A DNA stretch of 64,000 nt from the NCBI GenBank assembly GCA_937872315.1, contig CALMST010000252.1, positions 71,781-135,780 of the forward strand. The letters are read 5' to 3'. Below, piece after piece: positions 1-64,000 of the stretch; within the stretch, counting starts at the first letter, position 1; each line of letters opens with the position of its first letter. This DNA comes from an uncultured Ignavibacteria bacterium (GTDB lineage: Bacteria > Bacteroidota > Ignavibacteria > Tepidaquicellales > Tepidaquicellaceae). The translations under genes were made by a program, and so were the position numbers. The notes under the pieces were generated by a model, which saw only the letters and a program-made list of their open reading frames with translations, did no database searches and had not been told where the DNA came from.

Positions 1-980
1 TTGGCTTACCTATGGTTACTACATTGTGTTCCCTTACCGGATCATCCGTAAGTGTTGCGCACACAGTTGTTTCAGTTGGTCCGTATGCATTTACTACTCT
101 TATTCCCCGGGATGTAAATGTTTCTGCCGTTTCAATATTCAGCGCTTCTCCTGCCGAGACTATAGTTTTTATTGACGGCATTTCTGCTGTCATATCTCTG
201 ATTGTCTGCTGAAATGAAGAAGGTAATGTTGCTAATTCAATTCCGTATTCATTGATCAGATATTGAAATTTATCAGCCGAGAGAATATCTTCCTTATTAC
301 AAAGTACCAGACAGCCCCTGCTCAGCAAGGTATTGAATATGTCATAACACGATGCATCAAAACCTGATGATGCAAACTGCAGTGTCTTCATTCCCGGTTT
401 CAGCCAAAGCAATTCTTCCTGACTAAGTGAAAGATTAACTACTCCCTTATGTTCGATCATAACGCCTTTTGGCTTTCCTGTCGAACCGGATGTGTAGATA
501 ACATATGCAAGATTTTCCGGAGTTATATCCTTTTGTAAATTTTCTTTTGAATGCTTGCTGATCTCACTTTTCTCTGAATCAATTTCAATAATTTCAACAC
601 TGTTTAATTCAGGTAATCTCAGTCCGTTATCAAATGTCTTTCTGCTTGTGATAAGTAAATTTGCATTTATATCCTCAAGCATAAACAACATTCTTTCTTC
701 CGGATATTCAGGATCGATCGGGACATAAGCAGCGCCTGCTTTAAGTATTCCGAATATTGCAATGATCATTTCAATGCTCCTGTCTATGCAGATAGGAACA
801 AATGTTTCGGTCTTTACCCCTTTCTCTTTTAAGTAATGGGCAAACTGATTCGAGCGTTCATTAAGTTCAATGTATGATACCTTTTCATTCTCATACTCAA
901 GCGCTATCGATTCGGGTATTTGTTTTCCGTATTCTTCAACTATATCTGCTATAGTTTTTTCTTTTGGATAATTTCTTTCA
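1..980 (-). other. NRPS domain: adenylation domain A4, truncated by window edge (partial code DAYTVAAVC-, Phe/Tyr-like)
   Basis: Verified motifs: YTSGSTGKPKG (~461-521), SSGFDASCYDIF (~330-365), GIELATLPSSF (~205-240), TIVSAGEA (~150-175) and NAYGPTETTVCAT (~65-100). Confidence 0.75.
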
Positions 981-3900
981 TTATCATTAAACTCAATAAG
1001 CAGCTGCCTTGACTCTTTTTCAGTGATCATATTTAAAGTACCGATCTTCTGATCAGGAGATTTCAAAACAGAAACAAGAATTTCCTTGAAGTGAGAAGTC
1101 ATTCTTAAGATCGTCTCTTCAGTATAAAGATCTGTACAATACTCAACATTTCCTTCAATGCCTTCCGGTGTTTCAGTAAGACTGAAAGTAATATCGATCT
1201 TGGAAATATTATTAGAAAATTCTTCAACATTCAGGATTGCATCTCCAAGTTTGAGCTCCGGAACTTCAGGGGTATTCTGAAGCATAAAAGAAACCTGAAA
1301 CAACGGGCTTCTGCTCATGTCCCGTTGCTTTACAACCGCATCAACTATTTTTTCAAAAGGAACATCCTGATGTTCATATGCTTCAAGTGTGGTTGATCTG
1401 ACTTTATGCAAAAAATCTCTGAAAGGTAATTCACCGTTTATTTCACTTCTCATCGCCACTGTATTTATAAAGAAACCGATCATGTCCTCAGTCTCAGCCT
1501 GTTGTCTTCCGGCTACCGGACTTCCAACTGTGAAATCTTCCTGACCGCTGTATCTGTATAGCAATACATTATAGGCTGACAACAAGGTCATAAACAAAGT
1601 GACATCATTCTGTCTGGAAAATTTAAGCAACGAATCTGTCAGATTTTTGTCAATACTGAAGTTTGCATTTGCACCCTTTTTACTCTGAACTGCCGGTCTT
1701 GCAAAATCAACAGGTAGCTGAAGAGGCTCTACTCCATATAATTTTTCTTTCCAGTAATCTAATTTATTGTCTAATACTTCACCCTGAAGATATTCTCTTT
1801 GCCAGATAGAATAATCGGCAAACTGAATTTCAAGAGGATTTAGATCAGGATCCCTCTTCTCTTCATGTGCTTTGTAGAACTCAACTAGTTCTTTTACAAT
1901 TACTGAGATAGACCAGCCATCAGATGCAATGTGGTGCATAGTTAAAACGAGTATCTGCTCATCGTCATTTAATTTTATTAAATGTCCTCTGAGCATGTTA
2001 TCTGCTGCAAGATCAAACGGAACATTGATCAGCTCCTGAATATAATTCTTTAACGCGGTCTGATGTCCATTATATTTTGTACCGTCAATAAATTCAAGCT
2101 CAAATCCGTCTTTCTCATTTACATACTGGTAAGCTTTTCCTTCATGTTCTTTGATAACTGTACGGAGTATTTCATGTCTGTTTACAATATTCTTAAACGT
2201 ACTTTCCAAAGCTTCTGTATCAACATTCCCTTTTATTCTTAAAACAGCAGGCATATGATACTGAATGCTTCCTTCAAGTTTATCAATGAACCAGATCCGC
2301 TCCTGCGAGAATGATAAAGGTATAAATTCCGGCCGCTCTTTTATTTTGGCAATCGGTAATTTATAAACTTTGCTGTCTGAATTTTTTTCCAAAAGGCGTG
2401 CAAGCTCTTCAACTGTAGGCTGAATGAAAAAATCTTTTATTGAAAGTTCGTAACCGAGCTCTTTCCTGACTGAAGAGATAACCCGCATAGCTAAAAGTGA
2501 GTGACCGCCGAGATCAAAGAAGTTATCTTTAATTCCGATACGATCTGCATGAAGCAATTCTTTCCATATCTCCGCAAGTTTCTCTTCGGTTATATTTCGC
2601 GGAGCAATATATTCATTACTTGCATATTCGGTATCTGCAGGTTTCGGTAATAATTTTTTATTGATCTTTCCGCTTTGATTTAAAGGGAAACTTTCCATTT
2701 CAACCCATACAGCCGGAACCATGTACTGAGGGAGTTTACTCTGCAGATATGAAATTGCTTCTTCTTTTTTAAAGTCTCCGGATGTTGTCACATAAGCAAC
2801 AAGTCTCCTGCTGCCGCTTGCATCTTCAGGCGCAAGCATAACAGTCTGCTGCACCAAGCCGCTTTGCATTAGCACGCTTTCTATCTCACCAAGTTCAATT
2901 CTGAAACCTCTGATCTTTACCTGATCATCCATCCTGCCGGCATACTCTATATTTCCGTCAGGCAGCCATCTGCTCAGATCACCGGTCCTGTATATTCTGC
3001 TGCCTGGAATTTTGCTGAAAGGATCTTTAACGAATTTTTCTTTGGTTAACTCGGGACGATTCAGATAACCTCTCGCAACCTGTACTCCTCCGATATGAAG
3101 CTGACCTATTCCGCCTACAGGTACGAGTTCATCTTCATTATTCAGTATATACATTGAAGTATTTGAGATTGCTTTACCAATCGGTACAATCTCAATTTTC
3201 TTACCGTCTCTGGGCAATTCCCAGTATGTAACTTCTATAGCTGCTTCCGTTGGTCCGTATAAATTATGTAATTCGGTCTTTTCAAATTTCTCTTTAAACA
3301 ATTCCGCATGTGAAGGTTTAAGAGCTTCACCGCTGCAGACTACATATTTTAATCCAGTATTATCTCCACGCTCAATATCATTCAGATATATCTCCAGCAT
3401 CGAAGGAACGAAATGAATCATCGTAATTTTTTCTTTATCAATAACTGATTTCAAATATGAAGTATCCTTTTCACCACCCGGTCTTGCAAATACAAGTCTA
3501 GCTCCGGAGATCAGGAATGAGAATAATTCCCATACAGACACATCAAAACAATAAGTTGTTTTCTGCAGTATTGAATCTTCTGAGGTCAAATTAAAATAAT
3601 CCCTTCCCCAAAGAAGTCTGTTAACAACTCCTCGATGCTCATTCATCACACCCTTCGGCCGGCCTGTCGAACCGGATGTATAAATAACATAAGCAAGATT
3701 GGTTGAATTTATTACTGTATCAACTTTCTCTTTCGAAAACTTTTCTATCTCACTCCAGTCCGAATCAATATTTACCAGTTCAGTATTCACCGGAAATATA
3801 AAACGAGAGCTGCTTTCTTTCTTACTTACAACAATTGAAGCCGATGTATCTTCAAGCAGAAAATTAATTCTTTCCTGCGGGTATTCCGGATCAACAGGAA

Positions 3901-6900
3901 CATATGCCCCTCCCGATTTCATTATGCCAAACAGACCGATTATCATTTCAAGACTTCTCTCCAGACAGATCGGAACTAATGTTTCAATCTTTACTCCCTT
4001 ACTATGTAGATAATGAGCAAGTTGATTTGATTTCTCATCCAGCTCTTTAAATGTCAGCTTTTCATCTTCAAAAACTACTGCTATGCTATCCGGAGTCTTC
4101 TTTACCTGATCTTCAAATAATTCAAATATGGTTTTGTCTTTTGGATAATCAACTTCCTTTCCGTTAAAGTCTGAAAGTATCTGATGTTCTTCCTGTTTTG
4201 TAAGCATCGGCAAAGAACCTATCTTATTCTCCGGATCTTCCGCGACAGAATTTAACAACTCCTTAAAATGAGTCATCATTATTGCTATCGTATTCTCTTT
4301 GAACAGGTCAGTACAATAATCAGCCGAGCCAATAAGCCCTTCAGGGGTTTCTGTCATGGAAACAGATATATCAAACTTGGAAATATTATTTACAAATTCT
4401 TCTTTTTCCAAAACAAGTTTATTCAGATCTATCTCAGGCACTTCCGGAGCATTCTGTAAAATAAACATTATCTGAAACAGCGGACTTCTGCTGACATCCC
4501 TTTGTTTGACAACAGCTTCTACAATTTTCTCAAAAGGTACTTCCTGATTTTCAAAGGCTCCGAATGTATTGATTTTAACCTGCTCAAGTAAATCTGTAAA
4601 AGTAAATGAATTTTCAATTTCATTTCTGAGTACAAGTGTATTCACAAAAAACCCTATCAAATGTTCAGCTTCTTTCTGCTGTCTTCCGGCTACAGGACTT
4701 CCAACACTTATATCCTTCTGACCGCTGTATCTGTAAAGAAGTATATTGAATGCTGCAAGTAAAGTCATGTAAAGTGTTGCGCCGTTTTGTTTAGACAACT
4801 GCTCAAGTTTATCTGTGAGTTCTTTGCTTATCTTAAACTCAAAGGATGCGCCTCTGATACTCTGGACTGCAGGTCTTATAAAATCAGCCGGAAGCTGAAG
4901 CGGTTCGGCTCCGGTTAATTTTGATTTCCAGTATTCCAGTTTTTTATCTAACACTTCATCTGTAAGATATTTTTTCTGCCATATGGAAAAATCTGCATAT
5001 TGAATCTGTAACGGAAGCAAATTTGCTTCCCTGTTTTCACAATATGCTTTGTAAAGTTCTGAAAGTTCATTTACAATTACTGACAAAGACCAGCCATCTG
5101 AAGATATGTGATGCATTGTTACCACAAGAACACTTTCATTTTCATCAACATTAATAAGATCCGCTCTCAGCATAAAATCCGATAAAAGATCAAATGGTTT
5201 ATTGATAAGATCCTGAATATAGCTTTGTAATCCGGCAGCATCATTTTTGAATTCTGCACCGTCCATTTCATGAAGCCCCCATTTGTTACTATTCAGTATT
5301 TTCTGATATCCCGTACCGTTTTTTTCATATATAACTGTTCTTAAAACTTCATGTCTTTCAATAATACTTTGCAATGCTTTTGATAAAGCAGTTTTATTAA
5401 TATCACCTTTCAATCTGAATACAGCCGGGATGTGATACTGGACTGTACCTTCCAGACGGTCTATAAACCATAATCTTTCCTGACTGAATGATAACGGAAT
5501 ATGTTCCGGTCTATCATCCGCTTTGATCGGCGGTAAAACTGAGAAAGAATTTCCTTTCAGGATCAGGTCAGCCAGTTCGGTAATTGTTGGATAATAAAAA
5601 ATATCTTTTATGCTTATCTCAGAATTAAATTCCCGCCTGATAGCCGAGATCAGTCTAATTGCAAGCAAAGAATGTCCGCCGAGCTCAAAGAAGTTATCGT
5701 TAATTCCCGCCTGCTCAATGTTTAAAAGGTCTTTCCAAATTGCAGCAAGTTTTTCTTCAGTCTCATTCCGCGGAGCAATATATTCATTTCTTAAAAGTTC
5801 ACTGGCATCAATATCCGGTAAAGCTTTTTTATTGATCTTTCCGCTGGTGTTAAGAGGCAGGCTTTCCATTTCAACCCAGAGAGCAGGAATCATATAATCC
5901 GGAAGTTTATGTCTGAGTTGTGAGATGATCTCTTCTTTATTGAAATTAAAACCATCTTCCGGTACTACATATGCAACTAGTTTTTTTGTACCCGCTTTAT
6001 CTTCCTTTGCAAGTATTACTGCATTACTTACCGATTCTATTTCAAACAATACACTCTCGATCTCACTCAGCTCAATTCTGTACCCGCGTATCTTGACCTG
6101 ATCATCTATCCTTCCAAGATATTCAATATTCCCCTCAGCAGTCCATCTGCACAGGTCACCTGTTTTATATATTTTAGAATCCGGATCATTACTGAACGGA
6201 TTCGGAATAAATTTTTCCTTTGTTAATTCTTCATTGCTGATATATCCCATAGATACACCATCTCCGCCGATATGCAGCTCTCCTCCGACACCAACCGGAA
6301 CTAATTTTCCCGATGTATCCAGAACATACAGCTGAGTATTGGATAAAGGTTTTCCGATCGGAACCGTGCCTTCATTTCTTTTTTCATTAACGGTATATGA
6401 AGTTGCATAGGTTGTTGTCTCCGTAGGTCCGTAAACATGCATGATGACATTATCACCAACTACATCCAGGGCTCTGTTTACGTGTGAAAGCGAAACCATT
6501 TCACCTCCGAATAATATCTTTCTCAAACTCCTGAAAGCCTCCGCATTAATATCAACAATCGTATTGAACAAAGCTGTTGTCATAAAGACAACAGAAATTT
6601 TTTGTTCTGTCATAACTCTCGCAAGTTCGTCTCCGTCCGATGCCCATTCATCTTTTATCAGATGCAGACTGGCACCGGTCAGAAGCGATCCATAGATATC
6701 ATAAGTCGAACCGTCAAAAGAATAATTTGACCATTGAAGCACCCTGTCTCCTTCTCTGATCGCTATGCCGCCTGTATCATAAACAAGTTTGATAACATTT
6801 CTGTGACTTACTGCAATACCTTTAGGACGGCCTGTTGTACCTGAAGTAAACATTACATAAATGCATGAATCAATTTTAGCTTTTATGCCCGGTGTTTTAT

Positions 6901-9900
6901 CTGAAGCAGATTCTGAATCTTCTATATTTATGAAATCATAAAAAGAAAATTCTTTTAGACCACTTTTTTCAAGTAAGTTTTTATCGGTATATACAATATT
7001 TTTAATTCCACAGTCTTCCGTGATGAATTGAATTCTTTCAGCAGGGTAATCGGTATTGAACGGAACATAGGAGCAACCTGCTTTTAGTATCCCGAATATT
7101 CCGGTCATCATCTCAATACATCTGTATGATAACAATCCGATCTTATCACCCGGATTAATTCCTTTTCCGATCAGATGATTAGCAAGTTTACTGGCACGAT
7201 CATCGAGTTCCTTATAAGTAATGCTTTCATTTTCATATACCACTGCAATTGACTCAGGTGTCTTTAAAACCTGCTCTTCAAATAATTCGACAGCACTTTT
7301 ATCAACGGGATATTCAGCTTCTGTATCATTGAATTCTGATAATAATTTTTTCTCATCAGATTCAGAAAGTATATAAATATCATTAATACTTTTTTTCTCA
7401 TTTGAAATTATCTGCTGAAGTACATTCTCAAAGTGTTTGCTTATCTCATTAATGTATTCCCGGTTGAATACATTTTCATTATAAATGAAATTAATATTTA
7501 TCTGATCCGAATTATTTATAAGCAAAGATAAAGGATAATTACTCTGCTCCTTCATCATGACATTATCAACTTTAAGCTTCCAGTTCTTGGATCTGATGAG
7601 CTCGTTTAGCGGATAATTCTCAAATACAATTATGCTGTCAAACAGATCACCACTTATACCTGTTTGATTCTGAATTTCCTGTAATGGTGTGTATTGATAC
7701 TTAGCAGACTCAACCTGTTTGCTTTGAATTTCCTGAAGCCAGTTAATCGTCTCTGCTTTATCTTTTTGTAAAAGTCTGGAATGAAGAGGAAGAGTGTTGA
7801 TGTATAGCCCGACTTTCTTTTCTATTCCCGGCAGTTCGTCCGGACGGCCTGAAACGATCACTCCGAATGCAACATCTTCATTTCCTGTATATCTGTGCAG
7901 AAGATATGACCAGACACCCTGCAGTAAAGTATTTAATGTTAAGCGGTTCTTTTGTGCGTATGATTCTGCTCTATCCTTTGTCTCTTCATTCAGGATCAAA
8001 TTAAAAGTATCATAATCTCCGACGCCTTTTGTTCGCTGGGTTGTAATACCCGAAAATGGAAGCAGAGTACTTTGCTCAATTCCCTGCATGTAATCCTTCC
8101 AGTAAATCAGCTGTTCATCTTTATCTTTTCTTTCCAGGAACCTGATGTAATCAAGATAATTATCAGAATCCGTTTTTATATTTTCATCACTACCTGTAAG
8201 ATCTTCATAAGTCTTTAAAAACTCTTCCATCAGAATTGCAAGTGACCAGCCGTCAAATAACAAATGATGCGAAGTCCATATCATTTTATAATTGCTCTCA
8301 TCGAGTTTCAGCAGGACAATATTCATTAGCGGCACAGAGCTCAGGGAAAAACCGTTTAAACGGTTTTTTTCGCTAATTCCCTCAATAGTCAGCCGCTGCT
8401 CTTCGCTTCCCATCCCGCTCAGATCCTTCAAAATTACAGGCATCTCAACATCCCTGTATACCACCTGAACCGGAATTCTGAACACATCATTATAAAAACC
8501 ACTTCTTAGCGAACTGTGATTTACTATGAGCTGATTCCAGCTCTTCCTTATCAGTTCAATATCCGGATCTTTCAGATCACAGCTCAGCTGTTCAATATAT
8601 GCTCCGCCGTCAGTATCATATAAAGCATGGAACAGCATTCCTTCCTGAAGACCACTTAATCTGTATATCGATTCTATATTATTTCTTCGGGTTGTGTCCC
8701 CGTATTTTTCATCGAGAAATCCGTCAAGTTCTTCATAACTTATTTCTGAACCAAGACCGAAATCCGAAGGAGTAAATATAAGATCTGAATTTTTAACTCC
8801 GAGACAGTGTGTAATTATTGTATTCAGATTTTCTGAATAATCACTGGTAAGTTTATTTATCGTATCAAATTCAAAATGCTTGGTGCTGTAGTTCCAGTTT
8901 AAAACTAACTTATCATCTTTAATGATGGCATTGATTGTCAGTTTCTCTCTTACTTTTTGTTCCGGACTAATGTCTGTTCCGGCAGCTGCAGGAGTACCGG
9001 AAAATATATTGCTTTCGCCTGTCACGTTATCCAGTTGCCCTAAATAATTATACAATATTTCCGGAGTAATGCTGTCTTCAAAATTCCCGTTTTTATTTAT
9101 ATACTTTAACACACCATATCCCAGCCCTTTACCGGGAATTCTTCTAATCTGTTCTTTTACAGACTTTATATGATCCGAAATATTTTTTTCAGAATCTGCG
9201 TTCAGCAGTACAGGATATATACTCGTGAACCACCCTACCGTCCTGCTTATATCTATTCTATCGGAAATTTCTTCACGTCCATGACCTTCCATTCCGATTA
9301 CAATCTGCCCGGAATTTTCTCTGCTGCATAATGTCATGGCTAAAGCGCAAAGCAGAATATCATTAATATCAGTATGATAAATACCCGGAACATCCTTTAA
9401 TAAATGACGGGTCTTAGTCTGATCTAGTTCTACAGTCTTTAATTCTATATCTTTTGCAATTAATTCAGCTGAATATTCTTTATCGACTTTAATTTGTTTA
9501 TAACTATCCTGAATTTGTTTCCAGTAATTTTCCTGAGATTGTAATCTTTTACTTTTTCCGAATTCCGCAAGTGCCTGATACCATTGTCTGTATGAGCTTC
9601 CTTTTTCTCCAAGCTCCGGTTCAATTCCATTCCGGTAATTTTCCAGGATCATTTCAAGATCACCAAGTAAAATTCTCCATGAGACTCCGTCAACAGCAAG
9701 ATGATGTATTATAATGAATATCCTGTTATTTAATTCTTCTTCAGGTGTTAATACTAATACAAACCTTGCTAGTTCACCTTTCTCAATATCCAGACTCTTC
9801 TGATAATTTTCAGCATGCTCTTTAATTAAATCTTCTAATTCTTTTTTATCTGCTCTTGAATTTCTAAGATCAGCAGTCAATAATATTCCGTTTGCAGTTC

Positions 9901-12900
9901 CGTATCTCTGTATCCATTCATTTTCATTTTTACGATATTCAAATCTTAACGCATCGTGATAAGAAGTTAATTGTTCTACGGCTTTACCGAGCATTTCCTG
10001 TGTAATACTTTTATCAATGCTTAGCAGAATACTCTGATTGAAATGTGATTTATTCTCCCCTGCTCTTTCAAAATATGCTTGCTGAACCGGAAGTAATCCG
10101 GCAATACCGGATAACAATCCCTGCTCCCCTGTATAAATATCCTTTGATCTTGTCTCAATTGCAGATGATAATTTTCTGATAGTCTGATAAATAAATATAT
10201 CAGCAGGTTTCATTTCTATACCTGCTCTTCTTGCTCTGCTTACCACCTGAATAGTAATGATCGAATCACCTCCGAGTTCAAAAAAATTATCATTTATTCC
10301 GACTTTATCCAAATTCAATAATTCTTTCCAGATCCCGGCAATAGAAATTTCAATTTCATTTCGGGGCTCTTCATGTTCATTTGTCAGAAGTTCACTAAGA
10401 TCAGGATCGGGTAAAGCTTTTCTGTCAACCTTTCCGTTCTTATTCAATGGTAAACTTACCATATCCACAAATATTGCGGGGATCATATACTCTGGAAGTT
10501 TTCTTCCCAGATATGCAATGATCCTTTCCTTATCAAATTTCCCTTCAGGTACTATATATCCGATGAGTCTCTTTCCGCCTGATGATGTCTCGGAAGCTAC
10601 TACAACAGACTGCTTAACTGCTCCGCTTTCCTGAATGACACTTTCTATTTCACCAAGTTCAATTCTGAAACCTCTGATTTTTACCTGATCATCTATTCTG
10701 CCTTTGTATTCAATATTGCCGTCATCAAGCCAACGGCAGATATCCCCGGTTTTATATAATGTTGAATCAATGTCTTTACTGAATGGATTTTTTATGAAAC
10801 TCTCTTTAGTCAGTTCCGGAGAATTCAAATATCCGCGGGCCAAACAATCACCTCCTAAATACAACTCACCGTTGACTCCTACGGGTACTCTGTTTCCGGC
10901 TTTATCAAGAATGTAAACTTTGACATTAGAAAGCGGTTTCCCGATAGGAAGTGAATTTCCATAAAATTTATTTTCAGATGCGTTAAATTCTATCGCCGTA
11001 ACAGTTGTCTCTGTTGGTCCATACTCATTATAAAATACGGTGGTGTTTTTCCAGTAATCGGCTAATTCTGGCTTGCACACATCACCACCTGCTATTACTC
11101 TTTTAAAATAAATATGGTTTTCCGGTTTTACATTTTCCAGAAATGAAGGTGTAGCGTGGAGATGTGTTATTTTCTGATCAACTAAAAATTTTTCAAAAAG
11201 CTCTTTATTGAGCTGCAATCCATCCGGAATCAAAACAAGAGGCACTGCATTAAATAAAGCAAGAAAAATCTGTTCGACTGATGCATCAAAACTGAAATTT
11301 GCGAATTGTAAAATTCTTTCATCTTCTGATATTCCAAAATATTTAGTCTGAGCAAATATGAGATTTACAACTGTTCCGTGCTCTATCATTACGCCTTTCG
11401 GCTTGCCTGTGGATCCTGATGTATAAATTATATAAGCAAGATTTTTCTGATCAATATTTACTTTGACATTTTCTTTTGAATGACTTTTTATCTCCTGATC
11501 AGTATCAAGTTCAGTTGCTCTGTCAGAATACTCAGCAGGTAGTTTTGATCTGCATTTCTTACTGCTGAGAATAAATTCAGCTCCGGTATCTTCAATTATA
11601 AACTTTTTCCTGTCCTCAGGGTATTGGGGATCAATGGGAACGTATGCCGCTCCTGCCTTGAGAATACCGAGTATTCCCGCAATCATATCAAATCCACGCT
11701 CAATACAGATCGGAACTAATGTTTCATTTTTAATTCCCCTGCTTATCAAATAATTTGCGATCTGATTCGACTTCTCATTAAGTTCAGGATATGTTAAACT
11801 TTGATCTTCATAAATCAAGGCTGCTTTATCAGGAGTATTCTCTGTCCGCTCTTCTATAATTTCTATAATACTTTTTTCTTTCGGAAATTCAGCATTCGTT
11901 CCGGCAAAAGCATCTAATTGTATATTTTCATCTTCGGTTAATATCGATAATGAATCTATTTTTTCTTCAGGTGATCTGGCAATAGAATTCAGCAGCTCCG
12001 AATAATGATCTGCCATTCTTAAAATTGTTTTCTCATTAAAAAGCTCTGTGCAGTAAATGATCTCACATTTCAATTCACTCTCAGTTTCAGTAATATTGAA
12101 AGTAATTTCATACATTGATGTATCAGGGATCAGATCTTCGCGTTCAATTTCCAGATCATTTAATTTCAATGCTTCAGCCTCAGGTGTGTTATGAAGGATG
12201 AACATTACCTGGAACAATGGACTTCTGTTTAGTATCCTCTCCTTTACAGTTGCTTCCACTACTTTTTCAAAAGGCACTTCCTGATGACCAAATGCTTTAA
12301 GTGAATTAGATCTGACTTCTTTTAGAAATTCAGTGAATGGAATATTACCTTTTACTTCGTTTCTCAGCGCAAGTGTATTTATAAAGAATCCGATGAGCTT
12401 CTCAAATTCCTGTTTATGTCTGCCTGCTACAGGAGTTCCTGCACATATATCTTCCTGACCAGTGTACCTGTAAAGAAGTACATTGAAAGCCGAAAGCAAT
12501 GTCATGAAAAGCGTAGCATTATTTTCATTTCCTAAAACAACAAGTTTGTCCCTTAATTCTTTTTTAATTTCAAATTTTACTGAAGCACCGCGGATACTTT
12601 GTGAATTTGGTCTGGGAAGATCAGTAGGCAGTTCGAGTGGCTCTACTCCCTGAAGTTCATTTTTCCAGAATTCCAGTTTATTATTCAGAATTTCATCCCG
12701 GATATTCTCACGCTGCCAAATGGCATGATCGGCGTATTGAATATTCAGCTCAGGCAAAATACTTTTCCTGTTCTCAATGAAAGAAGAATATAGTTCCAGA
12801 AACTCTTCCGCAAAAATAGAAACAGACCATCCGTCTGAAGCTATGTGATGCAAGGTTATGATCAATATATTTTCATCAGTTCCTGTGTTGATAAGATCTG

Positions 12901-13636
12901 CTCTGACCATGTGATCATTTGAAAGATCAAATGGTTTGTTGATCAATTGCCGGATATATCTTTTTAATCCCGCAGGATCATCTTTAAATATTGTCCCGTT
13001 TGATTCGTTTAATTTCCATACTGTATTTTCATTTATCTTCTGATAAGATTTTCCGTCAATTTCAAAATATACAGTCCTCAGTATTTCATGTCTTCTGATT
13101 ATTTCATTTAAAGTATTAACTAAAGCTTCTTTATTGAGTTTTCCGTTTAACTTAAACACAGCCGGTAAATGGTATTGCAAACTTCCTTCAAGCTTATCTA
13201 TAAAAAGTAATCTTTCCTGACTGAATGATAACGGAATTTCTTCAGGCCTTTTTCTGACTGAAACGGAAATGTCAGATTTTTCTTCAGACTTATTTTCCTT
13301 TTTCTTATCTATTAATCCGGCTAACTGAGAGATAGTTGGTTTTAAAAAAATTTCACTTGTCTCAAGCTCTACAGAAAAATGTGAAGAGATGCGTGACAGC
13401 AGCTGAATAGCTTTAATACTGTTTCCGCCTGACATAAAGAAATCATCGCCCGTACCGAAATCACCATGACCAAGCAAGTTCTTCCAGTATTCAAACAGAA
13501 CTTTTTCAGTCTCACTTACTGGAGCGATAAAATTACTGCTGTCAGAACTGACAGTTTTCTTATCTTTGGTATTTAGTAAATTAAGAAGGTCTTTACCTGT
13601 TTTGCCTTTTAATGTATTTGATTGTTTTTTCTTCAA
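1..13636 (-). CDS. Non-ribosomal peptide synthetase, at least 4545 codons in window, C-terminus beyond position 1; domain order T-C-A-T-E-C-A-T-C-A-T-C-A(partial)
   Basis: Hand translation of the reverse frame (codon first bases at coordinates = 1 mod 3) is open from TTG 13636 to the window edge. Carrier-Ser motifs: GGNS (Ser 13418-13420), GGDSI (10262-10264), GGHSL (5669-5671 and 2498-2500). HHxxxDG motifs: HHIASDGWS (~12826-12851), HHLAVDGVSW (9677-9706), HHLLFDGWS (8243-8272), HHISSDGWS (~5088-5116), HHIASDGWS (1911-1938). A-domain cores: YTSGSTGKPKG (~11394-11440), FTSGTTGRPKG (~6819-6862), YTSGSTGRPKG (~3655-3695), YTSGSTGKPKG (~461-521). The last readable residues, FTSRGIRVVNAYGPTETTVCATLTDDPVREHNVVTIGKP, span 118-2. 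The ORF is missing from the supplied track because no stop codon lies inside the window. Confidence 0.9.
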   Translation of the reverse strand, partial: MKKKQSNTLKGKTGKDLLNLLNTKDKKTVSSDSSNFIAPVSETEKVLFEYWKNLLGHGDFGTGDDFFMSGGNSIKAIQLLSRISSHFSVELETSEIFLKPTISQLAGLIDKKKENKSEEKSDISVSVRKRPEEIPLSFSQERLLFIDKLEGSLQYHLPAVFKLNGKLNKEALVNTLNEIIRRHEILRTVYFEIDGKSYQKINENTVWKLNESNGTIFKDDPAGLKRYIRQLINKPFDLSNDHMVRADLINTGTDENILIITLHHIASDGWSVSIFAEEFLELYSSFIENRKSILPELNIQYADHAIWQRENIRDEILNNKLEFWKNELQGVEPLELPTDLPRPNSQSIRGASVKFEIKKELRDKLVVLGNENNATLFMTLLSAFNVLLYRYTGQEDICAGTPVAGRHKQEFEKLIGFFINTLALRNEVKGNIPFTEFLKEVRSNSLKAFGHQEVPFEKVVEATVKERILNRSPLFQVMFILHNTPEAEALKLNDLEIEREDLIPDTSMYEITFNITETESELKCEIIYCTELFNEKTILRMADHYSELLNSIARSPEEKIDSLSILTEDENIQLDAFAGTNAEFPKEKSIIEIIEERTENTPDKAALIYEDQSLTYPELNEKSNQIANYLISRGIKNETLVPICIERGFDMIAGILGILKAGAAYVPIDPQYPEDRKKFIIEDTGAEFILSSKKCRSKLPAEYSDRATELDTDQEIKSHSKENVKVNIDQKNLAYIIYTSGSTGKPKGVMIEHGTVVNLIFAQTKYFGISEDERILQFANFSFDASVEQIFLALFNAVPLVLIPDGLQLNKELFEKFLVDQKITHLHATPSFLENVKPENHIYFKRVIAGGDVCKPELADYWKNTTVFYNEYGPTETTVTAIEFNASENKFYGNSLPIGKPLSNVKVYILDKAGNRVPVGVNGELYLGGDCLARGYLNSPELTKESFIKNPFSKDIDSTLYKTGDICRWLDDGNIEYKGRIDDQVKIRGFRIELGEIESVIQESGAVKQSVVVASETSSGGKRLIGYIVPEGKFDKERIIAYLGRKLPEYMIPAIFVDMVSLPLNKNGKVDRKALPDPDLSELLTNEHEEPRNEIEISIAGIWKELLNLDKVGINDNFFELGGDSIITIQVVSRARRAGIEMKPADIFIYQTIRKLSSAIETRSKDIYTGEQGLLSGIAGLLPVQQAYFERAGENKSHFNQSILLSIDKSITQEMLGKAVEQLTSYHDALRFEYRKNENEWIQRYGTANGILLTADLRNSRADKKELEDLIKEHAENYQKSLDIEKGELARFVLVLTPEEELNNRIFIIIHHLAVDGVSWRILLGDLEMILENYRNGIEPELGEKGSSYRQWYQALAEFGKSKRLQSQENYWKQIQDSYKQIKVDKEYSAELIAKDIELKTVELDQTKTRHLLKDVPGIYHTDINDILLCALAMTLCSRENSGQIVIGMEGHGREEISDRIDISRTVGWFTSIYPVLLNADSEKNISDHIKSVKEQIRRIPGKGLGYGVLKYINKNGNFEDSITPEILYNYLGQLDNVTGESNIFSGTPAAAGTDISPEQKVREKLTINAIIKDDKLVLNWNYSTKHFEFDTINKLTSDYSENLNTIITHCLGVKNSDLIFTPSDFGLGSEISYEELDGFLDEKYGDTTRRNNIESIYRLSGLQEGMLFHALYDTDGGAYIEQLSCDLKDPDIELIRKSWNQLIVNHSSLRSGFYNDVFRIPVQVVYRDVEMPVILKDLSGMGSEEQRLTIEGISEKNRLNGFSLSSVPLMNIVLLKLDESNYKMIWTSHHLLFDGWSLAILMEEFLKTYEDLTGSDENIKTDSDNYLDYIRFLERKDKDEQLIYWKDYMQGIEQSTLLPFSGITTQRTKGVGDYDTFNLILNEETKDRAESYAQKNRLTLNTLLQGVWSYLLHRYTGNEDVAFGVIVSGRPDELPGIEKKVGLYINTLPLHSRLLQKDKAETINWLQEIQSKQVESAKYQYTPLQEIQNQTGISGDLFDSIIVFENYPLNELIRSKNWKLKVDNVMMKEQSNYPLSLLINNSDQININFIYNENVFNREYINEISKHFENVLQQIISNEKKSINDIYILSESDEKKLLSEFNDTEAEYPVDKSAVELFEEQVLKTPESIAVVYENESITYKELDDRASKLANHLIGKGINPGDKIGLLSYRCIEMMTGIFGILKAGCSYVPFNTDYPAERIQFITEDCGIKNIVYTDKNLLEKSGLKEFSFYDFINIEDSESASDKTPGIKAKIDSCIYVMFTSGTTGRPKGIAVSHRNVIKLVYDTGGIAIREGDRVLQWSNYSFDGSTYDIYGSLLTGASLHLIKDEWASDGDELARVMTEQKISVVFMTTALFNTIVDINAEAFRSLRKILFGGEMVSLSHVNRALDVVGDNVIMHVYGPTETTTYATSYTVNEKRNEGTVPIGKPLSNTQLYVLDTSGKLVPVGVGGELHIGGDGVSMGYISNEELTKEKFIPNPFSNDPDSKIYKTGDLCRWTAEGNIEYLGRIDDQVKIRGYRIELSEIESVLFEIESVSNAVILAKEDKAGTKKLVAYVVPEDGFNFNKEEIISQLRHKLPDYMIPALWVEMESLPLNTSGKINKKALPDIDASELLRNEYIAPRNETEEKLAAIWKDLLNIEQAGINDNFFELGGHSLLAIRLISAIRREFNSEISIKDIFYYPTITELADLILKGNSFSVLPPIKADDRPEHIPLSFSQERLWFIDRLEGTVQYHIPAVFRLKGDINKTALSKALQSIIERHEVLRTVIYEKNGTGYQKILNSNKWGLHEMDGAEFKNDAAGLQSYIQDLINKPFDLLSDFMLRADLINVDENESVLVVTMHHISSDGWSLSVIVNELSELYKAYCENREANLLPLQIQYADFSIWQKKYLTDEVLDKKLEYWKSKLTGAEPLQLPADFIRPAVQSIRGASFEFKISKELTDKLEQLSKQNGATLYMTLLAAFNILLYRYSGQKDISVGSPVAGRQQKEAEHLIGFFVNTLVLRNEIENSFTFTDLLEQVKINTFGAFENQEVPFEKIVEAVVKQRDVSRSPLFQIMFILQNAPEVPEIDLNKLVLEKEEFVNNISKFDISVSMTETPEGLIGSADYCTDLFKENTIAIMMTHFKELLNSVAEDPENKIGSLPMLTKQEEHQILSDFNGKEVDYPKDKTIFELFEDQVKKTPDSIAVVFEDEKLTFKELDEKSNQLAHYLHSKGVKIETLVPICLERSLEMIIGLFGIMKSGGAYVPVDPEYPQERINFLLEDTSASIVVSKKESSSRFIFPVNTELVNIDSDWSEIEKFSKEKVDTVINSTNLAYVIYTSGSTGRPKGVMNEHRGVVNRLLWGRDYFNLTSEDSILQKTTYCFDVSVWELFSFLISGARLVFARPGGEKDTSYLKSVIDKEKITMIHFVPSMLEIYLNDIERGDNTGLKYVVCSGEALKPSHAELFKEKFEKTELHNLYGPTEAAIEVTYWELPRDGKKIEIVPIGKAISNTSMYILNNEDELVPVGGIGQLHIGGVQVARGYLNRPELTKEKFVKDPFSKIPGSRIYRTGDLSRWLPDGNIEYAGRMDDQVKIRGFRIELGEIESVLMQSGLVQQTVMLAPEDASGSRRLVAYVTTSGDFKKEEAISYLQSKLPQYMVPAVWVEMESFPLNQSGKINKKLLPKPADTEYASNEYIAPRNITEEKLAEIWKELLHADRIGIKDNFFDLGGHSLLAMRVISSVRKELGYELSIKDFFIQPTVEELARLLEKNSDSKVYKLPIAKIKERPEFIPLSFSQERIWFIDKLEGSIQYHMPAVLRIKGNVDTEALESTFKNIVNRHEILRTVIKEHEGKAYQYVNEKDGFELEFIDGTKYNGHQTALKNYIQELINVPFDLAADNMLRGHLIKLNDDEQILVLTMHHIASDGWSISVIVKELVEFYKAHEEKRDPDLNPLEIQFADYSIWQREYLQGEVLDNKLDYWKEKLYGVEPLQLPVDFARPAVQSKKGANANFSIDKNLTDSLLKFSRQNDVTLFMTLLSAYNVLLYRYSGQEDFTVGSPVAGRQQAETEDMIGFFINTVAMRSEINGELPFRDFLHKVRSTTLEAYEHQDVPFEKIVDAVVKQRDMSRSPLFQVSFMLQNTPEVPELKLGDAILNVEEFSNNISKIDITFSLTETPEGIEGNVEYCTDLYTEETILRMTSHFKEILVSVLKSPDQKIGTLNMITEKESRQLLIEFNDNERNYPKEKTIADIVEEYGKQIPESIALEYENEKVSYIELNERSNQFAHYLKEKGVKTETFVPICIDRSIEMIIAIFGILKAGAAYVPIDPEYPEERMLFMLEDINANLLITSRKTFDNGLRLPELNSVEIIEIDSEKSEISKHSKENLQKDITPENLAYVIYTSGSTGKPKGVMIEHKGVVNLSLSQEELLWLKPGMKTLQFASSGFDASCYDIFNTLLSRGCLVLCNKEDILSADKFQYLINEYGIELATLPSSFQQTIRDMTAEMPSIKTIVSAGEALNIETAETFTSRGIRVVNAYGPTETTVCATLTDDPVREHNVVTIGKP
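1040..2340 (-). other. NRPS domain: condensation domain C4
   Basis: IPLSFSQERIWFIDKLEG (2281-2338) and HHIASDGWS (1911-1938). Confidence 0.85.
2420..2590 (-). other. NRPS domain: carrier domain T3
   Basis: FFDLGGHSLLAMRV, Ser codon 2498-2500. Confidence 0.85.
2690..4150 (-). other. NRPS domain: adenylation domain A3 (hand-derived code DVWHVSLIEK, Ser-like)
   Basis: Verified motifs: YTSGSTGRPKG (~3655-3695), YCFDVSVWELF (~3525-3570), KITMIHFVPSML, YVVCSGEA, NLYGPTEAAIEVTYW and SGKINKKLLP (~2641-2690). Confidence 0.8.
4210..5510 (-). other. NRPS domain: condensation domain C3
   Basis: PLSFSQERLWFIDRLEG (~5461-5510) and HHISSDGWS (~5088-5116). Confidence 0.85.
5590..5760 (-). other. NRPS domain: carrier domain T2
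   Basis: FFELGGHSLLAIRL, Ser codon 5669-5671. Confidence 0.85.
5850..7330 (-). other. NRPS domain: adenylation domain A2 (hand-derived code DGYFLGVTYK, no match I recognise)
   Basis: Verified motifs: VMFTSGTTGRPKG (~6819-6862), SFDGSTYDIYG (~6690-6735), ISVVFMTTALFN, KILFGGEMVS, HVYGPTETTTYATSY, GELHIGGDGVSMGY and SGKINKKALP (~5821-5858). Confidence 0.8.
7400..8690 (-). other. NRPS domain: condensation domain C2 (DCL-like)
   Basis: YRLSGLQEGMLFHALY (~8641-8680) and SHHLLFDGWS (8243-8272). Confidence 0.8.
8790..10140 (-). other. NRPS domain: epimerization (E) domain
   Basis: HHLAVDGVSWRILLGDL (9677-9706). It follows a GGDSI carrier and precedes a C domain with DCL-type motifs. Confidence 0.8.
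10180..10350 (-). other. NRPS domain: carrier domain T1, GGDSI type (the type usually found upstream of E domains)
   Basis: FFELGGDSIITIQVV, Ser codon 10262-10264. Confidence 0.85.
10420..11900 (-). other. NRPS domain: adenylation domain A1 (hand-derived code DAEHIGEVTK, identical to the A domain of the upstream NRPS)
   Basis: Verified by codon-level translation: FDASVEQIF (~11255-11300), QKITHLHATPSFLEN (~11115-11160), RVIAGGDVC (~11075-11100), NEYGPTETTVTAIEF (~10985-11035) and NGKVDRKALP (10403-10462). Confidence 0.85.
11950..13250 (-). other. NRPS domain: condensation domain C1
   Basis: IPLSFSQERLLFIDKLEG (13203-13260) and HHIASDGWS (~12826-12851). Confidence 0.85.
13330..13530 (-). other. 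NRPS domain: N-terminal carrier domain T0 (GGNS type) of the second NRPS
   Basis: ETEKVLFEYWKNLLGHGDFGTGDDFFMSGGNSIKAIQLLSRI, Ser codon 13418-13420. It is preceded only by a ~36-aa Lys-rich segment. Confidence 0.85.
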
Positions 13637-13642
13637 TATGTT

Positions 13643-16600
13643 TTAAACCGCGGTTTCCTCTGTTAGTTTTATGTTTTTACTGTGAGCGTTAGTCTTTGTA
13701 TCAATATTCCATTCTGAATTTGCCAGAAATTCCTGAAATGGTTTATTCTTTTGAGTAGGCTGAAAATAAAGTTTAATTTCGCCTAAACCTTTTTCTACAC
13801 AATAGCTTTCAAGCTCTGATAAGATAGTTCCTTCCACATTCCTGCCAAGTACTCTGCAGCTTAATAGAAATGTGTCTATTTCAAGAATGTTACCGTTAAC
13901 TTTTCCCATAACCAAACCGACTATACCGTATTCTCCGAATCTGTCCTTTACATCAACAATCCTGCAAATGGAATTTTCATCACCGGTATATCTTTTAACT
14001 TCTTCAGGAGTTTTTCTGACTCCGTTAAGATTAAACTGATTGGTTCTTAATGTTAACTGAACCGCTCTTTCAAGATCTTTTGGTCCCGGAGCTTTCATAT
14101 CCACTTTTATCTCAAGTGATTTCAGAAAATCATCAAGTGTACCGAAGTTTTCTTCTTCAGATTTTCTCTGCTTTTCGACTTTGTACATCTCATTTCTTTT
14201 TCTGTCCTCATCTGTGATCCGGAAATAATCAAAAGCCCAGATATGATTAAGAAATTCTGAAAAACTTTCATCTTCACCGGGTAATGTCAAAGATAAAACA
14301 TCGGGACAATTCTGTGTCATCTGGTCAGTCTCAAATTCATTGTCATCTACAAAAATAAAGCTGTTTATTCCCAGATTTAATTCCTTTGCTATTGATACCA
14401 GGTTTTGAGGTTTCGGCTCCCAGTTAATCCTGTGTGCCGCAATGTGTTCACGTTTTAATTTCATTCCGGGATGTTTGTCAAATACTTCCCAGACATCATC
14501 TTCATTATTCTTGCTGCTTAAAACTAATAAGAATCCTTCGTTATATTTTTCTATAAAAAATTCCTGCAGCTCAGAATAATTCTCATCTATTTCTACATTA
14601 AGTGCTCCCACTTCCCCGCAGATTCCTTTCCATAATGTATTGTCACAGTCTAGAGCTATAACTTTATATGAAGGATTCATAAACGCACTTACCTTTCTTG
14701 TCATGTATGTTCCGAGTGCCGCATAAAATTCCGGAGTAAATGGCATATGACCGAGCTCATCCGTTTTCGGATCATAAACATCTTCGACATCATACAGTTC
14801 TTTAATAACATTAACATCTATGAATTGTACAGAAGATATCCTGTTGAGAAATAATTCAAGCTCTTTATTTATTTTATCTAAATGATCAACGGTTTCCTTC
14901 TCAAAATCTTTATCAGTTATTGAATTTACCGGAACGATCATTACTAAAAACGGTATGTATATTTTTTCAACGGCATTTTTTAAAATTTCCAGAAATTCTT
15001 TAAACGTTTTGTCCAAAAATTCTATCTGCTCTGATGCATTGTCAGCTTTTTTATCTCTCAGCCAATCTTCCGTTCTGATGAATAAAAAATTAATTCCTTT
15101 GTCACTGTACAATAAACTTCCGGGATTCATCAGCTGCTGAAACACCTGATTGTATGGTGCAATATCAATTTTAATTTTTATGCCGATCTCATTGCTCCAG
15201 TATTCCATGTATTCTTTTACCGGCTCTGTCACAAATGATGAGCAAACATTTACGGGCATTGAGGCCACAGTTGATTTTTCCTGAACTGATTCTTTATTTA
15301 TATTAATTTCCGTCTCCATCTTTTTATTTTCATTACTCCACTTTATATATTCTGATAAATAATTATCCGGTTTACTGACAGCATTTTCAAGAAGTCCGAT
15401 ATAATCATCCAGAAATTCTTTCATTCTTTTCTCCGAATATAACCTTGTATTGTAACTTAAATGTAAATTAATTCTTAAATCATCCGGTACAGCATCCAGT
15501 TTAAAATCCAGAACTGACTGAAACAGATCTTCATTTCCTGATCCGTAAGATTTTAATTCTATAACTTCATTATGTGTTTTATCCGTTTCGGAATTGGATT
15601 TCATTTCCGATAAATTATCAATGATCTGAAAATTCATCATTGTATCAAAAAAAGGATTCCTTGAGACATCCCTCTTTTTTATAATATCCTCAACCATTAG
15701 ATCGAAAGGGTAATCCTGATTATTGAAAGCTCCTACTATATCATTTCTGCATTTGCCTATAAACTCGGATAATTTTAAATGCTTCTCAGGCGAAATTCTG
15801 ACCGGTAGAAAGTTTATGAATACTCCTACAAGATCTTCAAGATCAGGATGACTTCTCCCTGAGCTCACTGTTCCGATAACAACATCTTCCTGACCGCTTC
15901 CCGCGGCTACGGATAGTCCGTAAAGGATCATCATTAAATTATTCAGGGAAACATTATTTCTGACTGCCATCATCTGAAGCTCTGAGGTCAATTTCTCAGA
16001 AACTATCCCGCTGATTTTATTCCCTGAATATGAAAGAACTTCCGGTCTTTCATTATCCGCCGGAAAATCCAAAAGAGGAATACCGTTTTTATAAACTTCC
16101 TTCCAGTATTTCCCCTGCTCCTCAAAAGTTGATTTATGCCATTCGGCATAATCTTTATATTGTATCGGAAGAGGCTTAATATCATTTTCTTCTTTAAGAC
16201 AGCAAGAATTATAAAAGCTTAAAAAATCATTTATCAAAATTTCTTTCGACCAGCCGTCACTGATTATATGATGAATATTGAAAAGTACAATATGTTTTTC
16301 TACGGATATTTTAAATAAATAAATTCTTATGAGCGGACCTGTTTTAAGATCAAACGCTTTTTTTATATCTTCTTCTCTGTATTCTTTTATTATTGCATCA
16401 GCGTTTTCTGAACCGGTAAGATCTTTCTCAAATATTTCAAACCCTGTGCTTTCATAAGATAGTATTTTCTGATACGGCTCGCCTCTGTTTTCAATAAAAA
16501 CTGTTCTGAGTATTTCATGCTTCTTCACTACTTCTTCAAATGCCGATCTGAAAGCATCGGGATTTAATTTACCTTTTATCTCAAACAGATTTGAAACATT

Positions 16601-19600
16601 GTATGCTTCAGATCCATCTTTGAATTTACTAAGTATCCAGAATCTCTTCTGAGCATGTGACAATTCATAAAGATCCTTTTCCGGTTGTTTTTTAATATCT
16701 GGAAACTGGGTACTCTTTTCAATTTCAAGTGCTTTTGAAAGTCTGTAAATAGTGGGATTTGAAAATATTGTCCCGATGTCAGTTCTGACATTCAACACCT
16801 TATTGATCCTTGAAGAGAGTCTGACTGCATTTAGACTATGACCTCCTAGTTCAAAGAAATTATCATTAATTCCTACCTTTTCAATTTTTAGAATTTCTTT
16901 CCAGAGTTCAGATAATTTTACTTCAATTTCTGTTTCCGCTTCCTGATATTCGGCATTTACTGTTTCACTGATCTGGGGATCCGGAAATGCTTTCCTGTCA
17001 ATTTTACCGTTGGATGTTACAGGAAATGATCCCATTTCAACCCAGACAGCCGGGATCATATATTCCGGTAATTTTTTTGCAAGGAAATTTCTGATCCTGT
17101 CACTTTCATATCCATGCTCAGGTATTACATAAGCAACTAATCTGTTATTTCCGCTGCTGTCAGTACCGGATAACACCACTGAATTTTTTACAAGCCCTGA
17201 ATCAAGTATCACTGCTTCAATTTCGCCAAGCTCTATTCTGTAACCGCGGATCTTTACCTGATCATCTATTCTCCCAAGAAACTCTATATTTCCGTCTGTC
17301 ATCCATCTTCCCAGATCACCTGTTCTGTACATTAACTCTTTTCCGGATTTTATAAACGGATTATTTACAAACTTTTCCTCAGTTATCTCAGGCAGATTCA
17401 AATAACCTCTAGCAAGACAATTCCCCGATATGCATATCTCACCGGAGACTCCGACCGGACAGATCTCATTATAGTTGTCAGCTATATATACACGAATATC
17501 GGATAGTGGTTTTCCGATCGGTAAAGTTAAATTACTGAAAGTTTTCCGGTCATTTCTTACCTGATATTCTATAGCTGTAACTGTAGTTTCAGTCGGACCA
17601 TATTCATTATAAAAATTAACTTTATCTTTCCAGTTATCACTTAATTCATGTTTGCAAACATCCCCGCCTGCTATGACCCTTTTAAGATCAGGGAAATTGC
17701 TGCTATCCGGAACAATGTTTTCAAGAAATGCCGGAGTTGCATGAAGATGAGTTATTTTTTTCTCAATTAAATATTCATTGAATTTTTCCTGATCCAGCTG
17801 AAGTCCTTCACGAAATAAAACTAAAGTTGCACCATTGGTCAAAGCCAGAAATATCTGTTCGACAGATGCATCAAAACTGTAATTTGAAAACTGCAATATT
17901 CTGTCAGCAGAAGTAATATTAAAATATTCACTTTGTGCTCTGACAAGATTTACTACGGTTTTATTTTCTATGATAACACCTTTTGGTTTACCTGTCGAAC
18001 CGGAAGTGTATATCACATATGCCGCATTTTCAGATTTCAGATCTGTCTTTGGATTATCTGATGATTGATTTTTCAGTTTCAAAATTGTTTCAGGATCATC
18101 AAGAATTATATTTTCTATGTTTCCATTATCGTGTAATTTCAATGAACTCTTACTGCTGCTTAAAATAATACTCGCATCTGTATCCTGAAGCATGTAACTG
18201 ATCCTGTCTGCCGGATACTCCGGATCAATCGGGACATAAACACCGCCAGCCTTGAGAATTCCAATAATTCCAATTATCATATCCAGACTTCTTTCAATAA
18301 TTATCGGTACAAGTTTTTCATTTTTTACACCTTTTAAAAGTAAATAATTTGCCAGTCTGTTGGAGCGGGTATTGAGTTCCTGATATGACAGCTCTTCGTC
18401 ATGAAAGATGAGAGCTGGATTATCAGGTGAGTTCTTAACCTGATCAGGTATAAGGTCTGTAAGTAAAACGGAATTGAATTCCGTTTTACCCAACAAAACT
18501 GTCCCGTTGAATCCCTCAAGTAAATTCTCCTCTTCCGGCGGAATAATTCTTACTCTTTTCAATTCCGATGAAAAATTTTCCTTTAATTGCTTTATAACAA
18601 ACAATATTCTTTTTACAAAAAGCTCTGCTTCAGTTTCATTAAAATATTCCCTGCTATATTTGACAATAAACTGAACGGGATTTTCTTTTCCGTAATCCCT
18701 CCAGTATAACTGCAGAGGACCTGTATCATAATCACTTTCCAGTCTTATTACTTCTGATTTTATTTCACTTCCAAAATCAGGTGAAAAATTCAAAGGCTCA
18801 TAATTTAAACTGACCTCAAATAAATTTTCCTTTTGTATATCTCCTGATGACTTATCCTTTAGATTTCTTTTGATCTCACTTAAAGGATAATTCTGATGCC
18901 GGTAATCGCTTCTCTGTGCCTGCTTGATGAAATGCAGAATATCTTTTACTGTCTGATCTCCTTCATATACTCCCCTGAATGGCAATACTCCGCTGAACAT
19001 TCCTACTGTATTTCGTAATACCTTCGAACCTCTTTTATGTACCGGTACACCAATAACAGGTTCTTTCACCTTTGAAGTCTTTCCAAAATAAATTAATAAA
19101 GCTGCTAAGATCAATTGCTGAATTCCGGAATCAGTTGTCTTCTCAATTTCTGACAACTCAGCTTTTTCTTCTTCCCGTATATTTAAAACATATTTTCCAA
19201 TATCAATCACTGACTTATCTTTCCTGATATACTTTCTCTGTAATAAAGGTTCAGATCTGTGACTTATCTTTTCCTTCCAGTATTTCTCATCATTACTGTA
19301 TGTTCCGGAATTTAAATATTCACCGGACTTTGAGATCTCTTCCAGATATGAAGGATAATTAAATTCATCTTCACCACCTTCTGTTAATGATTTATATTTT
19401 TGTGCTACATATTGAATGAAAACTATAAAACCAAAACCATCAGTGATCAAATGATGATATCTTCCGAAAAACCAATGTTCTTTATCAGATATTTTTAAAA
19501 GAGAATGTTCATATAAAGGATTTTCCTTTTTCAATATAAAAGGTGTATTGAATCTGTTTTGCATCCATCGAATAGCATCTTGTTCACTATCTTTCTTTCC

Positions 19601-19867
19601 TGAAAAATCAATATCAACAATACCCGTATCAGCGGATCCTTCATTCAAATAAAAATCTGTCCCTTCATTTTCCGTATCGAATCTCATATTAAAAACATCA
19701 AATACATACGGAGCCGAATTCACCGTTTGAAAAAATTTTTCTTTATTCAGTGAACCCTTTAATTTAATATATCCGCCAAGATTATAATGAGGACTGTCTT
19801 TATTTATCAACTGATCCACATATATGTCCCTTTGTGCCGGATGCATTGGAAAAGTTGCTTTTTGCAT
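13643..19867 (-). CDS. Non-ribosomal peptide synthetase, 2074 aa: starter-type C - A - T - C - FkbH-like (HAD phosphatase + Cys acyltransferase) domain
   Basis: ORF-track translation shows HHLITDGFG (19436-19456), AAYVIYTSGSTGKPKG (~17979-18025), NGKIDRKAFP, FFELGGHSLNAVRL (Ser 16835-16837), HHIISDGWS (~16248-16275), ALDCDNTLW (14630-14656) and FLLSCRVLGR (13841-13870, Cys 13856-13858). Confidence 0.93.
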   Translation of the reverse strand: MQKATFPMHPAQRDIYVDQLINKDSPHYNLGGYIKLKGSLNKEKFFQTVNSAPYVFDVFNMRFDTENEGTDFYLNEGSADTGIVDIDFSGKKDSEQDAIRWMQNRFNTPFILKKENPLYEHSLLKISDKEHWFFGRYHHLITDGFGFIVFIQYVAQKYKSLTEGGEDEFNYPSYLEEISKSGEYLNSGTYSNDEKYWKEKISHRSEPLLQRKYIRKDKSVIDIGKYVLNIREEEKAELSEIEKTTDSGIQQLILAALLIYFGKTSKVKEPVIGVPVHKRGSKVLRNTVGMFSGVLPFRGVYEGDQTVKDILHFIKQAQRSDYRHQNYPLSEIKRNLKDKSSGDIQKENLFEVSLNYEPLNFSPDFGSEIKSEVIRLESDYDTGPLQLYWRDYGKENPVQFIVKYSREYFNETEAELFVKRILFVIKQLKENFSSELKRVRIIPPEEENLLEGFNGTVLLGKTEFNSVLLTDLIPDQVKNSPDNPALIFHDEELSYQELNTRSNRLANYLLLKGVKNEKLVPIIIERSLDMIIGIIGILKAGGVYVPIDPEYPADRISYMLQDTDASIILSSSKSSLKLHDNGNIENIILDDPETILKLKNQSSDNPKTDLKSENAAYVIYTSGSTGKPKGVIIENKTVVNLVRAQSEYFNITSADRILQFSNYSFDASVEQIFLALTNGATLVLFREGLQLDQEKFNEYLIEKKITHLHATPAFLENIVPDSSNFPDLKRVIAGGDVCKHELSDNWKDKVNFYNEYGPTETTVTAIEYQVRNDRKTFSNLTLPIGKPLSDIRVYIADNYNEICPVGVSGEICISGNCLARGYLNLPEITEEKFVNNPFIKSGKELMYRTGDLGRWMTDGNIEFLGRIDDQVKIRGYRIELGEIEAVILDSGLVKNSVVLSGTDSSGNNRLVAYVIPEHGYESDRIRNFLAKKLPEYMIPAVWVEMGSFPVTSNGKIDRKAFPDPQISETVNAEYQEAETEIEVKLSELWKEILKIEKVGINDNFFELGGHSLNAVRLSSRINKVLNVRTDIGTIFSNPTIYRLSKALEIEKSTQFPDIKKQPEKDLYELSHAQKRFWILSKFKDGSEAYNVSNLFEIKGKLNPDAFRSAFEEVVKKHEILRTVFIENRGEPYQKILSYESTGFEIFEKDLTGSENADAIIKEYREEDIKKAFDLKTGPLIRIYLFKISVEKHIVLFNIHHIISDGWSKEILINDFLSFYNSCCLKEENDIKPLPIQYKDYAEWHKSTFEEQGKYWKEVYKNGIPLLDFPADNERPEVLSYSGNKISGIVSEKLTSELQMMAVRNNVSLNNLMMILYGLSVAAGSGQEDVVIGTVSSGRSHPDLEDLVGVFINFLPVRISPEKHLKLSEFIGKCRNDIVGAFNNQDYPFDLMVEDIIKKRDVSRNPFFDTMMNFQIIDNLSEMKSNSETDKTHNEVIELKSYGSGNEDLFQSVLDFKLDAVPDDLRINLHLSYNTRLYSEKRMKEFLDDYIGLLENAVSKPDNYLSEYIKWSNENKKMETEININKESVQEKSTVASMPVNVCSSFVTEPVKEYMEYWSNEIGIKIKIDIAPYNQVFQQLMNPGSLLYSDKGINFLFIRTEDWLRDKKADNASEQIEFLDKTFKEFLEILKNAVEKIYIPFLVMIVPVNSITDKDFEKETVDHLDKINKELELFLNRISSVQFIDVNVIKELYDVEDVYDPKTDELGHMPFTPEFYAALGTYMTRKVSAFMNPSYKVIALDCDNTLWKGICGEVGALNVEIDENYSELQEFFIEKYNEGFLLVLSSKNNEDDVWEVFDKHPGMKLKREHIAAHRINWEPKPQNLVSIAKELNLGINSFIFVDDNEFETDQMTQNCPDVLSLTLPGEDESFSEFLNHIWAFDYFRITDEDRKRNEMYKVEKQRKSEEENFGTLDDFLKSLEIKVDMKAPGPKDLERAVQLTLRTNQFNLNGVRKTPEEVKRYTGDENSICRIVDVKDRFGEYGIVGLVMGKVNGNILEIDTFLLSCRVLGRNVEGTILSELESYCVEKGLGEIKLYFQPTQKNKPFQEFLANSEWNIDTKTNAHSKNIKLTEETAV
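13646..15260 (-). other. FkbH-like domain (HAD-IIIC phosphatase core plus C-terminal Cys-containing acyltransferase-like part)
   Basis: DxDxT motif in VIALDCDNTLWKG (14630-14656). Downstream motifs VLSSKNNEDD, FVDDNEFE and RTNQFNL. Conserved TFLLSCRVLGRNVE (Cys codon 13856-13858). This pattern is characteristic of FkbH/OzmB-type glyceryl-ACP-forming enzymes. Confidence 0.8.
15340..16700 (-). other. NRPS domain: condensation domain immediately upstream of the FkbH-like domain
   Basis: LYELSHAQKRFWIL (~16631-16680) and HHIISDGWS (~16248-16275). Confidence 0.85.
16790..16960 (-). other. NRPS domain: peptidyl carrier (T) domain
   Basis: FFELGGHSLNAVRL, with the phosphopantetheine Ser codon at 16835-16837. 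Confidence 0.85.
16990..18450 (-). other. NRPS domain: adenylation domain (hand-derived specificity code DAEHIGEVTK)
   Basis: Motifs TSGSTGKPKG, FDASVEQIF, ITHLHATPAF, RVIAGGDV, NEYGPTETTVTAIEY, YRTGDLGRW, GRIDDQVKIRGYRIELGEIE and NGKIDRK are present. The code was obtained by manual alignment to GrsA-PheA positions 235-517. Confidence 0.85.
18580..19867 (-). other. NRPS domain: N-terminal starter-type condensation domain (Cs)
   Basis: The protein begins directly with a C domain (MQKATFPMHPAQRDIYVDQL...HWFFGRYHHLITDGFG). No A-T loading module lies upstream. From memory, the layout resembles lipoinitiation C domains such as the N-terminus of SrfA-A. Confidence 0.65.
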
Positions 19868-19962
19868 TTTTAAAATGTTTCTGATTTGATTAACCTGTTA
19901 ATTTAATTTCTGAGATTTCCAATATTAATTCATGTGTTCTATACCGGTCACATTAATTAATT

Positions 19963-20763
19963 TTAATATTTCTTTGTCAGCCTTTTTGTGTGTGTGGAAA
20001 CTGCGGCTTTTGTATAATACTTGTAATACCTGAGATTTTTTCTGTTCCACCAGTAGTTGATGTTTATGGAAAAATCCATAGACCTGACATGATGCCACCA
20101 GTGCAAAGGAATGTACAATATATCTCCGGGATAAATTGTAGCTTTATAAGCCTGGGATTTTTCATACAGAGGAAATTTTTTGTGATCTACATTGTCAAGG
20201 TCTATCAAACTGATCTGCCTTAAAGTCTTTGGACCATGTACATTCGGATAAAGATATTTATCATCATCAGGATGAAAAAGTATGATTTCTTTTTTCCCTT
20301 TGATCTGAATAAGAAAATTATCCGATCCGTCAAAATGCAGCGGGGATACACAACCTGCACCGCCTATCCATAAATTTCTTACTTTGTTTTTGTCAGTTTC
20401 TTTCATCCACTTTGGTTCATCAAGATCTCCGAGAAGTTCAGGAAAATTATCCGGAATGGAAGACTGCTGAAGATAATATGCCTTATTTGTTTTAATATAA
20501 TCCACCGCCTCATCAAAAGGCAGAAATACCCTGGAAACACTTCCTTTATGATAATCATAAACTCCGCTCTGACTTGTCCTTACATCTACTTTCTTCTTTC
20601 CAAATAAAGAATTGAAATATTCCGCTGACCATTTTTTAAAAGCTTTGTAATCGTTTGCTCCGCCTTTTATTATTACCGGGATGCTTGGCTTATAATAGTT
20701 ATTGTCGAATTCATCTGTTGATAATTCTGAAACGGTTGAAATATCTTTATATTTTGTATCCAT
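19963..20763 (-). CDS. JmjC / Cupin_8-type Fe(II)/2-oxoglutarate-dependent oxygenase (putative tailoring hydroxylase)
   Basis: NLWIGGAGCVSPLHFDGSDNFLIQIKGKKEIILFHP (HxD metal ligands) and YIPLHWWHHVRS (distal His). It sits between the thioesterase and the first NRPS gene on the same strand. Confidence 0.7.
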   Translation of the reverse strand: MDTKYKDISTVSELSTDEFDNNYYKPSIPVIIKGGANDYKAFKKWSAEYFNSLFGKKKVDVRTSQSGVYDYHKGSVSRVFLPFDEAVDYIKTNKAYYLQQSSIPDNFPELLGDLDEPKWMKETDKNKVRNLWIGGAGCVSPLHFDGSDNFLIQIKGKKEIILFHPDDDKYLYPNVHGPKTLRQISLIDLDNVDHKKFPLYEKSQAYKATIYPGDILYIPLHWWHHVRSMDFSININYWWNRKNLRYYKYYTKAAVSTHTKRLTKKY

Positions 20764-20864
20764 TTTGTTTGGTTTTATTATTCTTTAATGATTCTTTTAA
20801 TTTTGAGATATGTTTTTTTACAGACTGAATTATCTTATCTTTATTTTTAATATATAAATTTCTT

Positions 20865-21596
20865 TTAATTAAATGCTTTTCTATGATTTGAGTTTACTGA
20901 TAAAGTTTTCTCAATTATTTCCATTACTTCTTTCTTCTTTTTGAAAATAAAAAAATGCTTTCCCTCTATTCTGTTGAAATCAATTTCCAAGTTTGTTTCT
21001 TTCTGCCAGAGAAGAATATCGTCAACTTCCATGTCTTCTTCGGTGCCTGTTATAACAGTTATCGGAATGTTTAAAGGCTCTGAATATTTATGAACATAAT
21101 TTTCACATACTTTAAAATCTGATCTCAGTATCGGTTCAAAAAATGCCATAAGTTCTTCAGTATCAAGTATCTCTTCAGGTATTCCGTCAAGATCCTTCAT
21201 TTCCTGAATGAACTCCTTCTGAGGCATTAAATGTCTCTTTCTTTCCCGCTTTTCAAATACTGAAGGACCTGAAGTTCCTGTGATTATTAAATGCATTGGT
21301 GTCTTGTAATTTTTTTCTTCTAATTTTCTCGTAAGCAGATACGCGAGAAGTCCTCCCATGCTGTGACCGTACAATACATAATCTTCATCGCTTATTTTGG
21401 TTTTTATCTGATTAAACAGATCTTCTACAAGCTCGCCTGCATCTGATATAAGAGGTTCTTTTATTCTGGGAACCCGCCCCGGATAATCAAGAGTATGGAA
21501 AATATAATGCGAAGGAGCTGCATCCTCAAACTCTCGGTATGAATATTTATTGCCGCCTGCATACGGAAGACAAAATATTTTCAAAGGTCTGATCAT
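20865..21596 (-). CDS. Type II (editing) thioesterase, alpha/beta hydrolase
   Basis: FCLPYAGGN near the N-terminus, nucleophile elbow GHSMGG, ~240 aa, NRPS context. Confidence 0.85.
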   Translation of the reverse strand: MIRPLKIFCLPYAGGNKYSYREFEDAAPSHYIFHTLDYPGRVPRIKEPLISDAGELVEDLFNQIKTKISDEDYVLYGHSMGGLLAYLLTRKLEEKNYKTPMHLIITGTSGPSVFEKRERKRHLMPQKEFIQEMKDLDGIPEEILDTEELMAFFEPILRSDFKVCENYVHKYSEPLNIPITVITGTEEDMEVDDILLWQKETNLEIDFNRIEGKHFFIFKKKKEVMEIIEKTLSVNSNHRKAFN

Positions 21597-21964
21597 GCTA
21601 ATTTTTTATTATAATTTTCTTCTTTCCGGTATCTGAGAAAGCTTCCTGATAATGAGGCAAAACCTGCAACCATTCCGGCTATAATTCCGGTCAGTATGAT
21701 CAGTAAAACCGGACTGTTCATGAATATCATAAGTTGAGATATCTTCTGTGCCAAAATATTCCCGTTATTACTGCTTATAAAAAAACCCAGGCCTCCCCAT
21801 AATAAAAACAATGATAAGAAACCGCAGCTAAAAGCTTTTACTGGTTTCATTGGAATTATTAACGAAACCAAAAATGCAACTACAGCAATGCTCCACCATG
21901 GTAAGAAAATACCTGCAGGATAACTAAGTACAGCAGTTAAAATTAATGATCCAATAAATTTCAA
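21593..21964 (-). CDS. Small integral membrane protein (about 4 TM helices), unknown function
   Basis: Hydrophobic segments span the whole 123-aa ORF. Its stop overlaps the thioesterase start by 4 nt (21593-21596), which suggests translational coupling. Confidence 0.55.
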   Translation of the reverse strand: MKFIGSLILTAVLSYPAGIFLPWWSIAVVAFLVSLIIPMKPVKAFSCGFLSLFLLWGGLGFFISSNNGNILAQKISQLMIFMNSPVLLIILTGIIAGMVAGFASLSGSFLRYRKEENYNKKLA

Positions 21965-22000
21965 AATTTTTCTGTTATTTATATAAACTGTTTGTCTGTT

Positions 22001-24466
22001 CTAATTTGTAAAATTAATTTTCCATTTTACCCTGCCGTTATTTTGTTCATCAGTTGTCATAAGCCAAAGAGGATAATATTTTCCTTCTGCCCAGTAATCA
22101 ATAAAATCATCATAAAATCTGCTTCCCGGATTTCCGCTTTGTCCGCCGGGATAAATTCCGTAAGCTTCCGTTTCCTGAGTCATATTCACAACCATTCTCC
22201 AGCTCGGTCCGTGAATGGTTTCCGTTGCATTTATGTTATGTTTGCTACCGCCAATTGGAATGTTATACCTCCCAAACGGAACCAGTCTGGATAAATGATT
22301 TATCTGTGTTCCCTTGAATTTATCCCAGTCAAGTCTTCCCTTACTTTCATGTTTTATTAACTGCTCCGATGTAGTTTTAAACGCAGCTGTTACTATATCG
22401 GTCAGAGTTTCTTTTTTATCGGTAGTAATATCATCAACAAATATAAATCCCGGATCTCTTAACAAACCATCGATCAGTGAAGTCTCATCAGGACGCTTTA
22501 TTATTTCAGGAGCATCTTTGTAATCATCATCATAAATGGACTTGTAAAAATTCATCCAGAAAAGCTCAAAGACCGTTGCTCCCTGTGAACCGGCATCATT
22601 CCGCAGATCCCAGTTTTTTAAAAGATCATAATATTTTTTTTCATCCGGACTGAGATCACTTACAGTTATATTTGCTAAAATTAATGGTCTTATCACTTCC
22701 GCTACAAGATTGTAATTATCAGTCTGAAGTTTTAACATATCCTCAGTTGTAATATTTTCCATAACTTCTAATCTTCTGTTGATCTCCTTTCCTCTCCAGA
22801 CAGGATAATTTCTTCCAAGATAATACGGATAGGTTTTATCATCTTCAGGCTTCTGATTAGCGCTGCTTACAAATCCTCTTTCGGGATTATACTGGAAAGG
22901 TACTTCATCCTGAGGTATCATTGCCTGCCATAAATAACTGCTGTCAAAACCGGGCATGACAAAATCACCCTGCTCTTTCCATTTTGCCGGCCACTCTCCC
23001 TGGGTTTTGATTGCAATGTCTCCGCTTTTAGTTGCAAATATTACATTCTGACCCGGAGTCTTAAGTTCAAGTATGGCTTCATTGAAATCATCATAATTCT
23101 TCGAATGATTCAGCAGATAAAATGCTTTAAGATCGTTACTCGGATCATTACCCTTCCATCTTACAGCATAATATTTGTTGTTTGAAATTTTTGAACCGCT
23201 GAATTTATTATCATACATTACAGGACAAAGATCGTCTCCCAGTTTAACATACGAAACGGAATCCGTGAATTCAGCTGAACCATTTATCTTTATAATTTCC
23301 GGTCTCCAAATTGTCCGGTGCCATTCCCCGTTATACCAGTATTCATTCCTGCTTTCATCTTTGAATCTTATCTCAAAATAATCCCTGACATCCCTTCCTC
23401 CGTTTGTAAATCCGAATGAACAACTGTCGTTAAATCCGACGATTACTCCCGGAACTCCCGGAAAGCTTACTCCATATACATTTACAGAAGGAGCAGTGAT
23501 CTGAACCTCATACCAGATTGACGGCAGATTCATAGTCAAATGAAGATCATTACTCAATATAGGTGCTCCGGATCTGGTTTTCTTTCCGCTTACAGCCCAG
23601 TTATTACTTCCGTTTTCCCTGTTAGGCTTCTCCTGTTCCGATACTTCAATATCTTCTCTCTTAAGATATACGGAATCAACATCCTCCGGGATCACTGGAA
23701 ACACTCCTTGTTTTTTTATCTGTGCTCCGTCTGGTATTACCGGATCAAGCGAATCCTGAATTATCGGAAACAGCAGATCAAATCTTTCCTTATCAAAATA
23801 ATTCTTTGCATTTGTCATCTCAAAATCTTCGTCAAATCCAGCAAGATCATAACTCATATATTTCATAAATAAAACTGTCTTTAGATTGCTCCATTTTTCA
23901 GGTTTATATCCCAGCAACTTATATTCAACCGGATACTTGTTCTCCGGAAGATTTTCAATATAAGAATTTACACCTGCAGTATATGCATCATATACAGCTT
24001 TCATCACAGGATCATTTTCAATTATTTTCAAAGTATTTTCAGCCGAATATACCATTCCCAATCTTCTCATTTGTCTGTCCCTTTCAAGCATCCCTGCACC
24101 CATTATCTCACTTAATCTGCCGCCAGCTGAAAAAGTCTGTAATTCCATTTGCCATAATCTGAACTTTGCATGTAAATAACCCTGCGCAAAATATGCATCA
24201 TTCTCCTGTTCAGCAAATATATGAGGAACAAGTCTGTCATCTATATATACATTAACCTTTCCCTTTAAAGATGAAAAATTCAGATCCTGATCAAAATTTT
24301 CATTTAACGGCTCAGCGTTCTGCCAGAAACCCTGCTGAGGACTTAAAAACTTACCTATTGCCGGAATTTGAAGACTTCCGACTTTCCAGCTTTTATTTAA
24401 TGTAAATATTAATATTACCGTAACAAAACCTGTAAGTATAAAAGACTTTAACTTTATTGATTGCAT
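22001..24466 (-). CDS. Penicillin acylase family Ntn-hydrolase (PvdQ / acyl-homoserine-lactone acylase-like), N-terminally membrane-anchored or secreted
   Basis: 821 aa with an N-terminal hydrophobic helix (SFILTGFVTVILIFTL). Candidate beta-subunit nucleophile in NRENG-SNNWAVSGKKTRSGAPILSNDLHL (Ser287 codon 23606-23608). Same strand as the downstream cluster genes, 36 nt upstream of the next gene. Confidence 0.85.
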   Translation of the reverse strand: MQSIKLKSFILTGFVTVILIFTLNKSWKVGSLQIPAIGKFLSPQQGFWQNAEPLNENFDQDLNFSSLKGKVNVYIDDRLVPHIFAEQENDAYFAQGYLHAKFRLWQMELQTFSAGGRLSEIMGAGMLERDRQMRRLGMVYSAENTLKIIENDPVMKAVYDAYTAGVNSYIENLPENKYPVEYKLLGYKPEKWSNLKTVLFMKYMSYDLAGFDEDFEMTNAKNYFDKERFDLLFPIIQDSLDPVIPDGAQIKKQGVFPVIPEDVDSVYLKREDIEVSEQEKPNRENGSNNWAVSGKKTRSGAPILSNDLHLTMNLPSIWYEVQITAPSVNVYGVSFPGVPGVIVGFNDSCSFGFTNGGRDVRDYFEIRFKDESRNEYWYNGEWHRTIWRPEIIKINGSAEFTDSVSYVKLGDDLCPVMYDNKFSGSKISNNKYYAVRWKGNDPSNDLKAFYLLNHSKNYDDFNEAILELKTPGQNVIFATKSGDIAIKTQGEWPAKWKEQGDFVMPGFDSSYLWQAMIPQDEVPFQYNPERGFVSSANQKPEDDKTYPYYLGRNYPVWRGKEINRRLEVMENITTEDMLKLQTDNYNLVAEVIRPLILANITVSDLSPDEKKYYDLLKNWDLRNDAGSQGATVFELFWMNFYKSIYDDDYKDAPEIIKRPDETSLIDGLLRDPGFIFVDDITTDKKETLTDIVTAAFKTTSEQLIKHESKGRLDWDKFKGTQINHLSRLVPFGRYNIPIGGSKHNINATETIHGPSWRMVVNMTQETEAYGIYPGGQSGNPGSRFYDDFIDYWAEGKYYPLWLMTTDEQNNGRVKWKINFTN

Positions 24467-25137
24467 TAAATTGAAAAATAAAAAGTATCAAAAATCAACG
24501 AGAATAAAAACTATGACAACATTTTCATATTGCTTAATTTTTATAGATCAAAGATTAGATTAACTTAAAAAATTATTATTTTTAAATGAATTTTTAATGA
24601 TTTCTAAATTGGGGACAAATATTTTTTAGAAAATAATTTGTTCGCTGTGACAGTATATATGCAAACTGAATTCAGAATTTCTTAATTTCTGAATAATTGT
24701 ACTTTTCAGATCAAATATTTTATTGTTTTCTCTGAAAAATGCTTAATACAGTTTATTTTTGAAAGAATATCCTGTTTTTTTGTTCAAATAAATACAATAA
24801 TAGATAGAATATTTTTAAAAATAAAGAATATAATGAGGATTGAAAATTTCATTTAAATACCATGGCTAAATTATATATATATTTATAAGTAAAGTATTTT
24901 TTCTGCACTGACTTGTTTAAAATTTACCCTCATTATTGATTCCCGAAGTTCATTCTCTCAAACTTTTGAAAAATTTATAGATTTTTTAATTTCCTTAAAA
25001 TTATCATAAGTTTATACAATTTACCGTTCAGGCATTATAATTATGATTTATAAATTTATTTACCGCCATTCCTATAAAAATAACCATTGTTAAATTTTAA
25101 TTTTATTTCTATTTTGCAAATGATTCGTAAATAGAAT

Positions 25138-25629
25138 ATGATTAAAACCATAAAACATAATCTGTCTTTAAAACTTGACCTTCTCGGTTTTTCAGCTTCA
25201 ACTATTTGCGCAATTCATTGCGCTCTTATGCCATTCATAATTGTTTTTCTGCCGATGTTTGGATTACAGTTTATAGCTGACCCTTTGGTTGAATACATTT
25301 TTATAGCTGTAAGTCTGATAATAGGCGCTTTTACTTTCAGGCACGGATATTTTAACCACCATAAAAAACTCTACCCATTTCTCTTATTCCTTACAGGCTT
25401 TTTTATCATAGTTGCGGGACATACTCTTTTTCACAATCATTCGCATGAAATCAATTCTAATCATGAATTTTCCGATACGGATAATATATTATTTCTTCTG
25501 ATAGCCCCGATAGGCGCTTTCATTATTGCTGCTTCACATTTGATAAACAGAAGATTGTCAAAAAATACTAAAATTTGTTGTACCATGGAAGCCGTTGTCA
25601 AAAATGATTCAGGAATCGAAATAAATTAA
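25138..25629 (+). CDS. MerC-like membrane protein with His-rich loop
   Basis: Four hydrophobic helices, ICAIHCALMP motif, HNHSHEINSNHE loop and a C-terminal CC pair. First gene of the plus-strand unit that precedes the TonB-dependent receptor. Confidence 0.55.
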   Translation: MIKTIKHNLSLKLDLLGFSASTICAIHCALMPFIIVFLPMFGLQFIADPLVEYIFIAVSLIIGAFTFRHGYFNHHKKLYPFLLFLTGFFIIVAGHTLFHNHSHEINSNHEFSDTDNILFLLIAPIGAFIIAASHLINRRLSKNTKICCTMEAVVKNDSGIEIN

Positions 25630-25636
25630 CCATTAA

Positions 25637-25948
25637 ATGAAAAAATTAAACACATTTAAAAAGATTCAGAAGTTTACATCTCTTTTATTTGTTATATTTT
25701 TTCTATTGCTGAATAGCGGGACTGAAATACTTCACCATCATTCAGAATCCCGTGACCATAATCATAATAAGGATAACTGCAGGATATGTCTGAATCTCGA
25801 AAAACTTACATGTCCTTTTCTTTTATCCGGCAGTTATGATCTGGATCCTTATACAAACATCACTTTTCATATATCTTCATTAGCATTACCGGCTTCACTT
25901 AATTTTAGTAATTTTCACTCAGGAAGATCCCCCCCTTCTGAAGTATAA
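25637..25948 (+). CDS. Small membrane-anchored His/Cys-rich protein (putative metal-binding)
   Basis: N-terminal hydrophobic helix followed by EILHHHSESRDHNHNKDNCRIC. Lies 8 nt after the MerC-like gene. Confidence 0.45.
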   Translation: MKKLNTFKKIQKFTSLLFVIFFLLLNSGTEILHHHSESRDHNHNKDNCRICLNLEKLTCPFLLSGSYDLDPYTNITFHISSLALPASLNFSNFHSGRSPPSEV

Positions 25949-26127
25949 TTTTTAACTTATATTCATTTAACTATTCATATAGACAGACCTGATTTTAAAT
26001 TCAATTTTACAAATTAGGTAAACAGCTTTATATGATAAGTTTCTTTGGTTGATAAATATTTTATCTGTTACTTCCGGATTGAAATATTTTGAAAGAGATC
26101 ATTATTAAATTATAAATACATCTAATT

Positions 26128-28449
26128 ATGAAAAGAAATTATCTAAATATATTCGTACTGTTTATATTGTTTTCTCAGTTTGCTCATTCTCAGACTGCTG
26201 ATATAAGCGGTACTATTTACTCAAATGATGAAAATATTATTAAATATGCAAATCTGATAATTCAGGAATTGGCAATTAAAACTACAAGTGATATTAATGG
26301 CAATTATTTATTCAGTTCCATTCCTTATGGAGAGTATCACATTTACTTAACTCATGATGGATATTCAGATAAGACAGTGAAGATTTTAATTGATACTAAT
26401 AATAAAAAATTCGATATAGTTTTGGTAAAAAGTTTATTCGAAACTCCGACCATTGATGTCACAGGATCCTTTAGTCCGGTAGATATCTCCAACTCTACTT
26501 ATTCCGTTTCATCTATTTCAGCAAGAACTTTAAGCAAGATCAGAGGTCAAAACATAGCAAATACTATTCAAAACATTCCTGGTGTGAATAATTTTTCAAC
26601 CGGGAATTCCATAGGAAAACCTGTTATCAGAGGTTTAACTTCTCAAAGCGTTCTCGTAGTTCAGGATGGTGTAAAACACGAATCCCAGCAATGGGGAGAT
26701 GAACATGCTCCTGAGATCAGCCTCTTTGACCTTGAGAGGATTGAGATTCTCAGAGGTCCTGCAAGTCTGATGTATGGAGCTGATGGAATTGGAGGTGTTA
26801 TAAATATTATTTCAAAACCCATTCAGTTTTCATCAATGAAAAAAAACATCACTTACGGCAACTTTGACCTTAACGGTTTTTCCATGAACAATGAAGGAAT
26901 ATTGAATTTAATGCTGGGCTTTGGAAGCGCCAATTTTGGTGTCAAAGGTTTTGCAGGATTCAGACAGGGTGGAAATATAAAAACCCCCGAAGGAGAATTA
27001 ACTGTAAATACTCCTGAAGGCGAAAATACTATTCAGGGAGGTGTTCTGTCAAACAGTAACAGCAGGGAGTTTGAAGGTGGTTTCAAAATGGGCTTTAAAA
27101 GTGATTTCGGAATTATCAGCGCCGAATATCAGAATTTTTCCAGGGAATTACAGTTGCATGATGATCCTGCTGAAGATCCATATGCCACACCTAATCAGAA
27201 GCTGTTAACTAATCATTTTGAAGTAAAAGGTAATTTATACCTTAATGAAAATTTTCAATTAGAACCTGTATTTTCTTATGAAACTCAAAGCAGAAAAGAA
27301 TTTGAATCCGCTGAAGATAAAACAGTTGACAATGCTTCATTAAATCTGTTTTTAAAATCACTTAATGCCGATCTGAAGTTAAATCATAATTTAACAGAAA
27401 AAATAAACGGAGCTGTCGGATTATCTTTCGGAACTCTGAATAATCAAAGCCTGGGTGAAGAAAAACTTATTCCTAATTACAATGCATATGATTTTGGAAT
27501 TTATCTTATGGAGAAAATGGAGATTAAACATTTCACTTTTTCTGCCGGGGGAAGATTTGATTCTAAATATGAAAACATTAAACAAACCGTATTTGAAACT
27601 GATTCTTCAGGTAATCCCTTAAAAGTGATTACACCTAACGATCTTAATTTCAGTTCTTTTTCAGGATCTGCAGGGTTGGTTTATAAACCGTTTAACGAAC
27701 TTGATATTTTTTCTAATATCGGAAGCGGCTGGCGTCCTCCGTCTGAATTCGATCTGTATGCGGATGGTGTACATGAAGGAACCGGAAGATATGATATAGG
27801 TCTTATAGTTCAGGACTCTCTGCTGAATCCGGATCCCGAAAGATCTCTCAATATTGATCTTGGTTCAAGAATCAGAACAGAATACATAAATGCTGAAATC
27901 TCATTTTACAGAAATATAGTTAATAACTTTATATATCCGGCTCCAACAGGTCTTACGGATCCGGAAAGTAATCTCCCGGTTTATGATATAACTCAGGCTT
28001 CCAGCACTTTTTGGGGATATGAATACAATATTCAGGTTCAGCCGCTTAGCTGGATGATTTTCACATTTACCGGAGATTATGTGAGAACAAAAAATATTCA
28101 GACATCACAGCCTTTGCCATATACACCTCCCGGGAAAAATATCATAGCGCTGAAATTTCAGAATAATGGATTCGGTTCCTTTTATAATCCGTACTTCAAT
28201 ATTTCTGCAAAGATCGTTTCATCACAGAATAATGTCGATCCTCTTGAAGGAACCACCGAAGGTTATACATTAATAGATCTTGGACTTGGTTTTGATTACA
28301 TTTTATCCGGTGCGATTGCTTCCGTAGATTTTTCTGTATCAAATCTTGCTGATACAAAATATACTGACCATTTAAGCAGATACAGATATTATGCAATGGG
28401 ACCGGCCAGAAGTTTTAATTTAAAATTCACCGTACCGTTTCAATTCTGA
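26128..28449 (+). CDS. TonB-dependent outer-membrane receptor with CarboxypepD_reg-like N-terminal domain
   Basis: Signal peptide, ISGTIY...INGNYLFSSIPYGEYHIYLTHDGY, plug-like IQNIPGVN...GKPVIRGL...VVQDGV, and a long beta-barrel region ending in a terminal aromatic residue (...FTVPFQF). Confidence 0.88.
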   Translation: MKRNYLNIFVLFILFSQFAHSQTADISGTIYSNDENIIKYANLIIQELAIKTTSDINGNYLFSSIPYGEYHIYLTHDGYSDKTVKILIDTNNKKFDIVLVKSLFETPTIDVTGSFSPVDISNSTYSVSSISARTLSKIRGQNIANTIQNIPGVNNFSTGNSIGKPVIRGLTSQSVLVVQDGVKHESQQWGDEHAPEISLFDLERIEILRGPASLMYGADGIGGVINIISKPIQFSSMKKNITYGNFDLNGFSMNNEGILNLMLGFGSANFGVKGFAGFRQGGNIKTPEGELTVNTPEGENTIQGGVLSNSNSREFEGGFKMGFKSDFGIISAEYQNFSRELQLHDDPAEDPYATPNQKLLTNHFEVKGNLYLNENFQLEPVFSYETQSRKEFESAEDKTVDNASLNLFLKSLNADLKLNHNLTEKINGAVGLSFGTLNNQSLGEEKLIPNYNAYDFGIYLMEKMEIKHFTFSAGGRFDSKYENIKQTVFETDSSGNPLKVITPNDLNFSSFSGSAGLVYKPFNELDIFSNIGSGWRPPSEFDLYADGVHEGTGRYDIGLIVQDSLLNPDPERSLNIDLGSRIRTEYINAEISFYRNIVNNFIYPAPTGLTDPESNLPVYDITQASSTFWGYEYNIQVQPLSWMIFTFTGDYVRTKNIQTSQPLPYTPPGKNIIALKFQNNGFGSFYNPYFNISAKIVSSQNNVDPLEGTTEGYTLIDLGLGFDYILSGAIASVDFSVSNLADTKYTDHLSRYRYYAMGPARSFNLKFTVPFQF

Positions 28450-28517
28450 TTTAATTATTTTTTGTATAGAATTTTGCTTTTTTATGCTATAAACTAAAAT
28501 AATTATATTTATAAATT

Positions 28518-29105
28518 ATGAGAGATAAATCATTTTCAAAAAAATATATTAATCTGACAGAATTAATTCAGCAGGAGTATAACAGAAACTCAGATCTGCA
28601 TGGCGATAAGATCAAATGCAAGGAAGGATGTTCACAATGCTGTTTTCAGATTTTCCGGATCACACTGCTTGATGCAGAAGTTATTTACTCACATATTAAT
28701 AACTTGGAAATAAAACAGCAGGACTTATTAAGATCAAAAGCTGAAAAGTATATCAGTTTAAAAGAACATTATAGTAATGAATCTGATGAATATTTTAAAA
28801 AGCCTGAAATTCCCTGCCCAGCGCTGGATAAGAATGGCAGCTGCATGATCTATGATGCAAGACCGGTTATTTGCAGAAGATTCGGTCCTCCGGTATATGA
28901 TTACAAAAATCCTGAAAAATTATTCGCCTGTGAATTAAATTTCAAGCAAGGAGATGAGATAATAGATGAACAATTGATCCCGAATCAGACAGAGATCGGA
29001 ATGGAATGGGATGAACTTAAAACTTTATATAATACAAAATACAGCCATAAAAAAAATGCCTCTACTACAATAGCAGAGGCAATATTTAAAGCTGTAAATA
29101 TTTAA
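28518..29105 (+). CDS. YkgJ-family Cys-cluster (Fe-S/Zn) protein
   Basis: CKEGCSQCC motif plus CPALDKNGSCMIYDARPVICRRFG. Confidence 0.6.
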   Translation: MRDKSFSKKYINLTELIQQEYNRNSDLHGDKIKCKEGCSQCCFQIFRITLLDAEVIYSHINNLEIKQQDLLRSKAEKYISLKEHYSNESDEYFKKPEIPCPALDKNGSCMIYDARPVICRRFGPPVYDYKNPEKLFACELNFKQGDEIIDEQLIPNQTEIGMEWDELKTLYNTKYSHKKNASTTIAEAIFKAVNI

Positions 29106-29108
29106 AAT

Positions 29109-30476
29109 TTATTTTTTCCTGTATGAGATCTTCTTTATCGCTGTGAACTGTCTCATTCCATCTACAGAACCTATATAACCAAATCCACTCTGCTTTACAC
29201 CTACCCAGGGTGTTCCTGATACTCCGCCTATGCCCTGATTCACACCTATCATTCCGGACTCGATCTGTTCAGCTACTTTTTTCCCTTTTGAAAAATTCTT
29301 GGACCATACAGTTGCTCCAAGTCCGAATACAGATTTATTTGCTTTTTCTATGGCTTCATCTGCATTCTTGACTTTCTGGATACAGATTACCGGTCCGAAT
29401 GTTTCAGTAACCATAATATCGTGTTTATCAGATAAATTTGTTATTACTGTTGGCTCAATGAAAAATCCGTCTCTGTCAATTTTCTCCCCTCCTAAAAGAA
29501 TTTTTGCGCCTTTTCTTTTTGCTTCTTCAATCTGTTCAATTACATGATTTCTTTGAGCTTCGCTAACCATTGGTCCCATATCCACATCATCAAATCCGTC
29601 TCCGACTCTGTATTTTTTTACCTCTTCCAGTACAAGTTTTTCGAAAGCCGGTGCAAGCTTATCTTCAATATATATCCGCTCAACTGACACACATACCTGT
29701 CCGGAATTTCTTAGTGATCCGTGTACTGCATATGGAACGACTTTCTTAAGATCTGCATCTTTAAGAATTATCATTGGATCCTTTCCGCCAAGTTCTAAAA
29801 CCAGTCTGTTCAGATTTTTTGAACAAGCTTCCATGATCTTTTTTCCGACCCCCTGTGAACCGACAAATGCCACCATATCTATATCCGAATTGATAACCTG
29901 CTCCCCTACTTCTTCTGCTCCCTGCAATAAATTGATCACACCTTTCGGCAGATATCTGTTATATATTTCATAAAGCGCTTTACCGGTAAGAGGTGTGTTT
30001 TCTGATGGCTTAAATACAACTGTATTTCCCATCAGTATAGCTGGTGATAACAATGACTCCGGCATTCCAACCGGAAAATTCCATGGTGTAATTACCGCTA
30101 CCGCACCTAAAGGAACTCTGTGAAGTTCGGTTATCAGATTACCATCTTTAAAGATTTCCGTCTCAGCCGCTTTTTCAGCCAGCTTAATATTCTCCTCAAT
30201 TGCATACGCTGTACCTTCACATTCGCCTACCGCAGATCTGTTAACCTTTCCCATCTCTTTCGTTATGAGATCACCTATCTCTTTTCTTTCCTTATAAAGA
30301 TCCCGCGCTATATTTTTAAATAATGCGATTCTTTTTTTCAAAGGTGTTTTACTCCATACCTTAAATGCCTTTCTAGCAAGTTTTATCCCTGAAGCAACCT
30401 CTCCCGGACTAGAACATTTGATCTTCTCGATCAATTCTCCGCTTGATGGATTAATATCTAAAATAAATTTTCTCAT
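29109..30476 (-). CDS. NAD(P)-dependent aldehyde dehydrogenase
   Basis: ITPWNFP, FKPSENTP, ELGGKDP and GQVCVSVER (catalytic Glu and Cys contexts). Confidence 0.88.
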   Translation of the reverse strand: MRKFILDINPSSGELIEKIKCSSPGEVASGIKLARKAFKVWSKTPLKKRIALFKNIARDLYKERKEIGDLITKEMGKVNRSAVGECEGTAYAIEENIKLAEKAAETEIFKDGNLITELHRVPLGAVAVITPWNFPVGMPESLLSPAILMGNTVVFKPSENTPLTGKALYEIYNRYLPKGVINLLQGAEEVGEQVINSDIDMVAFVGSQGVGKKIMEACSKNLNRLVLELGGKDPMIILKDADLKKVVPYAVHGSLRNSGQVCVSVERIYIEDKLAPAFEKLVLEEVKKYRVGDGFDDVDMGPMVSEAQRNHVIEQIEEAKRKGAKILLGGEKIDRDGFFIEPTVITNLSDKHDIMVTETFGPVICIQKVKNADEAIEKANKSVFGLGATVWSKNFSKGKKVAEQIESGMIGVNQGIGGVSGTPWVGVKQSGFGYIGSVDGMRQFTAIKKISYRKK

Positions 30477-30493
30477 TAAAATAAAAATTAAAT

Positions 30494-31537
30494 TTATAAA
30501 AATTTCTTAAAGAAAGACAATATCCCCTGTTTCCAGGCAATTCTGTGTGTAACTCCGGTTCCCTGCTGTATAGTATGTTTGTTATCCAGATACCACTGAT
30601 ATGATCTGATCAATGCCTGTGAGTTTGAATATTTCGGATCCCAGCCAAGCTGATTCTGAGCTTTTTCAATTGATACGAATGAATCAGTATCGGCTGTCCC
30701 GTAGATCCATTTGTACAAAGGAGAAATATTCAAAATTTCAAAAAAACGTAACATAGGTTTTATTATACTCGCCGGTGTAGCCATCACTCTTGCACCTGTT
30801 CTGGCATACTCACACATAGCACCTACATCTTCATTTACTGTTTTAAAATCTTTTGCGCCTACATTAAAAGTATCATTGATCTTTTCAAGAGGTAAAGTCG
30901 AAGCAAGTAAAATTGCATCAACGAGATCTTCCACTTCAAACAACTGATACCTGTTCTTTCCGTTTCCAATGATCGGTATCTTTACACCGGACTCTACCCA
31001 GTCATATAAGATCTGAAAAACTCCAAGCCTTGCTGTTCCGATAAAACTCTTAGGTCTTAATATACTAACCGGTAATCCTTTTTCTCTGTATTCTTCACAT
31101 ACCTCTTCAGCTTTTACTTTGCTCTCTCCGTATGGACCTACTCCATGTCTTGGATGTGTCTCATAAAGCGGATGAACGTCAGGAACTCCATAAACTGCTG
31201 TTGATGAAATATGAATAACCCTGTTAACTTTATTTCTAAGCGAACTGTCGAGTACATTTCGGGTACCGTCTATGTTAGTTTCATATATATCCTGCTTCTT
31301 CCATAAAGGTAATGCTGCAGCACAATGGATTACTACATCAGCATCTTTTGTGATCTCATCCATCTGCTTCTTATCCCTGACATCTCCGTAAATACATTTT
31401 ATTCCCTTGTCATATTCTCCTGTTTCAAACTCAGCTATATCAAAAAATACACATTCATTAAAATCAGTTATTCTGTTTATTTTTTGTGCAATGTGGTACC
31501 CTAAAAAACCGGCTCCTCCTGTTACTATTATTTTCAT
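30494..31537 (-). CDS. NAD-dependent epimerase/dehydratase (extended SDR)
   Basis: VTGGAGFLG Rossmann motif and YGESK (YxxxK). Confidence 0.8.
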   Translation of the reverse strand: MKIIVTGGAGFLGYHIAQKINRITDFNECVFFDIAEFETGEYDKGIKCIYGDVRDKKQMDEITKDADVVIHCAAALPLWKKQDIYETNIDGTRNVLDSSLRNKVNRVIHISSTAVYGVPDVHPLYETHPRHGVGPYGESKVKAEEVCEEYREKGLPVSILRPKSFIGTARLGVFQILYDWVESGVKIPIIGNGKNRYQLFEVEDLVDAILLASTLPLEKINDTFNVGAKDFKTVNEDVGAMCEYARTGARVMATPASIIKPMLRFFEILNISPLYKWIYGTADTDSFVSIEKAQNQLGWDPKYSNSQALIRSYQWYLDNKHTIQQGTGVTHRIAWKQGILSFFKKFL

Positions 31538-31574
31538 TTAATTTTTGGTATAAATTTATTTTTAATTTATTTTT

Positions 31575-32303
31575 TCAATATGAGCCGTACATTTTAATCC
31601 GGCTCGATCTTAATGTGGAAAATCTATCTGATATAATTTCGTATATGACATCTGATATTTCTTCAGGCCTGACCCAATCCTTAATATCATCTGCACTTCC
31701 CCATTCTCTGTTTGCCGGTGTATCAATTATTCCCGGGATCAGTGTATTGCATCTTATATTTTTATCCTTTAACTCCTCGCTTAAAGTTTCCATAAGACTT
31801 ATAACTCCGGCTTTGGAAAACGAATAAGCAAACCTGCCGGGGGAAATTTCTGTTCCGGCAATTGCTCCAATCGAAACTATTCTACCGTAATTGTTTACAC
31901 TCATCACTTTTGCTGTATCACGCGTGAAATAAAATGTTGAGTTAAAATTCAGGCTGATCATTTTATTCAGAGTATCGGATGACAATTCTGTTACATTTTC
32001 TGAGGATGAAATTCCGCCAACTGTATTTACAAGATAATCTATTTTACCTTGTTCCAGAGCCGCGACATTTTCCACAAATTCCTGAACTGATGTTTCATTT
32101 GTAGCATCACATGTCTTGCAGTAGATCTTTCTTAATTTAAAATATTCGGATTCCTTTTTATGAGAATTGTCAAACACACTGTTAAATTCATCGGTACTTC
32201 TTGCCGGTACATAAACCTTTATTCCTTCGTCTGCAAATTTATTTACTATAAACCTTCCCAGAGCTCCTGTACCGCCTGTTACTATAGCAACTTTATTATT
32301 CAT
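31575..32303 (-). CDS. Short-chain dehydrogenase/reductase (classical SDR)
   Basis: VTGGTGALG and YSFSK (YxxxK), 242 aa. Confidence 0.8.
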   Translation of the reverse strand: MNNKVAIVTGGTGALGRFIVNKFADEGIKVYVPARSTDEFNSVFDNSHKKESEYFKLRKIYCKTCDATNETSVQEFVENVAALEQGKIDYLVNTVGGISSSENVTELSSDTLNKMISLNFNSTFYFTRDTAKVMSVNNYGRIVSIGAIAGTEISPGRFAYSFSKAGVISLMETLSEELKDKNIRCNTLIPGIIDTPANREWGSADDIKDWVRPEEISDVIYEIISDRFSTLRSSRIKMYGSY

Positions 32304-32310
32304 TTTACAA

Positions 32311-33480
32311 TTAGGCTATACTGATTTTACCGAGATATGCATTTCTTTCAGAACCGGTTACTGATGGCATATTGGTTTTAATTCCGTTCATAAGTTCATT
32401 CGCAAGCACAGCAAACAATACCGCTTCCTTGTTATCACAGTTTATACCGTTATCATCGATCTTTCTGACAATCGTATCTTTAAAATATTCATTTATAAAT
32501 TTCATAAGTAAAGAATTTTTAGCTCCGCCTCCGCTGATTATCAGTTCTTCTGCTTTATATTTTTTTAAATTAATATAAACAGCATAAGCAGTAAATTTTG
32601 TAAATGTAGCTAAAATATCTTTCGGATCCGTCCTTTTAAATTTATTCAGAATATTATTTATGAATTCAGCAGAATAATATTCCCGTCCGGTTGATTTGGG
32701 TGGAGATTTTTTAAAGAATTTATCACTTTTGCAAATAGCTTCAAAAAGTTTCTCATCCACTTTCCCTTTTGATGCTATTGATCCATTCCTGTCAAATTTC
32801 TTTTTGAAATATTTGTTTGCAAGATAATCAATTAAAATATTCCCCGGACCGCAATCAAACGCAATTACATCATTCTGCCTGCAGGATTTTTTAAGTAATG
32901 TAAGATTTGAAATTCCACCAATGTTAATGAGTACTTTGTCTTTTTTACTGTCACTAAACAAAATATGATCAAGATAAGGCACAAGAGGTGCTCCGTCTCC
33001 ATTGACAGCAACATCGCCGGTTCGGAAATCTCCAACCGTTGTTATGCCTGTTTTATTTGATATGACAGAAATGTCACCAATCTGTAGTGTTGATTTTGAA
33101 CTTAAAGAGAAAAGTTTATTATTAAATGGGTAATGGAATATTGTCTGCCCGTGAGATCCGATCAAGTCTATATCTTTTGTTTGAAGTTTATTTTTTTTTA
33201 TGATCTTCAAAACTGAGTCAGCAAATAAATTCCCTATCATAAAATTTAATCTGCAAATATCCTCAGCATTTACTGAATTTTCTGAAGAGCACTTTAATAT
33301 GAATTTTTTCAATTCCGCTCTTACAGGATAAGTTTTGAAATCTATAACTTTTATTTTTGAATCGGAACTCTTTCCGCTTATCTTTAAAAGTACAACATCC
33401 ACTCCATCTACTGAAGTACCGGATAATACACCAATTACAACTCTGCCGGTCTTATTTACCAGATTAACAAATTTTTTCAT
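32311..33480 (-). CDS. anmK: Anhydro-N-acetylmuramic acid kinase
   Basis: GVLSGTSVDGVDV N-terminal motif, DCGPGN, ISGGGAKN, ~390 aa. Confidence 0.8.
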   Translation of the reverse strand: MKKFVNLVNKTGRVVIGVLSGTSVDGVDVVLLKISGKSSDSKIKVIDFKTYPVRAELKKFILKCSSENSVNAEDICRLNFMIGNLFADSVLKIIKKNKLQTKDIDLIGSHGQTIFHYPFNNKLFSLSSKSTLQIGDISVISNKTGITTVGDFRTGDVAVNGDGAPLVPYLDHILFSDSKKDKVLINIGGISNLTLLKKSCRQNDVIAFDCGPGNILIDYLANKYFKKKFDRNGSIASKGKVDEKLFEAICKSDKFFKKSPPKSTGREYYSAEFINNILNKFKRTDPKDILATFTKFTAYAVYINLKKYKAEELIISGGGAKNSLLMKFINEYFKDTIVRKIDDNGINCDNKEAVLFAVLANELMNGIKTNMPSVTGSERNAYLGKISIA

Positions 33481-33645
33481 GAATGTAACAAATATACTTT
33501 AATTACGAATTATAATCTATGAAAAACAGTGGTATTCATTTAAAATTTTGATTTTTCCGAAATATAAAAAATATTTTTTTTAAAAATTACCATTTATTTT
33601 AAAGTTAATTTTTAGGATTTTGCTTCAAAACTTAAAAAACATATA

Positions 33646-33990
33646 ATGGAAGAATTTTCGATCAATAAAAAACAACAGGATAATATTACTATTCTGAGTT
33701 TAAACGGATTCCTGGATGCCCATACTTCTGTTGAGCTTGAAAAAAGTTTTGAAGAAGTACTATCTGAAAAGAATTATAAAATTGTCGTAAATTTTGATAA
33801 GCTTACATATATAAGCAGCGCCGGTCTGGGAGTCTTTATGGCTTTTATTGAAAATGCCAGAGAAAATTCCGGAGACATTAAACTCTGCGGAATGAGCGAA
33901 AAGATTTATAACATATTCGATATGCTGGGTTTTCCCATATTATTTGAAATTTATAAAGAAGAAAAATCAGCAATTGAAAAATTCAGCTAA
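33646..33990 (+). CDS. STAS-domain anti-sigma-factor antagonist (RsbV/SpoIIAA-like)
   Basis: 114 aa with LTYISSAGLGV, the phosphorylatable Ser context. Confidence 0.85.
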   Translation: MEEFSINKKQQDNITILSLNGFLDAHTSVELEKSFEEVLSEKNYKIVVNFDKLTYISSAGLGVFMAFIENARENSGDIKLCGMSEKIYNIFDMLGFPILFEIYKEEKSAIEKFS

Positions 33991-33998
33991 ATCCGGAT

Positions 33999-34421
33999 AT
34001 GAGCAACCCCAATAAAATATTGTTTGCAAGCTCCACAAAAAATCTGGCATTTGTCAGGGATTTTATTGAATCCAAGGCTTCGGGCTTCGGATTTGATGAA
34101 AGATCCATAAACCAGATAATTTTATCTGTGGATGAAGCTTGTACAAATATCATAAAACATGCTCACCATTATGATGAAAAAAAACATATTGAAATGGAAA
34201 TTAAGTTTGATAAGGATCAGATAATTATAATAATGAATTATAAAGGAAAAGGGTTTGATCCAAATGATATTAAAAATCCTGATATGAAAGAATATTTCAG
34301 CAAATTTAAAGTTGGAGGCCTTGGTGTCCCTATCATGAAAAAATTCATGAATAAGATTGAATATGTTCACAATAATTCCGAAGAAAATTCATTGACTCTC
34401 TTTAAATCCCTTCAGAGTTAA
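33999..34421 (+). CDS. Anti-sigma regulatory factor Ser/Thr kinase (RsbW/SpoIIAB-like, HATPase_c)
   Basis: DEACTNIIKHA N-box and GGLGVPIMKKF G-box, 140 aa. Confidence 0.85.
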   Translation: MSNPNKILFASSTKNLAFVRDFIESKASGFGFDERSINQIILSVDEACTNIIKHAHHYDEKKHIEMEIKFDKDQIIIIMNYKGKGFDPNDIKNPDMKEYFSKFKVGGLGVPIMKKFMNKIEYVHNNSEENSLTLFKSLQS

Positions 34422-34435
34422 TAAATATATTATAA

Positions 34436-36178
34436 ATGGATAATCATAATCCCGCTCAGAAACAACTCGAATTAAACTCTCTTATAGAATTCTCCCAGTT
34501 AATAACCAGTAAACTTGATCTTAAATATATTCTAAATAATATTCTTCTGAGCATTATGGGAAAAATGCTTATTGCCAAAGGAATGATATTACTTAAAACG
34601 GAAAATGAAAATCAGAATGTTTTTGCAATAGAAGCCGCTAAAGGATTTGATTCTAAATTAATTAATACATATGCCGAAATTGATTTTCCTAAAATGTCTG
34701 TTTTTGAATATGATGACATTGAAGATAAATCGGGTTTCATAAATAACTCAGGTCTTAAATATTTTTTTAAGATCTATTTTCAGAATAAATATCTTGGACT
34801 GATTTGCTTTGGCAAAAAACTTAACAATACTGAACTTGCTAAAAATGAGATCATTTTCATCGAAACTATGCTTAATATCTCCTCCTCTGCTATTGAAAAT
34901 ACAATTAAATTCAATCAGCTGAACAATCTAAATAATAATCTTAACGTCAAAGTCAGACAGCTGAGTTCATTATCCGAACTTGGTAAGGAATTCAATTCAA
35001 ATTTCACAAACAGAGAAAATATTATTAAACTTTTAAGTTATTCGCTGCTTGGCAATTTTGGTATTAAAGACTTTATAATTATTGCACGAGATAGATCCGG
35101 TGAGTTTAATTTACTTAAAGAAAATAAAAAGATTGATATATCAGAATTTGATCTTAAAAAATTGTTTCCGGCAGGCGTAATACCTGAAGAATTCAAGTCT
35201 ACTCTTATTTTACAAAACAATTCTTCTGTACCTTTTCTTGATTTCTTATACAAACAGGGCTTTGAAATAGTAATACCGACAATAATAAAAAATGAGATCG
35301 ACTATATCATATGTATAGGCAAAAAACTTAATAAAACTTCATACTCTGAAACTGATATCGAATTCCTTGAATCCATTGTAAATCTTTCTTTGATCTCTAT
35401 TCAGAATACCGAACTTTTCAGGGAATTTCTTGAAAAACAAAAGATTGAAAATGAACTCAAGATCGCACGTGAAATTCAGCTAGCTCTTTTACCAAATATA
35501 ATTCCGGAAATTCCCGGATATGATATTGCCGGTGAGAACATTCCTGCCCTGCAGGTCGGAGGAGATTATTATGATATTATCAAACTTACAGATACTAAAA
35601 CTGCACTTGTAATAGCTGACGTTTCCGGTAAAGGTACTCCCGCTTCTTTGTTGATGGCAAATATTCAGTCTGCTGTACATTCTTATCTGAAATTGTATAC
35701 GGAAATAGATTTTGATATTGCAAAAGTCACAGAAAAGATCAATGAACTTATCTACGAGAATACTTCATCAGAAAAATTTATTACATTTTTCTGGGGTATT
35801 CTGGATTCAGCCCGGAATACTTTTGAATATATCAATGCAGGGCATAACCCTCCCTACCTTCTTCATAAAAATAAAATAATTCCTTTATCAGAAGGAGGTT
35901 TTATGATCGGGATTCTTGATTTTGGAATAAACTATGAAGTTGGAAAAATAAATCTTGAAAAAGATGATGTACTGGTGTTTTATACCGACGGTGTAACGGA
36001 GGCAATGGATAAATCCGGTGAAGAATTTGGTGATGACAGATTAACTGATATTATGAAAAATTGCAGGGAATGCTCTTCTAAAAAAATTCTGGAGGTACTT
36101 AATCATTCTCTTGTTGAATTTGCCGTTGATACTCCTCAATATGACGATATTACTGCCATAGTATTAAAAAAACTTTGA
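34436..36178 (+). CDS. GAF-domain PP2C (SpoIIE/RsbU-type) phosphatase
   Basis: C-terminal GGDYYD, ADVSGKGTPASL, NAGHNPP, YTDGVTEA and YDDITAIV. N-terminal repeated GAF-like regions. Confidence 0.85.
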   Translation: MDNHNPAQKQLELNSLIEFSQLITSKLDLKYILNNILLSIMGKMLIAKGMILLKTENENQNVFAIEAAKGFDSKLINTYAEIDFPKMSVFEYDDIEDKSGFINNSGLKYFFKIYFQNKYLGLICFGKKLNNTELAKNEIIFIETMLNISSSAIENTIKFNQLNNLNNNLNVKVRQLSSLSELGKEFNSNFTNRENIIKLLSYSLLGNFGIKDFIIIARDRSGEFNLLKENKKIDISEFDLKKLFPAGVIPEEFKSTLILQNNSSVPFLDFLYKQGFEIVIPTIIKNEIDYIICIGKKLNKTSYSETDIEFLESIVNLSLISIQNTELFREFLEKQKIENELKIAREIQLALLPNIIPEIPGYDIAGENIPALQVGGDYYDIIKLTDTKTALVIADVSGKGTPASLLMANIQSAVHSYLKLYTEIDFDIAKVTEKINELIYENTSSEKFITFFWGILDSARNTFEYINAGHNPPYLLHKNKIIPLSEGGFMIGILDFGINYEVGKINLEKDDVLVFYTDGVTEAMDKSGEEFGDDRLTDIMKNCRECSSKKILEVLNHSLVEFAVDTPQYDDITAIVLKKL

Positions 36179-36195
36179 CTTGTTATAAAGTTAAA

Positions 36196-37194
36196 CTAAT
36201 CTTCCATCCAGATCTGATCTTTATTTTTCAGTACGATCTGATAACCACCCTTGTATGATTCAAGAATACCTTTAGCATAAATATAATATTCCTTCTTTTC
36301 ATCTATATTTATCTCATCAAGCAATCCGACATTTTCCTCATAAACTACTATATCAAAATTTTCTTTCTTTGAATGAGGAATTCTGAGAAGATATGGAAAT
36401 TTTTTTGTCATAATGTTACTTATGCCGCCAAAGACCGTTATTTCCTGACCAAGAAAATCACTCAGAGAATTAAAATCTCTGTCACTGTTTAGATTAAGAT
36501 AATTTACTTTTCCTTTGTTATTCTTATCATAATCCTCTATTTGCTTTGCTCTTTTATTCCACCAGACCAATCGCTCTTCATAATCGGGATAATGTTTTTT
36601 TTCCGGATCCCAGATTCCCAGACTGTTGGATTTGGCATAATCCTGAGCTTCCACAAATGCTTCATGAAACCTGGTACTGTTTCCGTATTTGTTAAAATAA
36701 GGTGAATAACCCTGCCTGACACATTCCACATTATAGTTGACCTCTGTTCCGTCTTTCATAACTACAATCATATAGACCAGATACCTGCCAAACATATCCA
36801 CACTTCTGTCATCTGCTTCAGTTTCAAGTCTTACAAAATCTGCATCTTTCAGATATTCTTCAGCCCATTTCCATGCTTCATAACCAAAAGGTGAATCAGC
36901 CTTAACGGGCATTTTACTGTCACCTCTTTCAGTTTTATAATATGCTTCCCAGTTTTCAGCAATTTCACTCGTCTTTTGCTCAGCATCTTCAGTCTTAAAG
37001 GTTTCTTCCGTATCAATACCTAGTAATCTTACAGAATTATCCAGATTCTCGAATCTGAATGTATCGCCGTCAGTTATCTTACTTATTTTGAAATTTCCAA
37101 TGATCAGCGAACTGTCTGTTCTGGCTTTACAAGCTACCTGTGCAACAAAGAGTAAAACTACTATCAGAAAATTTCTAAGATTATTTATTTTCAT
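36196..37194 (-). CDS. Secreted thermonuclease (SNase)-family nuclease with C-terminal extension
   Basis: Signal peptide, then ITDGDTFRF...VRLLGIDTEE and GRYLVY. Confidence 0.7.
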   Translation of the reverse strand: MKINNLRNFLIVVLLFVAQVACKARTDSSLIIGNFKISKITDGDTFRFENLDNSVRLLGIDTEETFKTEDAEQKTSEIAENWEAYYKTERGDSKMPVKADSPFGYEAWKWAEEYLKDADFVRLETEADDRSVDMFGRYLVYMIVVMKDGTEVNYNVECVRQGYSPYFNKYGNSTRFHEAFVEAQDYAKSNSLGIWDPEKKHYPDYEERLVWWNKRAKQIEDYDKNNKGKVNYLNLNSDRDFNSLSDFLGQEITVFGGISNIMTKKFPYLLRIPHSKKENFDIVVYEENVGLLDEINIDEKKEYYIYAKGILESYKGGYQIVLKNKDQIWMED

Positions 37195-37215
37195 TATTAT
37201 AGAATAAAATTAAAA

Positions 37216-37250
37216 CAAAAAAACTCTTATGCTTTATATAAACATAAGAG
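37216..37250 (-). terminator. Rho-independent terminator downstream of rpsR
   Basis: Minus strand reads CTCTTATG-(11-nt loop)-CATAAGAG followed by TTTTTTTG. It starts ~27 nt after the rpsR stop. Confidence 0.6.
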
Positions 37251-37277
37251 CTTTAAAAAATTTAAATCCCTGAGATA

Positions 37278-37571
37278 TTAATATCTTGTACCTTCGCTGA
37301 CAAAAGGAATAATGGCAAGATGTCTTGCTCTTTTGATGGCAGTTGTAAGTTTCCTCTGCATTTTAGCTGTTGCTCCGGTTATTCTTGCCGGGAGAAGTTT
37401 ACCCTGTTCATTAAGAAATCTTGTCAGAAGTCTTGCATCAAATATATCTATATAATCCTTAACGCCTCTTTCCTTGAAAGGATCCCTTTTCTTTGCCTGA
37501 TTTTTTTTAGCTGTAATTTGCTGTGTTAATCTATAATTGGCTTCTTTAAAACTTTTTGTTGTTTTTTTCAT
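37278..37571 (-). CDS. rpsR: 30S ribosomal protein S18
   Basis: [31 protein letters not shown] matches the conserved S18 core (E. coli: [30 protein letters not shown]). There is a basic ~30-aa N-terminal extension. Confidence 0.85.
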
Positions 37572-37828
37572 TAATACTTTTGCTTTATAATTCTTACAAT
37601 TTATTTAAAATCACTTAAAATTACAATTCAAATTTATGACCGGTCGTTAAAAGCAGCATTTTTTTTACAAACAGGATAAAAGATGAAAAATGTGAATTTC
37701 AGCCACTAATCATTAAATTTTCAATTGTAAAACTTTTTCCAAATATATATGTTTTGTTAATTTAAATTATTTTATTCTTTTTAAAACTGAAAAGTTAAGT
37801 TAATTATATCCCTGATATAATTTTTATT

Positions 37829-38827
37829 TTGAAAAAGACCTTTATTTTAACTGTCCCGGTGGTAATGGCAGCCACACTTTTTTTCTATTCATATAATGAA
37901 TCAAGCATATATTCAAAATCAGCCGGTGAGTTAAAGGAAATTACAAGCAGTGAAAAGAATATTGTTACCTCCCCTGCTGTTACAGATAAAACAGAGTATA
38001 AAGATTTTGATGAAGTTATAAAGAAGAGATCCTTTGATAATAATCTATATGTTGAAAACCTGCTTAAAGACTGGCCTACTCTTTTTGACCTGTTTACATC
38101 AAATGCAAATTTCAAGCAGAAAGCAAAATCAATTAATGTAAAAGATCTGGAAAGAATAAATGATAAGATCCAGATTGTAAGCAAAGAATTTAAACTGGGT
38201 AATGTTGATAATCTTGTGGCAGAACTCGGGGAAGACATAAAACGCGAATGTAATTATTATGATCTGGACTGGAGAATAGTTTTTGCCATTATAAGACAGG
38301 AATCCTATTTTAACGCTAATGCTCGTTCTCACGCCGGCGCATTCGGTTTAATGCAGCTTATGCCCCGGACCGGAGAAGGTCTTCAGAATCAACTTAGTCT
38401 GGAGGAAACTCAGACACCTAAAAACAATGTTATTGCCGGAATTTATTATTATGCCACACTTGTATCCCAGTTCAGGGATCTGGGTGAGGATAAATATAAA
38501 TTTGCACTAGCTGCATATAATGCAGGTCTTGGAAGAGTTATTGATGCTATGACTATCACAGCTTATTTTGAAAAAGATTACAGGATCTGGGATAATGTAA
38601 AAGAAGCATATCCTTACTTATCTTCAAAAGAAGATTCGATTCATGCGCTCGTGTGGCCTGAAACTAAACGTCCTCCGTACGGAACACTTGACAACTGGAA
38701 AGAACCGTACAATTATGTCAATAGTATAATGTTTTATTATGATGCTTATAAAAAAATGTTTGAAAGTAATTTAGAAGAACCTGCTGCCGTTACTGTTAAG
38801 AAAAAATCAAAAAAGAAAAAGAAATAG
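37829..38827 (+). CDS. Lytic transglycosylase (SLT domain), secreted, Lys-rich tail
   Basis: TTG start. RQESYFNANARSHAGAFGLMQLMPRTG and AAYNAG motifs. Confidence 0.85.
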   Translation: MKKTFILTVPVVMAATLFFYSYNESSIYSKSAGELKEITSSEKNIVTSPAVTDKTEYKDFDEVIKKRSFDNNLYVENLLKDWPTLFDLFTSNANFKQKAKSINVKDLERINDKIQIVSKEFKLGNVDNLVAELGEDIKRECNYYDLDWRIVFAIIRQESYFNANARSHAGAFGLMQLMPRTGEGLQNQLSLEETQTPKNNVIAGIYYYATLVSQFRDLGEDKYKFALAAYNAGLGRVIDAMTITAYFEKDYRIWDNVKEAYPYLSSKEDSIHALVWPETKRPPYGTLDNWKEPYNYVNSIMFYYDAYKKMFESNLEEPAAVTVKKKSKKKKK

Positions 38828-38880
38828 TATCCGCAAAATAACTTTGTTAAATTAATCATAAATTCCAATTTTACTTTAAA

Positions 38881-40059
38881 ATGACTATTACAGAAACTGT
38901 ATCATTGTTACCAGAAATTAAAAATATAACCGATACCAGGAGTTTGTTTCCGGTTACTGAAACATGTGTCTATCTTGATTCAGCACATTATTCTCAATAT
39001 TCACTTGAGACCAGAAGAAGACTGATTGATTTTATAGATGAATTTACATTTACAAACAGGAATCTGAGTTTGTTCAATATGAAAATATCTGATACTTTAA
39101 AGGAAAAATGTGCCAGATTAATCGGTGGAGAAAGTGATGACATTATTATTACAGGGAGCACAACTCACGGACTTAATATTTTTGCTAATGGGGTAAGACT
39201 TGAAAAGGGAGATCATGTCGCCGTGGCTGATTCAGAATTTCCAGCTTTGGTTTACCCCTGGCTTAATCAGGAAAAACTCAGAGGGATCAGGACAGTAATG
39301 ATACCTTCACGCAACGGACAGATAAAATTATCGGATATCGAAAGGACATTAAAAGAAAATAATGTGAAAGTACTTTCTATAAGTTCAGTTGAGTTTCTTG
39401 GATTCAGAAATGATCTGCTCTCTGTCAGCAGGATTTGCAGAGAAAACAACTGTTTTTTAGTCGTTGACGGAATTCAGGGCACCGGTGTATGCCCCGTAAA
39501 TATGAAAGAATACGGAATTGATTTTTATTCTGCAGGATCACAAAAATGGATGATGGCTCCCGCAGGTGTGGGATTTGCTTATATTTCACCATTAATTAAA
39601 GACAAAGTAGATCCGACTTATGTTTCTACTTCGAGTATAAATTATAACTTTAAAAACTTTCTTGATTACAAACTTGATCTGAGAAACGACGGTGCTGCAT
39701 ATGAAAATTCCACGCCAAATACTCTCGGCATGATTGGCCTGGAATCATCAATTGATCTATTTCTTCAGCTCGGAGTGGATAATATTTTCAGACATATACT
39801 GAATTTACAGGATTTATTTATGGAAGAAATGAAAGATTCTGATTATGTGATTGAGTCAGATCTTGATCCGGTTCATCGCTCAAATATTTTAATATTCAGC
39901 CATAAAGATCCATCTAAAAATGAATATGTTCAAAGTGAACTTGAGAAGGAAAAAATATTTATTGCTCTCAGGGAAAATTTTCTCAGACTCGCCGCTCATA
40001 TTTTTAATAATGAAAGTGATATCCTGGCATTAACCGGTAAACTGAAAAAGATCACCTGA
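38881..40059 (+). CDS. Class V aminotransferase / cysteine-desulfurase-like PLP enzyme
   Basis: ITGSTTHGLN, VVDGIQ, and SAGSQKWMMAPAG (PLP Lys context). Confidence 0.75.
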   Translation: MTITETVSLLPEIKNITDTRSLFPVTETCVYLDSAHYSQYSLETRRRLIDFIDEFTFTNRNLSLFNMKISDTLKEKCARLIGGESDDIIITGSTTHGLNIFANGVRLEKGDHVAVADSEFPALVYPWLNQEKLRGIRTVMIPSRNGQIKLSDIERTLKENNVKVLSISSVEFLGFRNDLLSVSRICRENNCFLVVDGIQGTGVCPVNMKEYGIDFYSAGSQKWMMAPAGVGFAYISPLIKDKVDPTYVSTSSINYNFKNFLDYKLDLRNDGAAYENSTPNTLGMIGLESSIDLFLQLGVDNIFRHILNLQDLFMEEMKDSDYVIESDLDPVHRSNILIFSHKDPSKNEYVQSELEKEKIFIALRENFLRLAAHIFNNESDILALTGKLKKIT

Positions 40060-40181
40060 TCCGTATATTTTTGTTTGAGTGAACTTTTTTGTTTCATCTG
40101 GCATAAAAATTTCAATATTATAAACCCCATTTATAAATTGTTTTTATGTTTAATGCCATTCATATATGACACAATTTAATC

Positions 40182-40243
40182 AATACCTAATACCTAATAC
40201 CTAATACCTAATACCTAATACCTAATACCTAATACCTAATACT
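40182..40243. repeat. Perfect heptanucleotide tandem repeat (AATACCT)x8 plus a partial ninth copy
   Basis: Read directly: eight exact 7-mers at 40182-40237, then AATACT. Lies between convergent genes, 122 nt after the stop at 40059 and 8 nt from the comF stop at 40252. Confidence 0.97.
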
Positions 40244-40251
40244 ATTAACAA

Positions 40252-40938
40252 TTACCTTGCCATCGCCAAAGTGCACGCCATTACTTCACTACTATTATTT
40301 TCTTTTAAGACCTTTATTGCTTCATTCATTGTCGAGCCGGTAGTTACCACATCATCCACTATAATTATACGTTTGCCTGAAATAATGTCTTTATAATCTT
40401 TATTTATTGTAAAAGCATTCTTCAAGTTTGAGATCCTTTCTTCCCTGCTTAGCTTTGTCTGAGTAGAAGTGTGACGAACTCTGATAATCATATCCGGTAC
40501 TAATTCTGAATTCAGGTATTGCACAATGCCCATGCAAATATATTCCGATTGATTGAATCCCCTTTCACGGAGTTTGGTTTTATACAATGGTACAGGAATG
40601 ATATAATCAAAATCTGTTATATTATTTGTTTCTAATATTATCTGCAGTTCATGGCCGATGATTTCCCCTAAATAAATTCCAAGTTTTTTCATTCCTCCGT
40701 ATTTCAGCTGATATATGATCTTTGAGAATTCATCCCCTTCAGCAAAGGAAAAATGGCTGAAAGAAATGTCTGCGATTAATTTATCATTTAATTCCGAAAG
40801 ATCGTCATAAGTTACTTTTGGAATCGAGATTAAATCTTCATCATTGAGATACTCTCCGTATTTATTACCGGATTCAATTCTTTTATCCGAGATCAATGAA
40901 ATTCTGGGAAATATAAAATCAATAATTTCACTTAACAT
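40252..40938 (-). CDS. comF: ComF-family phosphoribosyltransferase-domain protein
   Basis: C-terminal PRTase motif RIIIVDDVVTTGST, 228 aa. Confidence 0.65.
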   Translation of the reverse strand: MLSEIIDFIFPRISLISDKRIESGNKYGEYLNDEDLISIPKVTYDDLSELNDKLIADISFSHFSFAEGDEFSKIIYQLKYGGMKKLGIYLGEIIGHELQIILETNNITDFDYIIPVPLYKTKLRERGFNQSEYICMGIVQYLNSELVPDMIIRVRHTSTQTKLSREERISNLKNAFTINKDYKDIISGKRIIIVDDVVTTGSTMNEAIKVLKENNSSEVMACTLAMAR

Positions 40939-41257
40939 AAAATATATTTTTTTTTTAATTTAACTTAATATTATATTTCTAAATTGTCGAATGTTAATAT
41001 TTACTGTTTGTGAAAATGATTTTTTCATTTTTGTAAAACTTTACAGCTGGAATTCAGATTATTATTAATTCTGCTGTCGCGATGAAAAAAACAGCTTCAG
41101 AGTTGATAGTTGATATATGCCAGTGGGCAGGAGATTTTAGATTAATCTGTAGATTAAAAACTGTATCTCAATATTTTACGGTCATAAGAAATAAAACATA
41201 ATTGCTGACAGCCTTAAAATATTGCAGGCTCATATTACTAAATGCAAAGGAATATAT

Positions 41258-43165
41258 TTATTTCTCGAATGATTGAGAATTGATCTTGCCAAGTAAAGTT
41301 CTCGCTGATTCATTTCCGGGTTCCAGTATAAGCACTCTACCGATCTTTTTTCGCGCATCATCATAATCACCTTTTTTTATTGAGATATTCGCCGATTCTA
41401 ACAATGCATCTTTGAAATCCGGAAACAGCTCAATGGCTTTTTCAATATTGATCTCATAATTTGCTGTATCCCTGTTATATAAATATCCATAAGCTTTATA
41501 AAAATAAGCAAGCGCAAAATCAGGTTCTGTTTTTATAATAGCATTCATATCAGCGATCATATTAATTCCGTTCTTATCATAGATATCTTTTCTGGAATCA
41601 TTAAGAAGATAATTTATTTTTCTCGGTAATATTTTTGTTTTATTCTTATAAAAATTATTTACATAGATTGCTTCCAGTGCCTGATCATCAGGAGAATAAA
41701 ATACGGGATTCTGATTCAGCGTTAAAAACCACTCCCTGTAAAATGCAGTGAATGTAACCCCGTTCTTATTAAAAAAATCAGTTAAAACTTCATTATAATC
41801 GTCACGATAAGATTCTTTTGTAAGATCGGGATTTATAAGACCAACTATATCAATGACCTTTCTTCCGGAATAAAATCCAATCGCCCCGATATCATGAGTT
41901 GCGATAATGTCATTTTCATATGTATTGTCCTTTAACCAGTGGGCTGTCTTTACATGTCTGTCGTAAATATATTTACTATGATAAGCATAATATTCGCTGT
42001 TAGATTTAAAGTTTATCAATGTCATCACTACAAAAAATAAAAGTATACCGGAATTTATTATCTTTCTTAACATCATATTTTTCAAAAGATCTTTGAAGAG
42101 ATCGATCAGGAATACATACCCGCCCATTGATATCATTATATAAAACGGTATCATCGGCATAAAGTATCTCCCGAATCTGCTGAACAGAGGTATCTTTATG
42201 AAATAGATAAGGATGAAAATTAAAATAAAAAAAATGTAGATCGAATAGCTGTTATAGTTCCTTTTAAAAAGATCATACATTGAATTTACAAAAATTATGA
42301 TGAATCCCGGAAGCATGAATGCAAAATGAGCTTCTGAAAAAAATTGCCAGATGTAAACTTTAAGAAATGTTATCCTGACATCTGAATCGATATAGTATGC
42401 AACTTTTGCGCTGTAAGTATTGGAAAGCAGAGTTCCGGACAGATACAGATTCATTGCAAAATAAGAAAGCAAGAAAAGGAAAAATATCCCTGCAATTTTA
42501 ATTACATCCCTTGCATTAAATACCGGATTGTTTTCCTTATTTTTTACTATCCATCGCTGATAAACATAATCAGCTATAATAGCGGCAATAAAGGCAATCC
42601 CGTCGGGTCTTGCCCAGAATATTAGACCTAATGTTATTCCAAGAAATGTTGAATTGCGGATTTTATAAAAATAAACTCCGAGCAGAAGCAAAAAAATGAA
42701 CATAGTAGTTTCCATTCCTGAAAGAGTAATAAAATTCATCCTCGGATCAAAAATAAAAACCAGAGTGATCAGGAAACCATATATGATATTATTATTTTGC
42801 TCTTTTATTGCAAGGTTATAAAATACAAAAGCTGCAGCAGCAAAAAAAACAGTACCTGTAATATAGCTTAATATCATTTCATTGTTTGTAAAAATGAATC
42901 CGATTACAAGAATAAAGACATATAAAGGAGAAGTCGAGCCTGCAGTAACAATCTGATCTTTAAAATAAGAGAAACTGTGATAATCGATAAGATTTTTTGC
43001 AAACTGCAAATGGATCCACGGGTCATCCAAAGGAAAGCTGAGGAAACCGTTAATGCTTAATGCCTGAATGTAATAATAATAAGCAGCCAGTATAGGGAGC
43101 AGAATTATGATCAGATATGAACTGTAAATTAAATTGTTACTGTTACTTTCTTTGACTTTATTCAA
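41258..43165 (-). CDS. Polytopic membrane protein (GT-C / ArnT-PMT-like glycosyltransferase fold suspected) with C-terminal TPR repeats
   Basis: About 12 hydrophobic helices in the first ~400 aa (includes FPLDDPWIHLQFA near the N-terminus). The C-terminus has TPR-like LAYFYKAYGYLY...AIELFPDFKDALLESANISIKKGDYDDARKK. Confidence 0.5.
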   Translation of the reverse strand: MNKVKESNSNNLIYSSYLIIILLPILAAYYYYIQALSINGFLSFPLDDPWIHLQFAKNLIDYHSFSYFKDQIVTAGSTSPLYVFILVIGFIFTNNEMILSYITGTVFFAAAAFVFYNLAIKEQNNNIIYGFLITLVFIFDPRMNFITLSGMETTMFIFLLLLGVYFYKIRNSTFLGITLGLIFWARPDGIAFIAAIIADYVYQRWIVKNKENNPVFNARDVIKIAGIFFLFLLSYFAMNLYLSGTLLSNTYSAKVAYYIDSDVRITFLKVYIWQFFSEAHFAFMLPGFIIIFVNSMYDLFKRNYNSYSIYIFFILIFILIYFIKIPLFSRFGRYFMPMIPFYIMISMGGYVFLIDLFKDLLKNMMLRKIINSGILLFFVVMTLINFKSNSEYYAYHSKYIYDRHVKTAHWLKDNTYENDIIATHDIGAIGFYSGRKVIDIVGLINPDLTKESYRDDYNEVLTDFFNKNGVTFTAFYREWFLTLNQNPVFYSPDDQALEAIYVNNFYKNKTKILPRKINYLLNDSRKDIYDKNGINMIADMNAIIKTEPDFALAYFYKAYGYLYNRDTANYEINIEKAIELFPDFKDALLESANISIKKGDYDDARKKIGRVLILEPGNESARTLLGKINSQSFEK

Positions 43166-44048
43166 AAATTTATAAAAGGTCTATAATTTTGGATACATAA
43201 AAAATAAAAGATTTCTTTCAGAAAATACGGAGTCAAATTAGTAAAATTTACTTTGAAAATATAGCAATATTAATATTCAGGTAAATCAAATTTTTATCTA
43301 AGATACATAAAAACAATCTTTGCAAAAAAATTTTCAATGCAGACTATAAAAATTTATAAATTTTATGGTAAATGGACAAAAGTATTTGAAGCACGTGAAG
43401 AAATTTTACTTTATACTTATTCTAAATTTGACAACAACATTTGCAAACGCGATCTTCATAATATTTTTCAATTTAATGGTTCGAATTTTGTCAGTTTTTT
43501 AGTACAGATATACTTCGTATGTACAGAATTCAGGGATCTGGAGATCAAAACCTAATGTGAACAGCGCATATAGAGATGTTTATACAATATTTAACTGAAA
43601 TGGTCTGAAATATAGCCAAGAATTTTCAGTAATAGGTACAGGAAATAATATTTATCCAATACAATCTGTATTACTTTACTTATGAAAATAATACACAACA
43701 GCATACAGATATAGTAAAAGCTATTAAAAAATGTGATTTTAAAATTTAAAATCATGAAAAATTCAAGAAATATTCTTTCAATAATTTTACTATTAATATT
43801 TTATTCAAATACTAGATTTGATCTGATAGATGCTATTAAGATTTTTAGAACTACTAATAGCCGGACAAATTGGGATAGATCCATCAATAGGAATGTCCCA
43901 TTACGTAGTTGAACTGGATAACAACATTTCCGCCAACGTCGGCTATTCAGCAAGATACAGACCAGATTTTTCATTAAAGGATAGTTATACAAGAACTGTT
44001 GACTTAAATTAAACAATAGAATTTATTAAATTAAAGAAATTAAATTTT

Positions 44049-44318
44049 ATGAAGCATAATCACATTCCAAAGAACGCACCGGAAGCCGGTAAAACATACA
44101 GAGTCGAATATAAGAATCAGGAAATATATGATGCAAAAGTCGTAAGCTATGAAGGCGGCTGCTGGGCAAAAGTCAGAATTGAAAAAGTACTTCCCAATGA
44201 CAATGAGATCATTTACAGGGAAGGACAGGAATTTGACATGAAGCTGGCTTATTATAAGTTATATGAGTTAATAGATCATGCTGAAGAAAAATCTGAGGAA
44301 ATTGTAAAAGATTTATGA
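44049..44318 (+). CDS. Hypothetical small protein (89 aa)
   Basis: ORF whose stop overlaps the next gene start by 4 nt (ATGA). No motif recognised. Confidence 0.45.
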   Translation: MKHNHIPKNAPEAGKTYRVEYKNQEIYDAKVVSYEGGCWAKVRIEKVLPNDNEIIYREGQEFDMKLAYYKLYELIDHAEEKSEEIVKDL

Positions 44319-45142
44319 TCATATCCGAAGAAGAAATTATTTTAGATGAAAAAAAAAACAGATTCATAGAAAGCGGCTGGGGCAAAGAAGTAAGATACGA
44401 TACAACAGTAAATAAGATAATTTATGAATCGGACGGACTTAAAATCAATGGATATCTTGCTTACCCTAAAGTGATAAGTAGTAAACTGCCGTTGATAATA
44501 TGGAACAGGGGCGGATACAGGAAGGACGGAAGGATAGATGAATTCATTGCAAGAGGAATGTTCGGAGAGATTGCTTCCTGGGGTTATGTGGTACTTGCTT
44601 CACAATACAGGGAAGAAGAACAATTCGGAGGTGAGGATGTCAATGATGTACTGAACTTAATCGCCCTTTCAGACGAAATAGAATTTTGCGATCCGGAATT
44701 AACAGGAATGGAAGGATGGAGCAGAGGTGGAATGATGACATACAAGGTTTTAACATTAACCGATAAAATAAAATGCGCAGTAATAATATCCGGACTTTCA
44801 GATCTTAACAGAAGCATGGAAAACAGACCTGAATTGAAACCGGTTTATGAATATTATTTTGGCGATGATAATGAAACTGTCTTTAATACACAGATGAACG
44901 AAAGGTCTGCAGTTAATTTTGCAGAAAAAATTAACAAGGATACTGATATTTTACTCATACATGGAACAGATGACAACAGAGTTCCGCATGATGACTCTGA
45001 AGAGATGTATAAATTGTTAAAGAAAAATGGAGTCCACTGCGAGCTTAAATTATTATCCGGCGGTGATCATTATTTAAAAAGTTACAGAGCCGAAACTGTA
45101 AAATTAAGAAAAGACTGGTTCGGCAAATATTTAAAAAAGTAA
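44315..45142 (+). CDS. Alpha/beta hydrolase, S9 peptidase / dienelactone-hydrolase-like
   Basis: Nucleophile elbow GWSRGG. LIHGTDDNRVP and GGDHY (Asp/His region). Confidence 0.7.
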   Translation: MIISEEEIILDEKKNRFIESGWGKEVRYDTTVNKIIYESDGLKINGYLAYPKVISSKLPLIIWNRGGYRKDGRIDEFIARGMFGEIASWGYVVLASQYREEEQFGGEDVNDVLNLIALSDEIEFCDPELTGMEGWSRGGMMTYKVLTLTDKIKCAVIISGLSDLNRSMENRPELKPVYEYYFGDDNETVFNTQMNERSAVNFAEKINKDTDILLIHGTDDNRVPHDDSEEMYKLLKKNGVHCELKLLSGGDHYLKSYRAETVKLRKDWFGKYLKK

Positions 45143-45183
45143 ATTTAAAAAGTTTAAAACTCAAACAAGAAAGGAATAAAAAA

Positions 45184-45621
45184 ATGTATGATCCAATAAT
45201 GGTTCAGCCAATGAGAACCGAGGCAAAAGAAATAGGCTTCAAAGAATTATACACACCGGATGAAGTAAAATCCGAACTTGAAAAGACAGGGACCACACTT
45301 GTATTTGTAAATTCAGTTTGCGGGTGCGCAGCAGGAAAAGCAAGACCAGGTTTAGCAGCTGCCATTCAATGGGCAAAGGAAAATAATGCAATGCCTGATA
45401 ACATGGTAACTGTTTTTGCAGGAATGGAAAAAGATGCGGTTGATGAAACAAGAAAATATTTTACAGGTGTTGCGCCGTCTTCACCGCAGATGGCGCTTTT
45501 AAAAGACGGTAAACTGATTCACATGATACAGAGACATGACATTGAAGGCAATGATGCAAATACACTGGCAAATAAAATTGCAGGCGCATTGAAAGAATAC
45601 TGCGCAAGGGTTGATGCATAA
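45184..45621 (+). CDS. Bacilliredoxin (BrxA/BrxB, YphP/YqiW family)
   Basis: 145 aa with LVFVNSVCGCAAG, the CGC active-site context typical of this family. Confidence 0.75.
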   Translation: MYDPIMVQPMRTEAKEIGFKELYTPDEVKSELEKTGTTLVFVNSVCGCAAGKARPGLAAAIQWAKENNAMPDNMVTVFAGMEKDAVDETRKYFTGVAPSSPQMALLKDGKLIHMIQRHDIEGNDANTLANKIAGALKEYCARVDA

Positions 45622-45646
45622 TAACTTATCAAATATATTATTATTC

Positions 45647-45681
45647 AAAAACCGGATAAAGTTTTTAATCCGGTTTTTTTT
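45647..45681 (+). terminator. Rho-independent terminator
   Basis: AAAA-ACCGGAT-(10-nt loop)-ATCCGGT followed by TTTTTTT, 26 nt after the stop codon. Confidence 0.8.
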
Positions 45682-45971
45682 ATGTAATCAGGGTTTGTTA
45701 AAAATGCAATTTTTAAATATTGGAATTTATAGTATGCAAATGAAGTTACATTTTCTGCAAAACAATATTCCGGTTATTTAACTGAATTTTAAAGTCAATG
45801 ATTAAATTAATGAGAACACTTTTAAAATATAATACATTAAAAGTTGAAACTTTTTTTTATATATTTAACGAAACAAATTTAAAAAATAATTATTTAAGAA
45901 TCAGTTATTGTAAGGATCCGGTATAAGGATTAACCCCAAAAATTATTTTTAAATTTTAAAAAAACTAAAAT

Positions 45972-48488
45972 ATGGACAGCAACTTTTCAAGCAGAGTGCA
46001 GGATGTAATAAGATTAAGCAGAGAAGAAGCAATACGTCTTGGTCATGATTACATAGGCACAGAACATCTCTTGTTAGGAATAATAAGAGAAGGCGAAGGC
46101 ATAGCAATAAAAATATTCAAAAATCTTGGAGCAGAAGCTACCAAGATAAAAAAAACCATAGAAGATACAGTAAGACAAGCCGGGGGAACTCTCACAGTTG
46201 GAAACATTCCTTTAACAAAACAGGCTGAAAAAGTTTTAAAGATAACTTATCTCGAAGCTAAGTTGTTCAAATCTGAAGTTATTGGCACTGAGCATTTGCT
46301 ACTCTCTATTCTAAGGGAAGATGATAATCTGGCAGCACAGATCTTAAATCAGTTCAATATAAATTATGAAGCTGTAAAATCAGAGTTACTGAATATTCTC
46401 AGCGGTAAACCTACAAGCAACCAACCACCCGGGAAATCGGCTACAGAAAAGAAGCAGGAAAGAAGTAAAACTCCTGTTCTGGATAATTTTGGCAGGGATC
46501 TGACTAAAATGGCTATGGAAAACAAACTTGACCCGATTGTAGGAAGAGAAAAAGAGATTGAAAGAGTAGCACAGGTTCTCAGCAGAAGAAAGAAAAATAA
46601 TCCTGTTCTGATCGGCGAACCCGGAGTAGGAAAAACAGCAATAGCTGAAGGACTTGCATTAAGAATTATTAACAAGAATGTTTCAAGAGTTCTTCATAAT
46701 AAACGGGTTGTCACTCTTGATCTTGCTGCATTAGTGGCTGGCACAAAATACAGAGGGCAGTTTGAGGAAAGAATGAAAGCTGTTATGAACGAACTTGAAA
46801 AAGCCAAGGATGTAATTTTGTTTATTGATGAATTGCATACAATAGTTGGAGCCGGCGGTGCAAGCGGTTCTCTTGATGCATCAAATATCTTCAAACCTGC
46901 TTTATCAAGAGGTGAGCTTCAGTGTATCGGAGCGACCACATTAAATGAATACAGACAGTTCATTGAAAAAGACGGAGCATTGGACAGAAGATTTCAGAAA
47001 ATAATGGTTGAACCTACAAATGTGGAAGAGACTGAGCAGATACTTAATAATATAAAAAGTAAATATGAGGAACATCATAATGTTAAATATTCTGATGAAG
47101 CGATTTCTGAAGCTGTAAGATTAAGCGACAGATATATAACAGACAGATTTTTACCTGACAAAGCCATTGACGTGCTGGATGAAGCAGGTTCAAGAGTGCA
47201 TTTATCAAACATCATAGTTCCGAAAGAAATAGTTGATCTTGAAGCTGAGATCGAAAAGATAAGGCAGTTTAAAAATCAGGTCGTAAAAAATCAAAATTAC
47301 GAAGAAGCGGCAAGACTAAGGGATTCAGAAAAAAAAGCACTTGCAGATCTTGAGCAGCTTAAACTAGATTGGGAAATAAAATCCCAGAGCATGATATATG
47401 AAGTAGAAGAGCAGAATGTAGCGGATGTTGTAGCAATGATGACAGGGATTCCGGTCAACCAGATCGCTGAAGCTGAAACTGAAAGGCTCGTAAAGATGGA
47501 AGATCATCTTAAGAAAGTTGTAATTGGTCAGGAAGAAGCCGTGATCAATGTCTCTAAAGCTATAAGAAGAGCCAGAGCCGGATTAAAAGATCCTAACAGA
47601 CCGATCGGTTCTTTTGTATTCTTAGGTCCAACCGGAGTTGGCAAGACTGAATTAGCAAAACAGATCGCAAAATTTCTGTTTAATTCAGAGGATTCACTGA
47701 TAAGAATTGACATGAGTGAGTATATGGAAAAATTCAATGTATCAAGACTCGTAGGAGCTCCTCCGGGTTATGTTGGTTACGAAGAAGGCGGACAGCTGAC
47801 TGAAAAAGTCAGAAGAAAACCATATTCAGTTGTTTTACTGGATGAAATAGAAAAAGCTCATCCGGATACATTTAATATATTGCTTCAGGTTCTGGATGAT
47901 GGAATTCTGACTGACGGTCTCGGAAGGAAAGTTGATTTTAAGAATACAATAATAATCATGACCTCAAATATCGGAACAAGGGATCTTAAACTGGATAAAG
48001 TTTTTGGTTTCGGAGATGTGTCCGATAAGAGCAATTACGATAAGATAAAATCCACTATTGACGAATCTGTTAAAAAAGTATTCTCTCCTGAGTTTTTAAA
48101 CAGAATAGACGATATGTTTGTGTTTAGACAACTTGAGAAAGATGATATTGTCAAAATCGTGGAAATAGGCATAAAGAAATTAATGAAGAGAATTCAGTTA
48201 CAGGGATTAAAAGTAGAAGTATCAAAACCTGCGCTCGAGTTCCTGGCTGAAAAAGGATATGATAAAACATACGGAGCCAGACCTTTAAGAAGATCCATTC
48301 AGAAATATCTTGAAGATCCTTTGAGTGAAGAAATTCTTAAAGGAAATTTCAAGGATGTCGGTAAAATAAAAGTTAAATATAAAAAGGGCGGAGAAGAACT
48401 TATATTTACTGATGACAGAAAAGACAGTGATCAGGATAAAGACAATTCTGTTGAAGAACTTGAAGAATCTAAAGAGAAACTGGATTAA
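45972..48488 (+). CDS. clpC: ATP-dependent Clp protease ATP-binding subunit ClpC (class I AAA+)
   Basis: Duplicated Clp_N repeats (GTEHLLLGI / GTEHLLLSI), Walker A GEPGVGKTA and GPTGVGKTE, UVR-like NYEEAARLRD. Confidence 0.88.
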   Translation: MDSNFSSRVQDVIRLSREEAIRLGHDYIGTEHLLLGIIREGEGIAIKIFKNLGAEATKIKKTIEDTVRQAGGTLTVGNIPLTKQAEKVLKITYLEAKLFKSEVIGTEHLLLSILREDDNLAAQILNQFNINYEAVKSELLNILSGKPTSNQPPGKSATEKKQERSKTPVLDNFGRDLTKMAMENKLDPIVGREKEIERVAQVLSRRKKNNPVLIGEPGVGKTAIAEGLALRIINKNVSRVLHNKRVVTLDLAALVAGTKYRGQFEERMKAVMNELEKAKDVILFIDELHTIVGAGGASGSLDASNIFKPALSRGELQCIGATTLNEYRQFIEKDGALDRRFQKIMVEPTNVEETEQILNNIKSKYEEHHNVKYSDEAISEAVRLSDRYITDRFLPDKAIDVLDEAGSRVHLSNIIVPKEIVDLEAEIEKIRQFKNQVVKNQNYEEAARLRDSEKKALADLEQLKLDWEIKSQSMIYEVEEQNVADVVAMMTGIPVNQIAEAETERLVKMEDHLKKVVIGQEEAVINVSKAIRRARAGLKDPNRPIGSFVFLGPTGVGKTELAKQIAKFLFNSEDSLIRIDMSEYMEKFNVSRLVGAPPGYVGYEEGGQLTEKVRRKPYSVVLLDEIEKAHPDTFNILLQVLDDGILTDGLGRKVDFKNTIIIMTSNIGTRDLKLDKVFGFGDVSDKSNYDKIKSTIDESVKKVFSPEFLNRIDDMFVFRQLEKDDIVKIVEIGIKKLMKRIQLQGLKVEVSKPALEFLAEKGYDKTYGARPLRRSIQKYLEDPLSEEILKGNFKDVGKIKVKYKKGGEELIFTDDRKDSDQDKDNSVEELEESKEKLD

Positions 48489-48491
48489 TAA

Positions 48492-49496
48492 ATGTTAAAT
48501 AAAGGTCTTTATAACGCAATGATAACATCTGTCGGGCACTATGTACCCGACAGAGTTATTAATAATAAGTTTTTTGAGGAATATCTGGATACCAGTGATG
48601 AATGGATAAGGACACGTACAGGGATTCAGGAACGAAGACGACTTGACAGGGATTTACCAACTTCATATATGGCTGTCAAAGCCATTGAGAACTTACTTCA
48701 TAACAGGGGAATTGGGATTGAGGAAATTGATCTTATAATTGTCGGAACGGTCACACCTGATATGATATATCCTTCTACTGCCTGCATTATTCAGGAAAAA
48801 ATGGGAGCCACAAATGCATGGGGTTTTGATCTTATGGCAGCCTGTTCCGGTTTTATATTCTCATTAACTACGGCAATTCAGTTTATCCAATCTGGGTCAC
48901 ATAAAAAAGTCATAGTTGTCGGAGCAGATAAAATGTCCGCAATTACAAATATGGAAGACAGAAATACATGTCTGCTTTTTGGAGATGCAGCAGGTGCTGT
49001 CTTACTTGAACCAACAGAAGACAAATCATACGGGATCAGGGATGCAATAATGCATATTGATGGTAAAGGAGGCAAATATCTGCATCAGCTTGGAGGAGGA
49101 AGTCTGCATCCGGCTTCACATGAGACAGTTGATAAGAGAATGCATTTTGTATATCAGGATGGCAAAACAGTTTTTAAAGAAGCTGTAAAAGGAATGGCAG
49201 ATGTTTCCTATCAGATAATGAAAGACAATAAACTTAAACCGGAAGACATTTCTTATCTCGTACCTCATCAGGCAAATCTGAGAATAATTACTGCCTGCGC
49301 TGACAGAATGGGGATCTCAATGGATAAGGTAATGGTAAATATTCATAAATATGGCAACACTACCTCAGCAACAATACCAACCTGTATTTCAGAATACTGG
49401 CATAACGGAAAGATAAAAAAAGGTGATAATCTTATTTTATCCAGTTTCGGAGCCGGCTATACCTGGGGTTCCATTCTTCTAAAATGGGCTTATTAA
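48492..49496 (+). CDS. fabH: 3-oxoacyl-ACP synthase III
   Basis: AACSGF (active Cys), VPHQANLRI and GNTSATIP. Confidence 0.9.
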   Translation: MLNKGLYNAMITSVGHYVPDRVINNKFFEEYLDTSDEWIRTRTGIQERRRLDRDLPTSYMAVKAIENLLHNRGIGIEEIDLIIVGTVTPDMIYPSTACIIQEKMGATNAWGFDLMAACSGFIFSLTTAIQFIQSGSHKKVIVVGADKMSAITNMEDRNTCLLFGDAAGAVLLEPTEDKSYGIRDAIMHIDGKGGKYLHQLGGGSLHPASHETVDKRMHFVYQDGKTVFKEAVKGMADVSYQIMKDNKLKPEDISYLVPHQANLRIITACADRMGISMDKVMVNIHKYGNTTSATIPTCISEYWHNGKIKKGDNLILSSFGAGYTWGSILLKWAY

Positions 49497-49547
49497 ATAT
49501 TAACAATTTAGCCTAAAAATATTTATCTTAATAGAAAGTTAAGATCA

Positions 49548-50417
49548 ATGCTTTCAGCTGAATTAAACTCGTATGCAAAAATAAATTTTGGACTTCGGAT
49601 TCTTGAGAAAAGAGAAGATGGTTTTCATAATCTTGAAACAATTTTTTATCCTGTCAAACTACATGATAAAATTAATATTAAAATTAAAAGATCTGAATTA
49701 CCTTCCAACTCTGTAATTTTAAAATCCAATAGATCCTATATACCTCTTACCAGAGATAATCTCTGTTATAAAGCCGTGGAATACTTTTTCAGGGAATTCA
49801 AAATAACTGAATTTTACCGTATTGAAATTGAACTTGATAAATTGATACCGGTCGGAGGAGGTTTGGGAGGAGGAAGCTCAAATGCATCAGTAATTATAAA
49901 ATTTCTTCTGAAATATTTCAATATGGACATTTCAGTTCACAGAAAAAAAATTCTGGATCTTGCCCTTAAGCTTGGAAGTGATGTTCCCTTTTTCCTTATT
50001 CATAAACCATGTTATGCTTCGGGAAGAGGAGAGAAAATTACTATCCTGAAAGATTTTATCAATGCTTATGACATATTAATAGTAAATCCCAATCTGCACA
50101 TTTCCACAAAATGGGCGTTCGAAAATTTAAATTTTGAAAGCGGTAAAAAAACAGAGCCTGTATTGGATAAAGTGAAATTTCTTAATATTGAAAACTTTTC
50201 TTTACTTGTGAATGACTTTGAGAATATTGTCTTCAATAAATACGAAGAGTTAAAAAATATTAAAGAAGAGTTAAAAAAATTTGGAGCGGTATATTCGTCA
50301 ATGAGCGGTACCGGCGCAACCATGTTCGGACTTTTTGAAAAAAATAAAAAAGGCACTTTGAACAAGTGCCGTGATTATTATAAAGATAAAAAATATTTTA
50401 CATTTATTTCAGTATAG
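49548..50417 (+). CDS. ispE: 4-diphosphocytidyl-2-C-methyl-D-erythritol kinase
   Basis: AKINFGLRI, and IPVGGGLGGGSSNAS (GHMP kinase motif). Confidence 0.85.
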   Translation: MLSAELNSYAKINFGLRILEKREDGFHNLETIFYPVKLHDKINIKIKRSELPSNSVILKSNRSYIPLTRDNLCYKAVEYFFREFKITEFYRIEIELDKLIPVGGGLGGGSSNASVIIKFLLKYFNMDISVHRKKILDLALKLGSDVPFFLIHKPCYASGRGEKITILKDFINAYDILIVNPNLHISTKWAFENLNFESGKKTEPVLDKVKFLNIENFSLLVNDFENIVFNKYEELKNIKEELKKFGAVYSSMSGTGATMFGLFEKNKKGTLNKCRDYYKDKKYFTFISV

Positions 50418-50426
50418 ATCAGAAAG

Positions 50427-51308
50427 TCAGAAAGTTACATTCAGGTTTGCTACGGGTATCATTTTCCTCTGGCCTGTGAGAGAGTACTTATTCTCCATAT
50501 GCACACTAGTTTTGATCTTAAGATCCTTATTAAACATTGAAACACTCCATGCAGCATCTGCCGCGCTTAACAAATGATTTACTATAACAAGAGTAAGGGA
50601 GGTATTTGCCTTGTCATAATAATTATTTGCTTCCTGACGGCTGAATGAATAATCTTCATACATCTGTGTCTGATATGTGCCGTAATAATTTGCAGATCCC
50701 GGACTTGTACTTAAATTTGGATCGGCATCCGCCCAGCCAACTACAAAATTCTGATACTTCCCTATCAGTTCATAATACTGCTGTGAGCCGATCTCCGGAA
50801 GCTGATGGGAAAAATTCTGCGCTTCAACTACATTTACCTGTCTTCTTAACAATTCAAGATTTGATGTATTTGGATCCGTAATGGCAGCTGATCCGCTGAA
50901 ATTCTGCTCGACTAACCAGTTAGCATATTTATTCATACTCCAGTTCTCATTTGCATAGCTCTGATAAGCCGCTGTCTGAGAATTACCGTCACTTTCATAA
51001 GTACCGTAAGCAATCCACAGACCTGCCTCTACTGCAAGAAAGATCGCACCTTTAATAAAACTCTTTGCATAGATCTCACCTGTTCCGGGAATAATACCGG
51101 AAAATAAAGCACCTAAATAAGGAGATTTTTTATCCGGATGATTATCCAGTTTTTTATTCAGAGAGCGATCTGTTAAGGATCCAGAAGTTTGTGTAAGAAG
51201 TGTGTTTTTTAGTTCAGATGTTGAATATTGATCGTGATCTTGTGAAAAAGAGTTGCCGGAAACAATTAAAGATAAAAAAAGAATAAAAATATATTTTAAG
51301 TTACTCAT
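50427..51308 (-). CDS. Secreted/outer-membrane hypothetical protein, paralog of 52045-52809
   Basis: Signal peptide, SPYLGALFSGIIPGTGEIY motif, Asn/Tyr-rich middle, C-terminal ...NLNVTF. Confidence 0.6.
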   Translation of the reverse strand: MSNLKYIFILFLSLIVSGNSFSQDHDQYSTSELKNTLLTQTSGSLTDRSLNKKLDNHPDKKSPYLGALFSGIIPGTGEIYAKSFIKGAIFLAVEAGLWIAYGTYESDGNSQTAAYQSYANENWSMNKYANWLVEQNFSGSAAITDPNTSNLELLRRQVNVVEAQNFSHQLPEIGSQQYYELIGKYQNFVVGWADADPNLSTSPGSANYYGTYQTQMYEDYSFSRQEANNYYDKANTSLTLVIVNHLLSAADAAWSVSMFNKDLKIKTSVHMENKYSLTGQRKMIPVANLNVTF

Positions 51309-51309
51309 T

Positions 51310-52044
51310 TTAATAATAAATTTTATTTAAAAATAGCGCTTTAGCCGGTAAATAATGGATTCTTATTTTTTCTCCTTTTTTAATTTTATCTCTAATATCA
51401 TCTAATTTTATTTTTCCTCTTCCAACTTCCAGAGCGCAACCAATTATAGCTCTGACCATTGAATGCAAAAATCTGTTTGCAGTAATTTTGAAGATCAATT
51501 CTTTTTTTAATCTGTTGTATCTGAAATCAAATTCCGATATTTCACAATTAAAATCATGTTTATCTTCCTTGTTCTTGCAGAATATTCTGAAATTTTTCTG
51601 ATTTTTAATAAAACCGGTAAACTTTTCTATTTTTGCAAGATCCGGAACATAATTTATTTTATAAAATTCATCTGCTCTTACTGATCTTTTTTCTAAACAT
51701 ATTTTGTAAAAATATTGTCTTTTTAATGCAGAGAATCTTGCATGAAATTCAGGTTTTACTAACCCGATATTTTTGATCGTTATTTCTGCAGGTAATATTG
51801 AATTTAAAGAATACTTCAATTTATCTTTATCAAAGTCTCCTTCAAAATGAAAATTAGCAACCTGATTTAAAGCGCTGACTCCTGCATCAGTTCTTCCCGA
51901 GCCAATTATTCTGATTTCTTTTTTAAATATTTTTTGTAAGGAATTTTCTATCTGCTCCTGGATGGTGTTTTCAGTTGCTTTCTGTCTCTGCCAGCCATTG
52001 AATTTTCTGCCATCATATTCAATTGTTAACTTATAATTAACCAA
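51310..52044 (-). CDS. truA: tRNA pseudouridine(38-40) synthase
   Basis: YDGRKFNGWQRQ and GSGRTDAGVSA (catalytic Asp). Confidence 0.9.
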   Translation of the reverse strand: MVNYKLTIEYDGRKFNGWQRQKATENTIQEQIENSLQKIFKKEIRIIGSGRTDAGVSALNQVANFHFEGDFDKDKLKYSLNSILPAEITIKNIGLVKPEFHARFSALKRQYFYKICLEKRSVRADEFYKINYVPDLAKIEKFTGFIKNQKNFRIFCKNKEDKHDFNCEISEFDFRYNRLKKELIFKITANRFLHSMVRAIIGCALEVGRGKIKLDDIRDKIKKGEKIRIHYLPAKALFLNKIYY

Positions 52045-52809
52045 TTAAAAATTCTTTACAAGATTTAACTTTACACCGTCAAATGTGTAATCCTTATTCA
52101 TAAGTATCTCAGGCTGAATGCTGTAGGTCAGACTCTTCTTGTTGCCCTGTTTTGCCAGTAAATATGCGCTTATGCCGCTCACAATCCTGTTGGCAACCAA
52201 TATGCTGCCAAATATGATCCGGCTGTTGTAAATCCTCTCGCTGCTCTTTCTCTGTGATTCGAAAATACTCTGATTATTTGCATTATCCCAGTCCCAGTAG
52301 TATGTATCTACATTATATAACTGAGAATAATTCCCGTAGGCCAGCTGAATATTATTGTATTCATAAATGTTTGCGTAATTCCCGACATTTGAATAATAGT
52401 CATCATCCTTGTTATCAGGATCGGTAACTCCGGCATGCTCGACAGAATAAGTTTCGGCATCATCAATAACACTGTTACCGTAAACCGTCAGAGTACCATA
52501 ACCTAACCATGAGGCAACATCAATCCCGAAAAAATATTTTCCTACATCCATTCTGTTAATATAAAAATGTCCGGCTCCGGGTATCAACAGCGAATAAAAC
52601 GCCGCCAAAGCAGGTGATTTTGAAGAAACGGGTTTAGATGTAGTTATCTCAGGCTTTCTTTCAGGTGTTTCATTGTTCTTCAGATCATTAATATTATTCT
52701 TTAACTCAAGTACTTTATTCCCATTTGACTCAATCCCGGTGTTTTGTGAATAAATTTTACCGGAAAATATAACTAACAATATAACTACTGAAATTCTTTT
52801 TAAACTCAT
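52045..52809 (-). CDS. Secreted/outer-membrane hypothetical protein, paralog of 50427-51308
   Basis: Signal peptide, SPALAAFYSLLIPGAGHFY motif, Asn/Tyr-rich middle, C-terminal ...NLVKNF. Confidence 0.6.
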   Translation of the reverse strand: MSLKRISVVILLVIFSGKIYSQNTGIESNGNKVLELKNNINDLKNNETPERKPEITTSKPVSSKSPALAAFYSLLIPGAGHFYINRMDVGKYFFGIDVASWLGYGTLTVYGNSVIDDAETYSVEHAGVTDPDNKDDDYYSNVGNYANIYEYNNIQLAYGNYSQLYNVDTYYWDWDNANNQSIFESQRKSSERIYNSRIIFGSILVANRIVSGISAYLLAKQGNKKSLTYSIQPEILMNKDYTFDGVKLNLVKNF

Positions 52810-52823
52810 TATTTATTTATGCG

Positions 52824-54647
52824 TTATTTAATTGAATTTAATTTTTTCTTAAATTCTTCAGGTTTTAAAAAACCGGTCACTCTTAGTTCTTTGACTTCTT
52901 CTCCGTTTGAATTTAAGAAAACTACTACAGGTAATCCTTTTATATCAAATTTATCCGTTATTGATGAATTCTCTTTTGTAAGATCTACTTTTATATTATT
53001 AAATGAATTTGATAACTCTACAACTTCCGGATTGGTATATGTATATTTATCAAGCTCTTTACATTGCGCACACCAGTCCGCGTAAAAGTCAATCATTACA
53101 GGTTTATTTCCTGCCTGAATGGATTGCTCAATCGATTGAAGTGAATTTAAATTTGTCCACTTTACCTCTTCTACCTCGCCTTCCGGTTTTAACATCCAGG
53201 CACCCATAACAATTGCAATAATTGCTATAATATTTTTAATATTTGTATAGATTTTTGAAGTTTTTCCTTTCTTATCTATCAGAAGAAGATATAAACCCGA
53301 GAAAACTATATATACAGGAAACAGATAATGAAAAATGCTTTTTGGAATTAATGGTTCAAGTGTATTTAATGCCATTCCAAACAAGATAAGTCCGAATATG
53401 ATTTTAACGCCTTCCATCCATTCTCCCGAGCGGGGTAACTTACTTATTGAACTCGATGATGCTGCCAGGAATATATACGGCAGACCTAAACCAAGTGAAA
53501 GAACAAAAAACAATAAAAATCCTGAAAATGCGCTGCCAAGTTTACCCACATACACAAGCAGACTCAAAACAAATGGTCCAATGCAGGGAGCTGCAATGAA
53601 ACCAACTGTCAGTCCCATCAATAATGAACCAAAATATCCCGAGCGGTTCTTGTTGCCCATCATTGCTAAACTCTGAGGAACTCTTATTTCAAACAGACCG
53701 AACATACTTGTTCCCAATGCTATTAATATTAAAGCAATACCAATTATAACGATCGGATTCTGAAGTGCTGTACCAAGAAGGCTTCCTGTCAGTGCCGCAA
53801 AAACCCCCAGGGCTGAATAAGTTATCGACATTCCAAGCGCATAAAACACTCCCATCATTATACTCTGGGATTTGGAATTATTTGCCTGTGCACCAAAATA
53901 ACTTACTGTTATGGGTATTAAAGGATATACACAGGGAGTTAGATTAAGAGCAAGACCGCCTAAGAAAATAAAGAATAATAAAGCAGCAATACCATGCTCT
54001 TCTACATATGCTGCAAGATCAGCATTTTCGGAATCAGGTGTATCCGTTCTTGTGTTTTCTTTCAGCCCTGTTTCGGATGATCCTGATATTTCTTTTATAC
54101 TGACAGGTGACTGAAAATCTATATTCGAAAATATTTCAGTATTGAGTACTTTACCGGACGGATTTTCGTTATCAATCTTTACCGAAATTAATTCATTAAT
54201 TGTTTTGGGTGGATAGCAGACTTTATCATCACATGCCTGATAACTGAAATTTACAGGAACTTCATATATTCCATTATCCAGAGGAGACGATATGATCAGA
54301 TTTATTCCGGCATATATTTCACCTTCATAAACATTGATCTCATTCTCAGTAAATTCAAATTTCAGCTTTTTATGTTCAGGAAAAAATGAATTTAACATTT
54401 TGAACTCTTTGGAATCTACAGAGATGGAAGTCTGAATCAAAGTAGGATCATTTACTTCATAAGAATTAATATGATAATGATCCCTTATAGAAATCTTTAA
54501 AGCAATTTTTACCGTATCTGTCTTGGAATAAGATTCTTTATCACTAAAAGATTTTAAGCTCAGATAATCGGAATTTTGAGAAATTGCAGAATTAAGGGAA
54601 ATTAAAATTACTACAAACAGGGAAAGGCTTAAGAAATTTTTAAACAT
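52824..54647 (-). CDS. dsbD: Thiol:disulfide interchange protein DsbD-like (N-terminal periplasmic domain + CcdA-type membrane core + C-terminal thioredoxin)
   Basis: Membrane Cys motifs LTPCVYPLIP and AAPCIGPF. C-terminal thioredoxin motif WCAQCK. Confidence 0.8.
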   Translation of the reverse strand: MFKNFLSLSLFVVILISLNSAISQNSDYLSLKSFSDKESYSKTDTVKIALKISIRDHYHINSYEVNDPTLIQTSISVDSKEFKMLNSFFPEHKKLKFEFTENEINVYEGEIYAGINLIISSPLDNGIYEVPVNFSYQACDDKVCYPPKTINELISVKIDNENPSGKVLNTEIFSNIDFQSPVSIKEISGSSETGLKENTRTDTPDSENADLAAYVEEHGIAALLFFIFLGGLALNLTPCVYPLIPITVSYFGAQANNSKSQSIMMGVFYALGMSITYSALGVFAALTGSLLGTALQNPIVIIGIALILIALGTSMFGLFEIRVPQSLAMMGNKNRSGYFGSLLMGLTVGFIAAPCIGPFVLSLLVYVGKLGSAFSGFLLFFVLSLGLGLPYIFLAASSSSISKLPRSGEWMEGVKIIFGLILFGMALNTLEPLIPKSIFHYLFPVYIVFSGLYLLLIDKKGKTSKIYTNIKNIIAIIAIVMGAWMLKPEGEVEEVKWTNLNSLQSIEQSIQAGNKPVMIDFYADWCAQCKELDKYTYTNPEVVELSNSFNNIKVDLTKENSSITDKFDIKGLPVVVFLNSNGEEVKELRVTGFLKPEEFKKKLNSIK

Positions 54648-54773
54648 TTATTATTTTGAACGGAACTATATTTTAATTAAACAAAGTTACACTGAAAAAC
54701 AGAACAATATAACACAATTTTAAAGAATATGCTACTAAAAATATAAGTTTCAATTGATTTTTAAAATCTATTC

Positions 54774-54805
54774 TTGACTTTTCTATCCAATTTAGTGTAT
54801 TTTTG
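54774..54805 (+). promoter_or_regulatory. Candidate promoter (TTGACT ... TATTTTTG)
   Basis: TTGACT at 54774-54779 and, 18 nt later, TATTTTTG (54798-54805), which fits the Bacteroidetes-type TAnnTTTG -7 element. An AGGAG Shine-Dalgarno lies 8-9 nt before the TTG start at 54899. Confidence 0.3.
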
Positions 54806-54898
54806 TATAGGAAAATATTCAATGAAACACAAAAACAGCGATTAGAAGCATATTTTGAATGTTTTTAAAATATTAATTTAAATAAGGAGAATTAAAAA

Positions 54899-55147
54899 TT
54901 GAAACCAGCAGTAAAATCAAAAAGCGACAATCCTCTAAGTGAACTTATAGATGATAATGTTTATAACACTTTGAAGAAGTATAAACTCCTTGATGAAAAA
55001 GCCATAAGAGATTATAAAATAAGGCAGATGTATAAGGAAATGAGAAGAGAGATGAGTGCAGGAGAAGCAATAGATAAAATTCAGGAATTATTTCCTTATT
55101 TGCAGTTTGATACTATCAGAAAGATAGTTTATCAGGTATCGAAATAA
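54899..55147 (+). CDS. Small hypothetical protein (82 aa, helical, possible DNA-binding)
   Basis: TTG start preceded by AAGGAGA and followed by a strong terminator. No family recognised with confidence. Confidence 0.5.
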   Translation: MKPAVKSKSDNPLSELIDDNVYNTLKKYKLLDEKAIRDYKIRQMYKEMRREMSAGEAIDKIQELFPYLQFDTIRKIVYQVSK

Positions 55148-55172
55148 ACAATCTCTAAATCTATTTATAATC

Positions 55173-55201
55173 AGCCGGTCAGTTTTTAGACCGGCTTTTT
55201 A
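55173..55201 (+). terminator. Rho-independent terminator
   Basis: AGCCGGTC-(8-nt loop)-GACCGGCT followed by TTTTT. Confidence 0.85.
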
Positions 55202-55215
55202 TTTTAAAAGCTTTT

Positions 55216-56034
55216 ATGAATTTTTCAAATATTACAGTAGAAAAAATATTAACCGGGTTTATAAAAAACGAAATGAACCGGATAGGAATCAACAGAGCAG
55301 TGATCGGACTGTCGGGAGGAATAGATTCCGCAGTTTCTGCTTACCTCTCTGCCAAAGCTCTTGGAAATAAAAATGTAAAATGTCTGCTGATGCCCTACAG
55401 AACAAGCAGCCCGGAAAGCATTACGGATGCAATGAAAGTTGTCAAAGATCTTAATGTTGAATACAAAAAAATAGATATTTCAGAGAGCGTCGATTCAGTT
55501 GTTTTAACTGCAGATGACAAAAAAATATCTGATGTCAGAAAAGGTAACATAATGGCAAGGATCCGAATGATCTTGCTGTATGATGAATCGGCAAAAGATA
55601 ACTCTCTCGTAATTGGTACAAGTAATAAAACTGAAATTCTTTTGGGCTATTCTACAATATTTGGAGATTCAGCCTCAGCAATTAACCCAATAGGTGATCT
55701 TTATAAAACTCAGTTAATAAGTCTCGCAAAACATCTCGGTGTACCGGATTCAATCATAAATAAGAAACCTTCTGCTGATCTCTGGAAAGGTCAGACTGAT
55801 GAAAAAGAACTTGGATTTACTTATGAGAAAGTTGACAGATATCTTCAGCTGAAAATTGAAGACAGATTGATTGAAGAAGATCTTAAAAAATCAGGTTTTG
55901 ATGATAAATTTATGAAAAGAGTAAACGGATTAATTATCAGAAGTCAGTTTAAAAGACTCCCCCCGCTTATCGCAAAAATCGCAAACAGAACTGTTAATAT
56001 AGATTTCAGATATAACAGAGACTGGAATACATAA
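55216..56034 (+). CDS. nadE: NH3-dependent NAD+ synthetase
   Basis: GLSGGIDSAV PP-loop, and GTSNKTE. Confidence 0.87.
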   Translation: MNFSNITVEKILTGFIKNEMNRIGINRAVIGLSGGIDSAVSAYLSAKALGNKNVKCLLMPYRTSSPESITDAMKVVKDLNVEYKKIDISESVDSVVLTADDKKISDVRKGNIMARIRMILLYDESAKDNSLVIGTSNKTEILLGYSTIFGDSASAINPIGDLYKTQLISLAKHLGVPDSIINKKPSADLWKGQTDEKELGFTYEKVDRYLQLKIEDRLIEEDLKKSGFDDKFMKRVNGLIIRSQFKRLPPLIAKIANRTVNIDFRYNRDWNT

Positions 56035-56039
56035 TAATA

Positions 56040-57719
56040 ATGATGAAATTTCTAAAAACAACCTTATTACTTTTTTTTATCTCCAACATTTCTTTTGGTC
56101 AGGAATTATCATACCGGAATGGCGTGGTTAGCTCGGCACAGGAGATTGCTTCAAAAGTCGGAATAGAAATATTAAAATCAGGCGGCAATGCAATCGATGC
56201 TGCAGTAGGTGTCGGATTTGCTCTTGCGGTAGTTTATCCTCAGGCAGGAAATATTGGAGGAGGAGGTTTTATGATGATTCATTATAATGATAAAACCGGA
56301 AAACCTGTTAACACTTCCATTGACTACAGGGAAAAAGCCCCGCTGCAATCAGACAGGGATATGTATTTGAATTCTTCAGGAGAAATAGTCGCCGGTCTGA
56401 GTACACTTGGCAATCTTGCGGCAGGAGTTCCGGGATCAGTTGCCGGAATGTTGTATGCTCTTGAAAAATACGGAACTATGGACCGGGCCTCTGTAATTGA
56501 TTATGCAATAAATATTGCTGATACCGGTTTTATGATAAATGAAGGATTTGCAGAATTATTGAATAACTATCAGAAAGATTTCTCCCTCTTCCCTTCTACT
56601 ATGAAAGTCTTCGGAGGTAATTTCAAATCCGGTGATGTAATAATTCAAAAAGATCTTGCAAATACCCTGAGAATTATAAGGGATAATGGCGCCGATGGAT
56701 TTTACAAAGGCGAGGTTGCACAGGAGATAGTCAGCAGCATGGAGAAATCAAACGGTATTATTACTTTCGAGGATCTTGTCCTTTATCAGCCAAAAGAGAG
56801 GGATGTGATCGAAGGCTATTACAGGGGCTATGAGATTTTGTCAATGGGTCCTCCCAGCAGCGGCGGTATCAGCCTTATTTATCTGCTTAACATTCTTGAG
56901 AATTATGATTTAGGAAAAAACGGATACGGCAATGTTCAGAACATACAGCTTATGACTGAAGCTATGAGAAGAGTCTATGCTGACCGAAGCGAATTTATGG
57001 GTGACGCCGATTTTGTAAATGTACCTGTCAGCGTACTTACATCAAATTCCTATGCATTGGAAAGAATGGATGATTACTCCCCTATCAGAGCTTCAATCAG
57101 TAATAATATAAAACCCGGTGATGCAGTCCGAAAGGAAAGCAGTCAGACAACTCATTACAGCATAGCCGATAAAGACGGAAATCTGGTTTCCGTTACAACT
57201 ACTATAAATGATGTGTTTGGCAATAAAGTCGTCGTCGATGGAGCAGGTTTTTTTCTGAATAATGAAATGGATGATTTTGTTTCCAAACCGGGTGTGCCTA
57301 ATTTATACGGACTTCTGGGAAGCGAAGCAAATTCAATTGCCCCTCAGAAAAGAATGCTCAGCTCCATGACTCCTACGATTGTTTTAAAAGACAATAAACC
57401 GTTTCTTGTCGTAGGTTCTCCCGGAGGAGGAAGAATTATTACTTCCGTTCTGCAGACAATAGTAAATATTATCGATTATGATCTTGATCTTGATAAAGCA
57501 ATTAATAATCCAAGATTTCATCATCAATGGTTTCCGGATGAAATACAGGTTGAAAATAATTTTCTGAATGAAGGATCTGAAAAAGCGCTGAAAGATATGG
57601 GATACACAATAAAACCTATACGTGATTTTGGAAGTATTAATGCAATTTTATTTTTGGAAAACGGAGAAATGACAGGTGGTTCTGACAGACGTGGTTACGG
57701 ATCGGCAATAGGTTTTTAA
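56040..57719 (+). CDS. ggt: Gamma-glutamyltransferase
   Basis: Signal peptide, autoprocessing site SQ-TTHYSIADKDGN, GSPGGGRII. Confidence 0.87.
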   Translation: MMKFLKTTLLLFFISNISFGQELSYRNGVVSSAQEIASKVGIEILKSGGNAIDAAVGVGFALAVVYPQAGNIGGGGFMMIHYNDKTGKPVNTSIDYREKAPLQSDRDMYLNSSGEIVAGLSTLGNLAAGVPGSVAGMLYALEKYGTMDRASVIDYAINIADTGFMINEGFAELLNNYQKDFSLFPSTMKVFGGNFKSGDVIIQKDLANTLRIIRDNGADGFYKGEVAQEIVSSMEKSNGIITFEDLVLYQPKERDVIEGYYRGYEILSMGPPSSGGISLIYLLNILENYDLGKNGYGNVQNIQLMTEAMRRVYADRSEFMGDADFVNVPVSVLTSNSYALERMDDYSPIRASISNNIKPGDAVRKESSQTTHYSIADKDGNLVSVTTTINDVFGNKVVVDGAGFFLNNEMDDFVSKPGVPNLYGLLGSEANSIAPQKRMLSSMTPTIVLKDNKPFLVVGSPGGGRIITSVLQTIVNIIDYDLDLDKAINNPRFHHQWFPDEIQVENNFLNEGSEKALKDMGYTIKPIRDFGSINAILFLENGEMTGGSDRRGYGSAIGF

Positions 57720-57745
57720 ATTTATCCGCAAGATCCGGAATGTTT

Positions 57746-58768
57746 TCAATCATCTTTCCTGAATTTTTTCAGGGATATATTTTCAGAAATACCCTGGACA
57801 TTTTTCAGTATATTTTTTCCTTTTAATTGAAGATCAAAATCAGAAAGATATCGGCTTAGCGAATAAACATCTTCCAGTTTTGTTTTATTCCTGCATACAA
57901 GTTTTATGTCTTTAGAGGTTATGGCGATTTCTTTATTGAAATTCAGTGATGAGAAACTCATCTTACTCTTTGTATCAATGCTAAATTCATCCAGCTCCTT
58001 TTCAATTTTCCCGTCCTTATATATAAAAAGCTTCTTGAAAGGCTTTTTGTCTTTATCGAAATATTCAATTAAAGTGTATATTAACGAATATTCATTTGTA
58101 ACTACTCTTCCCCAGTACCAGTTTTGTATATTAATATATAATGCCTCGTCACCCCAGTGATGATCATAATAACCGAATCCGTTAAATTCAGTTTTCATTC
58201 TTTTGAAATTTATATAAAATTTGAACTTACCCGTAACTTCACACACAGCTGCCGCAGGTAGCCAGAAATGCTTTTCATCAGGCATTTGGGTAAATGACTC
58301 ATCCTGACCGGGATTTTCATTTTTCACCGTAAAAACAAATTCAGCCTTGAATTTTTTATCCAGATCAGTTGAGGAAAGATTAATATTAAGATAATATTTG
58401 TTCTCAATTCTTCTGAAAATAAAAAAATTCTTTTCAAGTGAGATCTTCTCTTCCAGGTTATTACTTTCTACTTTAAAAAAATTTCTTTCATAATCGTAAT
58501 TTATGCTGTAGACTATTCTGCTTTTGAAATATAGATTAAATGATAAAGAAGTATAATCGATCATTTCCGGTCTTTTTAATTCCGGAAAGTTGAGATGTTC
58601 TTTTACGTTTGTCTGGTATTTATTCGAAAATGGATTGCCTGTGAGAAATTTCGCTACAAATGAGTATTCATTATCTTCATCAATACAATCAAAATGCCAC
58701 CATTCATATGCGCCTGCTCCTTTAAGCTTATGAGATGTGTTCTCCTTTAAATTTTTGACTATCTGCAA
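57746..58768 (-). CDS. crtC: CrtC-like carotenoid 1,2-hydratase (hydroxyneurosporene synthase family)
   Basis: N-terminal GAGAYEWWHFDCIDEDNEYSFVAKF fits the G-x-Y-x-WW-x-x-D signature of the family. ~340 aa. Confidence 0.55.
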   Translation of the reverse strand: MQIVKNLKENTSHKLKGAGAYEWWHFDCIDEDNEYSFVAKFLTGNPFSNKYQTNVKEHLNFPELKRPEMIDYTSLSFNLYFKSRIVYSINYDYERNFFKVESNNLEEKISLEKNFFIFRRIENKYYLNINLSSTDLDKKFKAEFVFTVKNENPGQDESFTQMPDEKHFWLPAAAVCEVTGKFKFYINFKRMKTEFNGFGYYDHHWGDEALYINIQNWYWGRVVTNEYSLIYTLIEYFDKDKKPFKKLFIYKDGKIEKELDEFSIDTKSKMSFSSLNFNKEIAITSKDIKLVCRNKTKLEDVYSLSRYLSDFDLQLKGKNILKNVQGISENISLKKFRKDD

Positions 58769-58866
58769 GTTTATTTAATTTTTAATTTGTTACGTAAATA
58801 TTATAATCATAAATTTAAAAACAAATATAAAAATCACTGTTTGTTGTAATTTAAATAACTCACCTT

Positions 58867-60000
58867 TTGACAACATTTTTAATAATCATTGATCTCATCC
58901 TTTTAATTTTACTTCTGTTAAATATTATAAATATCTTTTCTCTGAATAAAATAAAGCTGATTACGGAAACAGGTTCCGGAGATTTCGTTTCTGTACTGAT
59001 CCCTGCCCGCAACGAAGAAGATAATATCGGAGTTTGCATTGCATCTGTGCTCGAACAGAATTTTACAAACTTTGAGTTAATAATCCTGAATGATAATTCC
59101 ACTGACAGTACACTTAACATAATATCTTCATTTGAATCCGGAAAGATAAAAATTATTAACGGCAAACCGCTTCCTGAAGGATGGGTTGGTAAAAACTTTG
59201 CTTGCCATCAGCTTCAGTCTGAAGCAAAAGGTGATTATCTTTTGTTTCTGGATGCAGATACGATCATGAAACAGGGATGTCTTGCTTCTGCAATAAACTT
59301 TGCGCGTTCTTATAAAACAGGCTTACTTTCACTCATGCCTTATGAAATTTCAATTTCGTTCTGGGAAAAGACCGTGATTCCGATGTTGTATTTTGCGTTA
59401 ATGGTTTTTTTGCCTGTTCCTCTGATAGAAAGATCCGGAAGAAAAGAAATTGCAGTAGGTAACGGGCAGTTCATGCTTTTCAGCCGAAAATGTTACGACA
59501 CTATAGGTGGTCATAAATCTTTGAAGAACAAAATTGTCGAAGATGTCTGGCTGGCAAAAAGAGTAAAAGAGTTCAGGGAAAAACTGATATTTGCCGACGG
59601 AACAGATTTTGTCAGTTGCAGAATGTATAAAGACTTTAATGAAGTATGGAACGGATTTTCCAAAAACTTTTTTGCCGGACTGTCTTTTTCAAAATCAGGA
59701 TTGACGGTAATTATTGTTTTATATTTCCTGCTTTTTATTTTACCGTTAATTACTTTATGTTCCGGAATAATGAATTCAGATCCGGACCTATTAAAATATT
59801 CTCTCATTGGATTTATAATACCGGTTATTATCAGAATTACCCATGCAATTAAATTTCATCAGCCTTTTCTGTTTTCTTTTCTCAATTTTCTGAGCAGCGG
59901 TTTCATAATAGCCGTTGCTTTGAATTCGTTCAGAATACTTAAATTCGGAAAGGGCGCAAACTGGAAAGGAAGAAATTACGAAGAGAATGTTATTAAATAG
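58867..60000 (+). CDS. Family 2 glycosyltransferase with C-terminal membrane helices (carotenoid glycosyltransferase CruC/CrtQ-like suspected)
   Basis: VSVLIPARNEE, ILNDNSTD and FLDADT (DxD), then several hydrophobic helices. Divergent from the CrtC-like gene. Confidence 0.6.
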   Translation: MTTFLIIIDLILLILLLLNIINIFSLNKIKLITETGSGDFVSVLIPARNEEDNIGVCIASVLEQNFTNFELIILNDNSTDSTLNIISSFESGKIKIINGKPLPEGWVGKNFACHQLQSEAKGDYLLFLDADTIMKQGCLASAINFARSYKTGLLSLMPYEISISFWEKTVIPMLYFALMVFLPVPLIERSGRKEIAVGNGQFMLFSRKCYDTIGGHKSLKNKIVEDVWLAKRVKEFREKLIFADGTDFVSCRMYKDFNEVWNGFSKNFFAGLSFSKSGLTVIIVLYFLLFILPLITLCSGIMNSDPDLLKYSLIGFIIPVIIRITHAIKFHQPFLFSFLNFLSSGFIIAVALNSFRILKFGKGANWKGRNYEENVIK

Positions 60001-60053
60001 TTTTATTATTCTTTATTAAGTAATTTACAACCTTATTCATAAAATATACAATC

Positions 60054-61685
60054 ATGATCCGAAAATCCTCATTTTTTATAAAACTAATTTTTACCTTTTT
60101 AATTCTTCTTATCTTTTCAGGCAATACATTTTCACAGGAAGATGATTCTTTTGATGTTCTGAAATATGAACTGGATCTGGATCTGTACAATTGTTTTAAA
60201 GAACCAATATCGAGAGCATTTACTGCATCAGAAAAGATAAGCATTAAAGCCAACAGGCAATTAGGTGATATTATACTGAACGCTTCAAGCACTTCTCTGA
60301 AAATTGAATCTGTTTCTGGCGCAGGCGTTTCATTTATACATGAGAATGATTTACTTACAATAATACTAAACAGTCTTTACAGTACCGATGATAATTTTGA
60401 AGTTATTATTAATTACAGTCATAATAATATTAAGGACTCCGCATTTTATTCATATCAGGGAATGATCTTCACTGACTGCGAACCTTCAAAGGCAAGAAAA
60501 TGGTTTCCCTGCAAGGATGTTCCTGATGATAAGGCATTAACAAAAATAACTTCTTCCGTCCCGTCAAATGTTCTCCTTTGCTCAAACGGAATACTTACAG
60601 ATTCCACTGTGACAGGAGACAGAACATCTTATACCTGGGAAAGTAAATTCCCGGTAGCAACTTATCTTGTAGCCGTTGTGGCTAGTTATAAATTCAATCT
60701 TGATATTGTAAACTGGCAAAGACCAAACGGCGAGAATATGGAGGTAAGGTTTTACTGGCAAAATGGCGAGACTCAGTTCAATCTTAAAAATGTAATGAGT
60801 AAGATAGGAAAGATGCTTGATCTTTTTTCAAAATTGTACGGTGATTATCCATTTGAAAAACTGGCATTTGCAACTACCAACAAAGAGTTTGAATGGGGTG
60901 GAATGGAAAATCAGACGATAATAACTTTATGTCCGGATTGCTGGACTGAGGATCTTGCCGCGCACGAACTCGCGCATCAGTGGTTTGGAGATCTTATCAC
61001 GCCTTCATCATGGGCTGACATATGGCTTAATGAAGGTTTTGCAACATATCTGGAAACCGTTTGGTATGGATCTCAGTCAGGTATTGCGCGATATAAAAAG
61101 CTCAATAAATATGAAGCCGTTAAATATCTTGCTGGAAATCCCGGCTGGGCTTCATATGAAAATTCTTGGGATGTTTCATCTCCTGACAGCGAACAATTAT
61201 TCAATACGAGTATTACTTATTCAAAATCATCGTGTATAATTTATATGCTTAGATATGTTATTGGTGAGACAGAGTTTGATGAGATAATATACAAATATGC
61301 TACCAGTCCGGAATTCATGTATGGAAATATAAGTACTGAAAAATTTATAAATTTCATAAATGAACAGAGCGGAAGGGATCTGAACTGGTTTTTTGATCAG
61401 TGGCTGTTTAAACCTGATCATCCTGTTTACAATAACAATTTTCAATCGGAAGAAACTTCTGACGGAAAATGGAAACTTGATTACACAATAAATCAGATTC
61501 AGAAGAATAATGTTTTCTACAAAATGCCGGTTGATCTGAAAATAGTTTTTAATAATGGGAAAGATACGACAGTCACTGTCAGCAATGATTATAATTTACA
61601 GACTTTTAATTTTGAATTTGAAAATGAACCGGAGAAAATTATTTTTGATCCGGATAGCAAGATCCTCCTTAAGGAAACTGAATGA
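60054..61685 (+). CDS. M1-family zinc aminopeptidase (secreted)
   Basis: WGGMENQT (GxMEN), and HELAHQWFG...WLNEGFATY (HExxH-E). Confidence 0.87.
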   Translation: MIRKSSFFIKLIFTFLILLIFSGNTFSQEDDSFDVLKYELDLDLYNCFKEPISRAFTASEKISIKANRQLGDIILNASSTSLKIESVSGAGVSFIHENDLLTIILNSLYSTDDNFEVIINYSHNNIKDSAFYSYQGMIFTDCEPSKARKWFPCKDVPDDKALTKITSSVPSNVLLCSNGILTDSTVTGDRTSYTWESKFPVATYLVAVVASYKFNLDIVNWQRPNGENMEVRFYWQNGETQFNLKNVMSKIGKMLDLFSKLYGDYPFEKLAFATTNKEFEWGGMENQTIITLCPDCWTEDLAAHELAHQWFGDLITPSSWADIWLNEGFATYLETVWYGSQSGIARYKKLNKYEAVKYLAGNPGWASYENSWDVSSPDSEQLFNTSITYSKSSCIIYMLRYVIGETEFDEIIYKYATSPEFMYGNISTEKFINFINEQSGRDLNWFFDQWLFKPDHPVYNNNFQSEETSDGKWKLDYTINQIQKNNVFYKMPVDLKIVFNNGKDTTVTVSNDYNLQTFNFEFENEPEKIIFDPDSKILLKETE

Positions 61686-63008
61686 TCATTTTCTTTTTGA
61701 CCAGAACTTAATTAATCTTTTCTTCATATCGGATTCAGCTCCGTTATCTGTAGGTTCGTAATAAATTTTATCCTTTATTTCTTCAGGCAGATAATCCTGC
61801 TCGACAAAGTTGTTTTCAAAATCATGCGCATATTTATAATCCTTCCCGTAATTAAGTTCTTTCATTAATTTAGTAGGGGCATTTCTCAGATGCACAGGCA
61901 CATCAAGCGCGTTATATTTTTCTATATCTTCTTTAGCTTTGGATAAAGCCAGATATGAAGCATTACTTTTTGGACAGCATGCGAGATATATAGCAGTCTG
62001 TGACAATACCAGAGCAGCCTCAGGCATTCCGATATAATTTGCAGCAGTGAAAGCATTTGTAGCCATAATCAGAGCATCAGGATCGGCGTTGCCAATATCT
62101 TCCGAAGCAAGAATGATCATTCTTCTTGCAATGAACTTAGGTTCTTCCCCTCCTTTCATCATTCTCGCAAGCCAGTAAACCGCTGCGTCAGGATCACTCC
62201 CTCTTATGCTTTTAATGAACGCTGATATTATATTATAATGCTCTTCAAGATTTTTATCATATTTTATATAGTTGGTCTGAAAAGATTCCATGAAAATTTC
62301 ATTGGTAAGATTTATCAAATTATTTTCATCAGGTGTTGTTAATTTTACCGCGAGATCAATACCGTTTAATAATTTTCTTGCATCTCCGTTGGAGAGCTGT
62401 ATGAGGAATTTTCTGTTTTCAATTTTAATATCAAGCTTACTGAGAATACTGTCATTTTCAAGAGTGTTTGAAATAATAAAAAGAAGATCATCCTTATTAA
62501 GCTCTTCAAGTATGTATATTCTGCTTCGGGAGAGTAACGGAGATATCACTTCAAAAGATGGATTTTCAGTAGTAGCTCCAATAAGTGTCACGATCCCGCT
62601 TTCCACACTCTGAAGAAGAGAATCCTGCTGTGCTTTATTGAATCTGTGTATCTCATCAATAAAAAGAATTGTTCTCTTTTTTTTAGTTCTCAGATTGTAA
62701 TCCGCTTTATCTATTGCAGCTCTGACATCTTTCACTCCGGCAGATACGGCTGAAAGCTGAATAAATTCTGATTCAACAAGAAATGAAATTAAAATGGCAA
62801 GTGTAGTTTTACCAACTCCGGGGGGCCCCCATAAAATCATGGAAACAGGTTCTTTTTTTTCTATCATGACCCTGATCGGTTTTCCGGGATCAAGCAGATG
62901 CTTCTGACCGGCAAAATCTTCCAGCCTTACAGGTCTCATTCTTTCAGCGAGAGGAACATAAATGTTTTCTATTTCCGTGTTGTGCTCGTTTCCAAATAGA
63001 TCTATCAT
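61686..63008 (-). CDS. rarA: Replication-associated recombination protein A (MgsA/RarA AAA+ ATPase)
   Basis: GPPGVGKTT Walker A, FIDEIHRFNK, and C-terminal MgsA-type region (AVYWLARM...GEEP). Confidence 0.87.
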   Translation of the reverse strand: MIDLFGNEHNTEIENIYVPLAERMRPVRLEDFAGQKHLLDPGKPIRVMIEKKEPVSMILWGPPGVGKTTLAILISFLVESEFIQLSAVSAGVKDVRAAIDKADYNLRTKKKRTILFIDEIHRFNKAQQDSLLQSVESGIVTLIGATTENPSFEVISPLLSRSRIYILEELNKDDLLFIISNTLENDSILSKLDIKIENRKFLIQLSNGDARKLLNGIDLAVKLTTPDENNLINLTNEIFMESFQTNYIKYDKNLEEHYNIISAFIKSIRGSDPDAAVYWLARMMKGGEEPKFIARRMIILASEDIGNADPDALIMATNAFTAANYIGMPEAALVLSQTAIYLACCPKSNASYLALSKAKEDIEKYNALDVPVHLRNAPTKLMKELNYGKDYKYAHDFENNFVEQDYLPEEIKDKIYYEPTDNGAESDMKKRLIKFWSKRK

Positions 63009-63023
63009 TGATATATATTGAAA

Positions 63024-63947
63024 TTATTTAATAATTTTATCTTCCGATTTATTAACATAATATACTCCGGTCAGAATAAGTAACAGTCCTGCAAAATGTA
63101 AAGCAAAGATCTTTTCTCCGTATATTAATCCCCAGAATACCGCCACGATCGGGATCATATATGTTACAATTCCTGCAAAAAATACTGAAGTAGTCTGTAT
63201 CAACCGTGTATAAAGCACAATACCCACAGCAGTCCCAAGTATTCCTAATATGACCATTGCTCCGAAAGATCTTAATGCATCAGGATTTGTCATGAATACT
63301 GAAATGAAATCAGTTGAAAACAGATATATCATTGAAACAGGACCAATCGTTGCTAGCGCCAGAGCGGATACAGTAACTGCTCCTGTTTCGCTCAGATGAA
63401 CAGCTATTAAATTCAGACTGATTGCATAACATAATGTCGCCGTGACCACCAGCAATGCATATATATTCACCCCTCCAAAGCTGCCGGTTGTGTTTACAAG
63501 ACTCAGAATTATTGTCCCGGCAAAGCCAATAATAATTCCAACTATCTGATAAAATTCTATTTTATACTTAAAAATATAAACTGCAATGAGCAATGCAAAC
63601 AAAGGTGTTAATCCGTTCAGCATTCCGGTGATCGAACTTTCCAGTTCGGTTTCCGCCAGTGAAAAGAAAAGTGACGGTAACAGATTTCCAACAATTCCAA
63701 TTACTATTATATATTTTCTTTTTTCTTTCGGTAGTTTTTTAAAATTTTTAAATACAAACGGCAGCATAAATACAAATGCTATCGATACTCTCAAAGCTGT
63801 TGCCTGCTCTGGTGTAAATGCTATCAGACCTTCTTTGATAAGTATAAAAGAACTACCCCAGATCAGTGAAAGCAGTAACAACAGAAACCATGGTTCTCCC
63901 CTGCCGGACTTAATGAATTTTCTGTACAATAAAATTGTGTTTGACAA
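63024..63947 (-). CDS. EamA/DMT-family transporter (10 TM)
   Basis: Two repeated five-helix hydrophobic halves. LIWGSSFI near the N-terminus. Confidence 0.75.
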   Translation of the reverse strand: MSNTILLYRKFIKSGRGEPWFLLLLLSLIWGSSFILIKEGLIAFTPEQATALRVSIAFVFMLPFVFKNFKKLPKEKRKYIIVIGIVGNLLPSLFFSLAETELESSITGMLNGLTPLFALLIAVYIFKYKIEFYQIVGIIIGFAGTIILSLVNTTGSFGGVNIYALLVVTATLCYAISLNLIAVHLSETGAVTVSALALATIGPVSMIYLFSTDFISVFMTNPDALRSFGAMVILGILGTAVGIVLYTRLIQTTSVFFAGIVTYMIPIVAVFWGLIYGEKIFALHFAGLLLILTGVYYVNKSEDKIIK

Positions 63948-64000
63948 AAATACACTTATTTTTTTAAAACATTAAGTAATATATTTTTTGATAGTGTTAA

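Follow-up and report, generated by a model that had tools for sequence, protein, structure and literature searches.

A multimodular nonribosomal peptide synthetase operon from an uncultured Ignavibacteria bacterium with a predicted N-acylated, glycerate-containing depsipeptide product

Modules of the type C-FkbH-T and ester-forming condensation (C) domains have been described previously (PMC8949500, PMC9581180), as have the deacylation of acyl-prodrugs (PMC10099666) and cupin_8 hydroxylases encoded in nonribosomal peptide synthetase (NRPS) clusters (PMC7524897). In module 4 (C-FkbH-PCP) of the cystomanamide synthetase from Cystobacter fuscus, FkbH replaces the adenylation (A) domain of an internal module that follows an amino acid module (PMC9581180, PMC8949500). 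Vioprolide and corramycin biosynthesis begins with FAAL-ACP-C-FkbH-T, in which esterification of the glyceryl-S-T is attributed to the C domain that immediately precedes FkbH (PMC8949500). The N-terminal acyl group installed there follows a prodrug logic, being removed later by a hydrolase that is secreted (PMC8949500, PMC10099666), and in corramycin the glycerate is followed by a D residue made by an epimerization (E) domain. The carrier is fused to FkbH in the cystomanamide, vioprolide, and corramycin systems and in OzmB. Our full-text searches of the literature returned no FkbH-NRPS from Bacteroidota or Ignavibacteria, and we found no characterized nonribosomal peptide from Ignavibacteriota.

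We analyzed a 64,000-nt stretch of DNA (the window) from the metagenome-assembled genome (MAG) of an uncultured Ignavibacteria bacterium. The left 24.5 kb is a real, intact NRPS cluster, the 5' part of an operon that continues past the left edge of the window. This multimodular operon probably makes an N-acylated depsipeptide with a glycerate ester. Two synthetase genes (NRPS-1 and NRPS-2) and four accessory genes form a co-directional minus-strand block with intergenic gaps of 101 nt or less. In transcription order, the acylase gene is followed after 36 nt by a gene for a 123-aa protein, which overlaps the type II thioesterase (TEII) gene by 4 nt; the JmjC oxygenase gene follows after 101 nt, NRPS-1 after a further 95 nt, and NRPS-2 after 6 nt. 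Pfam and NCBIfam searches gave the domain string Cstarter-A-T-C-FkbH for NRPS-1 and T-C-A-T-E-C-A-T-C-A-T-C-A(cut) for NRPS-2. The features are as follows.

25138..29105, plus strand: divergent neighbors, namely, a MerC-like protein, a 103-aa ORF, a TonB-dependent receptor, and a CxxCxxCC protein
22001..24466, minus strand: acylase, penicillin-amidase-family Ntn-hydrolase, 821 aa (PF01804, 637 bits)
21593..21964, minus strand: small membrane protein, 123 aa, TTG start, four hydrophobic segments
20865..21596, minus strand: type II thioesterase, 243 aa (PF00975, 133 bits)
19963..20763, minus strand: JmjC/Cupin_8 Fe(II)/2-oxoglutarate oxygenase, 266 aa (PF13621, 172.7 bits, cutoff 27.4)
13643..19867, minus strand: NRPS-1, 2074 aa (Pfam/NCBIfam domains)
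18518-19858, minus strand: NRPS-1 Cstarter (C1) (domain search)
17003-18445, minus strand: NRPS-1 A1 (domain search)
16727-16918, minus strand: NRPS-1 T1 (domain search)
15323-16675, minus strand: NRPS-1 C2 (domain search)
13682-15235, minus strand: NRPS-1 FkbH (TIGR01686)
13634..13645, minus strand: junction TAA-AAC-ATA-TTG, at which NRPS-1 stops and NRPS-2 has its sole possible start, both in one shared frame (sequence)
2..13636, minus strand: NRPS-2, first 4545 of 5289 codons (open frame and domain search)
13310-13498, minus strand: NRPS-2 T2
11915-13243, minus strand: NRPS-2 C3
10430-11854, minus strand: NRPS-2 A2
10157-10342, minus strand: NRPS-2 T3
8762-10099, minus strand: NRPS-2 E
7340-8674, minus strand: NRPS-2 C4, DCL type (motif LSGLQEGMLFH)
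5837-7282, minus strand: NRPS-2 A3
5561-5755, minus strand: NRPS-2 T4
4175-5506, minus strand: NRPS-2 C5
2666-4117, minus strand: NRPS-2 A4
2390-2584, minus strand: NRPS-2 T5
998-2326, minus strand: NRPS-2 C6
2-934, minus strand: NRPS-2 A5 (cut)

The original prediction, made from the letters of the DNA, described NRPS-2 as a single open reverse frame within a run of closely spaced co-directional genes. Both points held up in the computed gene order and on computational translation, which revealed 0 stops in the 4545 codons of the frame ending at 13636, compared to 340 and 506 in the other two minus frames. At 34.5% GC, an opening of this length is not due to chance. The domain order and catalytic motifs are likewise established: HHxxxDG is present in all seven Condensation-family (PF00668) domains (six C and one E); among the five A domains (PF00501), D235 is present in 5/5 and K517 in the 4/4 that are complete, with A5 running past the window edge short of K517; and the E domain carries HHLAVDGVSW, EGHGRE, RTVGWFT, and YNYLGQ. 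These counts agree with the five A, six C, one E, and one FkbH domains predicted. The six T domains claimed for the window are in fact five (five PF00550 matches and five GG(H/D/N)S phosphopantetheine-serine motifs), the sixth lying left of the window. Similarly, ten plus-strand ORFs had been dismissed as antisense; we find eight of ≥60 aa within 1-13636, all of them antisense to the NRPS gene. As had been reported for the cluster, genes for a TE/R domain, MbtH, a PPTase, and an exporter are all absent, and this applies across the whole 64 kb. An Ignavibacteriota-like background had also been proposed, and correctly: an identical protein is labeled Ignavibacteria bacterium. Scans of the whole window for tRNAs and Rfam families gave no matches, and promoter-like (61 versus 56 expected) and terminator-like (8 versus 6 expected) sites were at chance level. 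The GC content of the cluster (34 to 38%, versus 30 to 36% in the rest of the window) does not clearly signal recent transfer.

The predicted continuation to the left is borne out by related sequences. Gene calls on 99.9%-identical contigs give a full-length NRPS-2 of 5289 aa, with 744 codons beyond the window, and in an 88%-identical relative NRPS-2 ends in an E domain, with one or more further NRPS genes behind it (>2581 aa for the one seen). This view of the sequence left of the window comes from that one relative and spans ∼10 kb only. No release domain is reached in L007, and a metagenome scan for the cluster end with the NRPS-3 tail of L007 retrieved just one 3-kb contig; a homology search with the left-end 775 aa of NRPS-2 returned fragments of ≤1356 aa only. 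In the cultured relative Flavitalea antarctica, a complete family member ends in a TE domain.

The nearest solved structures to C1 are starter C domains (7C1H/K/P, ∼1e-29) and CDA-C1 (4JN3, 6e-18), and C1 is also similar to the N-terminal C domains of EntF and MxcG. Like the starter C domains of lipopeptide NRPSs (RzmA-Cs, CDA PS1 C1, and SrfAA C1), it stands at the N terminus of the first synthetase with HHxxxDG intact, but its identity to them is only ∼25 to 30%, and neither an FAAL nor an ACP gene lies upstream of NRPS-1 or elsewhere in the window. C2 lies directly upstream of FkbH and would be an ester-forming C domain. It is only ∼30% identical to the other LCL domains C3, C5, and C6, which are 52 to 58% identical among themselves; this divergence fits a specialized acceptor. 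FkbH scores 298.1 bits against TIGR01686 (cutoff 146.65), with HAD motif I (D1740-C-D1742-N-T1744, DxDxT) and S2003-C2004-R2005 (SCR) intact. All residues invariant across 121 FkbH homologs are kept; of the motif residues, most occur in 121/121 homologs and each in no fewer than 118.

The substrates, the ester linkage, the bioactivity, and the task of the acylase are inferred. Our extraction of Stachelhaus codes recovered DAWTIAAICK from GrsA. A1 and A2 both read DAEHIGEVTK, an unassigned code, and the codes of A3, A4, and A5 are Ile-like, Ser, and Phe/Tyr-like, respectively, matching the product sketch previously derived by hand. DAEHIGEVTK occurs in 29/53 family members, and a literature search for it and its variants found no matching code, the one match being to a code fragment and irrelevant. 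Its acidic pocket suggests, as a guess, that residue X is basic, e.g., Lys or Arg. C1 would transfer an acyl group, probably from fatty acyl-CoA, to residue 1 activated by A1. FkbH would dephosphorylate glycolytic phosphoglycerate and load the glyceryl unit in trans onto T2 of the next protein, and C2 would then link acyl-X1 to the glycerate hydroxyl, giving the ester. NRPS-2 is predicted to add X2, which the E domain would epimerize to D and hand to the DCL-type C domain, followed by the Ile-like residue, Ser, and Phe/Tyr. Past the window, on the model of the 88%-identical relative, Phe/Tyr would pass a second E domain, and NRPS-3, whose Ser A domain in that relative contains an FkbM-type methyltransferase insert, would add Pro, then Ser, and more. 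The product read from the sequence is thus probably acyl-X-O-glyceryl-D-X-Ile-like-Ser-D-Phe/Tyr-Pro-Ser.... As in cystomanamide (Phe-GA-Tyr), FkbH in an internal module would place glycerate between two amino acids (X-GA-D-X); compared by published description, the two systems differ in phylum, peptide, and tailoring genes. The D residue predicted after glycerate has its counterpart in corramycin, and the placement of C directly before FkbH is common to corramycin and vioprolide. In place of their FAAL-ACP didomain, however, a starter C and a full A-T module precede C-FkbH here, so that the ester donor would be acyl-aminoacyl rather than fatty acyl.

What could the accessory genes contribute? 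The TEII, with its nucleophile elbow GHSMG at residue 77, would edit mis-primed carriers. The 123-aa protein matched no Pfam or NCBIfam family; it is 77% identical to its positional counterpart in the relative L085, so the gene is real and conserved. The JmjC protein has an HFD iron motif at 143-145 and more His at ∼222-226. Its nearest structure is JMJD5, named an arginyl hydroxylase in the PDB (6e-40), followed by TYW5-type, FIH, and JMJD7 structures, and it is a putative beta-hydroxylase of a residue. It shares PF13621, the JmjC-like 2-oxoglutarate oxygenase family, with human JMJD5, JMJD7, and FIH and with LxaF/LxaG of laxaphycin/scytocyclamide biosynthesis. For the Lxa cupin_8 proteins, beta-hydroxylation of residues from E-domain modules has been proposed (PMC7524897), and the JmjC gene of the window likewise lies beside an assembly line with an E module. 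In other family members, a CmlA-like diiron hydroxylase takes this place. A link between the JmjC gene and DAEHIGEVTK by co-occurrence was rejected, since the code is also found in relatives without a visible upstream hydroxylase gene. The acylase begins with a hydrophobic stretch, either a signal or an anchor, and its predicted nucleophile is Ser287 (G|SNNWAV), which aligns with beta-chain residue 1 of the cephalosporin and penicillin G acylases. Ntn acylases cleave amides, and this predicted secreted enzyme probably strips the N-acyl group after export. The genes for the acylase, the four-segment membrane protein, and the JmjC oxygenase are missing from more distant family members, and their operon position is what may link them to the product.

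Since the NRPS-1 stop is in frame with NRPS-2, a point that the original prediction had missed, we considered whether the two are one gene broken at 13643-13645 by a nonsense mutation or sequencing error, hence a pseudogene, or one whose TAA is read through. Only two codons separate the TAA from the sole start candidate, a TTG that lacks an obvious ribosome-binding site, and more distant FkbH homologs (36 to 39% identity) are fused to a T domain. However, the junction reads the same in three independent assemblies from different samples, which differ from the window by 5 to 16 nt over 26,225 nt, and the 53 full-length NRPS-1 homologs (42 to 100% identity; the 100%-identical protein is P0121) are all 1991 to 2087 aa long, evidence that a five-domain gene ending at FkbH is conserved. 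In nine relative contigs checked, the FkbH protein ends at the same point and the next gene opens with a PP-binding or a translated T domain, with an overlap or a 3- to 6-nt gap between them. L085 has the same layout as the window, and L001, L002, L004, L086, L090, and L091 have other geometries; among relatives with a clear stop and then ATG, the genes may overlap as TAATG, lie 3 nt apart, or overlap by 23 nt in another frame. Standalone FkbH genes (∼547 aa) followed by T-C-A genes are also common in the clade. Given the shared junction and the boundaries in relatives, we reject a pseudogene or read-through, and the one-gene explanation is effectively refuted. Judged by sequence comparison, TAA/TTG is a true gene boundary and the shared frame is harmless. 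Thus, unlike in the described systems, FkbH has no T domain fused downstream; between it and T2 lies a stop codon, a split conserved across the clade. By analogy, FkbH and T2 on separate proteins would functionally resemble a standalone FkbH with a discrete ACP.

The divergent genes at 25138..29105, which may be associated with the cluster, raise the question of a siderophore: an acylated precursor would be exported, deacylated in the periplasm as PvdQ does for pyoverdine, and its ferric complex taken up via the adjacent TonB-dependent receptor. The MerC-like membrane protein and the CxxCxxCC "zinc/iron-chelating" protein of that block, the EntF/MxcG-like C1, and a hydroxylase that could make a beta-hydroxy chelating group would suit such a pathway, and the receptor neighbors recur beside the cluster in L082-L085. 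These are all close relatives, though, in which synteny alone proves nothing, and the L086 and L090 clusters have no adjacent receptor. The CarboxypepD_reg N-terminal domain of the window's receptor is generic in this lineage. The window lacks catechol (EntA/B/C/E) and hydroxamate (N-hydroxylase) genes and an Asp-type A-domain code, and the predicted Ile, Ser, Phe/Tyr, and Pro are typical of lipopeptides rather than siderophores. The acylase belongs to PF01804, as PvdQ does; both carry a secretion signal at the N terminus, have a Ser nucleophile that opens the beta subunit, and are encoded alongside an NRPS for an N-acylated precursor (a predicted one here), but its match to the PvdQ equivalog NF051460 is weak (36.2 bits versus a cutoff of 950). 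We therefore consider a siderophore very unlikely. The nearest structure to the acylase is instead D-succinylase (7eby, 1e-56), ahead of the cephalosporin and penicillin G acylases. Together with its absence from Flavitalea and other family members and its 86% identity to the L085 acylase (versus 70% for NRPS-1), this could indicate that the acylase, perhaps with the four-segment membrane protein, has a function independent of peptide maturation, e.g., as an acyl-homoserine-lactone or N-acyl-amino-acid acylase or in self-resistance, and merely resides in the operon. This is unlikely, given that it is the first gene of the tightly spaced block, that a starter C installs just the type of N-acyl amide that Ntn acylases hydrolyze, and that deacylation has precedent in pyoverdine, vioprolide, and corramycin (PMC10099666). 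Removal of the N-acyl group during maturation is the reading we prefer, with a candidate hydrolase of the Ntn penicillin-amidase family.

That the pathway had not been recognized as a characterized one is consistent with our homology and full-text searches, which found no characterized counterpart; its close homologs are all unnamed or generically named MAG proteins. Its logic, however, is recognizable, as C-FkbH-T, starter C, periplasmic acylase, and cupin_8 precedents are all published. A reading that we regard as distinctly unlikely goes further: this would be the first natural product known from Ignavibacteriota, a prodrug-type antibiotic whose N-acyl-(beta-hydroxy-Lys/Arg) unit is joined through an ester to glycerate and undergoes periplasmic trimming by a dedicated Ntn acylase, DAEHIGEVTK would mark a previously unassigned A-domain specificity, and the FkbH/T split would define a distinct trans-loading glycerate-module subfamily shared by Chitinophagaceae and Ignavibacteria.

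The chemistry obeys known rules, and the cluster is a genome-mining lead rather than a new kind of system; it does not challenge the current view of NRPS enzymology. NRPS-1-type genes form a large family in Chitinophagaceae and Ignavibacteria, and the relatives of the cluster in Bacteroidota are unexplored. The Cstarter-A-T-C-FkbH gene is common to at least 53 cluster representatives, with the next gene opening with T where checked. Because a member occurs in the cultured Flavitalea antarctica, the chemistry could be accessible to experiment. The family could yield new glycerate-containing lipodepsipeptides and an assignment of the DAEHIGEVTK code, and it lends itself naturally to testing how FkbH and C domains act on a carrier supplied in trans.

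The minus strand of window positions 1 to 24466 is taken up by six genes that all point in the same direction (GC content of the window, 34.5%). The original prediction described a co-directional block with gaps of 101 nt or less, in which NRPS-2 occupies a single open reverse frame up to position 13636, and both descriptions hold. The spacings in gene order from the acylase to NRPS-2 are 36, −4, 101, 95, and 6 nt, and the minus-strand frame ending at 13636 contains 0 stops in 4,545 codons, versus 340 and 506 stops in the remaining two frames.

Genes of the cluster in the window:
22001-24466, minus strand, acylase
21593-21964, minus strand, 123-aa protein with four hydrophobic segments
20865-21596, minus strand, type II thioesterase (TEII)
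19963-20763, minus strand, JmjC/Cupin_8 oxygenase
13643-19867, minus strand, NRPS-1
from 13636 leftwards, minus strand, NRPS-2

NRPS-2 is missing from the ORF listing because its stop codon lies outside the window. Ten plus-strand ORFs within it had been read as antisense shadows. They do lie opposite a gene with very strong support, but their number was overstated, as we counted eight ORFs of at least 60 aa.

The order of adenylation (A), condensation (C), carrier (T), and epimerization (E) domains was obtained from Pfam and NCBIfam scans of whole proteins and overlapping chunks.

Domains of NRPS-1, and first and last domains of NRPS-2 in the window:
NRPS-1 residues 4-450, C
NRPS-1 residues 475-955, A
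NRPS-1 residues 984-1047, T
NRPS-1 residues 1065-1515, second C
NRPS-1 residues about 1545-2062, FkbH (TIGR01686, 298 bits versus a cutoff of 146.65)
NRPS-2 residues 47-109, T (first domain)
NRPS-2 residues 4235 to >4545, last A, cut by the window edge

Within the window, NRPS-2 reads T, C, A, T, E, C, A, T, C, A, T, C, A. Its E domain carries E-specific motifs and is directly followed by a C domain with the DCL-type motif LSGLQEGMLFH. The scans recovered the predicted six C, five A, one E, and one FkbH domains; the count of six T domains was one too high, since exactly five GGxS serine motifs, and thus five T domains, were located. C1 is most similar to the solved starter C domains 7C1H/K/P, which we take to be RzmA-Cs, and CDA-C1. 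C2 is LCL-like, yet it shares only about 30% identity with C3, C5, and C6 (52 to 58% identical to one another). The FkbH domain retains all residues invariant across 121 homologs, among them the HAD motif D1740-C-D-N-T1744 and S2003-C2004-R2005, where C2004 is presumably the carrier of the glyceryl intermediate, as in OzmB-type FkbH enzymes.

The stop codon of NRPS-1 (TAA, 13643-13645) is in frame with NRPS-2, a point that had not been noticed previously. NRPS-1 and NRPS-2 together (6.6 kaa) thus form one frame except for a single stop. Could this stop reflect a pseudogene or a sequencing error? On the minus strand, the junction (13634-13645) reads TAA-AAC-ATA and then TTG as the NRPS-2 start; this TTG, two codons past the TAA, is the sole start candidate before T2 and has no obvious ribosome-binding site. 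Independent assemblies, homolog lengths, and the junctions of relatives speak strongly against both explanations. The identical junction is found in three near-identical contigs from different samples (ENA ERZ794931 NODE_64, 137,695 bp; ENA ERZ27240677 k141_139011, 85,835 bp; NCBI GCA_035327025.1 DAOLED010000007.1), which differ from the window by 5 to 16 nt over 26,225 nt. Full-length NRPS-1 homologs (n = 53; 42 to 100% identity) are alike in length (1,991 to 2,087 aa), which makes FkbH the consistent end of the gene. A T domain opens the following gene in all nine relative contigs inspected. The junction of L085, a 70%-identical Ignavibacteria relative, has the matching layout TAA-AAT-ATA-TTG. 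Among relatives, stop and start are arranged in several ways: TAA and TTG separated by two codons, TAG and ATG separated by one codon, an overlap of the form TAATG, and an overlap of 23 nt in a different frame. Within the same clade, FkbH is often a standalone gene (about 547 aa) with T-C-A genes behind it, and fused FkbH-T occurs only among more distant homologs (36 to 39% identity). The break between NRPS-1 and NRPS-2 is a real gene boundary, and it looks like a case of termination-reinitiation coupling. Because FkbH and T2 reside on separate proteins, FkbH and its upstream C domain would act on a carrier provided in trans. This is an unusual place for a break between NRPS subunits; functionally, the split equals the pairs of FkbH and discrete ACP of polyketide pathways.

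The expectation that the cluster continues to the left was correct. In the gene calls for the near-identical contigs, the complete NRPS-2 is 5,289 aa long and starts 6 nt past NRPS-1. The best genome matches to its left end are Ignavibacteria MAGs (88%, 87%, and 59% identity). A protein listed at 100% identity to NRPS-1 carries the label of an Ignavibacteria bacterium MAG. In L007, a relative with 88% identity, the NRPS-2 gene goes on through the rest of A5, T, and E to a stop, and a third NRPS of >2,581 aa comes next (C of the DCL type, A, T, C, A, T, C, and onwards). The release module was not reached in L007, where the sequence left of the window was followed.

To read the Stachelhaus codes, the A domains were each aligned to GrsA-PheA, the positions being validated by the recovery of DAWTIAAICK; the assignments are predictions from comparison with reference codes.

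Codes of the A domains along the assembly line:
A1 and A2, DAEHIGEVTK, matches no code found
A3, DGYFLGVTYK, Ile-like (cf. DGFFLGVVYK)
A4, DVWHVSLIEK, Ser
A5, DAYTVAAVC-, Phe/Tyr-like
A6 (L007), DVQFIAQVVK, Pro-like
A7 (L007), DVWHVSLID-, Ser

A1 and A2 are 58% identical overall, yet they share the same 10-residue code, for which a literature search gave no match or published assignment. Of the 53 NRPS-1 homologs, 29 keep this code (lowest identity, about 46%), and others show codes of the Ser, Ala-like, Asn-like, or Asp-like kind in A1. Two pocket Glu residues, together with a match at 7 of 10 positions with the Lys code of bacitracin, weakly hint at a basic residue as the A1/A2 substrate. 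An FkbM-family methyltransferase (PF05050) lies inside an A domain of the downstream NRPS in L007 (19381-22323) and, likewise, in Flavitalea antarctica (L086, 24313-26210). The insert within the Ser-code A domain of L007 suggests that this residue may be O-methyl-Ser. The predicted product would be acyl-X-O-glyceryl-D-X-(Ile-like)-Ser-D-(Phe/Tyr)-Pro-Ser(possibly O-methylated)-...

By family, the acylase belongs to the penicillin-amidase Ntn hydrolases; it carries a hydrophobic N-terminal signal, and its Ser287 (G/SNNWAV, the slash marking the position before the Ser) aligns to residue 1 of acylase beta chains. Among solved structures, a D-succinylase is its nearest homolog, and the acylase does not pass the equivalog model for PvdQ. 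The oxygenase is nearest to JMJD5 (arginyl hydroxylase by its PDB name), followed by TYW5-type, FIH, and JMJD7 enzymes; JMJD5 hydroxylates arginyl residues at C-3. In the laxaphycin cluster, Cupin_8 proteins were proposed as beta-hydroxylases of E-module residues (PMC7524897). The whole neighborhood is syntenic in L085, with the acylase 86% and the four-segment protein 77% identical. The L085 acylase is called as two genes (5343-7797; 71 aa and 749 aa, 11-nt overlap), which could stem from a frameshift or a misassembly at the end that carries the signal peptide; the 86% figure applies to its mature part and exceeds the 70% of NRPS-1. Chitinophagaceae members have, upstream of NRPS-1, either TEII and a CmlA-like hydroxylase without the acylase or nothing. 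The accessory set is thus lineage specific, and conservation across the family is confined to the NRPS core.

Housekeeping genes (ClpB, FabH, NadE, GGT, DsbD, TruA, and others) occupy the other 40 kb of the window, where, in line with the original reading, no PPTase, MbtH, or ABC exporter is encoded; this places the right border of the cluster at the acylase. This border might extend over a divergent block.

Divergent block:
25138-29105, MerC-like protein, 103-aa ORF, TonB-dependent receptor, and CxxCxxCC protein

This block may be linked to the cluster through metals or uptake. The block adjoins the cluster in all close relatives, and a very AT-rich intergenic region of 671 nt (within 24467-29105) separates it from the acylase. 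Farther right, a 635-aa multi-pass membrane protein with a C-terminal TPR (41258-44314) is followed by about 0.9 to 1.1 kb without an ORF of at least 90 aa, a tRNA, or an Rfam match.

In the PvdQ paradigm, an N-acyl chain is taken off by a periplasmic Ntn-acylase. In cystomanamide, an internal C-FkbH-PCP module puts glycerate between amino acids (PMC9581180). Vioprolide has a C domain ahead of FkbH that forms an ester, and its precursor is acylated and later hydrolyzed; the same was proposed for corramycin (PMC8949500, PMC10099666). The window cluster has its own arrangement of known elements: a starter C and a full amino-acid module before C-FkbH, the T domain in trans, and a JmjC-type hydroxylase. 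In full-text literature searches, no FkbH-containing NRPS was found to have been described from Bacteroidota or Ignavibacteria, and the close homologs are all MAG proteins without names; by these indirect checks, the cluster appears uncharacterized.

A complete family member is present in a cultured Chitinophagaceae strain, Flavitalea antarctica (GCA_054461535.1; JBTLQG010000001.1, about 189.8 to 234 kb; L086 to L088), in the order TEII, CmlA-like hydroxylase, NRPS-1 homolog, and six further NRPS genes. The last NRPS is TubC_N-C-A(MT)-T-TE, followed by two GT2 glycosyltransferases.

Apart from the T-domain miscount, these data support the original interpretation as an NRPS cluster. Judged from its sequence, the cluster appears to be an orphan yet intact NRPS lipodepsipeptide pathway, part of a sizeable, undescribed family common to Ignavibacteria and Chitinophagaceae. 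At the level of mechanism, it brings no surprise. The points of note are the phylum, the conserved A-domain code DAEHIGEVTK, the conserved trans split between FkbH and T, and a culturable relative with a TE-ending cluster.

Follow-up and report, generated by a model that had tools for sequence, protein, structure and literature searches.

A C-FkbH|T module divided between two nonribosomal peptide synthetases of an uncultured Ignavibacteria bacterium and predicted to incorporate glycerate

FkbH-type enzymes classically supply glycerate-derived polyketide extenders or tetronate and lactate precursors, and FkbH domains are also found within peptide assembly lines. The cystomanamide synthetase, as tabulated after Etzbach et al. 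2014 (PMC9581180), has the layout (C-A-PCP-E)1-(C-C-A-PCP)2-(C-A-PCP-E)3-(C-FkbH-PCP)4-(C-A-PCP-E-TE)5 and yields Asn-Asn-Phe-GA-Tyr. The vioprolide and corramycin lines contain the arrangement FAAL-ACP-C-FkbH-T, in which the FkbH domain reportedly activates phosphoglycerate (PMC8949500, PMC10099666). Glycerate has been found in products of the cystomanamide line, according to the tabulated data, and was inferred for vioprolide and corramycin (PMC9581180, PMC8949500, PMC10099666). In Flavobacterium sp. Leaf82, module 5 of a seven-module NRPS contains an FkbH-like domain (PMC11298585).

Here we describe a C-FkbH|T assembly line of an uncultured Ignavibacteria bacterium, encoded in a 64,000-nucleotide stretch of DNA (hereafter, the window), with all operon genes on the minus strand (Table 1). 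Because the carrier domain T0 opens NRPS-2, 6 bases downstream of the C-FkbH portion of NRPS-1, the module is split between two proteins. No A domain was found between C2 and T0. We consider it likely that residues 1062-2074 of NRPS-1 and the first 112 residues of NRPS-2 jointly form one elongation module, in which the FkbH domain replaces the adenylation domain, and glycerate is loaded and esterified before the chain continues.

Table 1. Features of the FkbH-containing assembly line and the upstream operon genes in the window.
Feature	Coordinates	Strand	Description and basis
Penicillin-amidase-family (Ntn) acylase	22001..24466	-	First gene of apparent operon; Pfam PF01804, 637.6 bits
123-aa ORF	21593..21964	-	Strongly hydrophobic translation; called as gene in four public assemblies
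Type II thioesterase	20865..21596	-	Pfam PF00975, 133.4 bits
Cupin_8/JmjC-type hydroxylase	19963..20763	-	Pfam PF13621, 172.7 bits
NRPS-1	13643..19867	-	2074 aa; starter C, A, T, C, FkbH; same 2074-aa gene called in public assemblies
C1, starter-type condensation domain	18512..19867	-	Residues 1-452; HHLITDG at 138; PDB matches
A1, adenylation domain	16988..18457	-	Residues 471-960; code DAEHIGEVTK; Pfam AMP-binding
T1, carrier domain	16718..16927	-	Residues 981-1050; GGHS; donor carrier for C2; Pfam PP-binding, 50.8 bits
C2, condensation domain directly before FkbH	15308..16684	-	NRPS-1 residues 1062-1520; HHIISDG at 1199; predicted ester-forming
FkbH domain	13646..15265	-	NRPS-1 residues 1535-2074; TIGR01686 and TIGR01681 profiles
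FkbH N-terminal extension	14675-15265	-	
FkbH HAD-IIIC phosphatase part	14216-14665	-	
HAD motif I, DCDNT	14636..14650	-	D1740, D1742, T1744; inside LDCDNTLW, residues 1739-1746 (14630-14653)
FkbH GNAT-like acyltransferase part	13673-14212	-	
Cys2004 of S-C-R motif	13856..13858	-	Presumed glyceryl-S-enzyme site
NRPS-2	1..13636	-	T0, C-A-T-E, C-A-T, C-A-T, C-A...; first 4545 of 5289 residues, continues past window edge
T0, carrier of FkbH module	13301..13510	-	NRPS-2 residues 43-112; GGNS, Ser73 at 13418-13420; profiles and direct reading
C3, condensation domain after T0	11909..13252	-	NRPS-2 residues 129-576; HHIASDG at 263; ordinary LCL-like

The region that ends NRPS-1 directly after its second C domain had been annotated as FkbH-like, and a profile search of residues 1535-2074 bears this out, with 298.2 bits against the NCBIfam model TIGR01686 ('FkbH domain'; model positions 2-316 of 323), about twice the cut-off of 146.65 bits, and 68.7 bits against TIGR01681 (HAD-IIIC). 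Judging from the profile score, the TIGR01686 match far exceeds chance. The closest relative found is 68% identical. In the AlphaFold2 model (mean pLDDT 86.8), the secondary structure of which, combined with profile coordinates, defined the sub-boundaries in Table 1, the three parts of the domain correspond to the subdomains known from FkbH-like proteins: extension, phosphatase and acyltransferase (PMC12304814). PDB entry 3slr matches the domain by sequence (1.3e-25) and, in a Foldseek search with the model (2.4e-21), covers the first two thirds; GNAT acetyltransferases cover the last third. D1740 and D1742, as well as S2003-C2004-R2005, are invariant in a 27-sequence alignment, and the S-C-R motif, located in the GNAT-like part of the model, follows a strand whose last residue is 503 in the numbering of the modelled fragment. 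Cys2004, which lies exactly where the initial annotation placed the cysteine of FLLSCRVLGR, is presumably catalytic, a role that we assign from the FkbH and OzmB literature. For LDCDNTLW, the annotated start at 14630 is correct, and the end, given as 14656, was one codon too long. The FkbH domain is complete: neither of the sequence features that had been named as contrary evidence, a generic HAD phosphatase without the acyltransferase half or loss of the catalytic Asp or Cys, was observed.

As had been proposed, NRPS-2 opens with a carrier ahead of its first C domain; T0 is, however, not a stand-alone protein but lies at the N-terminus of a synthetase of 5289 aa (full length from public gene calls). 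The start codon is a TTG at 13636, the same start base as in the public gene call, and in a fragment (P0242) that is 87% identical, the last NRPS-2 module goes on as A-T(GGDS)-E. T0 matches NRPS carrier-region profiles with E-values down to 5e-13, and a search with T1 as the query gives 28 bits. The GGNS motif, initially considered atypical, is an ordinary carrier motif, occurring in 19 of 135 ordinary carrier domains and 20 of 75 carriers after FkbH in the related loci. The nearest relatives of C3 are other elongation C domains of its own and orthologous lines.

Among the domains that precede FkbH, C1 is most similar to starter C domains: its top PDB matches are 7c1k, 7c1h and 7c1p (about 1e-29), which we take to be the rhizomide starter C domain, and CDA-C1 (4jn3) matches at 6e-18, with elongation C domains of the ordinary type at 1e-14 or weaker. 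The A1 specificity code, extracted via alignment to GrsA numbering, is common to A1, A2 and the orthologues in three related loci (L001, L004, L006).

C2 has LCL-type top PDB matches (TycC 2jgp, 1e-66) and is an intact, LCL-like domain, with the core motif LVGVFINFLPVR at residues 1346-1357. Most other ester-forming C domains reportedly group with LCL, including vioprolide VioA, which is among those characterised in vitro (PMC12304814). A result that goes beyond the initial annotation is that C2 belongs to a cross-phylum clade with a core motif of its own. In a neighbour-joining tree based on simple distances and computed without support values, C2 falls inside a pure clade of 30 FkbH-preceding C domains from 24 loci in several phyla, and 36 of 41 FkbH-preceding C domains are closer to a counterpart from another locus than to any other C domain in their own line. 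The clade has FINFLP as opposed to FVNTLA in ordinary C domains, and clade-specific residues were identified. The clade containing C2 does not include the loci that have a FAAL-type layout (L032, L056, L058, L070).

With FkbH in the place of an A domain, an intact C domain before it and a carrier and C domain after it, the initially proposed FkbH-carrier glycerate mechanism is supported at the sequence level; membership in the FkbH family suggests glycerate as the substrate. The FkbH domain would accept phosphorylated glycerate (1,3-bisphosphoglycerate or 3-phosphoglycerate), the HAD part would remove the phosphate, and Cys2004 would hold the glyceryl unit before its transfer to the T0 phosphopantetheine arm. 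N-acyl-aminoacyl-S-T1 would come from module 1 (starter C, A1, T1), and C2 would couple the N-acyl-aminoacyl group to a hydroxyl of glyceryl-S-T0; because glycerate has no amine, this bond would have to be an ester. C3 would join the N-acyl-aminoacyl-O-glyceroyl unit, through an amide bond, to the amine of the following residue, later epimerised, and at least four further modules would extend the chain; the later residues are predicted to be one with the residue-1 code, one resembling Ile/Val, Ser, and one resembling Phe/Tyr. Such a line would make a lipodepsipeptide that carries glycerate in its chain.

The fate of the predicted ester can be considered in light of the upstream genes. The same chemistry could produce an N-acyl-aminoacyl ester that serves as a temporary pro-moiety and is removed after export, leaving a mature product that begins with free glycerate, as has been proposed for the acylated precursors in the vioprolide and corramycin pathways. 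O-acylated glycerate precursors are made by the vioprolide and corramycin lines (PMC8949500, PMC10099666), hydrolytic maturation has been proposed for corramycin (PMC10099666), and the first two genes of the apparent operon in the window encode the Ntn acylase and a small membrane protein, the latter being the 123-aa ORF, for which Pfam gives no match. This fate nevertheless seems unlikely, given that the Ntn acylase family cuts amides, not esters, and that the closest structural relative of the acylase is a D-succinylase (top PDB match 7eby, 1e-56; PvdQ is absent among its PDB matches). Furthermore, no counterpart of the acylase was found in the upstream flanks of related loci, so that only its strand and close spacing link it to the NRPS cluster. 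Module 1 is predicted to take different amino acids in the orthologous loci, which favours neither retention nor removal of the ester. Orthologues of the type II thioesterase are located upstream of the NRPS in L001-L004 (287-347 bits), and the Cupin_8/JmjC-type hydroxylase has an orthologue only in L001 among the related-locus flanks. A CmlA-like diiron beta-hydroxylase is present in L001, L003 and L004, replacing or alongside the Cupin_8/JmjC-type enzyme.

The mid-line C-FkbH-T arrangement is common in genomes: among 79 relatives, C-FkbH-T-C was detected mid-line in 29 loci. The gene arrangement of the window, C-A-T-C-FkbH | T-C-A, is complete in L001-L004 and partial in L006-L008. Seven loci, from Ignavibacteria and Chitinophagaceae, have the same gene split, and in genomes of these two groups the module retains 51-64% identity. 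Cyanobacterial related loci have FkbH-T-C starter layouts. An alternative function, in which FkbH makes a polyketide extender (carrier-bound hydroxymalonyl or methoxymalonyl), a tetronate precursor or a lactate precursor, as it does for FK520, oxazolomycin, tetronomycin or bryostatin, and no in-chain peptide unit, accords with the classical role of these enzymes and with the match to the same TIGR01686 profile. It is highly improbable, considering that KS, AT, DH, KR, FkbI/FkbK-type dehydrogenases and a methyltransferase were not found in the visible part of the operon, that the carrier loaded by FkbH has C domains fused directly to both of its sides, and that the C-FkbH-T-C context recurs in the 29 loci. 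It is also quite doubtful, if somewhat less so, that the line bypasses the module or that the module is inactive or supplied in trans, with T0 loaded by a free-standing A domain encoded elsewhere or C2-FkbH being an evolutionary relic. The cystomanamide line, as tabulated, yields products without glycerate and Tyr as well (cystomanamide A versus B; PMC9581180), and part of the cluster lies beyond the window, where a trans-acting A domain or a T0-tailoring enzyme could be encoded; against this, the catalytic motifs of C2, FkbH and T0 are all intact, and the conservation of the module in Ignavibacteria and Chitinophagaceae argues for functional selection.

The initial annotation placed FkbH domains of known peptide lines only at the start and treated the internal arrangement as novel. 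Neither view holds, given the internal module 4 of 5 in cystomanamide, with a peptidyl donor according to the tabulated layout (PMC9581180), module 5 of Leaf82 (PMC11298585) and the common genomic occurrence of such modules. As in the window, the cystomanamide line of Cystobacter fuscus has an internal FkbH module in place of an A domain, with, as tabulated, an aminoacyl or peptidyl donor module upstream and C-A-PCP downstream, and glycerate lies between Phe and Tyr in cystomanamide B (PMC9581180). The module is, carrier included, the fourth of five in the tabulated cystomanamide layout, by which the two lines are likened, whereas in the window it is the second, right after the lipoinitiation module, and its FkbH-carrier junction is divided between two genes; the hosts are a myxobacterium and an Ignavibacteria MAG, respectively. 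The vioprolide and corramycin lines, likened by their published layout, share with the window C-FkbH-T as module 2 and a C domain that forms an ester to glycerate, as predicted for C2, but their donor is a FAAL-made fatty acyl-ACP, in contrast to the N-acyl-aminoacyl-S-T expected from the starter C-A-T of the window. The Leaf82 line is likewise an NRPS of Bacteroidota lineage in which an FkbH-like domain substitutes for an internal A domain; the position of FkbH along the line differs, and the last domain of the Leaf82 line is a monobactam-forming thioesterase of the SulM-like type (PMC11298585), whereas the end of the window line lies beyond the window. FkbH, OzmB, Tmn16 and the cyanobacterial FkbH-T-C starters (cyanopeptolin/aeruginosin type) belong to the same TIGR01686 family, but free-standing and loading FkbH enzymes act at the line start or provide polyketide extender or tetronate units and, unlike the window domain, have no preceding C domain, so that the chain does not grow through the hydroxyls of glycerate. 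Modules of this type have been published before and are common among genomes, and the window contains a further member.

The C-terminal region of NRPS-1 is a complete FkbH domain, with the same make-up as FkbH-like proteins, for which three parts have been described: an N-terminal extension and two subdomains, phosphatase and acyltransferase (PMC12304814). With the NCBIfam profile TIGR01686 ('FkbH domain'), the region scores 298.2 bits (curated cut-off, 146.65) over model positions 2-316 of 323, which bears out its identification as FkbH-like in the initial annotation. It also matches TIGR01681 (HAD-IIIC) with 68.7 bits. Pfam alone yielded only a sub-threshold HAD match, so that a more specific profile library was needed. 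We aligned the domain with 26 homologues (39-67% identity) and used this alignment for AlphaFold2 modeling (mean pLDDT 86.8). In a Foldseek search, the first two thirds of the model matched PDB 3slr (E 2.4e-21), the N-terminal portion of BF1531 from Bacteroides fragilis with its phosphatase domain, and the last third, for which a GNAT fold is predicted, matched many GNAT acetyltransferases. D1740 and D1742 of the DCDNT motif and S2003-C2004-R2005 are invariant in the alignment. The region is thus neither a generic HAD phosphatase devoid of the acyltransferase part nor a domain that has lost the catalytic Asp or Cys residues, the two sequence outcomes initially named as contrary to the assignment; instead, it combines the full-length family profile, a HAD-IIIC part with DxDxT, and a C-terminal acyltransferase with the SCR Cys. 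The originally reported position of the Cys codon, 13856-13858, was correct, whereas LDCDNTLW spans 14630-14653, one codon less than first given.

Read directly from the two genes (Table), C2, the FkbH domain and T0, the carrier domain that opens NRPS-2, follow one another across a 6-base gene junction. The FkbH domain takes the place of an A domain, flanked by a C domain and a carrier, as in C-FkbH-T modules of the cystomanamide and vioprolide type.

Table. Genes, domains and residues of the NRPS operon and its divergent neighbors, in window coordinates
Feature	Position	Strand	Details
Penicillin-amidase-family acylase	22001-24466	-	heads operon
Hydrophobic ORF	21593-21964	-	123 aa
Type II thioesterase	20865-21596	-	
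Cupin_8/JmjC hydroxylase	19963-20763	-	
NRPS-1	13643-19867	-	2074 aa; C1 1-452, A1 471-960, T1 981-1050, C2 1062-1520, then 540-residue C-terminal region (FkbH, 1535-2074)
A1 domain	16988-18457	-	code DAEHIGEVTK
NRPS-2	13636 to 1, running past window edge	-	T0 (43-112), C, A, T, E, C, A, T, C, A, T, C, A...
T0 Ser codon	13418-13420		within FFMSGGNSIKA
A2 domain	10415-11863	-	code DAEHIGEVTK
MerC-family membrane protein and TonB-dependent receptor	25138-28449	+	divergent from NRPS operon
TonB-dependent receptor	26128-28449	+	beyond MerC gene

The two synthetase genes lie among closely spaced genes on the minus strand that take up the first 24.5 kb of the window (G+C of the window, ~35%). Elsewhere in the window, the ClpC-like protein encoded at 45972-48488 shows 100% identity to a protein from an 'Ignavibacteria bacterium' MAG, and its next matches likewise come from Ignavibacteria. 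The same operon was found in GCA_035327025.1 (DAOLED010000007.1), GCA_035326605.1, ENA ERZ27240677 and Logan SRR2107182. The gene calls of these four public assemblies use the same TTG start of NRPS-2, six bases past the NRPS-1 stop, and give NRPS-2 a length of 5289 aa. The module at the window edge continues with A, T (GGDS) and E in P0242, an 87%-identical fragment from a relative, which is consistent with the 5289-aa length. Because NRPS-2 ends in an E domain, at least one further synthetase gene must follow outside the window.

Among the other genes, the acylase has the D-succinylase 7eby as its closest structural match (1e-56), followed by cephalosporin and penicillin acylases; PvdQ is absent among the matches, and a PvdQ-like removal of a fatty acid was dropped. 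The acylase was not found in the flanks of orthologous clusters, which makes its tie to the pathway uncertain. Nothing places the divergently encoded MerC-family membrane protein and TonB-dependent receptor in the operon. A siderophore reading, considered because of the nearby receptor, was rejected: the receptor lies on the opposite strand past the MerC gene, and there is no other support for this reading.

The best PDB matches of C1, the first C domain of NRPS-1, are 7c1k, 7c1h and 7c1p (~1e-29), which we take to be the rhizomide starter C domain, and CDA-C1 (6e-18). By sequence, C1 groups with starter rather than elongation C domains, and in the tree it joins only the first C domains of orthologous lines, so that module 1 probably makes an N-acyl-amino acid. 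C2 retains an intact HHIISDG motif and is most similar to LCL-type structures (TycC, 1e-66). Most characterized ester-forming C domains, including that of vioprolide VioA, also group with LCL domains (PMC12304814), and the LCL-like, motif-intact C2 would fit this pattern.

These features suggest the following route. The FkbH domain would load and dephosphorylate phosphoglycerate, and the glyceryl unit would pass via Cys2004 to T0. C2 would then esterify a glycerate hydroxyl with the N-acyl-aminoacyl unit from T1, the carrier of module 1, and C3, the C domain after T0, would join the following residue through an amide. The sequence shows the domain anatomy. Conversion of phosphoglycerate to a glyceryl-S-carrier is predicted from the family assignment, and we infer which substrate and hydroxyl are used and that the bond is an ester. 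This mechanism is plausible and agrees with all tests run; taken as a whole, we consider glycerate loading and ester formation by C2-FkbH and T0 the probable function of the module. A variant of the same glycerate chemistry, in which the N-acyl-aminoacyl group esterified to glycerate is a temporary pro-moiety, seems unlikely. Skipping of the module, or its service in trans, is less likely still, and supply of a polyketide extender unit by the FkbH domain is highly improbable, given that no KS or oxidation genes were seen in the visible part of the operon.

The carrier T0 is a normal NRPS-type domain. Contrary to its initial description as stand-alone with an atypical Ser motif, it is not free-standing, and its GGNS motif recurs in 19 of the 135 ordinary carriers of the related loci, compared with 20 of the 75 carriers that follow FkbH. 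With so mild an enrichment, we rejected the idea that GGNS marks carriers paired with FkbH. Similarly, the residue preceding the carrier Ser is neither His nor Asp in 38/75 post-FkbH carriers vs 22/135 ordinary ones, a mild tendency that offers no basis to build on.

The FkbH alignment was scanned against one genome per species, which produced at least 595 relatives; the best 79 loci were kept, and the domain order of all of them was mapped with small profiles built from the domains of the window itself. Of the 87 FkbH domains in these loci, 58 come directly after a C domain and 42 directly before T-C. The two features are combined in 32 of the 87 domains, in 29 loci; these counts are lower bounds, given that many contigs are short. 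An A...T module lies upstream in 28 of these 32 cases, and the FkbH-carrier junction is split over two ORFs in eight. Thus, the internal arrangement, originally thought to be new, occurs in at least 29 related loci, in addition to published lines. The hosts include Paenibacillus, Cohnella and Chitinophaga, along with MAGs of Acidobacteriota, Verrucomicrobiota, Chloroflexota and Clostridia.

The closest loci (L001-L004 and, in parts, L006-L008; FkbH identity 51-64%) share the gene arrangement of the window, C-A-T-C-FkbH on one gene and T-C-A-T-... on the next. L001 comes from an Ignavibacteriaceae MAG, and the others from MAGs of Chitinophagaceae and other Bacteroidota. The type II thioesterase is kept upstream in L001-L004; the hydroxylase type, methyltransferase, glycosyltransferase and PPTase differ among the related loci, which indicates a variably tailored cluster family. 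A CmlA-like diiron beta-hydroxylase is encoded in L001 (1325-4314), L003 (540-5267) and L004 (684-5343), the same three loci in which the presence of a methyltransferase, a glycosyltransferase and a PPTase depends on the locus; none of these four was found in the visible part of the cluster in the window.

Other domain orders were also observed. Two or three C-FkbH-T modules alternate with C-A-T in single lines of L011, L016 and L017 (Eubacteriales MAG and a metagenome chromosome), the peptides of which would hold several in-chain glycerates. L041, from a Chloroflexia MAG, contains the order C-FkbH-T-E twice (1-7368 and 10568-15376); an epimerization-like domain after a carrier expected to hold glycerate is odd, glycerate being a hydroxy acid.

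We placed 172 C domains, drawn from the window and its related loci, in a neighbor-joining tree based on simple distances, without support values and with uncharacterized members. In this phylogeny, C2 grouped only with pre-FkbH C domains: these account for all ten of its nearest neighbors. The ten include domains from Aminicenantes and Bacillota and no further C domain from the line of C2 itself. C2 falls within a pure clade of 30 pre-FkbH domains (24 loci plus the window), and for 36 of the 41 pre-FkbH C domains, a pre-FkbH domain from a different locus is a closer relative than any further C domain in the same locus. C3, in turn, falls among ordinary elongation domains, those of its own line. 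The clade of C2 carries the motif GxFINFLP[IV]R vs GxFVNTLAxR in ordinary C domains, the core motif of C2 being LVGVFINFLPVR (residues 1346-1357); the change from Thr to Phe is present in 63% of all pre-FkbH domains vs 1% of ordinary ones. From these distances, the pre-FkbH clade appears to be a good lead rather than a proven subtype. A broader proposal is that pre-FkbH C domains are a dedicated ester-forming subtype, marked by GxFINFLP[IV]R and carried between phyla as one unit together with FkbH, and that the lines with starter C-A-T-C-FkbH and T-C... on consecutive genes, in Ignavibacteria and Chitinophagaceae, make an undescribed family of N-acyl-aminoacyl-O-glyceroyl lipodepsipeptides, the N-terminal ester-linked unit of which may be a removable pro-moiety; we regard this proposal as speculative and rather doubtful. 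If true, such lipodepsipeptides would, to our knowledge, be the first nonribosomal peptides known from Ignavibacteria.

The A domains on the two sides of the glycerate module, A1 and A2, have an identical ten-residue code, DAEHIGEVTK, and are 57% identical overall, which no other two A domains of the line reach. In the shared code, two acidic residues of the pocket do no more than hint at a basic side chain. The module-1 code is the same in the window, L001, L004 and L006; L003 presumably has a Ser code and L002 an Ala-like code at this position, so the predicted module-1 amino acid differs among orthologues. The predicted product begins with an acyl group and X (DAEHIGEVTK), followed by O-glycerate and D-X (identical code, with an E domain after it). 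It would run on through residues that, by comparison with published codes, we take to be Ile/Val-like (DGYFLGVTYK), Ser (DVWHVSLIEK) and D-Phe/Tyr-like (DAYTVAAVC-), and further.

With glycerate in the chain, a peptide gains an ester bond as well as a free hydroxyl, and neither a hydroxy-acid-specific A domain nor a ketoreductase is needed. The characterized products of C-FkbH-T modules are few, and genomes hold far more such modules than that list suggests. As a target for genome mining, the cluster is reasonable. The signature of the C domain before FkbH may be useful and could aid genome-mining tools in the prediction of ester bonds. In our literature search, no paper on a nonribosomal peptide from Ignavibacteria came up. 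The cluster is an uncharacterized pathway, predicted to be lipodepsipeptide-forming, from an uncultured Ignavibacteria lineage, and represents no new kind of chemistry or principle.

FkbH domains in peptide lines were initially thought to occur only at the start, but in the cystomanamide synthetase, tabulated as (C-A-PCP-E)1-(C-C-A-PCP)2-(C-A-PCP-E)3-(C-FkbH-PCP)4-(C-A-PCP-E-TE)5 for Asn-Asn-Phe-GA-Tyr, C-FkbH-PCP is the fourth of five modules, and cystomanamide B contains an extra glycerate and Tyr (2022 review, PMC9581180). The ester in the vioprolide line is formed by its C domain (PMC8949500), FAAL-ACP-C-FkbH-T is common to the corramycin and vioprolide lines (PMC10099666), and an FkbH-like domain was noted in 2024 in module 5 of a line from Flavobacterium sp. 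Leaf82 (PMC11298585). Given these precedents, the window module belongs to a known kind. Its particulars are the position directly after a lipoinitiation module, the predicted N-acyl-aminoacyl donor, the separation of FkbH and its carrier onto two genes, as also seen in its closest relatives, and the host lineage, Ignavibacteria.

Follow-up and report, generated by a model that had tools for sequence, protein, structure and literature searches.

Several periplasmic Ntn hydrolases, namely PvdQ, aculeacin A acylase, MhtA, BntA, Tem25, GdnD and PdnM, deacylate the exported product of a non-ribosomal peptide synthetase (NRPS). Delipidation of this kind, where it is encoded by the cluster as for PvdQ, Tem25 and PdnM, governs the role of a lipopeptide as surfactant, toxin, prodrug or siderophore. 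To our knowledge, the proven delipidation enzymes all come from one branch of their protein family. The literature on this family (PF01804) sets a PGA/CCA/AHL group apart from the group of lipopeptide acylases (PMC13592322). The genes of PvdQ, Tem25 and PdnM are located within the respective clusters, and that of GdnD lies far from its cluster. An acylase that acts in trans has a precedent in GdnD (PMC10587159).

Here, we present the analysis of an acylase gene in an uncultured Ignavibacteria bacterium, based on a stretch of 64,000 nucleotides (contig CALMST010000252.1) which is referred to as the window. An initial annotation had named the encoded protein PvdQ-like and had proposed that the product of the adjacent NRPS genes is made in acylated form, exported and then deacylated, which is the logic of the enzymes listed above and is also the one considered here.

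Operon structure and NRPS starter domain

The acylase heads an array of genes on one strand, which continues with a small membrane protein, a type II thioesterase, a Cupin_8 protein and NRPS1, with gaps of 36, -4, 101 and 95 nt in this order (Table 1). Its position at the head of the NRPS array, as initially annotated, is thus confirmed, and it is co-directional and closely spaced with biosynthetic genes. The gene of the small membrane protein, which sits between acylase and thioesterase and whose stop codon overlaps the thioesterase ATG (ATGA), had been overlooked. No convincing terminators were found between the array genes. A scan for promoters and terminators, which does not cover promoters of the Bacteroidota type, gave counts that did not differ from those of shuffled sequence, and neither Rfam nor a repeat scan detected anything in the operon head or in the 670-nt upstream spacer. 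NRPS2 probably starts with the TTG at 13636 and extends past the start of the window. No exporter is visible within the window.

Table 1. Coordinates of the acylase, its functional segments and the neighbouring genes within the window
Feature	Position	Strand	Evidence
Acylase (penicillin-amidase-family Ntn hydrolase precursor, 821 aa, ATG start)	22001..24466	-	ORF and PF01804
Acylase architecture: signal-anchor helix, alpha domain, linker, beta domain			
N-terminal hydrophobic helix, acylase residues 3-24	24395..24460	-	Kyte-Doolittle and conservation
Ser287 codon AGT, predicted site of autoprocessing and N-terminal nucleophile (beta1)	23606..23608	-	
Acylase residues 308-311, Leu-His-Leu-Thr (beta22-beta25), around catalytic His-beta23	23534..23545	-	
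Hydrophobic ORF of 123 aa, TTG start, probably four transmembrane helices	21593..21964	-	Constant acylase neighbour
Type II thioesterase	20865..21596	-	PF00975, E 2e-38
Cupin_8/JmjC-type hydroxylase, tailoring enzyme	19963..20763	-	PF13621, E 2e-50
NRPS1: starter C, A, T, C, FkbH-like	13643..19867	-	Domain searches
NRPS2: T, C, A, T, C-like (possibly E), C, A, T, C, A, T, C, A...	1..13636	-	Domain self-BLAST; Pfam for C-like

The N-terminal C domain of NRPS1 covers approximately positions 18518-19867 and had been designated a starter C domain. This is borne out by its best solved matches, RzmA-Cs (E 1e-29) and CDA-C1 (E 6e-18), which are the two known starter C domains; PvdL chains match weakly (E about 3e-6) and via an internal segment. 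A starter C domain predicts an N-acyl amide product, that is, the type of bond which is cleaved by such acylases.

The acylase and its membrane partner

Over residues 70-804, which span the whole catalytic region, the acylase matches the Pfam family PF01804 (Penicil_amidase) with 637.6 bits (cut-off 21.3; E 5e-191), in agreement with its earlier assignment to the penicillin acylase family. The N-terminal membrane or signal helix described before was recovered as well: residues 3-24 form the sole segment in which a 19-residue window exceeds a Kyte-Doolittle value of 1.6. It is preceded by Lys residues and kept in all homologues compared. Inspection of the N-terminus revealed neither a lipobox Cys nor an obvious A-x-A cleavage site. 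The helix is probably an uncleaved signal anchor or an atypical signal peptide, which would direct the catalytic domain to the periplasm.

The Ser residue that had been put forward as nucleophile, Ser287, follows Gly286 within the motif NGSNNWAV and corresponds to beta-chain residue 1 in alignments with the solved cephalosporin, penicillin G and PvdQ acylases. It is invariant across 44 homologues, together with His309, Asn537 and Arg558. The position of His309 as beta23 was obtained by counting from Ser287 in gap-free D-P-H alignments; Asn537 and Arg558 are, from their invariance and the motifs of the family, the putative oxyanion Asn and conserved Arg. The acylase should thus be a catalytically intact Ntn precursor, for which self-cleavage at Gly286/Ser287 is predicted. 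It is under strong purifying selection, since dN/dS in comparison with L008 is 0.064. An AlphaFold2 model of the acylase, computed from a 44-sequence alignment of low diversity in which all usable relatives are 61-92% identical, reached only a pLDDT of 57.6 and a pTM of 0.47, with active-site segments below 50.

In 74 of 80 genome loci, a protein of the 123-aa type is encoded beside the acylase, the remaining six being cut contigs. The protein has no significant match in NCBIfam or in Pfam, the latter tried up to E 5; its family comprises 1090 cluster representatives, nearly all of about 110-130 aa. Its dN/dS is 0.109. These sequence comparisons suggest that the small membrane protein works with the acylase or, at least, always travels with it.

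Placement within the acylase family

Profile scores of the acylase were 217 bits with D-succinylase, 128 bits with penicillin G acylase, 113 bits with cephalosporin acylase and 32 bits with PvdQ (2wyb), which is among the lowest-scoring solved relatives. The PvdQ equivalog NF051460 gave 36.2 bits, covering residues 273-469 only, and did not reach its cut-off of 950; nor did the NCBIfam search of the acylase return any other equivalog match. Because PvdQ attains 32 bits compared with 217 for D-succinylase, the acylase is assigned to a different branch from the lipopeptide acylases: as judged from these scores, it sides with the PGA/CCA/AHL group, away from the AAC/PvdQ/Tem25/MhtA group. The name PvdQ-like cannot be upheld, as the similarity is remote.

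Phylogenetic distribution and probable horizontal transfer

In about 70 species of Chitinophagaceae, the pair of acylase and small protein forms a conserved locus without NRPS genes within 10 kb, with MiaE upstream and DUF5686 and rhodanese downstream of the pair. Orthologues of the acylase are thus found apart from NRPS clusters. The acylases of this locus are direct orthologues with 60-64% identity, and partner, N-terminal helix and catalytic residues are all the same; 258 positions are identical between the NRPS-linked and the unlinked group. By this distribution, the pair is in origin a core locus of Chitinophagaceae that does not depend on an NRPS, and the ancestral substrate of the acylase was therefore not the lipopeptide considered here.

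The window acylase belongs to a clade of 15 sequences (neighbour-joining bootstrap 100/100) nested within the Chitinophagaceae acylases, the relevant split being supported by 78-87 of 100 replicates. The mean identity between linked acylases and those of Ferruginibacter is 64%, compared with 54% between Ferruginibacter and Sediminibacterium. The best 120 homologues of the window's ClpC are 78-100% identical, the first being the window's own, and include none from Chitinophagaceae; nearly all with a taxon name are Ignavibacteria, and a few are designated only Bacteroidetes/Bacteroidota, "bacterium" or soil metagenome. The acylase pair thus appears to have been carried by horizontal transfer from Chitinophagaceae into one Ignavibacteria lineage.

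All members of the clade with readable context are located in an NRPS cluster, in eight distinct contexts which differ in their outside flanks and tailoring genes. Contig JAGQWH010000014.1 is another source of the cluster. In L004, the basal linked member, the pair is internal to the cluster and lies between an ABC exporter and the thioesterase. Among relatives with at least 50% identity, the pair was observed in Ignavibacteria only inside NRPS clusters. The Ignavibacteria contig L094 has its right flank in common with the window (MerC, TonB receptor, CxxCxxCC, AldDH, epimerase, SDR, AnmK, HATPase and SpoIIE; 55-87% identity) and carries rpsF-ssb-rplI at the position of acylase and NRPS, both of which it lacks. 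Among relatives of the host, acylase and cluster accordingly occur together or are both missing, as one block, in a small sample that represents a single acquisition. As the linked cases all descend from this one acquisition, their co-occurrence counts as one evolutionary event.

Two homologous Chitinophagaceae clusters (L091 and L092) carry a PPTase at their head and no adjacent acylase. Chitinophagaceae bacterium LB-8 (GCA_025628885.1) is among the carriers of the homologous cluster. Compared with such homologues, the cluster core is 56-58% identical in the thioesterase, 77-80% in the CmlA-like protein and 40-48% in the NRPS. When the initiation module of NRPS1 was used to search for homologues, the nearest relatives outside Ignavibacteria were recovered and known orthologues of about 2050 aa were missed, apparently through the selection of candidates. 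Clusters without an adjacent acylase would fit a helper that acts in trans in the donor and was packaged with the cluster for a naive host.

In the linked clade, specific substitutions flank His-beta23, with Leu in place of Pro-beta22 and with Thr, Ser or Asn in place of Gly-beta25. Position beta22 is Pro in all 70 unlinked loci, and 7eby, 35sz and 4hst, which are solved relatives, have the D-P-H motif as well. Leu308 occurs in the window and in nine of the ten other compared sequences with at least 65% identity; the exception is P0010, the basal linked member, in which residues close to the active site are still those of the ancestral state. Taken together, the core-locus acylases have Pro-beta22, Gly-beta25, Ile343 and Tyr461, compared with Leu, Thr, Val and Phe in the NRPS-linked clade.

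Proposed function and alternative explanations

The sequence data suggest that the acylase removes the fatty acid from the lipopeptide product of its operon. Deacylation of the cluster's own N-acyl product in the periplasm is the best reading, and we give it an even chance of being correct. We infer topology, autoprocessing, substrate and every chemical step as follows. The pair would have arrived in one Ignavibacteria lineage together with an NRPS cluster of the Chitinophagaceae type, to which it was joined at the 5′ end. The single N-terminal helix probably tethers the acylase to the inner membrane on its periplasmic side, and the precursor would mature by self-cleavage between Gly286 and Ser287. 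Initiation by the starter C domain would yield an N-acylated product for export, in which the acylase would hydrolyse the amide between the fatty acid and the first amino acid. This step may serve maturation, as for PvdQ and PdnM, or self-protection, as for GdnD and Tem25.

The nested clade, the NRPS context of all its readable members and the joint absence of pair and cluster in L094 favour a functional link with the NRPS. The tight same-strand array with its ATGA overlap, the internal pair of L004, the homologous core without acylase in Chitinophagaceae, the N-acyl amide implied by the starter C domain, the strong purifying selection and the substitutions around His-beta23 also speak for it. 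Against it count the NRPS-free orthologues, the single acquisition, the distance from proven lipopeptide acylases, the ancestral residues of P0010 and the lack of an exporter in the window. The order of acylation, export and deacylation proposed initially is accordingly plausible and in keeping with the evolutionary pattern; the low similarity to PvdQ, the NRPS-free orthologues and the homologous clusters without an adjacent acylase weigh against it. The initial annotation had also regarded conservation of the acylase at this position in relatives lacking the NRPS as contrary evidence. The appropriate kind of relative for this criterion is L094, in which both are absent.

Alternatively, the pair could be a housekeeping passenger which keeps an ancestral, NRPS-independent role in the envelope, possibly by turning over N-acyl amino-acid lipids or further compounds with an N-acyl group, and its adjacency to the cluster would stem from a common transferred segment. 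We regard this as less likely. It would account for the core locus, for the 258 positions identical in linked and unlinked groups together with retention of the partner gene, for homologous clusters that function without an adjacent acylase and for a basal linked member with ancestral active-site neighbours. It does not agree well with the confinement of the Ignavibacteria pair to NRPS clusters and its absence together with the NRPS in L094, with a linkage that outlasts cluster rearrangement, as seen from the internal pair in L004, or with the clade-specific changes beside His-beta23.

It is unlikely that the enzyme is unrelated to the NRPS and merely adjacent, as an AHL quorum-quenching acylase (QuiP/HacB-like) or a beta-lactam acylase. 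The broad PGA-like side of PF01804, to which the enzyme belongs, does include AHL acylases, and many members of the family are promiscuous. On the other hand, no NCBIfam equivalog matches, the enzyme has a membrane tether and a dedicated membrane partner, which hints at a substrate associated with the membrane, and the strict NRPS linkage within the lineage would be left unexplained.

A TonB-dependent receptor 1.7 kb upstream and hydroxylase genes in the cluster family might point to a siderophore pathway of the pyoverdine kind, with the acylase as a true orthologue of PvdQ. This reading is highly improbable and was rejected, being contradicted by the equivalog score, the distance to PvdQ, starter-C initiation with weak PvdL matches and the lack of any pyoverdine-type genes seen in the window. 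The receptor was likewise discarded as a sign of a siderophore, since MerC, TonB receptor and CxxCxxCC belong to the host backbone and are conserved in the cluster-free L094.

Deacylation of the cluster's own product can be extended, tentatively and with less confidence than we place in that reading itself, to a second, independently evolved lineage of delipidases consisting of a membrane-tethered acylase of the D-succinylase/PGA-like branch and a four-helix partner. In Chitinophagaceae, which have many starter-C NRPSs, the pair would perform a core envelope function and act in trans on what these NRPSs produce. With the move of such a cluster into Ignavibacteria, which would otherwise lack the pair, it would have become a portable, cluster-borne unit with a retuned pocket entrance (Pro-beta22 to Leu and Gly-beta25 to Thr). 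If the acylase does delipidate the product, it would be an independent recruitment from another branch of the family, with an obligatory membrane partner, and a function could be assigned to a gene pair that is very common in soil and freshwater Chitinophagaceae and uncharacterised. Genome mining would then have to allow for end products of this cluster family without the lipid tail which the starter C domain predicts. The case also illustrates how a core gene of the donor group is packaged with a cluster that moves to a new host, and such packaging can serve to signal functional dependence.

Comparison with known acylases

The nearest solved relative is the D-succinylase of Cupriavidus (PDB 7eby/7ea4), which aligns with the acylase over its full length and has in common with it the G-SNNW and N-D-x-H motifs and a single-chain precursor of about 820 aa. 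In view of the modest similarity over this long alignment, it is not an orthologue. Its substrates are small N-succinyl-D-amino acids, and we know of no membrane partner or NRPS context for this enzyme. Cephalosporin (glutaryl-7-ACA) and penicillin G acylases share the fold family, Ser-beta1 and the conserved Asn and Arg with the acylase, and are soluble periplasmic enzymes. His-beta23 is shared with the cephalosporin acylases; in PGA this position is Gln. From PvdQ and the other lipopeptide acylases, with which it would share the periplasmic deacylation of an exported NRPS product, the acylase differs by its membrane anchor and its dedicated small membrane partner.

An intact Ntn acylase heads the NRPS operon

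The window is AT-rich (GC 0.29-0.39), and its acylase gene is real and encodes an intact Ntn acylase. In agreement with the initial annotation, the reading frame encodes 821 aa, and its product matches the penicillin amidase family (Pfam PF01804) over residues 70-804 in a profile comparison (E 5e-191). The proposed nucleophile was confirmed as Ser287. In alignments with solved acylases it matches the first residue of their beta chains, and it is invariant in 44 homologues, as are His309 (beta23 of the mature beta chain counted from Ser287), Asn537 and Arg558. The N-terminal membrane or signal helix was likewise recovered: residues 3-24, preceded by Lys residues, form the sole strongly hydrophobic stretch, and the helix and the conserved LSPQxGFWQNAE motif following it were found in all relatives. 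This N-terminus has no lipobox Cys and no obvious A-x-A site; the helix would act either as a signal anchor or as an atypical signal peptide, directing the catalytic domain to the periplasm, which the acylase probably faces. The window also carries the gene of a second Ntn hydrolase, a gamma-glutamyltranspeptidase unrelated to the acylase (Table).

The acylase is indeed the first gene of the lipopeptide NRPS operon, with the genes for a small protein, a type II thioesterase, a Cupin_8/JmjC hydroxylase and NRPS1 next on the same strand. The small ORF starts with TTG, and its homologues start with ATG. Comparison with L008, another NRPS-linked locus, showed purifying selection on three of the genes, with dN/dS values of 0.064 (acylase), 0.109 (small protein) and 0.061 (thioesterase). 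NRPS1 comprises, in order, C, A, T, C and FkbH-like domains, and NRPS2 opens with a T domain followed by C-A-T modules up to the window edge. The starter C domain claimed initially was also substantiated, since the best matches of the first C domain of NRPS1 are the two solved starter C domains, RzmA-Cs (E 1e-29) and CDA-C1 (E 6e-18), from which an N-acylated first residue can reasonably be predicted for the product. In the second module an FkbH-like/HAD domain takes the place of the A domain, and the next protein opens with a carrier domain, which suggests that the second unit incorporated is of the glycerate type.

Features of the window and of loci fetched for comparison
Locus	Feature	Coordinates	Strand	Remarks
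Window	Acylase ORF	22001-24466	minus	ATG start, 821 aa
Window	Ser287 codon	23606-23608	minus	AGT; Gly286-Ser287 within NGSNNWAV
Window	Small ORF	21593-21964	minus	123 aa; 36 nt past acylase
Window	Type II thioesterase		minus	Third gene; its ATG overlaps small-ORF stop (ATGA)
Window	Cupin_8/JmjC hydroxylase		minus	101-nt gap to thioesterase
Window	NRPS1		minus	95-nt gap to hydroxylase gene
Window	NRPS module 2, FkbH-like/HAD domain	13646-15307	minus	In expected A-domain place; weak Pfam matches FkbH_N, Hydrolase
Window	Carrier domain	about 13300-13636	minus	Begins the protein after NRPS1
Window	MerC-like, TonB-dependent receptor, CxxCxxCC	25138-29105	plus	Order kept in L094
Window	HATPase_c_2 kinase, SpoIIE-type phosphatase	33999-36178	plus	Conserved in L094 and L097
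Window	Gamma-glutamyltranspeptidase	56040-57719	plus	Unrelated Ntn hydrolase
L004	Acylase	10001-12460		GSNLW in place of GSNNW
L004	Fused ABC exporter	8169-9908		579 aa; acylase directly after it
L005	Small protein	12615-12962		
L091	Phosphopantetheinyl transferase, thioesterase, CmlA-like	6421-9942		Head of cluster
L092	Phosphopantetheinyl transferase, thioesterase, CmlA-like	6492-9841		Head of cluster
L093	Single-module NRPS	10001-14110		Stand-alone

The acylase belongs outside the PvdQ branch

The acylase scored 36 bits against the NCBIfam PvdQ equivalog model, far below its cut-off of 950. Among solved relatives, the acylase-family profile matched D-succinylase best (217 bits, full length), followed by penicillin G acylases (up to 128), cephalosporin acylases (about 113), MacQ (36) and PvdQ (32). 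The penicillin G, cephalosporin and AHL acylases form a group distinct from that of the lipopeptide acylases, including PvdQ, MhtA/BntA, Tem25 and aculeacin acylase (PMC13592322). By its sequence the window acylase sides with the former, so that the designation "PvdQ-like" is incorrect as a statement of kinship. It is in no useful sense a relative of PvdQ.

Acylase and small membrane protein form an old gene pair

The initial annotation missed the small membrane partner; acylase and partner constitute a gene pair that is widespread and independent of NRPSs. Acylase homologues of 814-821 aa with 60-64% identity number in the thousands, and nearly all of them come from Chitinophagaceae, Ferruginibacter among them. 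In a tblastn scan of species-representative genomes covering 80 loci, the small hydrophobic protein came next after the acylase in 74, the remaining six being contig ends; a thioesterase, Cupin_8 or NRPS gene occurred in only four, those with at least 66% acylase identity. The contig of another close locus, L009 (85%), is 2.65 kb long and breaks off within the small ORF. The small protein probably has four helices, has no match in Pfam, and belongs to a family with 1090 cluster representatives in a library clustered at 50% identity; nearly all of these are stand-alone proteins 110-130 aa long. In the window, L005 and 73 other loci, a member of this family (about 115 aa) always comes after an acylase of this type.

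ORF clustering revealed a conserved order of MiaE, a 134-aa ORF, acylase, small protein, DUF5686 and rhodanese in about 50 Chitinophagaceae genomes, and the pair is kept together through inversions. This synteny was seen in L005, L015, L020 and about 50 other loci; the DUF5686 protein (about 850 aa) carries a CarboxypepD_reg domain, and the rhodanese is of the UPF0176 type. Its first three genes on the same strand may constitute a unit with an envelope-related role. Since this conserved locus is free of NRPS genes, the pair is an old unit with an ancestral role independent of any NRPS, and this is the main argument against the initially proposed function. A serious, if less probable, rival explanation is that the pair is a housekeeping passenger co-transferred with the cluster.

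Relatives of the window initiation module occur in many Chitinophagaceae as stand-alone NRPSs of a single module (C, A, T, TE; 1330-1370 aa; e.g. L093; proteins P0249-P0263). They could make N-acyl amino acids and thus supply candidate natural substrates of the core acylase.

The NRPS-linked acylases form one clade

Judged by ClpC, the window comes from an Ignavibacteria bacterium: the best 120 homologues of this protein are 78-100% identical (the top match being the window's own protein), those with a named taxon are nearly all Ignavibacteria, a few bear just the label Bacteroidetes/Bacteroidota, "bacterium" or soil metagenome, and no Chitinophagaceae occur among them. The 15 acylases of at least 65% identity form a single clade (neighbour-joining bootstrap 100/100) nested inside the Chitinophagaceae radiation, and a split leaving Sediminibacterium-type and other deep branches outside Ferruginibacter plus this clade received 78-87/100. 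Mean acylase identity is 64% between clade and Ferruginibacter and 54% between Ferruginibacter and Sediminibacterium; the small protein follows a parallel gradient (tblastn, 80 loci). The simplest reading is one transfer from a Ferruginibacter-like donor.

The acylase belongs to an NRPS cluster in every clade representative with readable context (window, L001/L008, L002/L010, L004, L006/L012, L011, L088 and L089/L090). Tailoring genes vary among these loci (Cupin_8, Cupin_8-ankyrin, CmlA-like, methyltransferase), as do the outside flanks (K+ transporter and rhomboid; peptide-binding protein; indigoidine-A-like; MerC and TonB receptor). In the basal L004 the pair is internal to the cluster and not at its head (NRPS, NRPS-TE, ABC exporter, acylase, small protein, thioesterase, methyltransferase, CmlA-like).

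In a 76-sequence locus alignment, positions 201, 308, 311, 343 and 461 are fixed differently in all six NRPS-linked acylases versus at least 90% of the 70 unlinked ones. Two of the five flank the catalytic His309 (Pro-beta22 to Leu; Gly-beta25 to Thr, Ser or Asn); the unlinked orthologues otherwise keep the D-P-H motif, as do the solved relatives 7eby, 35sz and 4hst. The basal linked acylase P0010 retains the ancestral residues near His309, so NRPS linkage predates these substitutions, which suggest retuning near the acyl pocket. The predicted acylase structure was poor (pLDDT 57.6).

Loci lacking the acylase or the NRPS

A metagenome search for relatives of the divergent upstream TonB receptor yielded L094, which shares the gene order of the window's right flank at 55-87% identity (MerC, TonB receptor, CxxCxxCC, aldehyde dehydrogenase, epimerase, SDR, AnmK, HATPase, SpoIIE). 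The genes left of MerC are rpsF-ssb-rplI, a PD40 peptidase and TerC, and neither acylase nor NRPS was found on this syntenic contig; acylase and NRPS thus behave as one block, both present or both absent. The initial annotation would have been refuted by relatives that keep the acylase at this position but lack the NRPS genes; L094 is not such a relative.

The TonB receptor was rejected as siderophore evidence: conserved in the cluster-free L094, it and its neighbours belong to the host backbone. Its best NCBIfam matches are of heme/hemoglobin and ZnuD types, all below cut-off. The pair of anti-sigma-type kinase and SpoIIE-type phosphatase further downstream is probably a partner-switching module.

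Outside Ignavibacteria, the NRPS1 initiation module has its nearest relatives in Chitinophagaceae (43-50% identity). A homologous cluster core occurs in L091 (Chitinophagaceae bacterium LB-8) and L092 (a Bacteroidota MAG), with identities of 56-58% for the type II thioesterase, 77-80% for the CmlA-like hydroxylase and 40-48% for the NRPS. These cores are headed by a phosphopantetheinyl transferase, of which the window showed no homologue, and no acylase lies within 10 kb upstream of them. An adjacent acylase is thus not a requirement of the cluster family as such.

A possible role for the pair

Given the phylogeny and the pattern of presence and absence in Ignavibacteria, the best-supported mechanism is that the acylase deacylates the N-acyl product of its own cluster, to which we would give an even chance; it could serve either maturation or self-protection. 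One reading would reconcile all comparative results: in Chitinophagaceae the core pair would serve NRPS clusters in trans, and when a cluster entered Ignavibacteria, which lacked the pair, the pair would have come too and been joined to the cluster's 5′ end. Such service in trans is known from glidonin biosynthesis, where GdnD acts although encoded 1 Mb away (PMC10587159).
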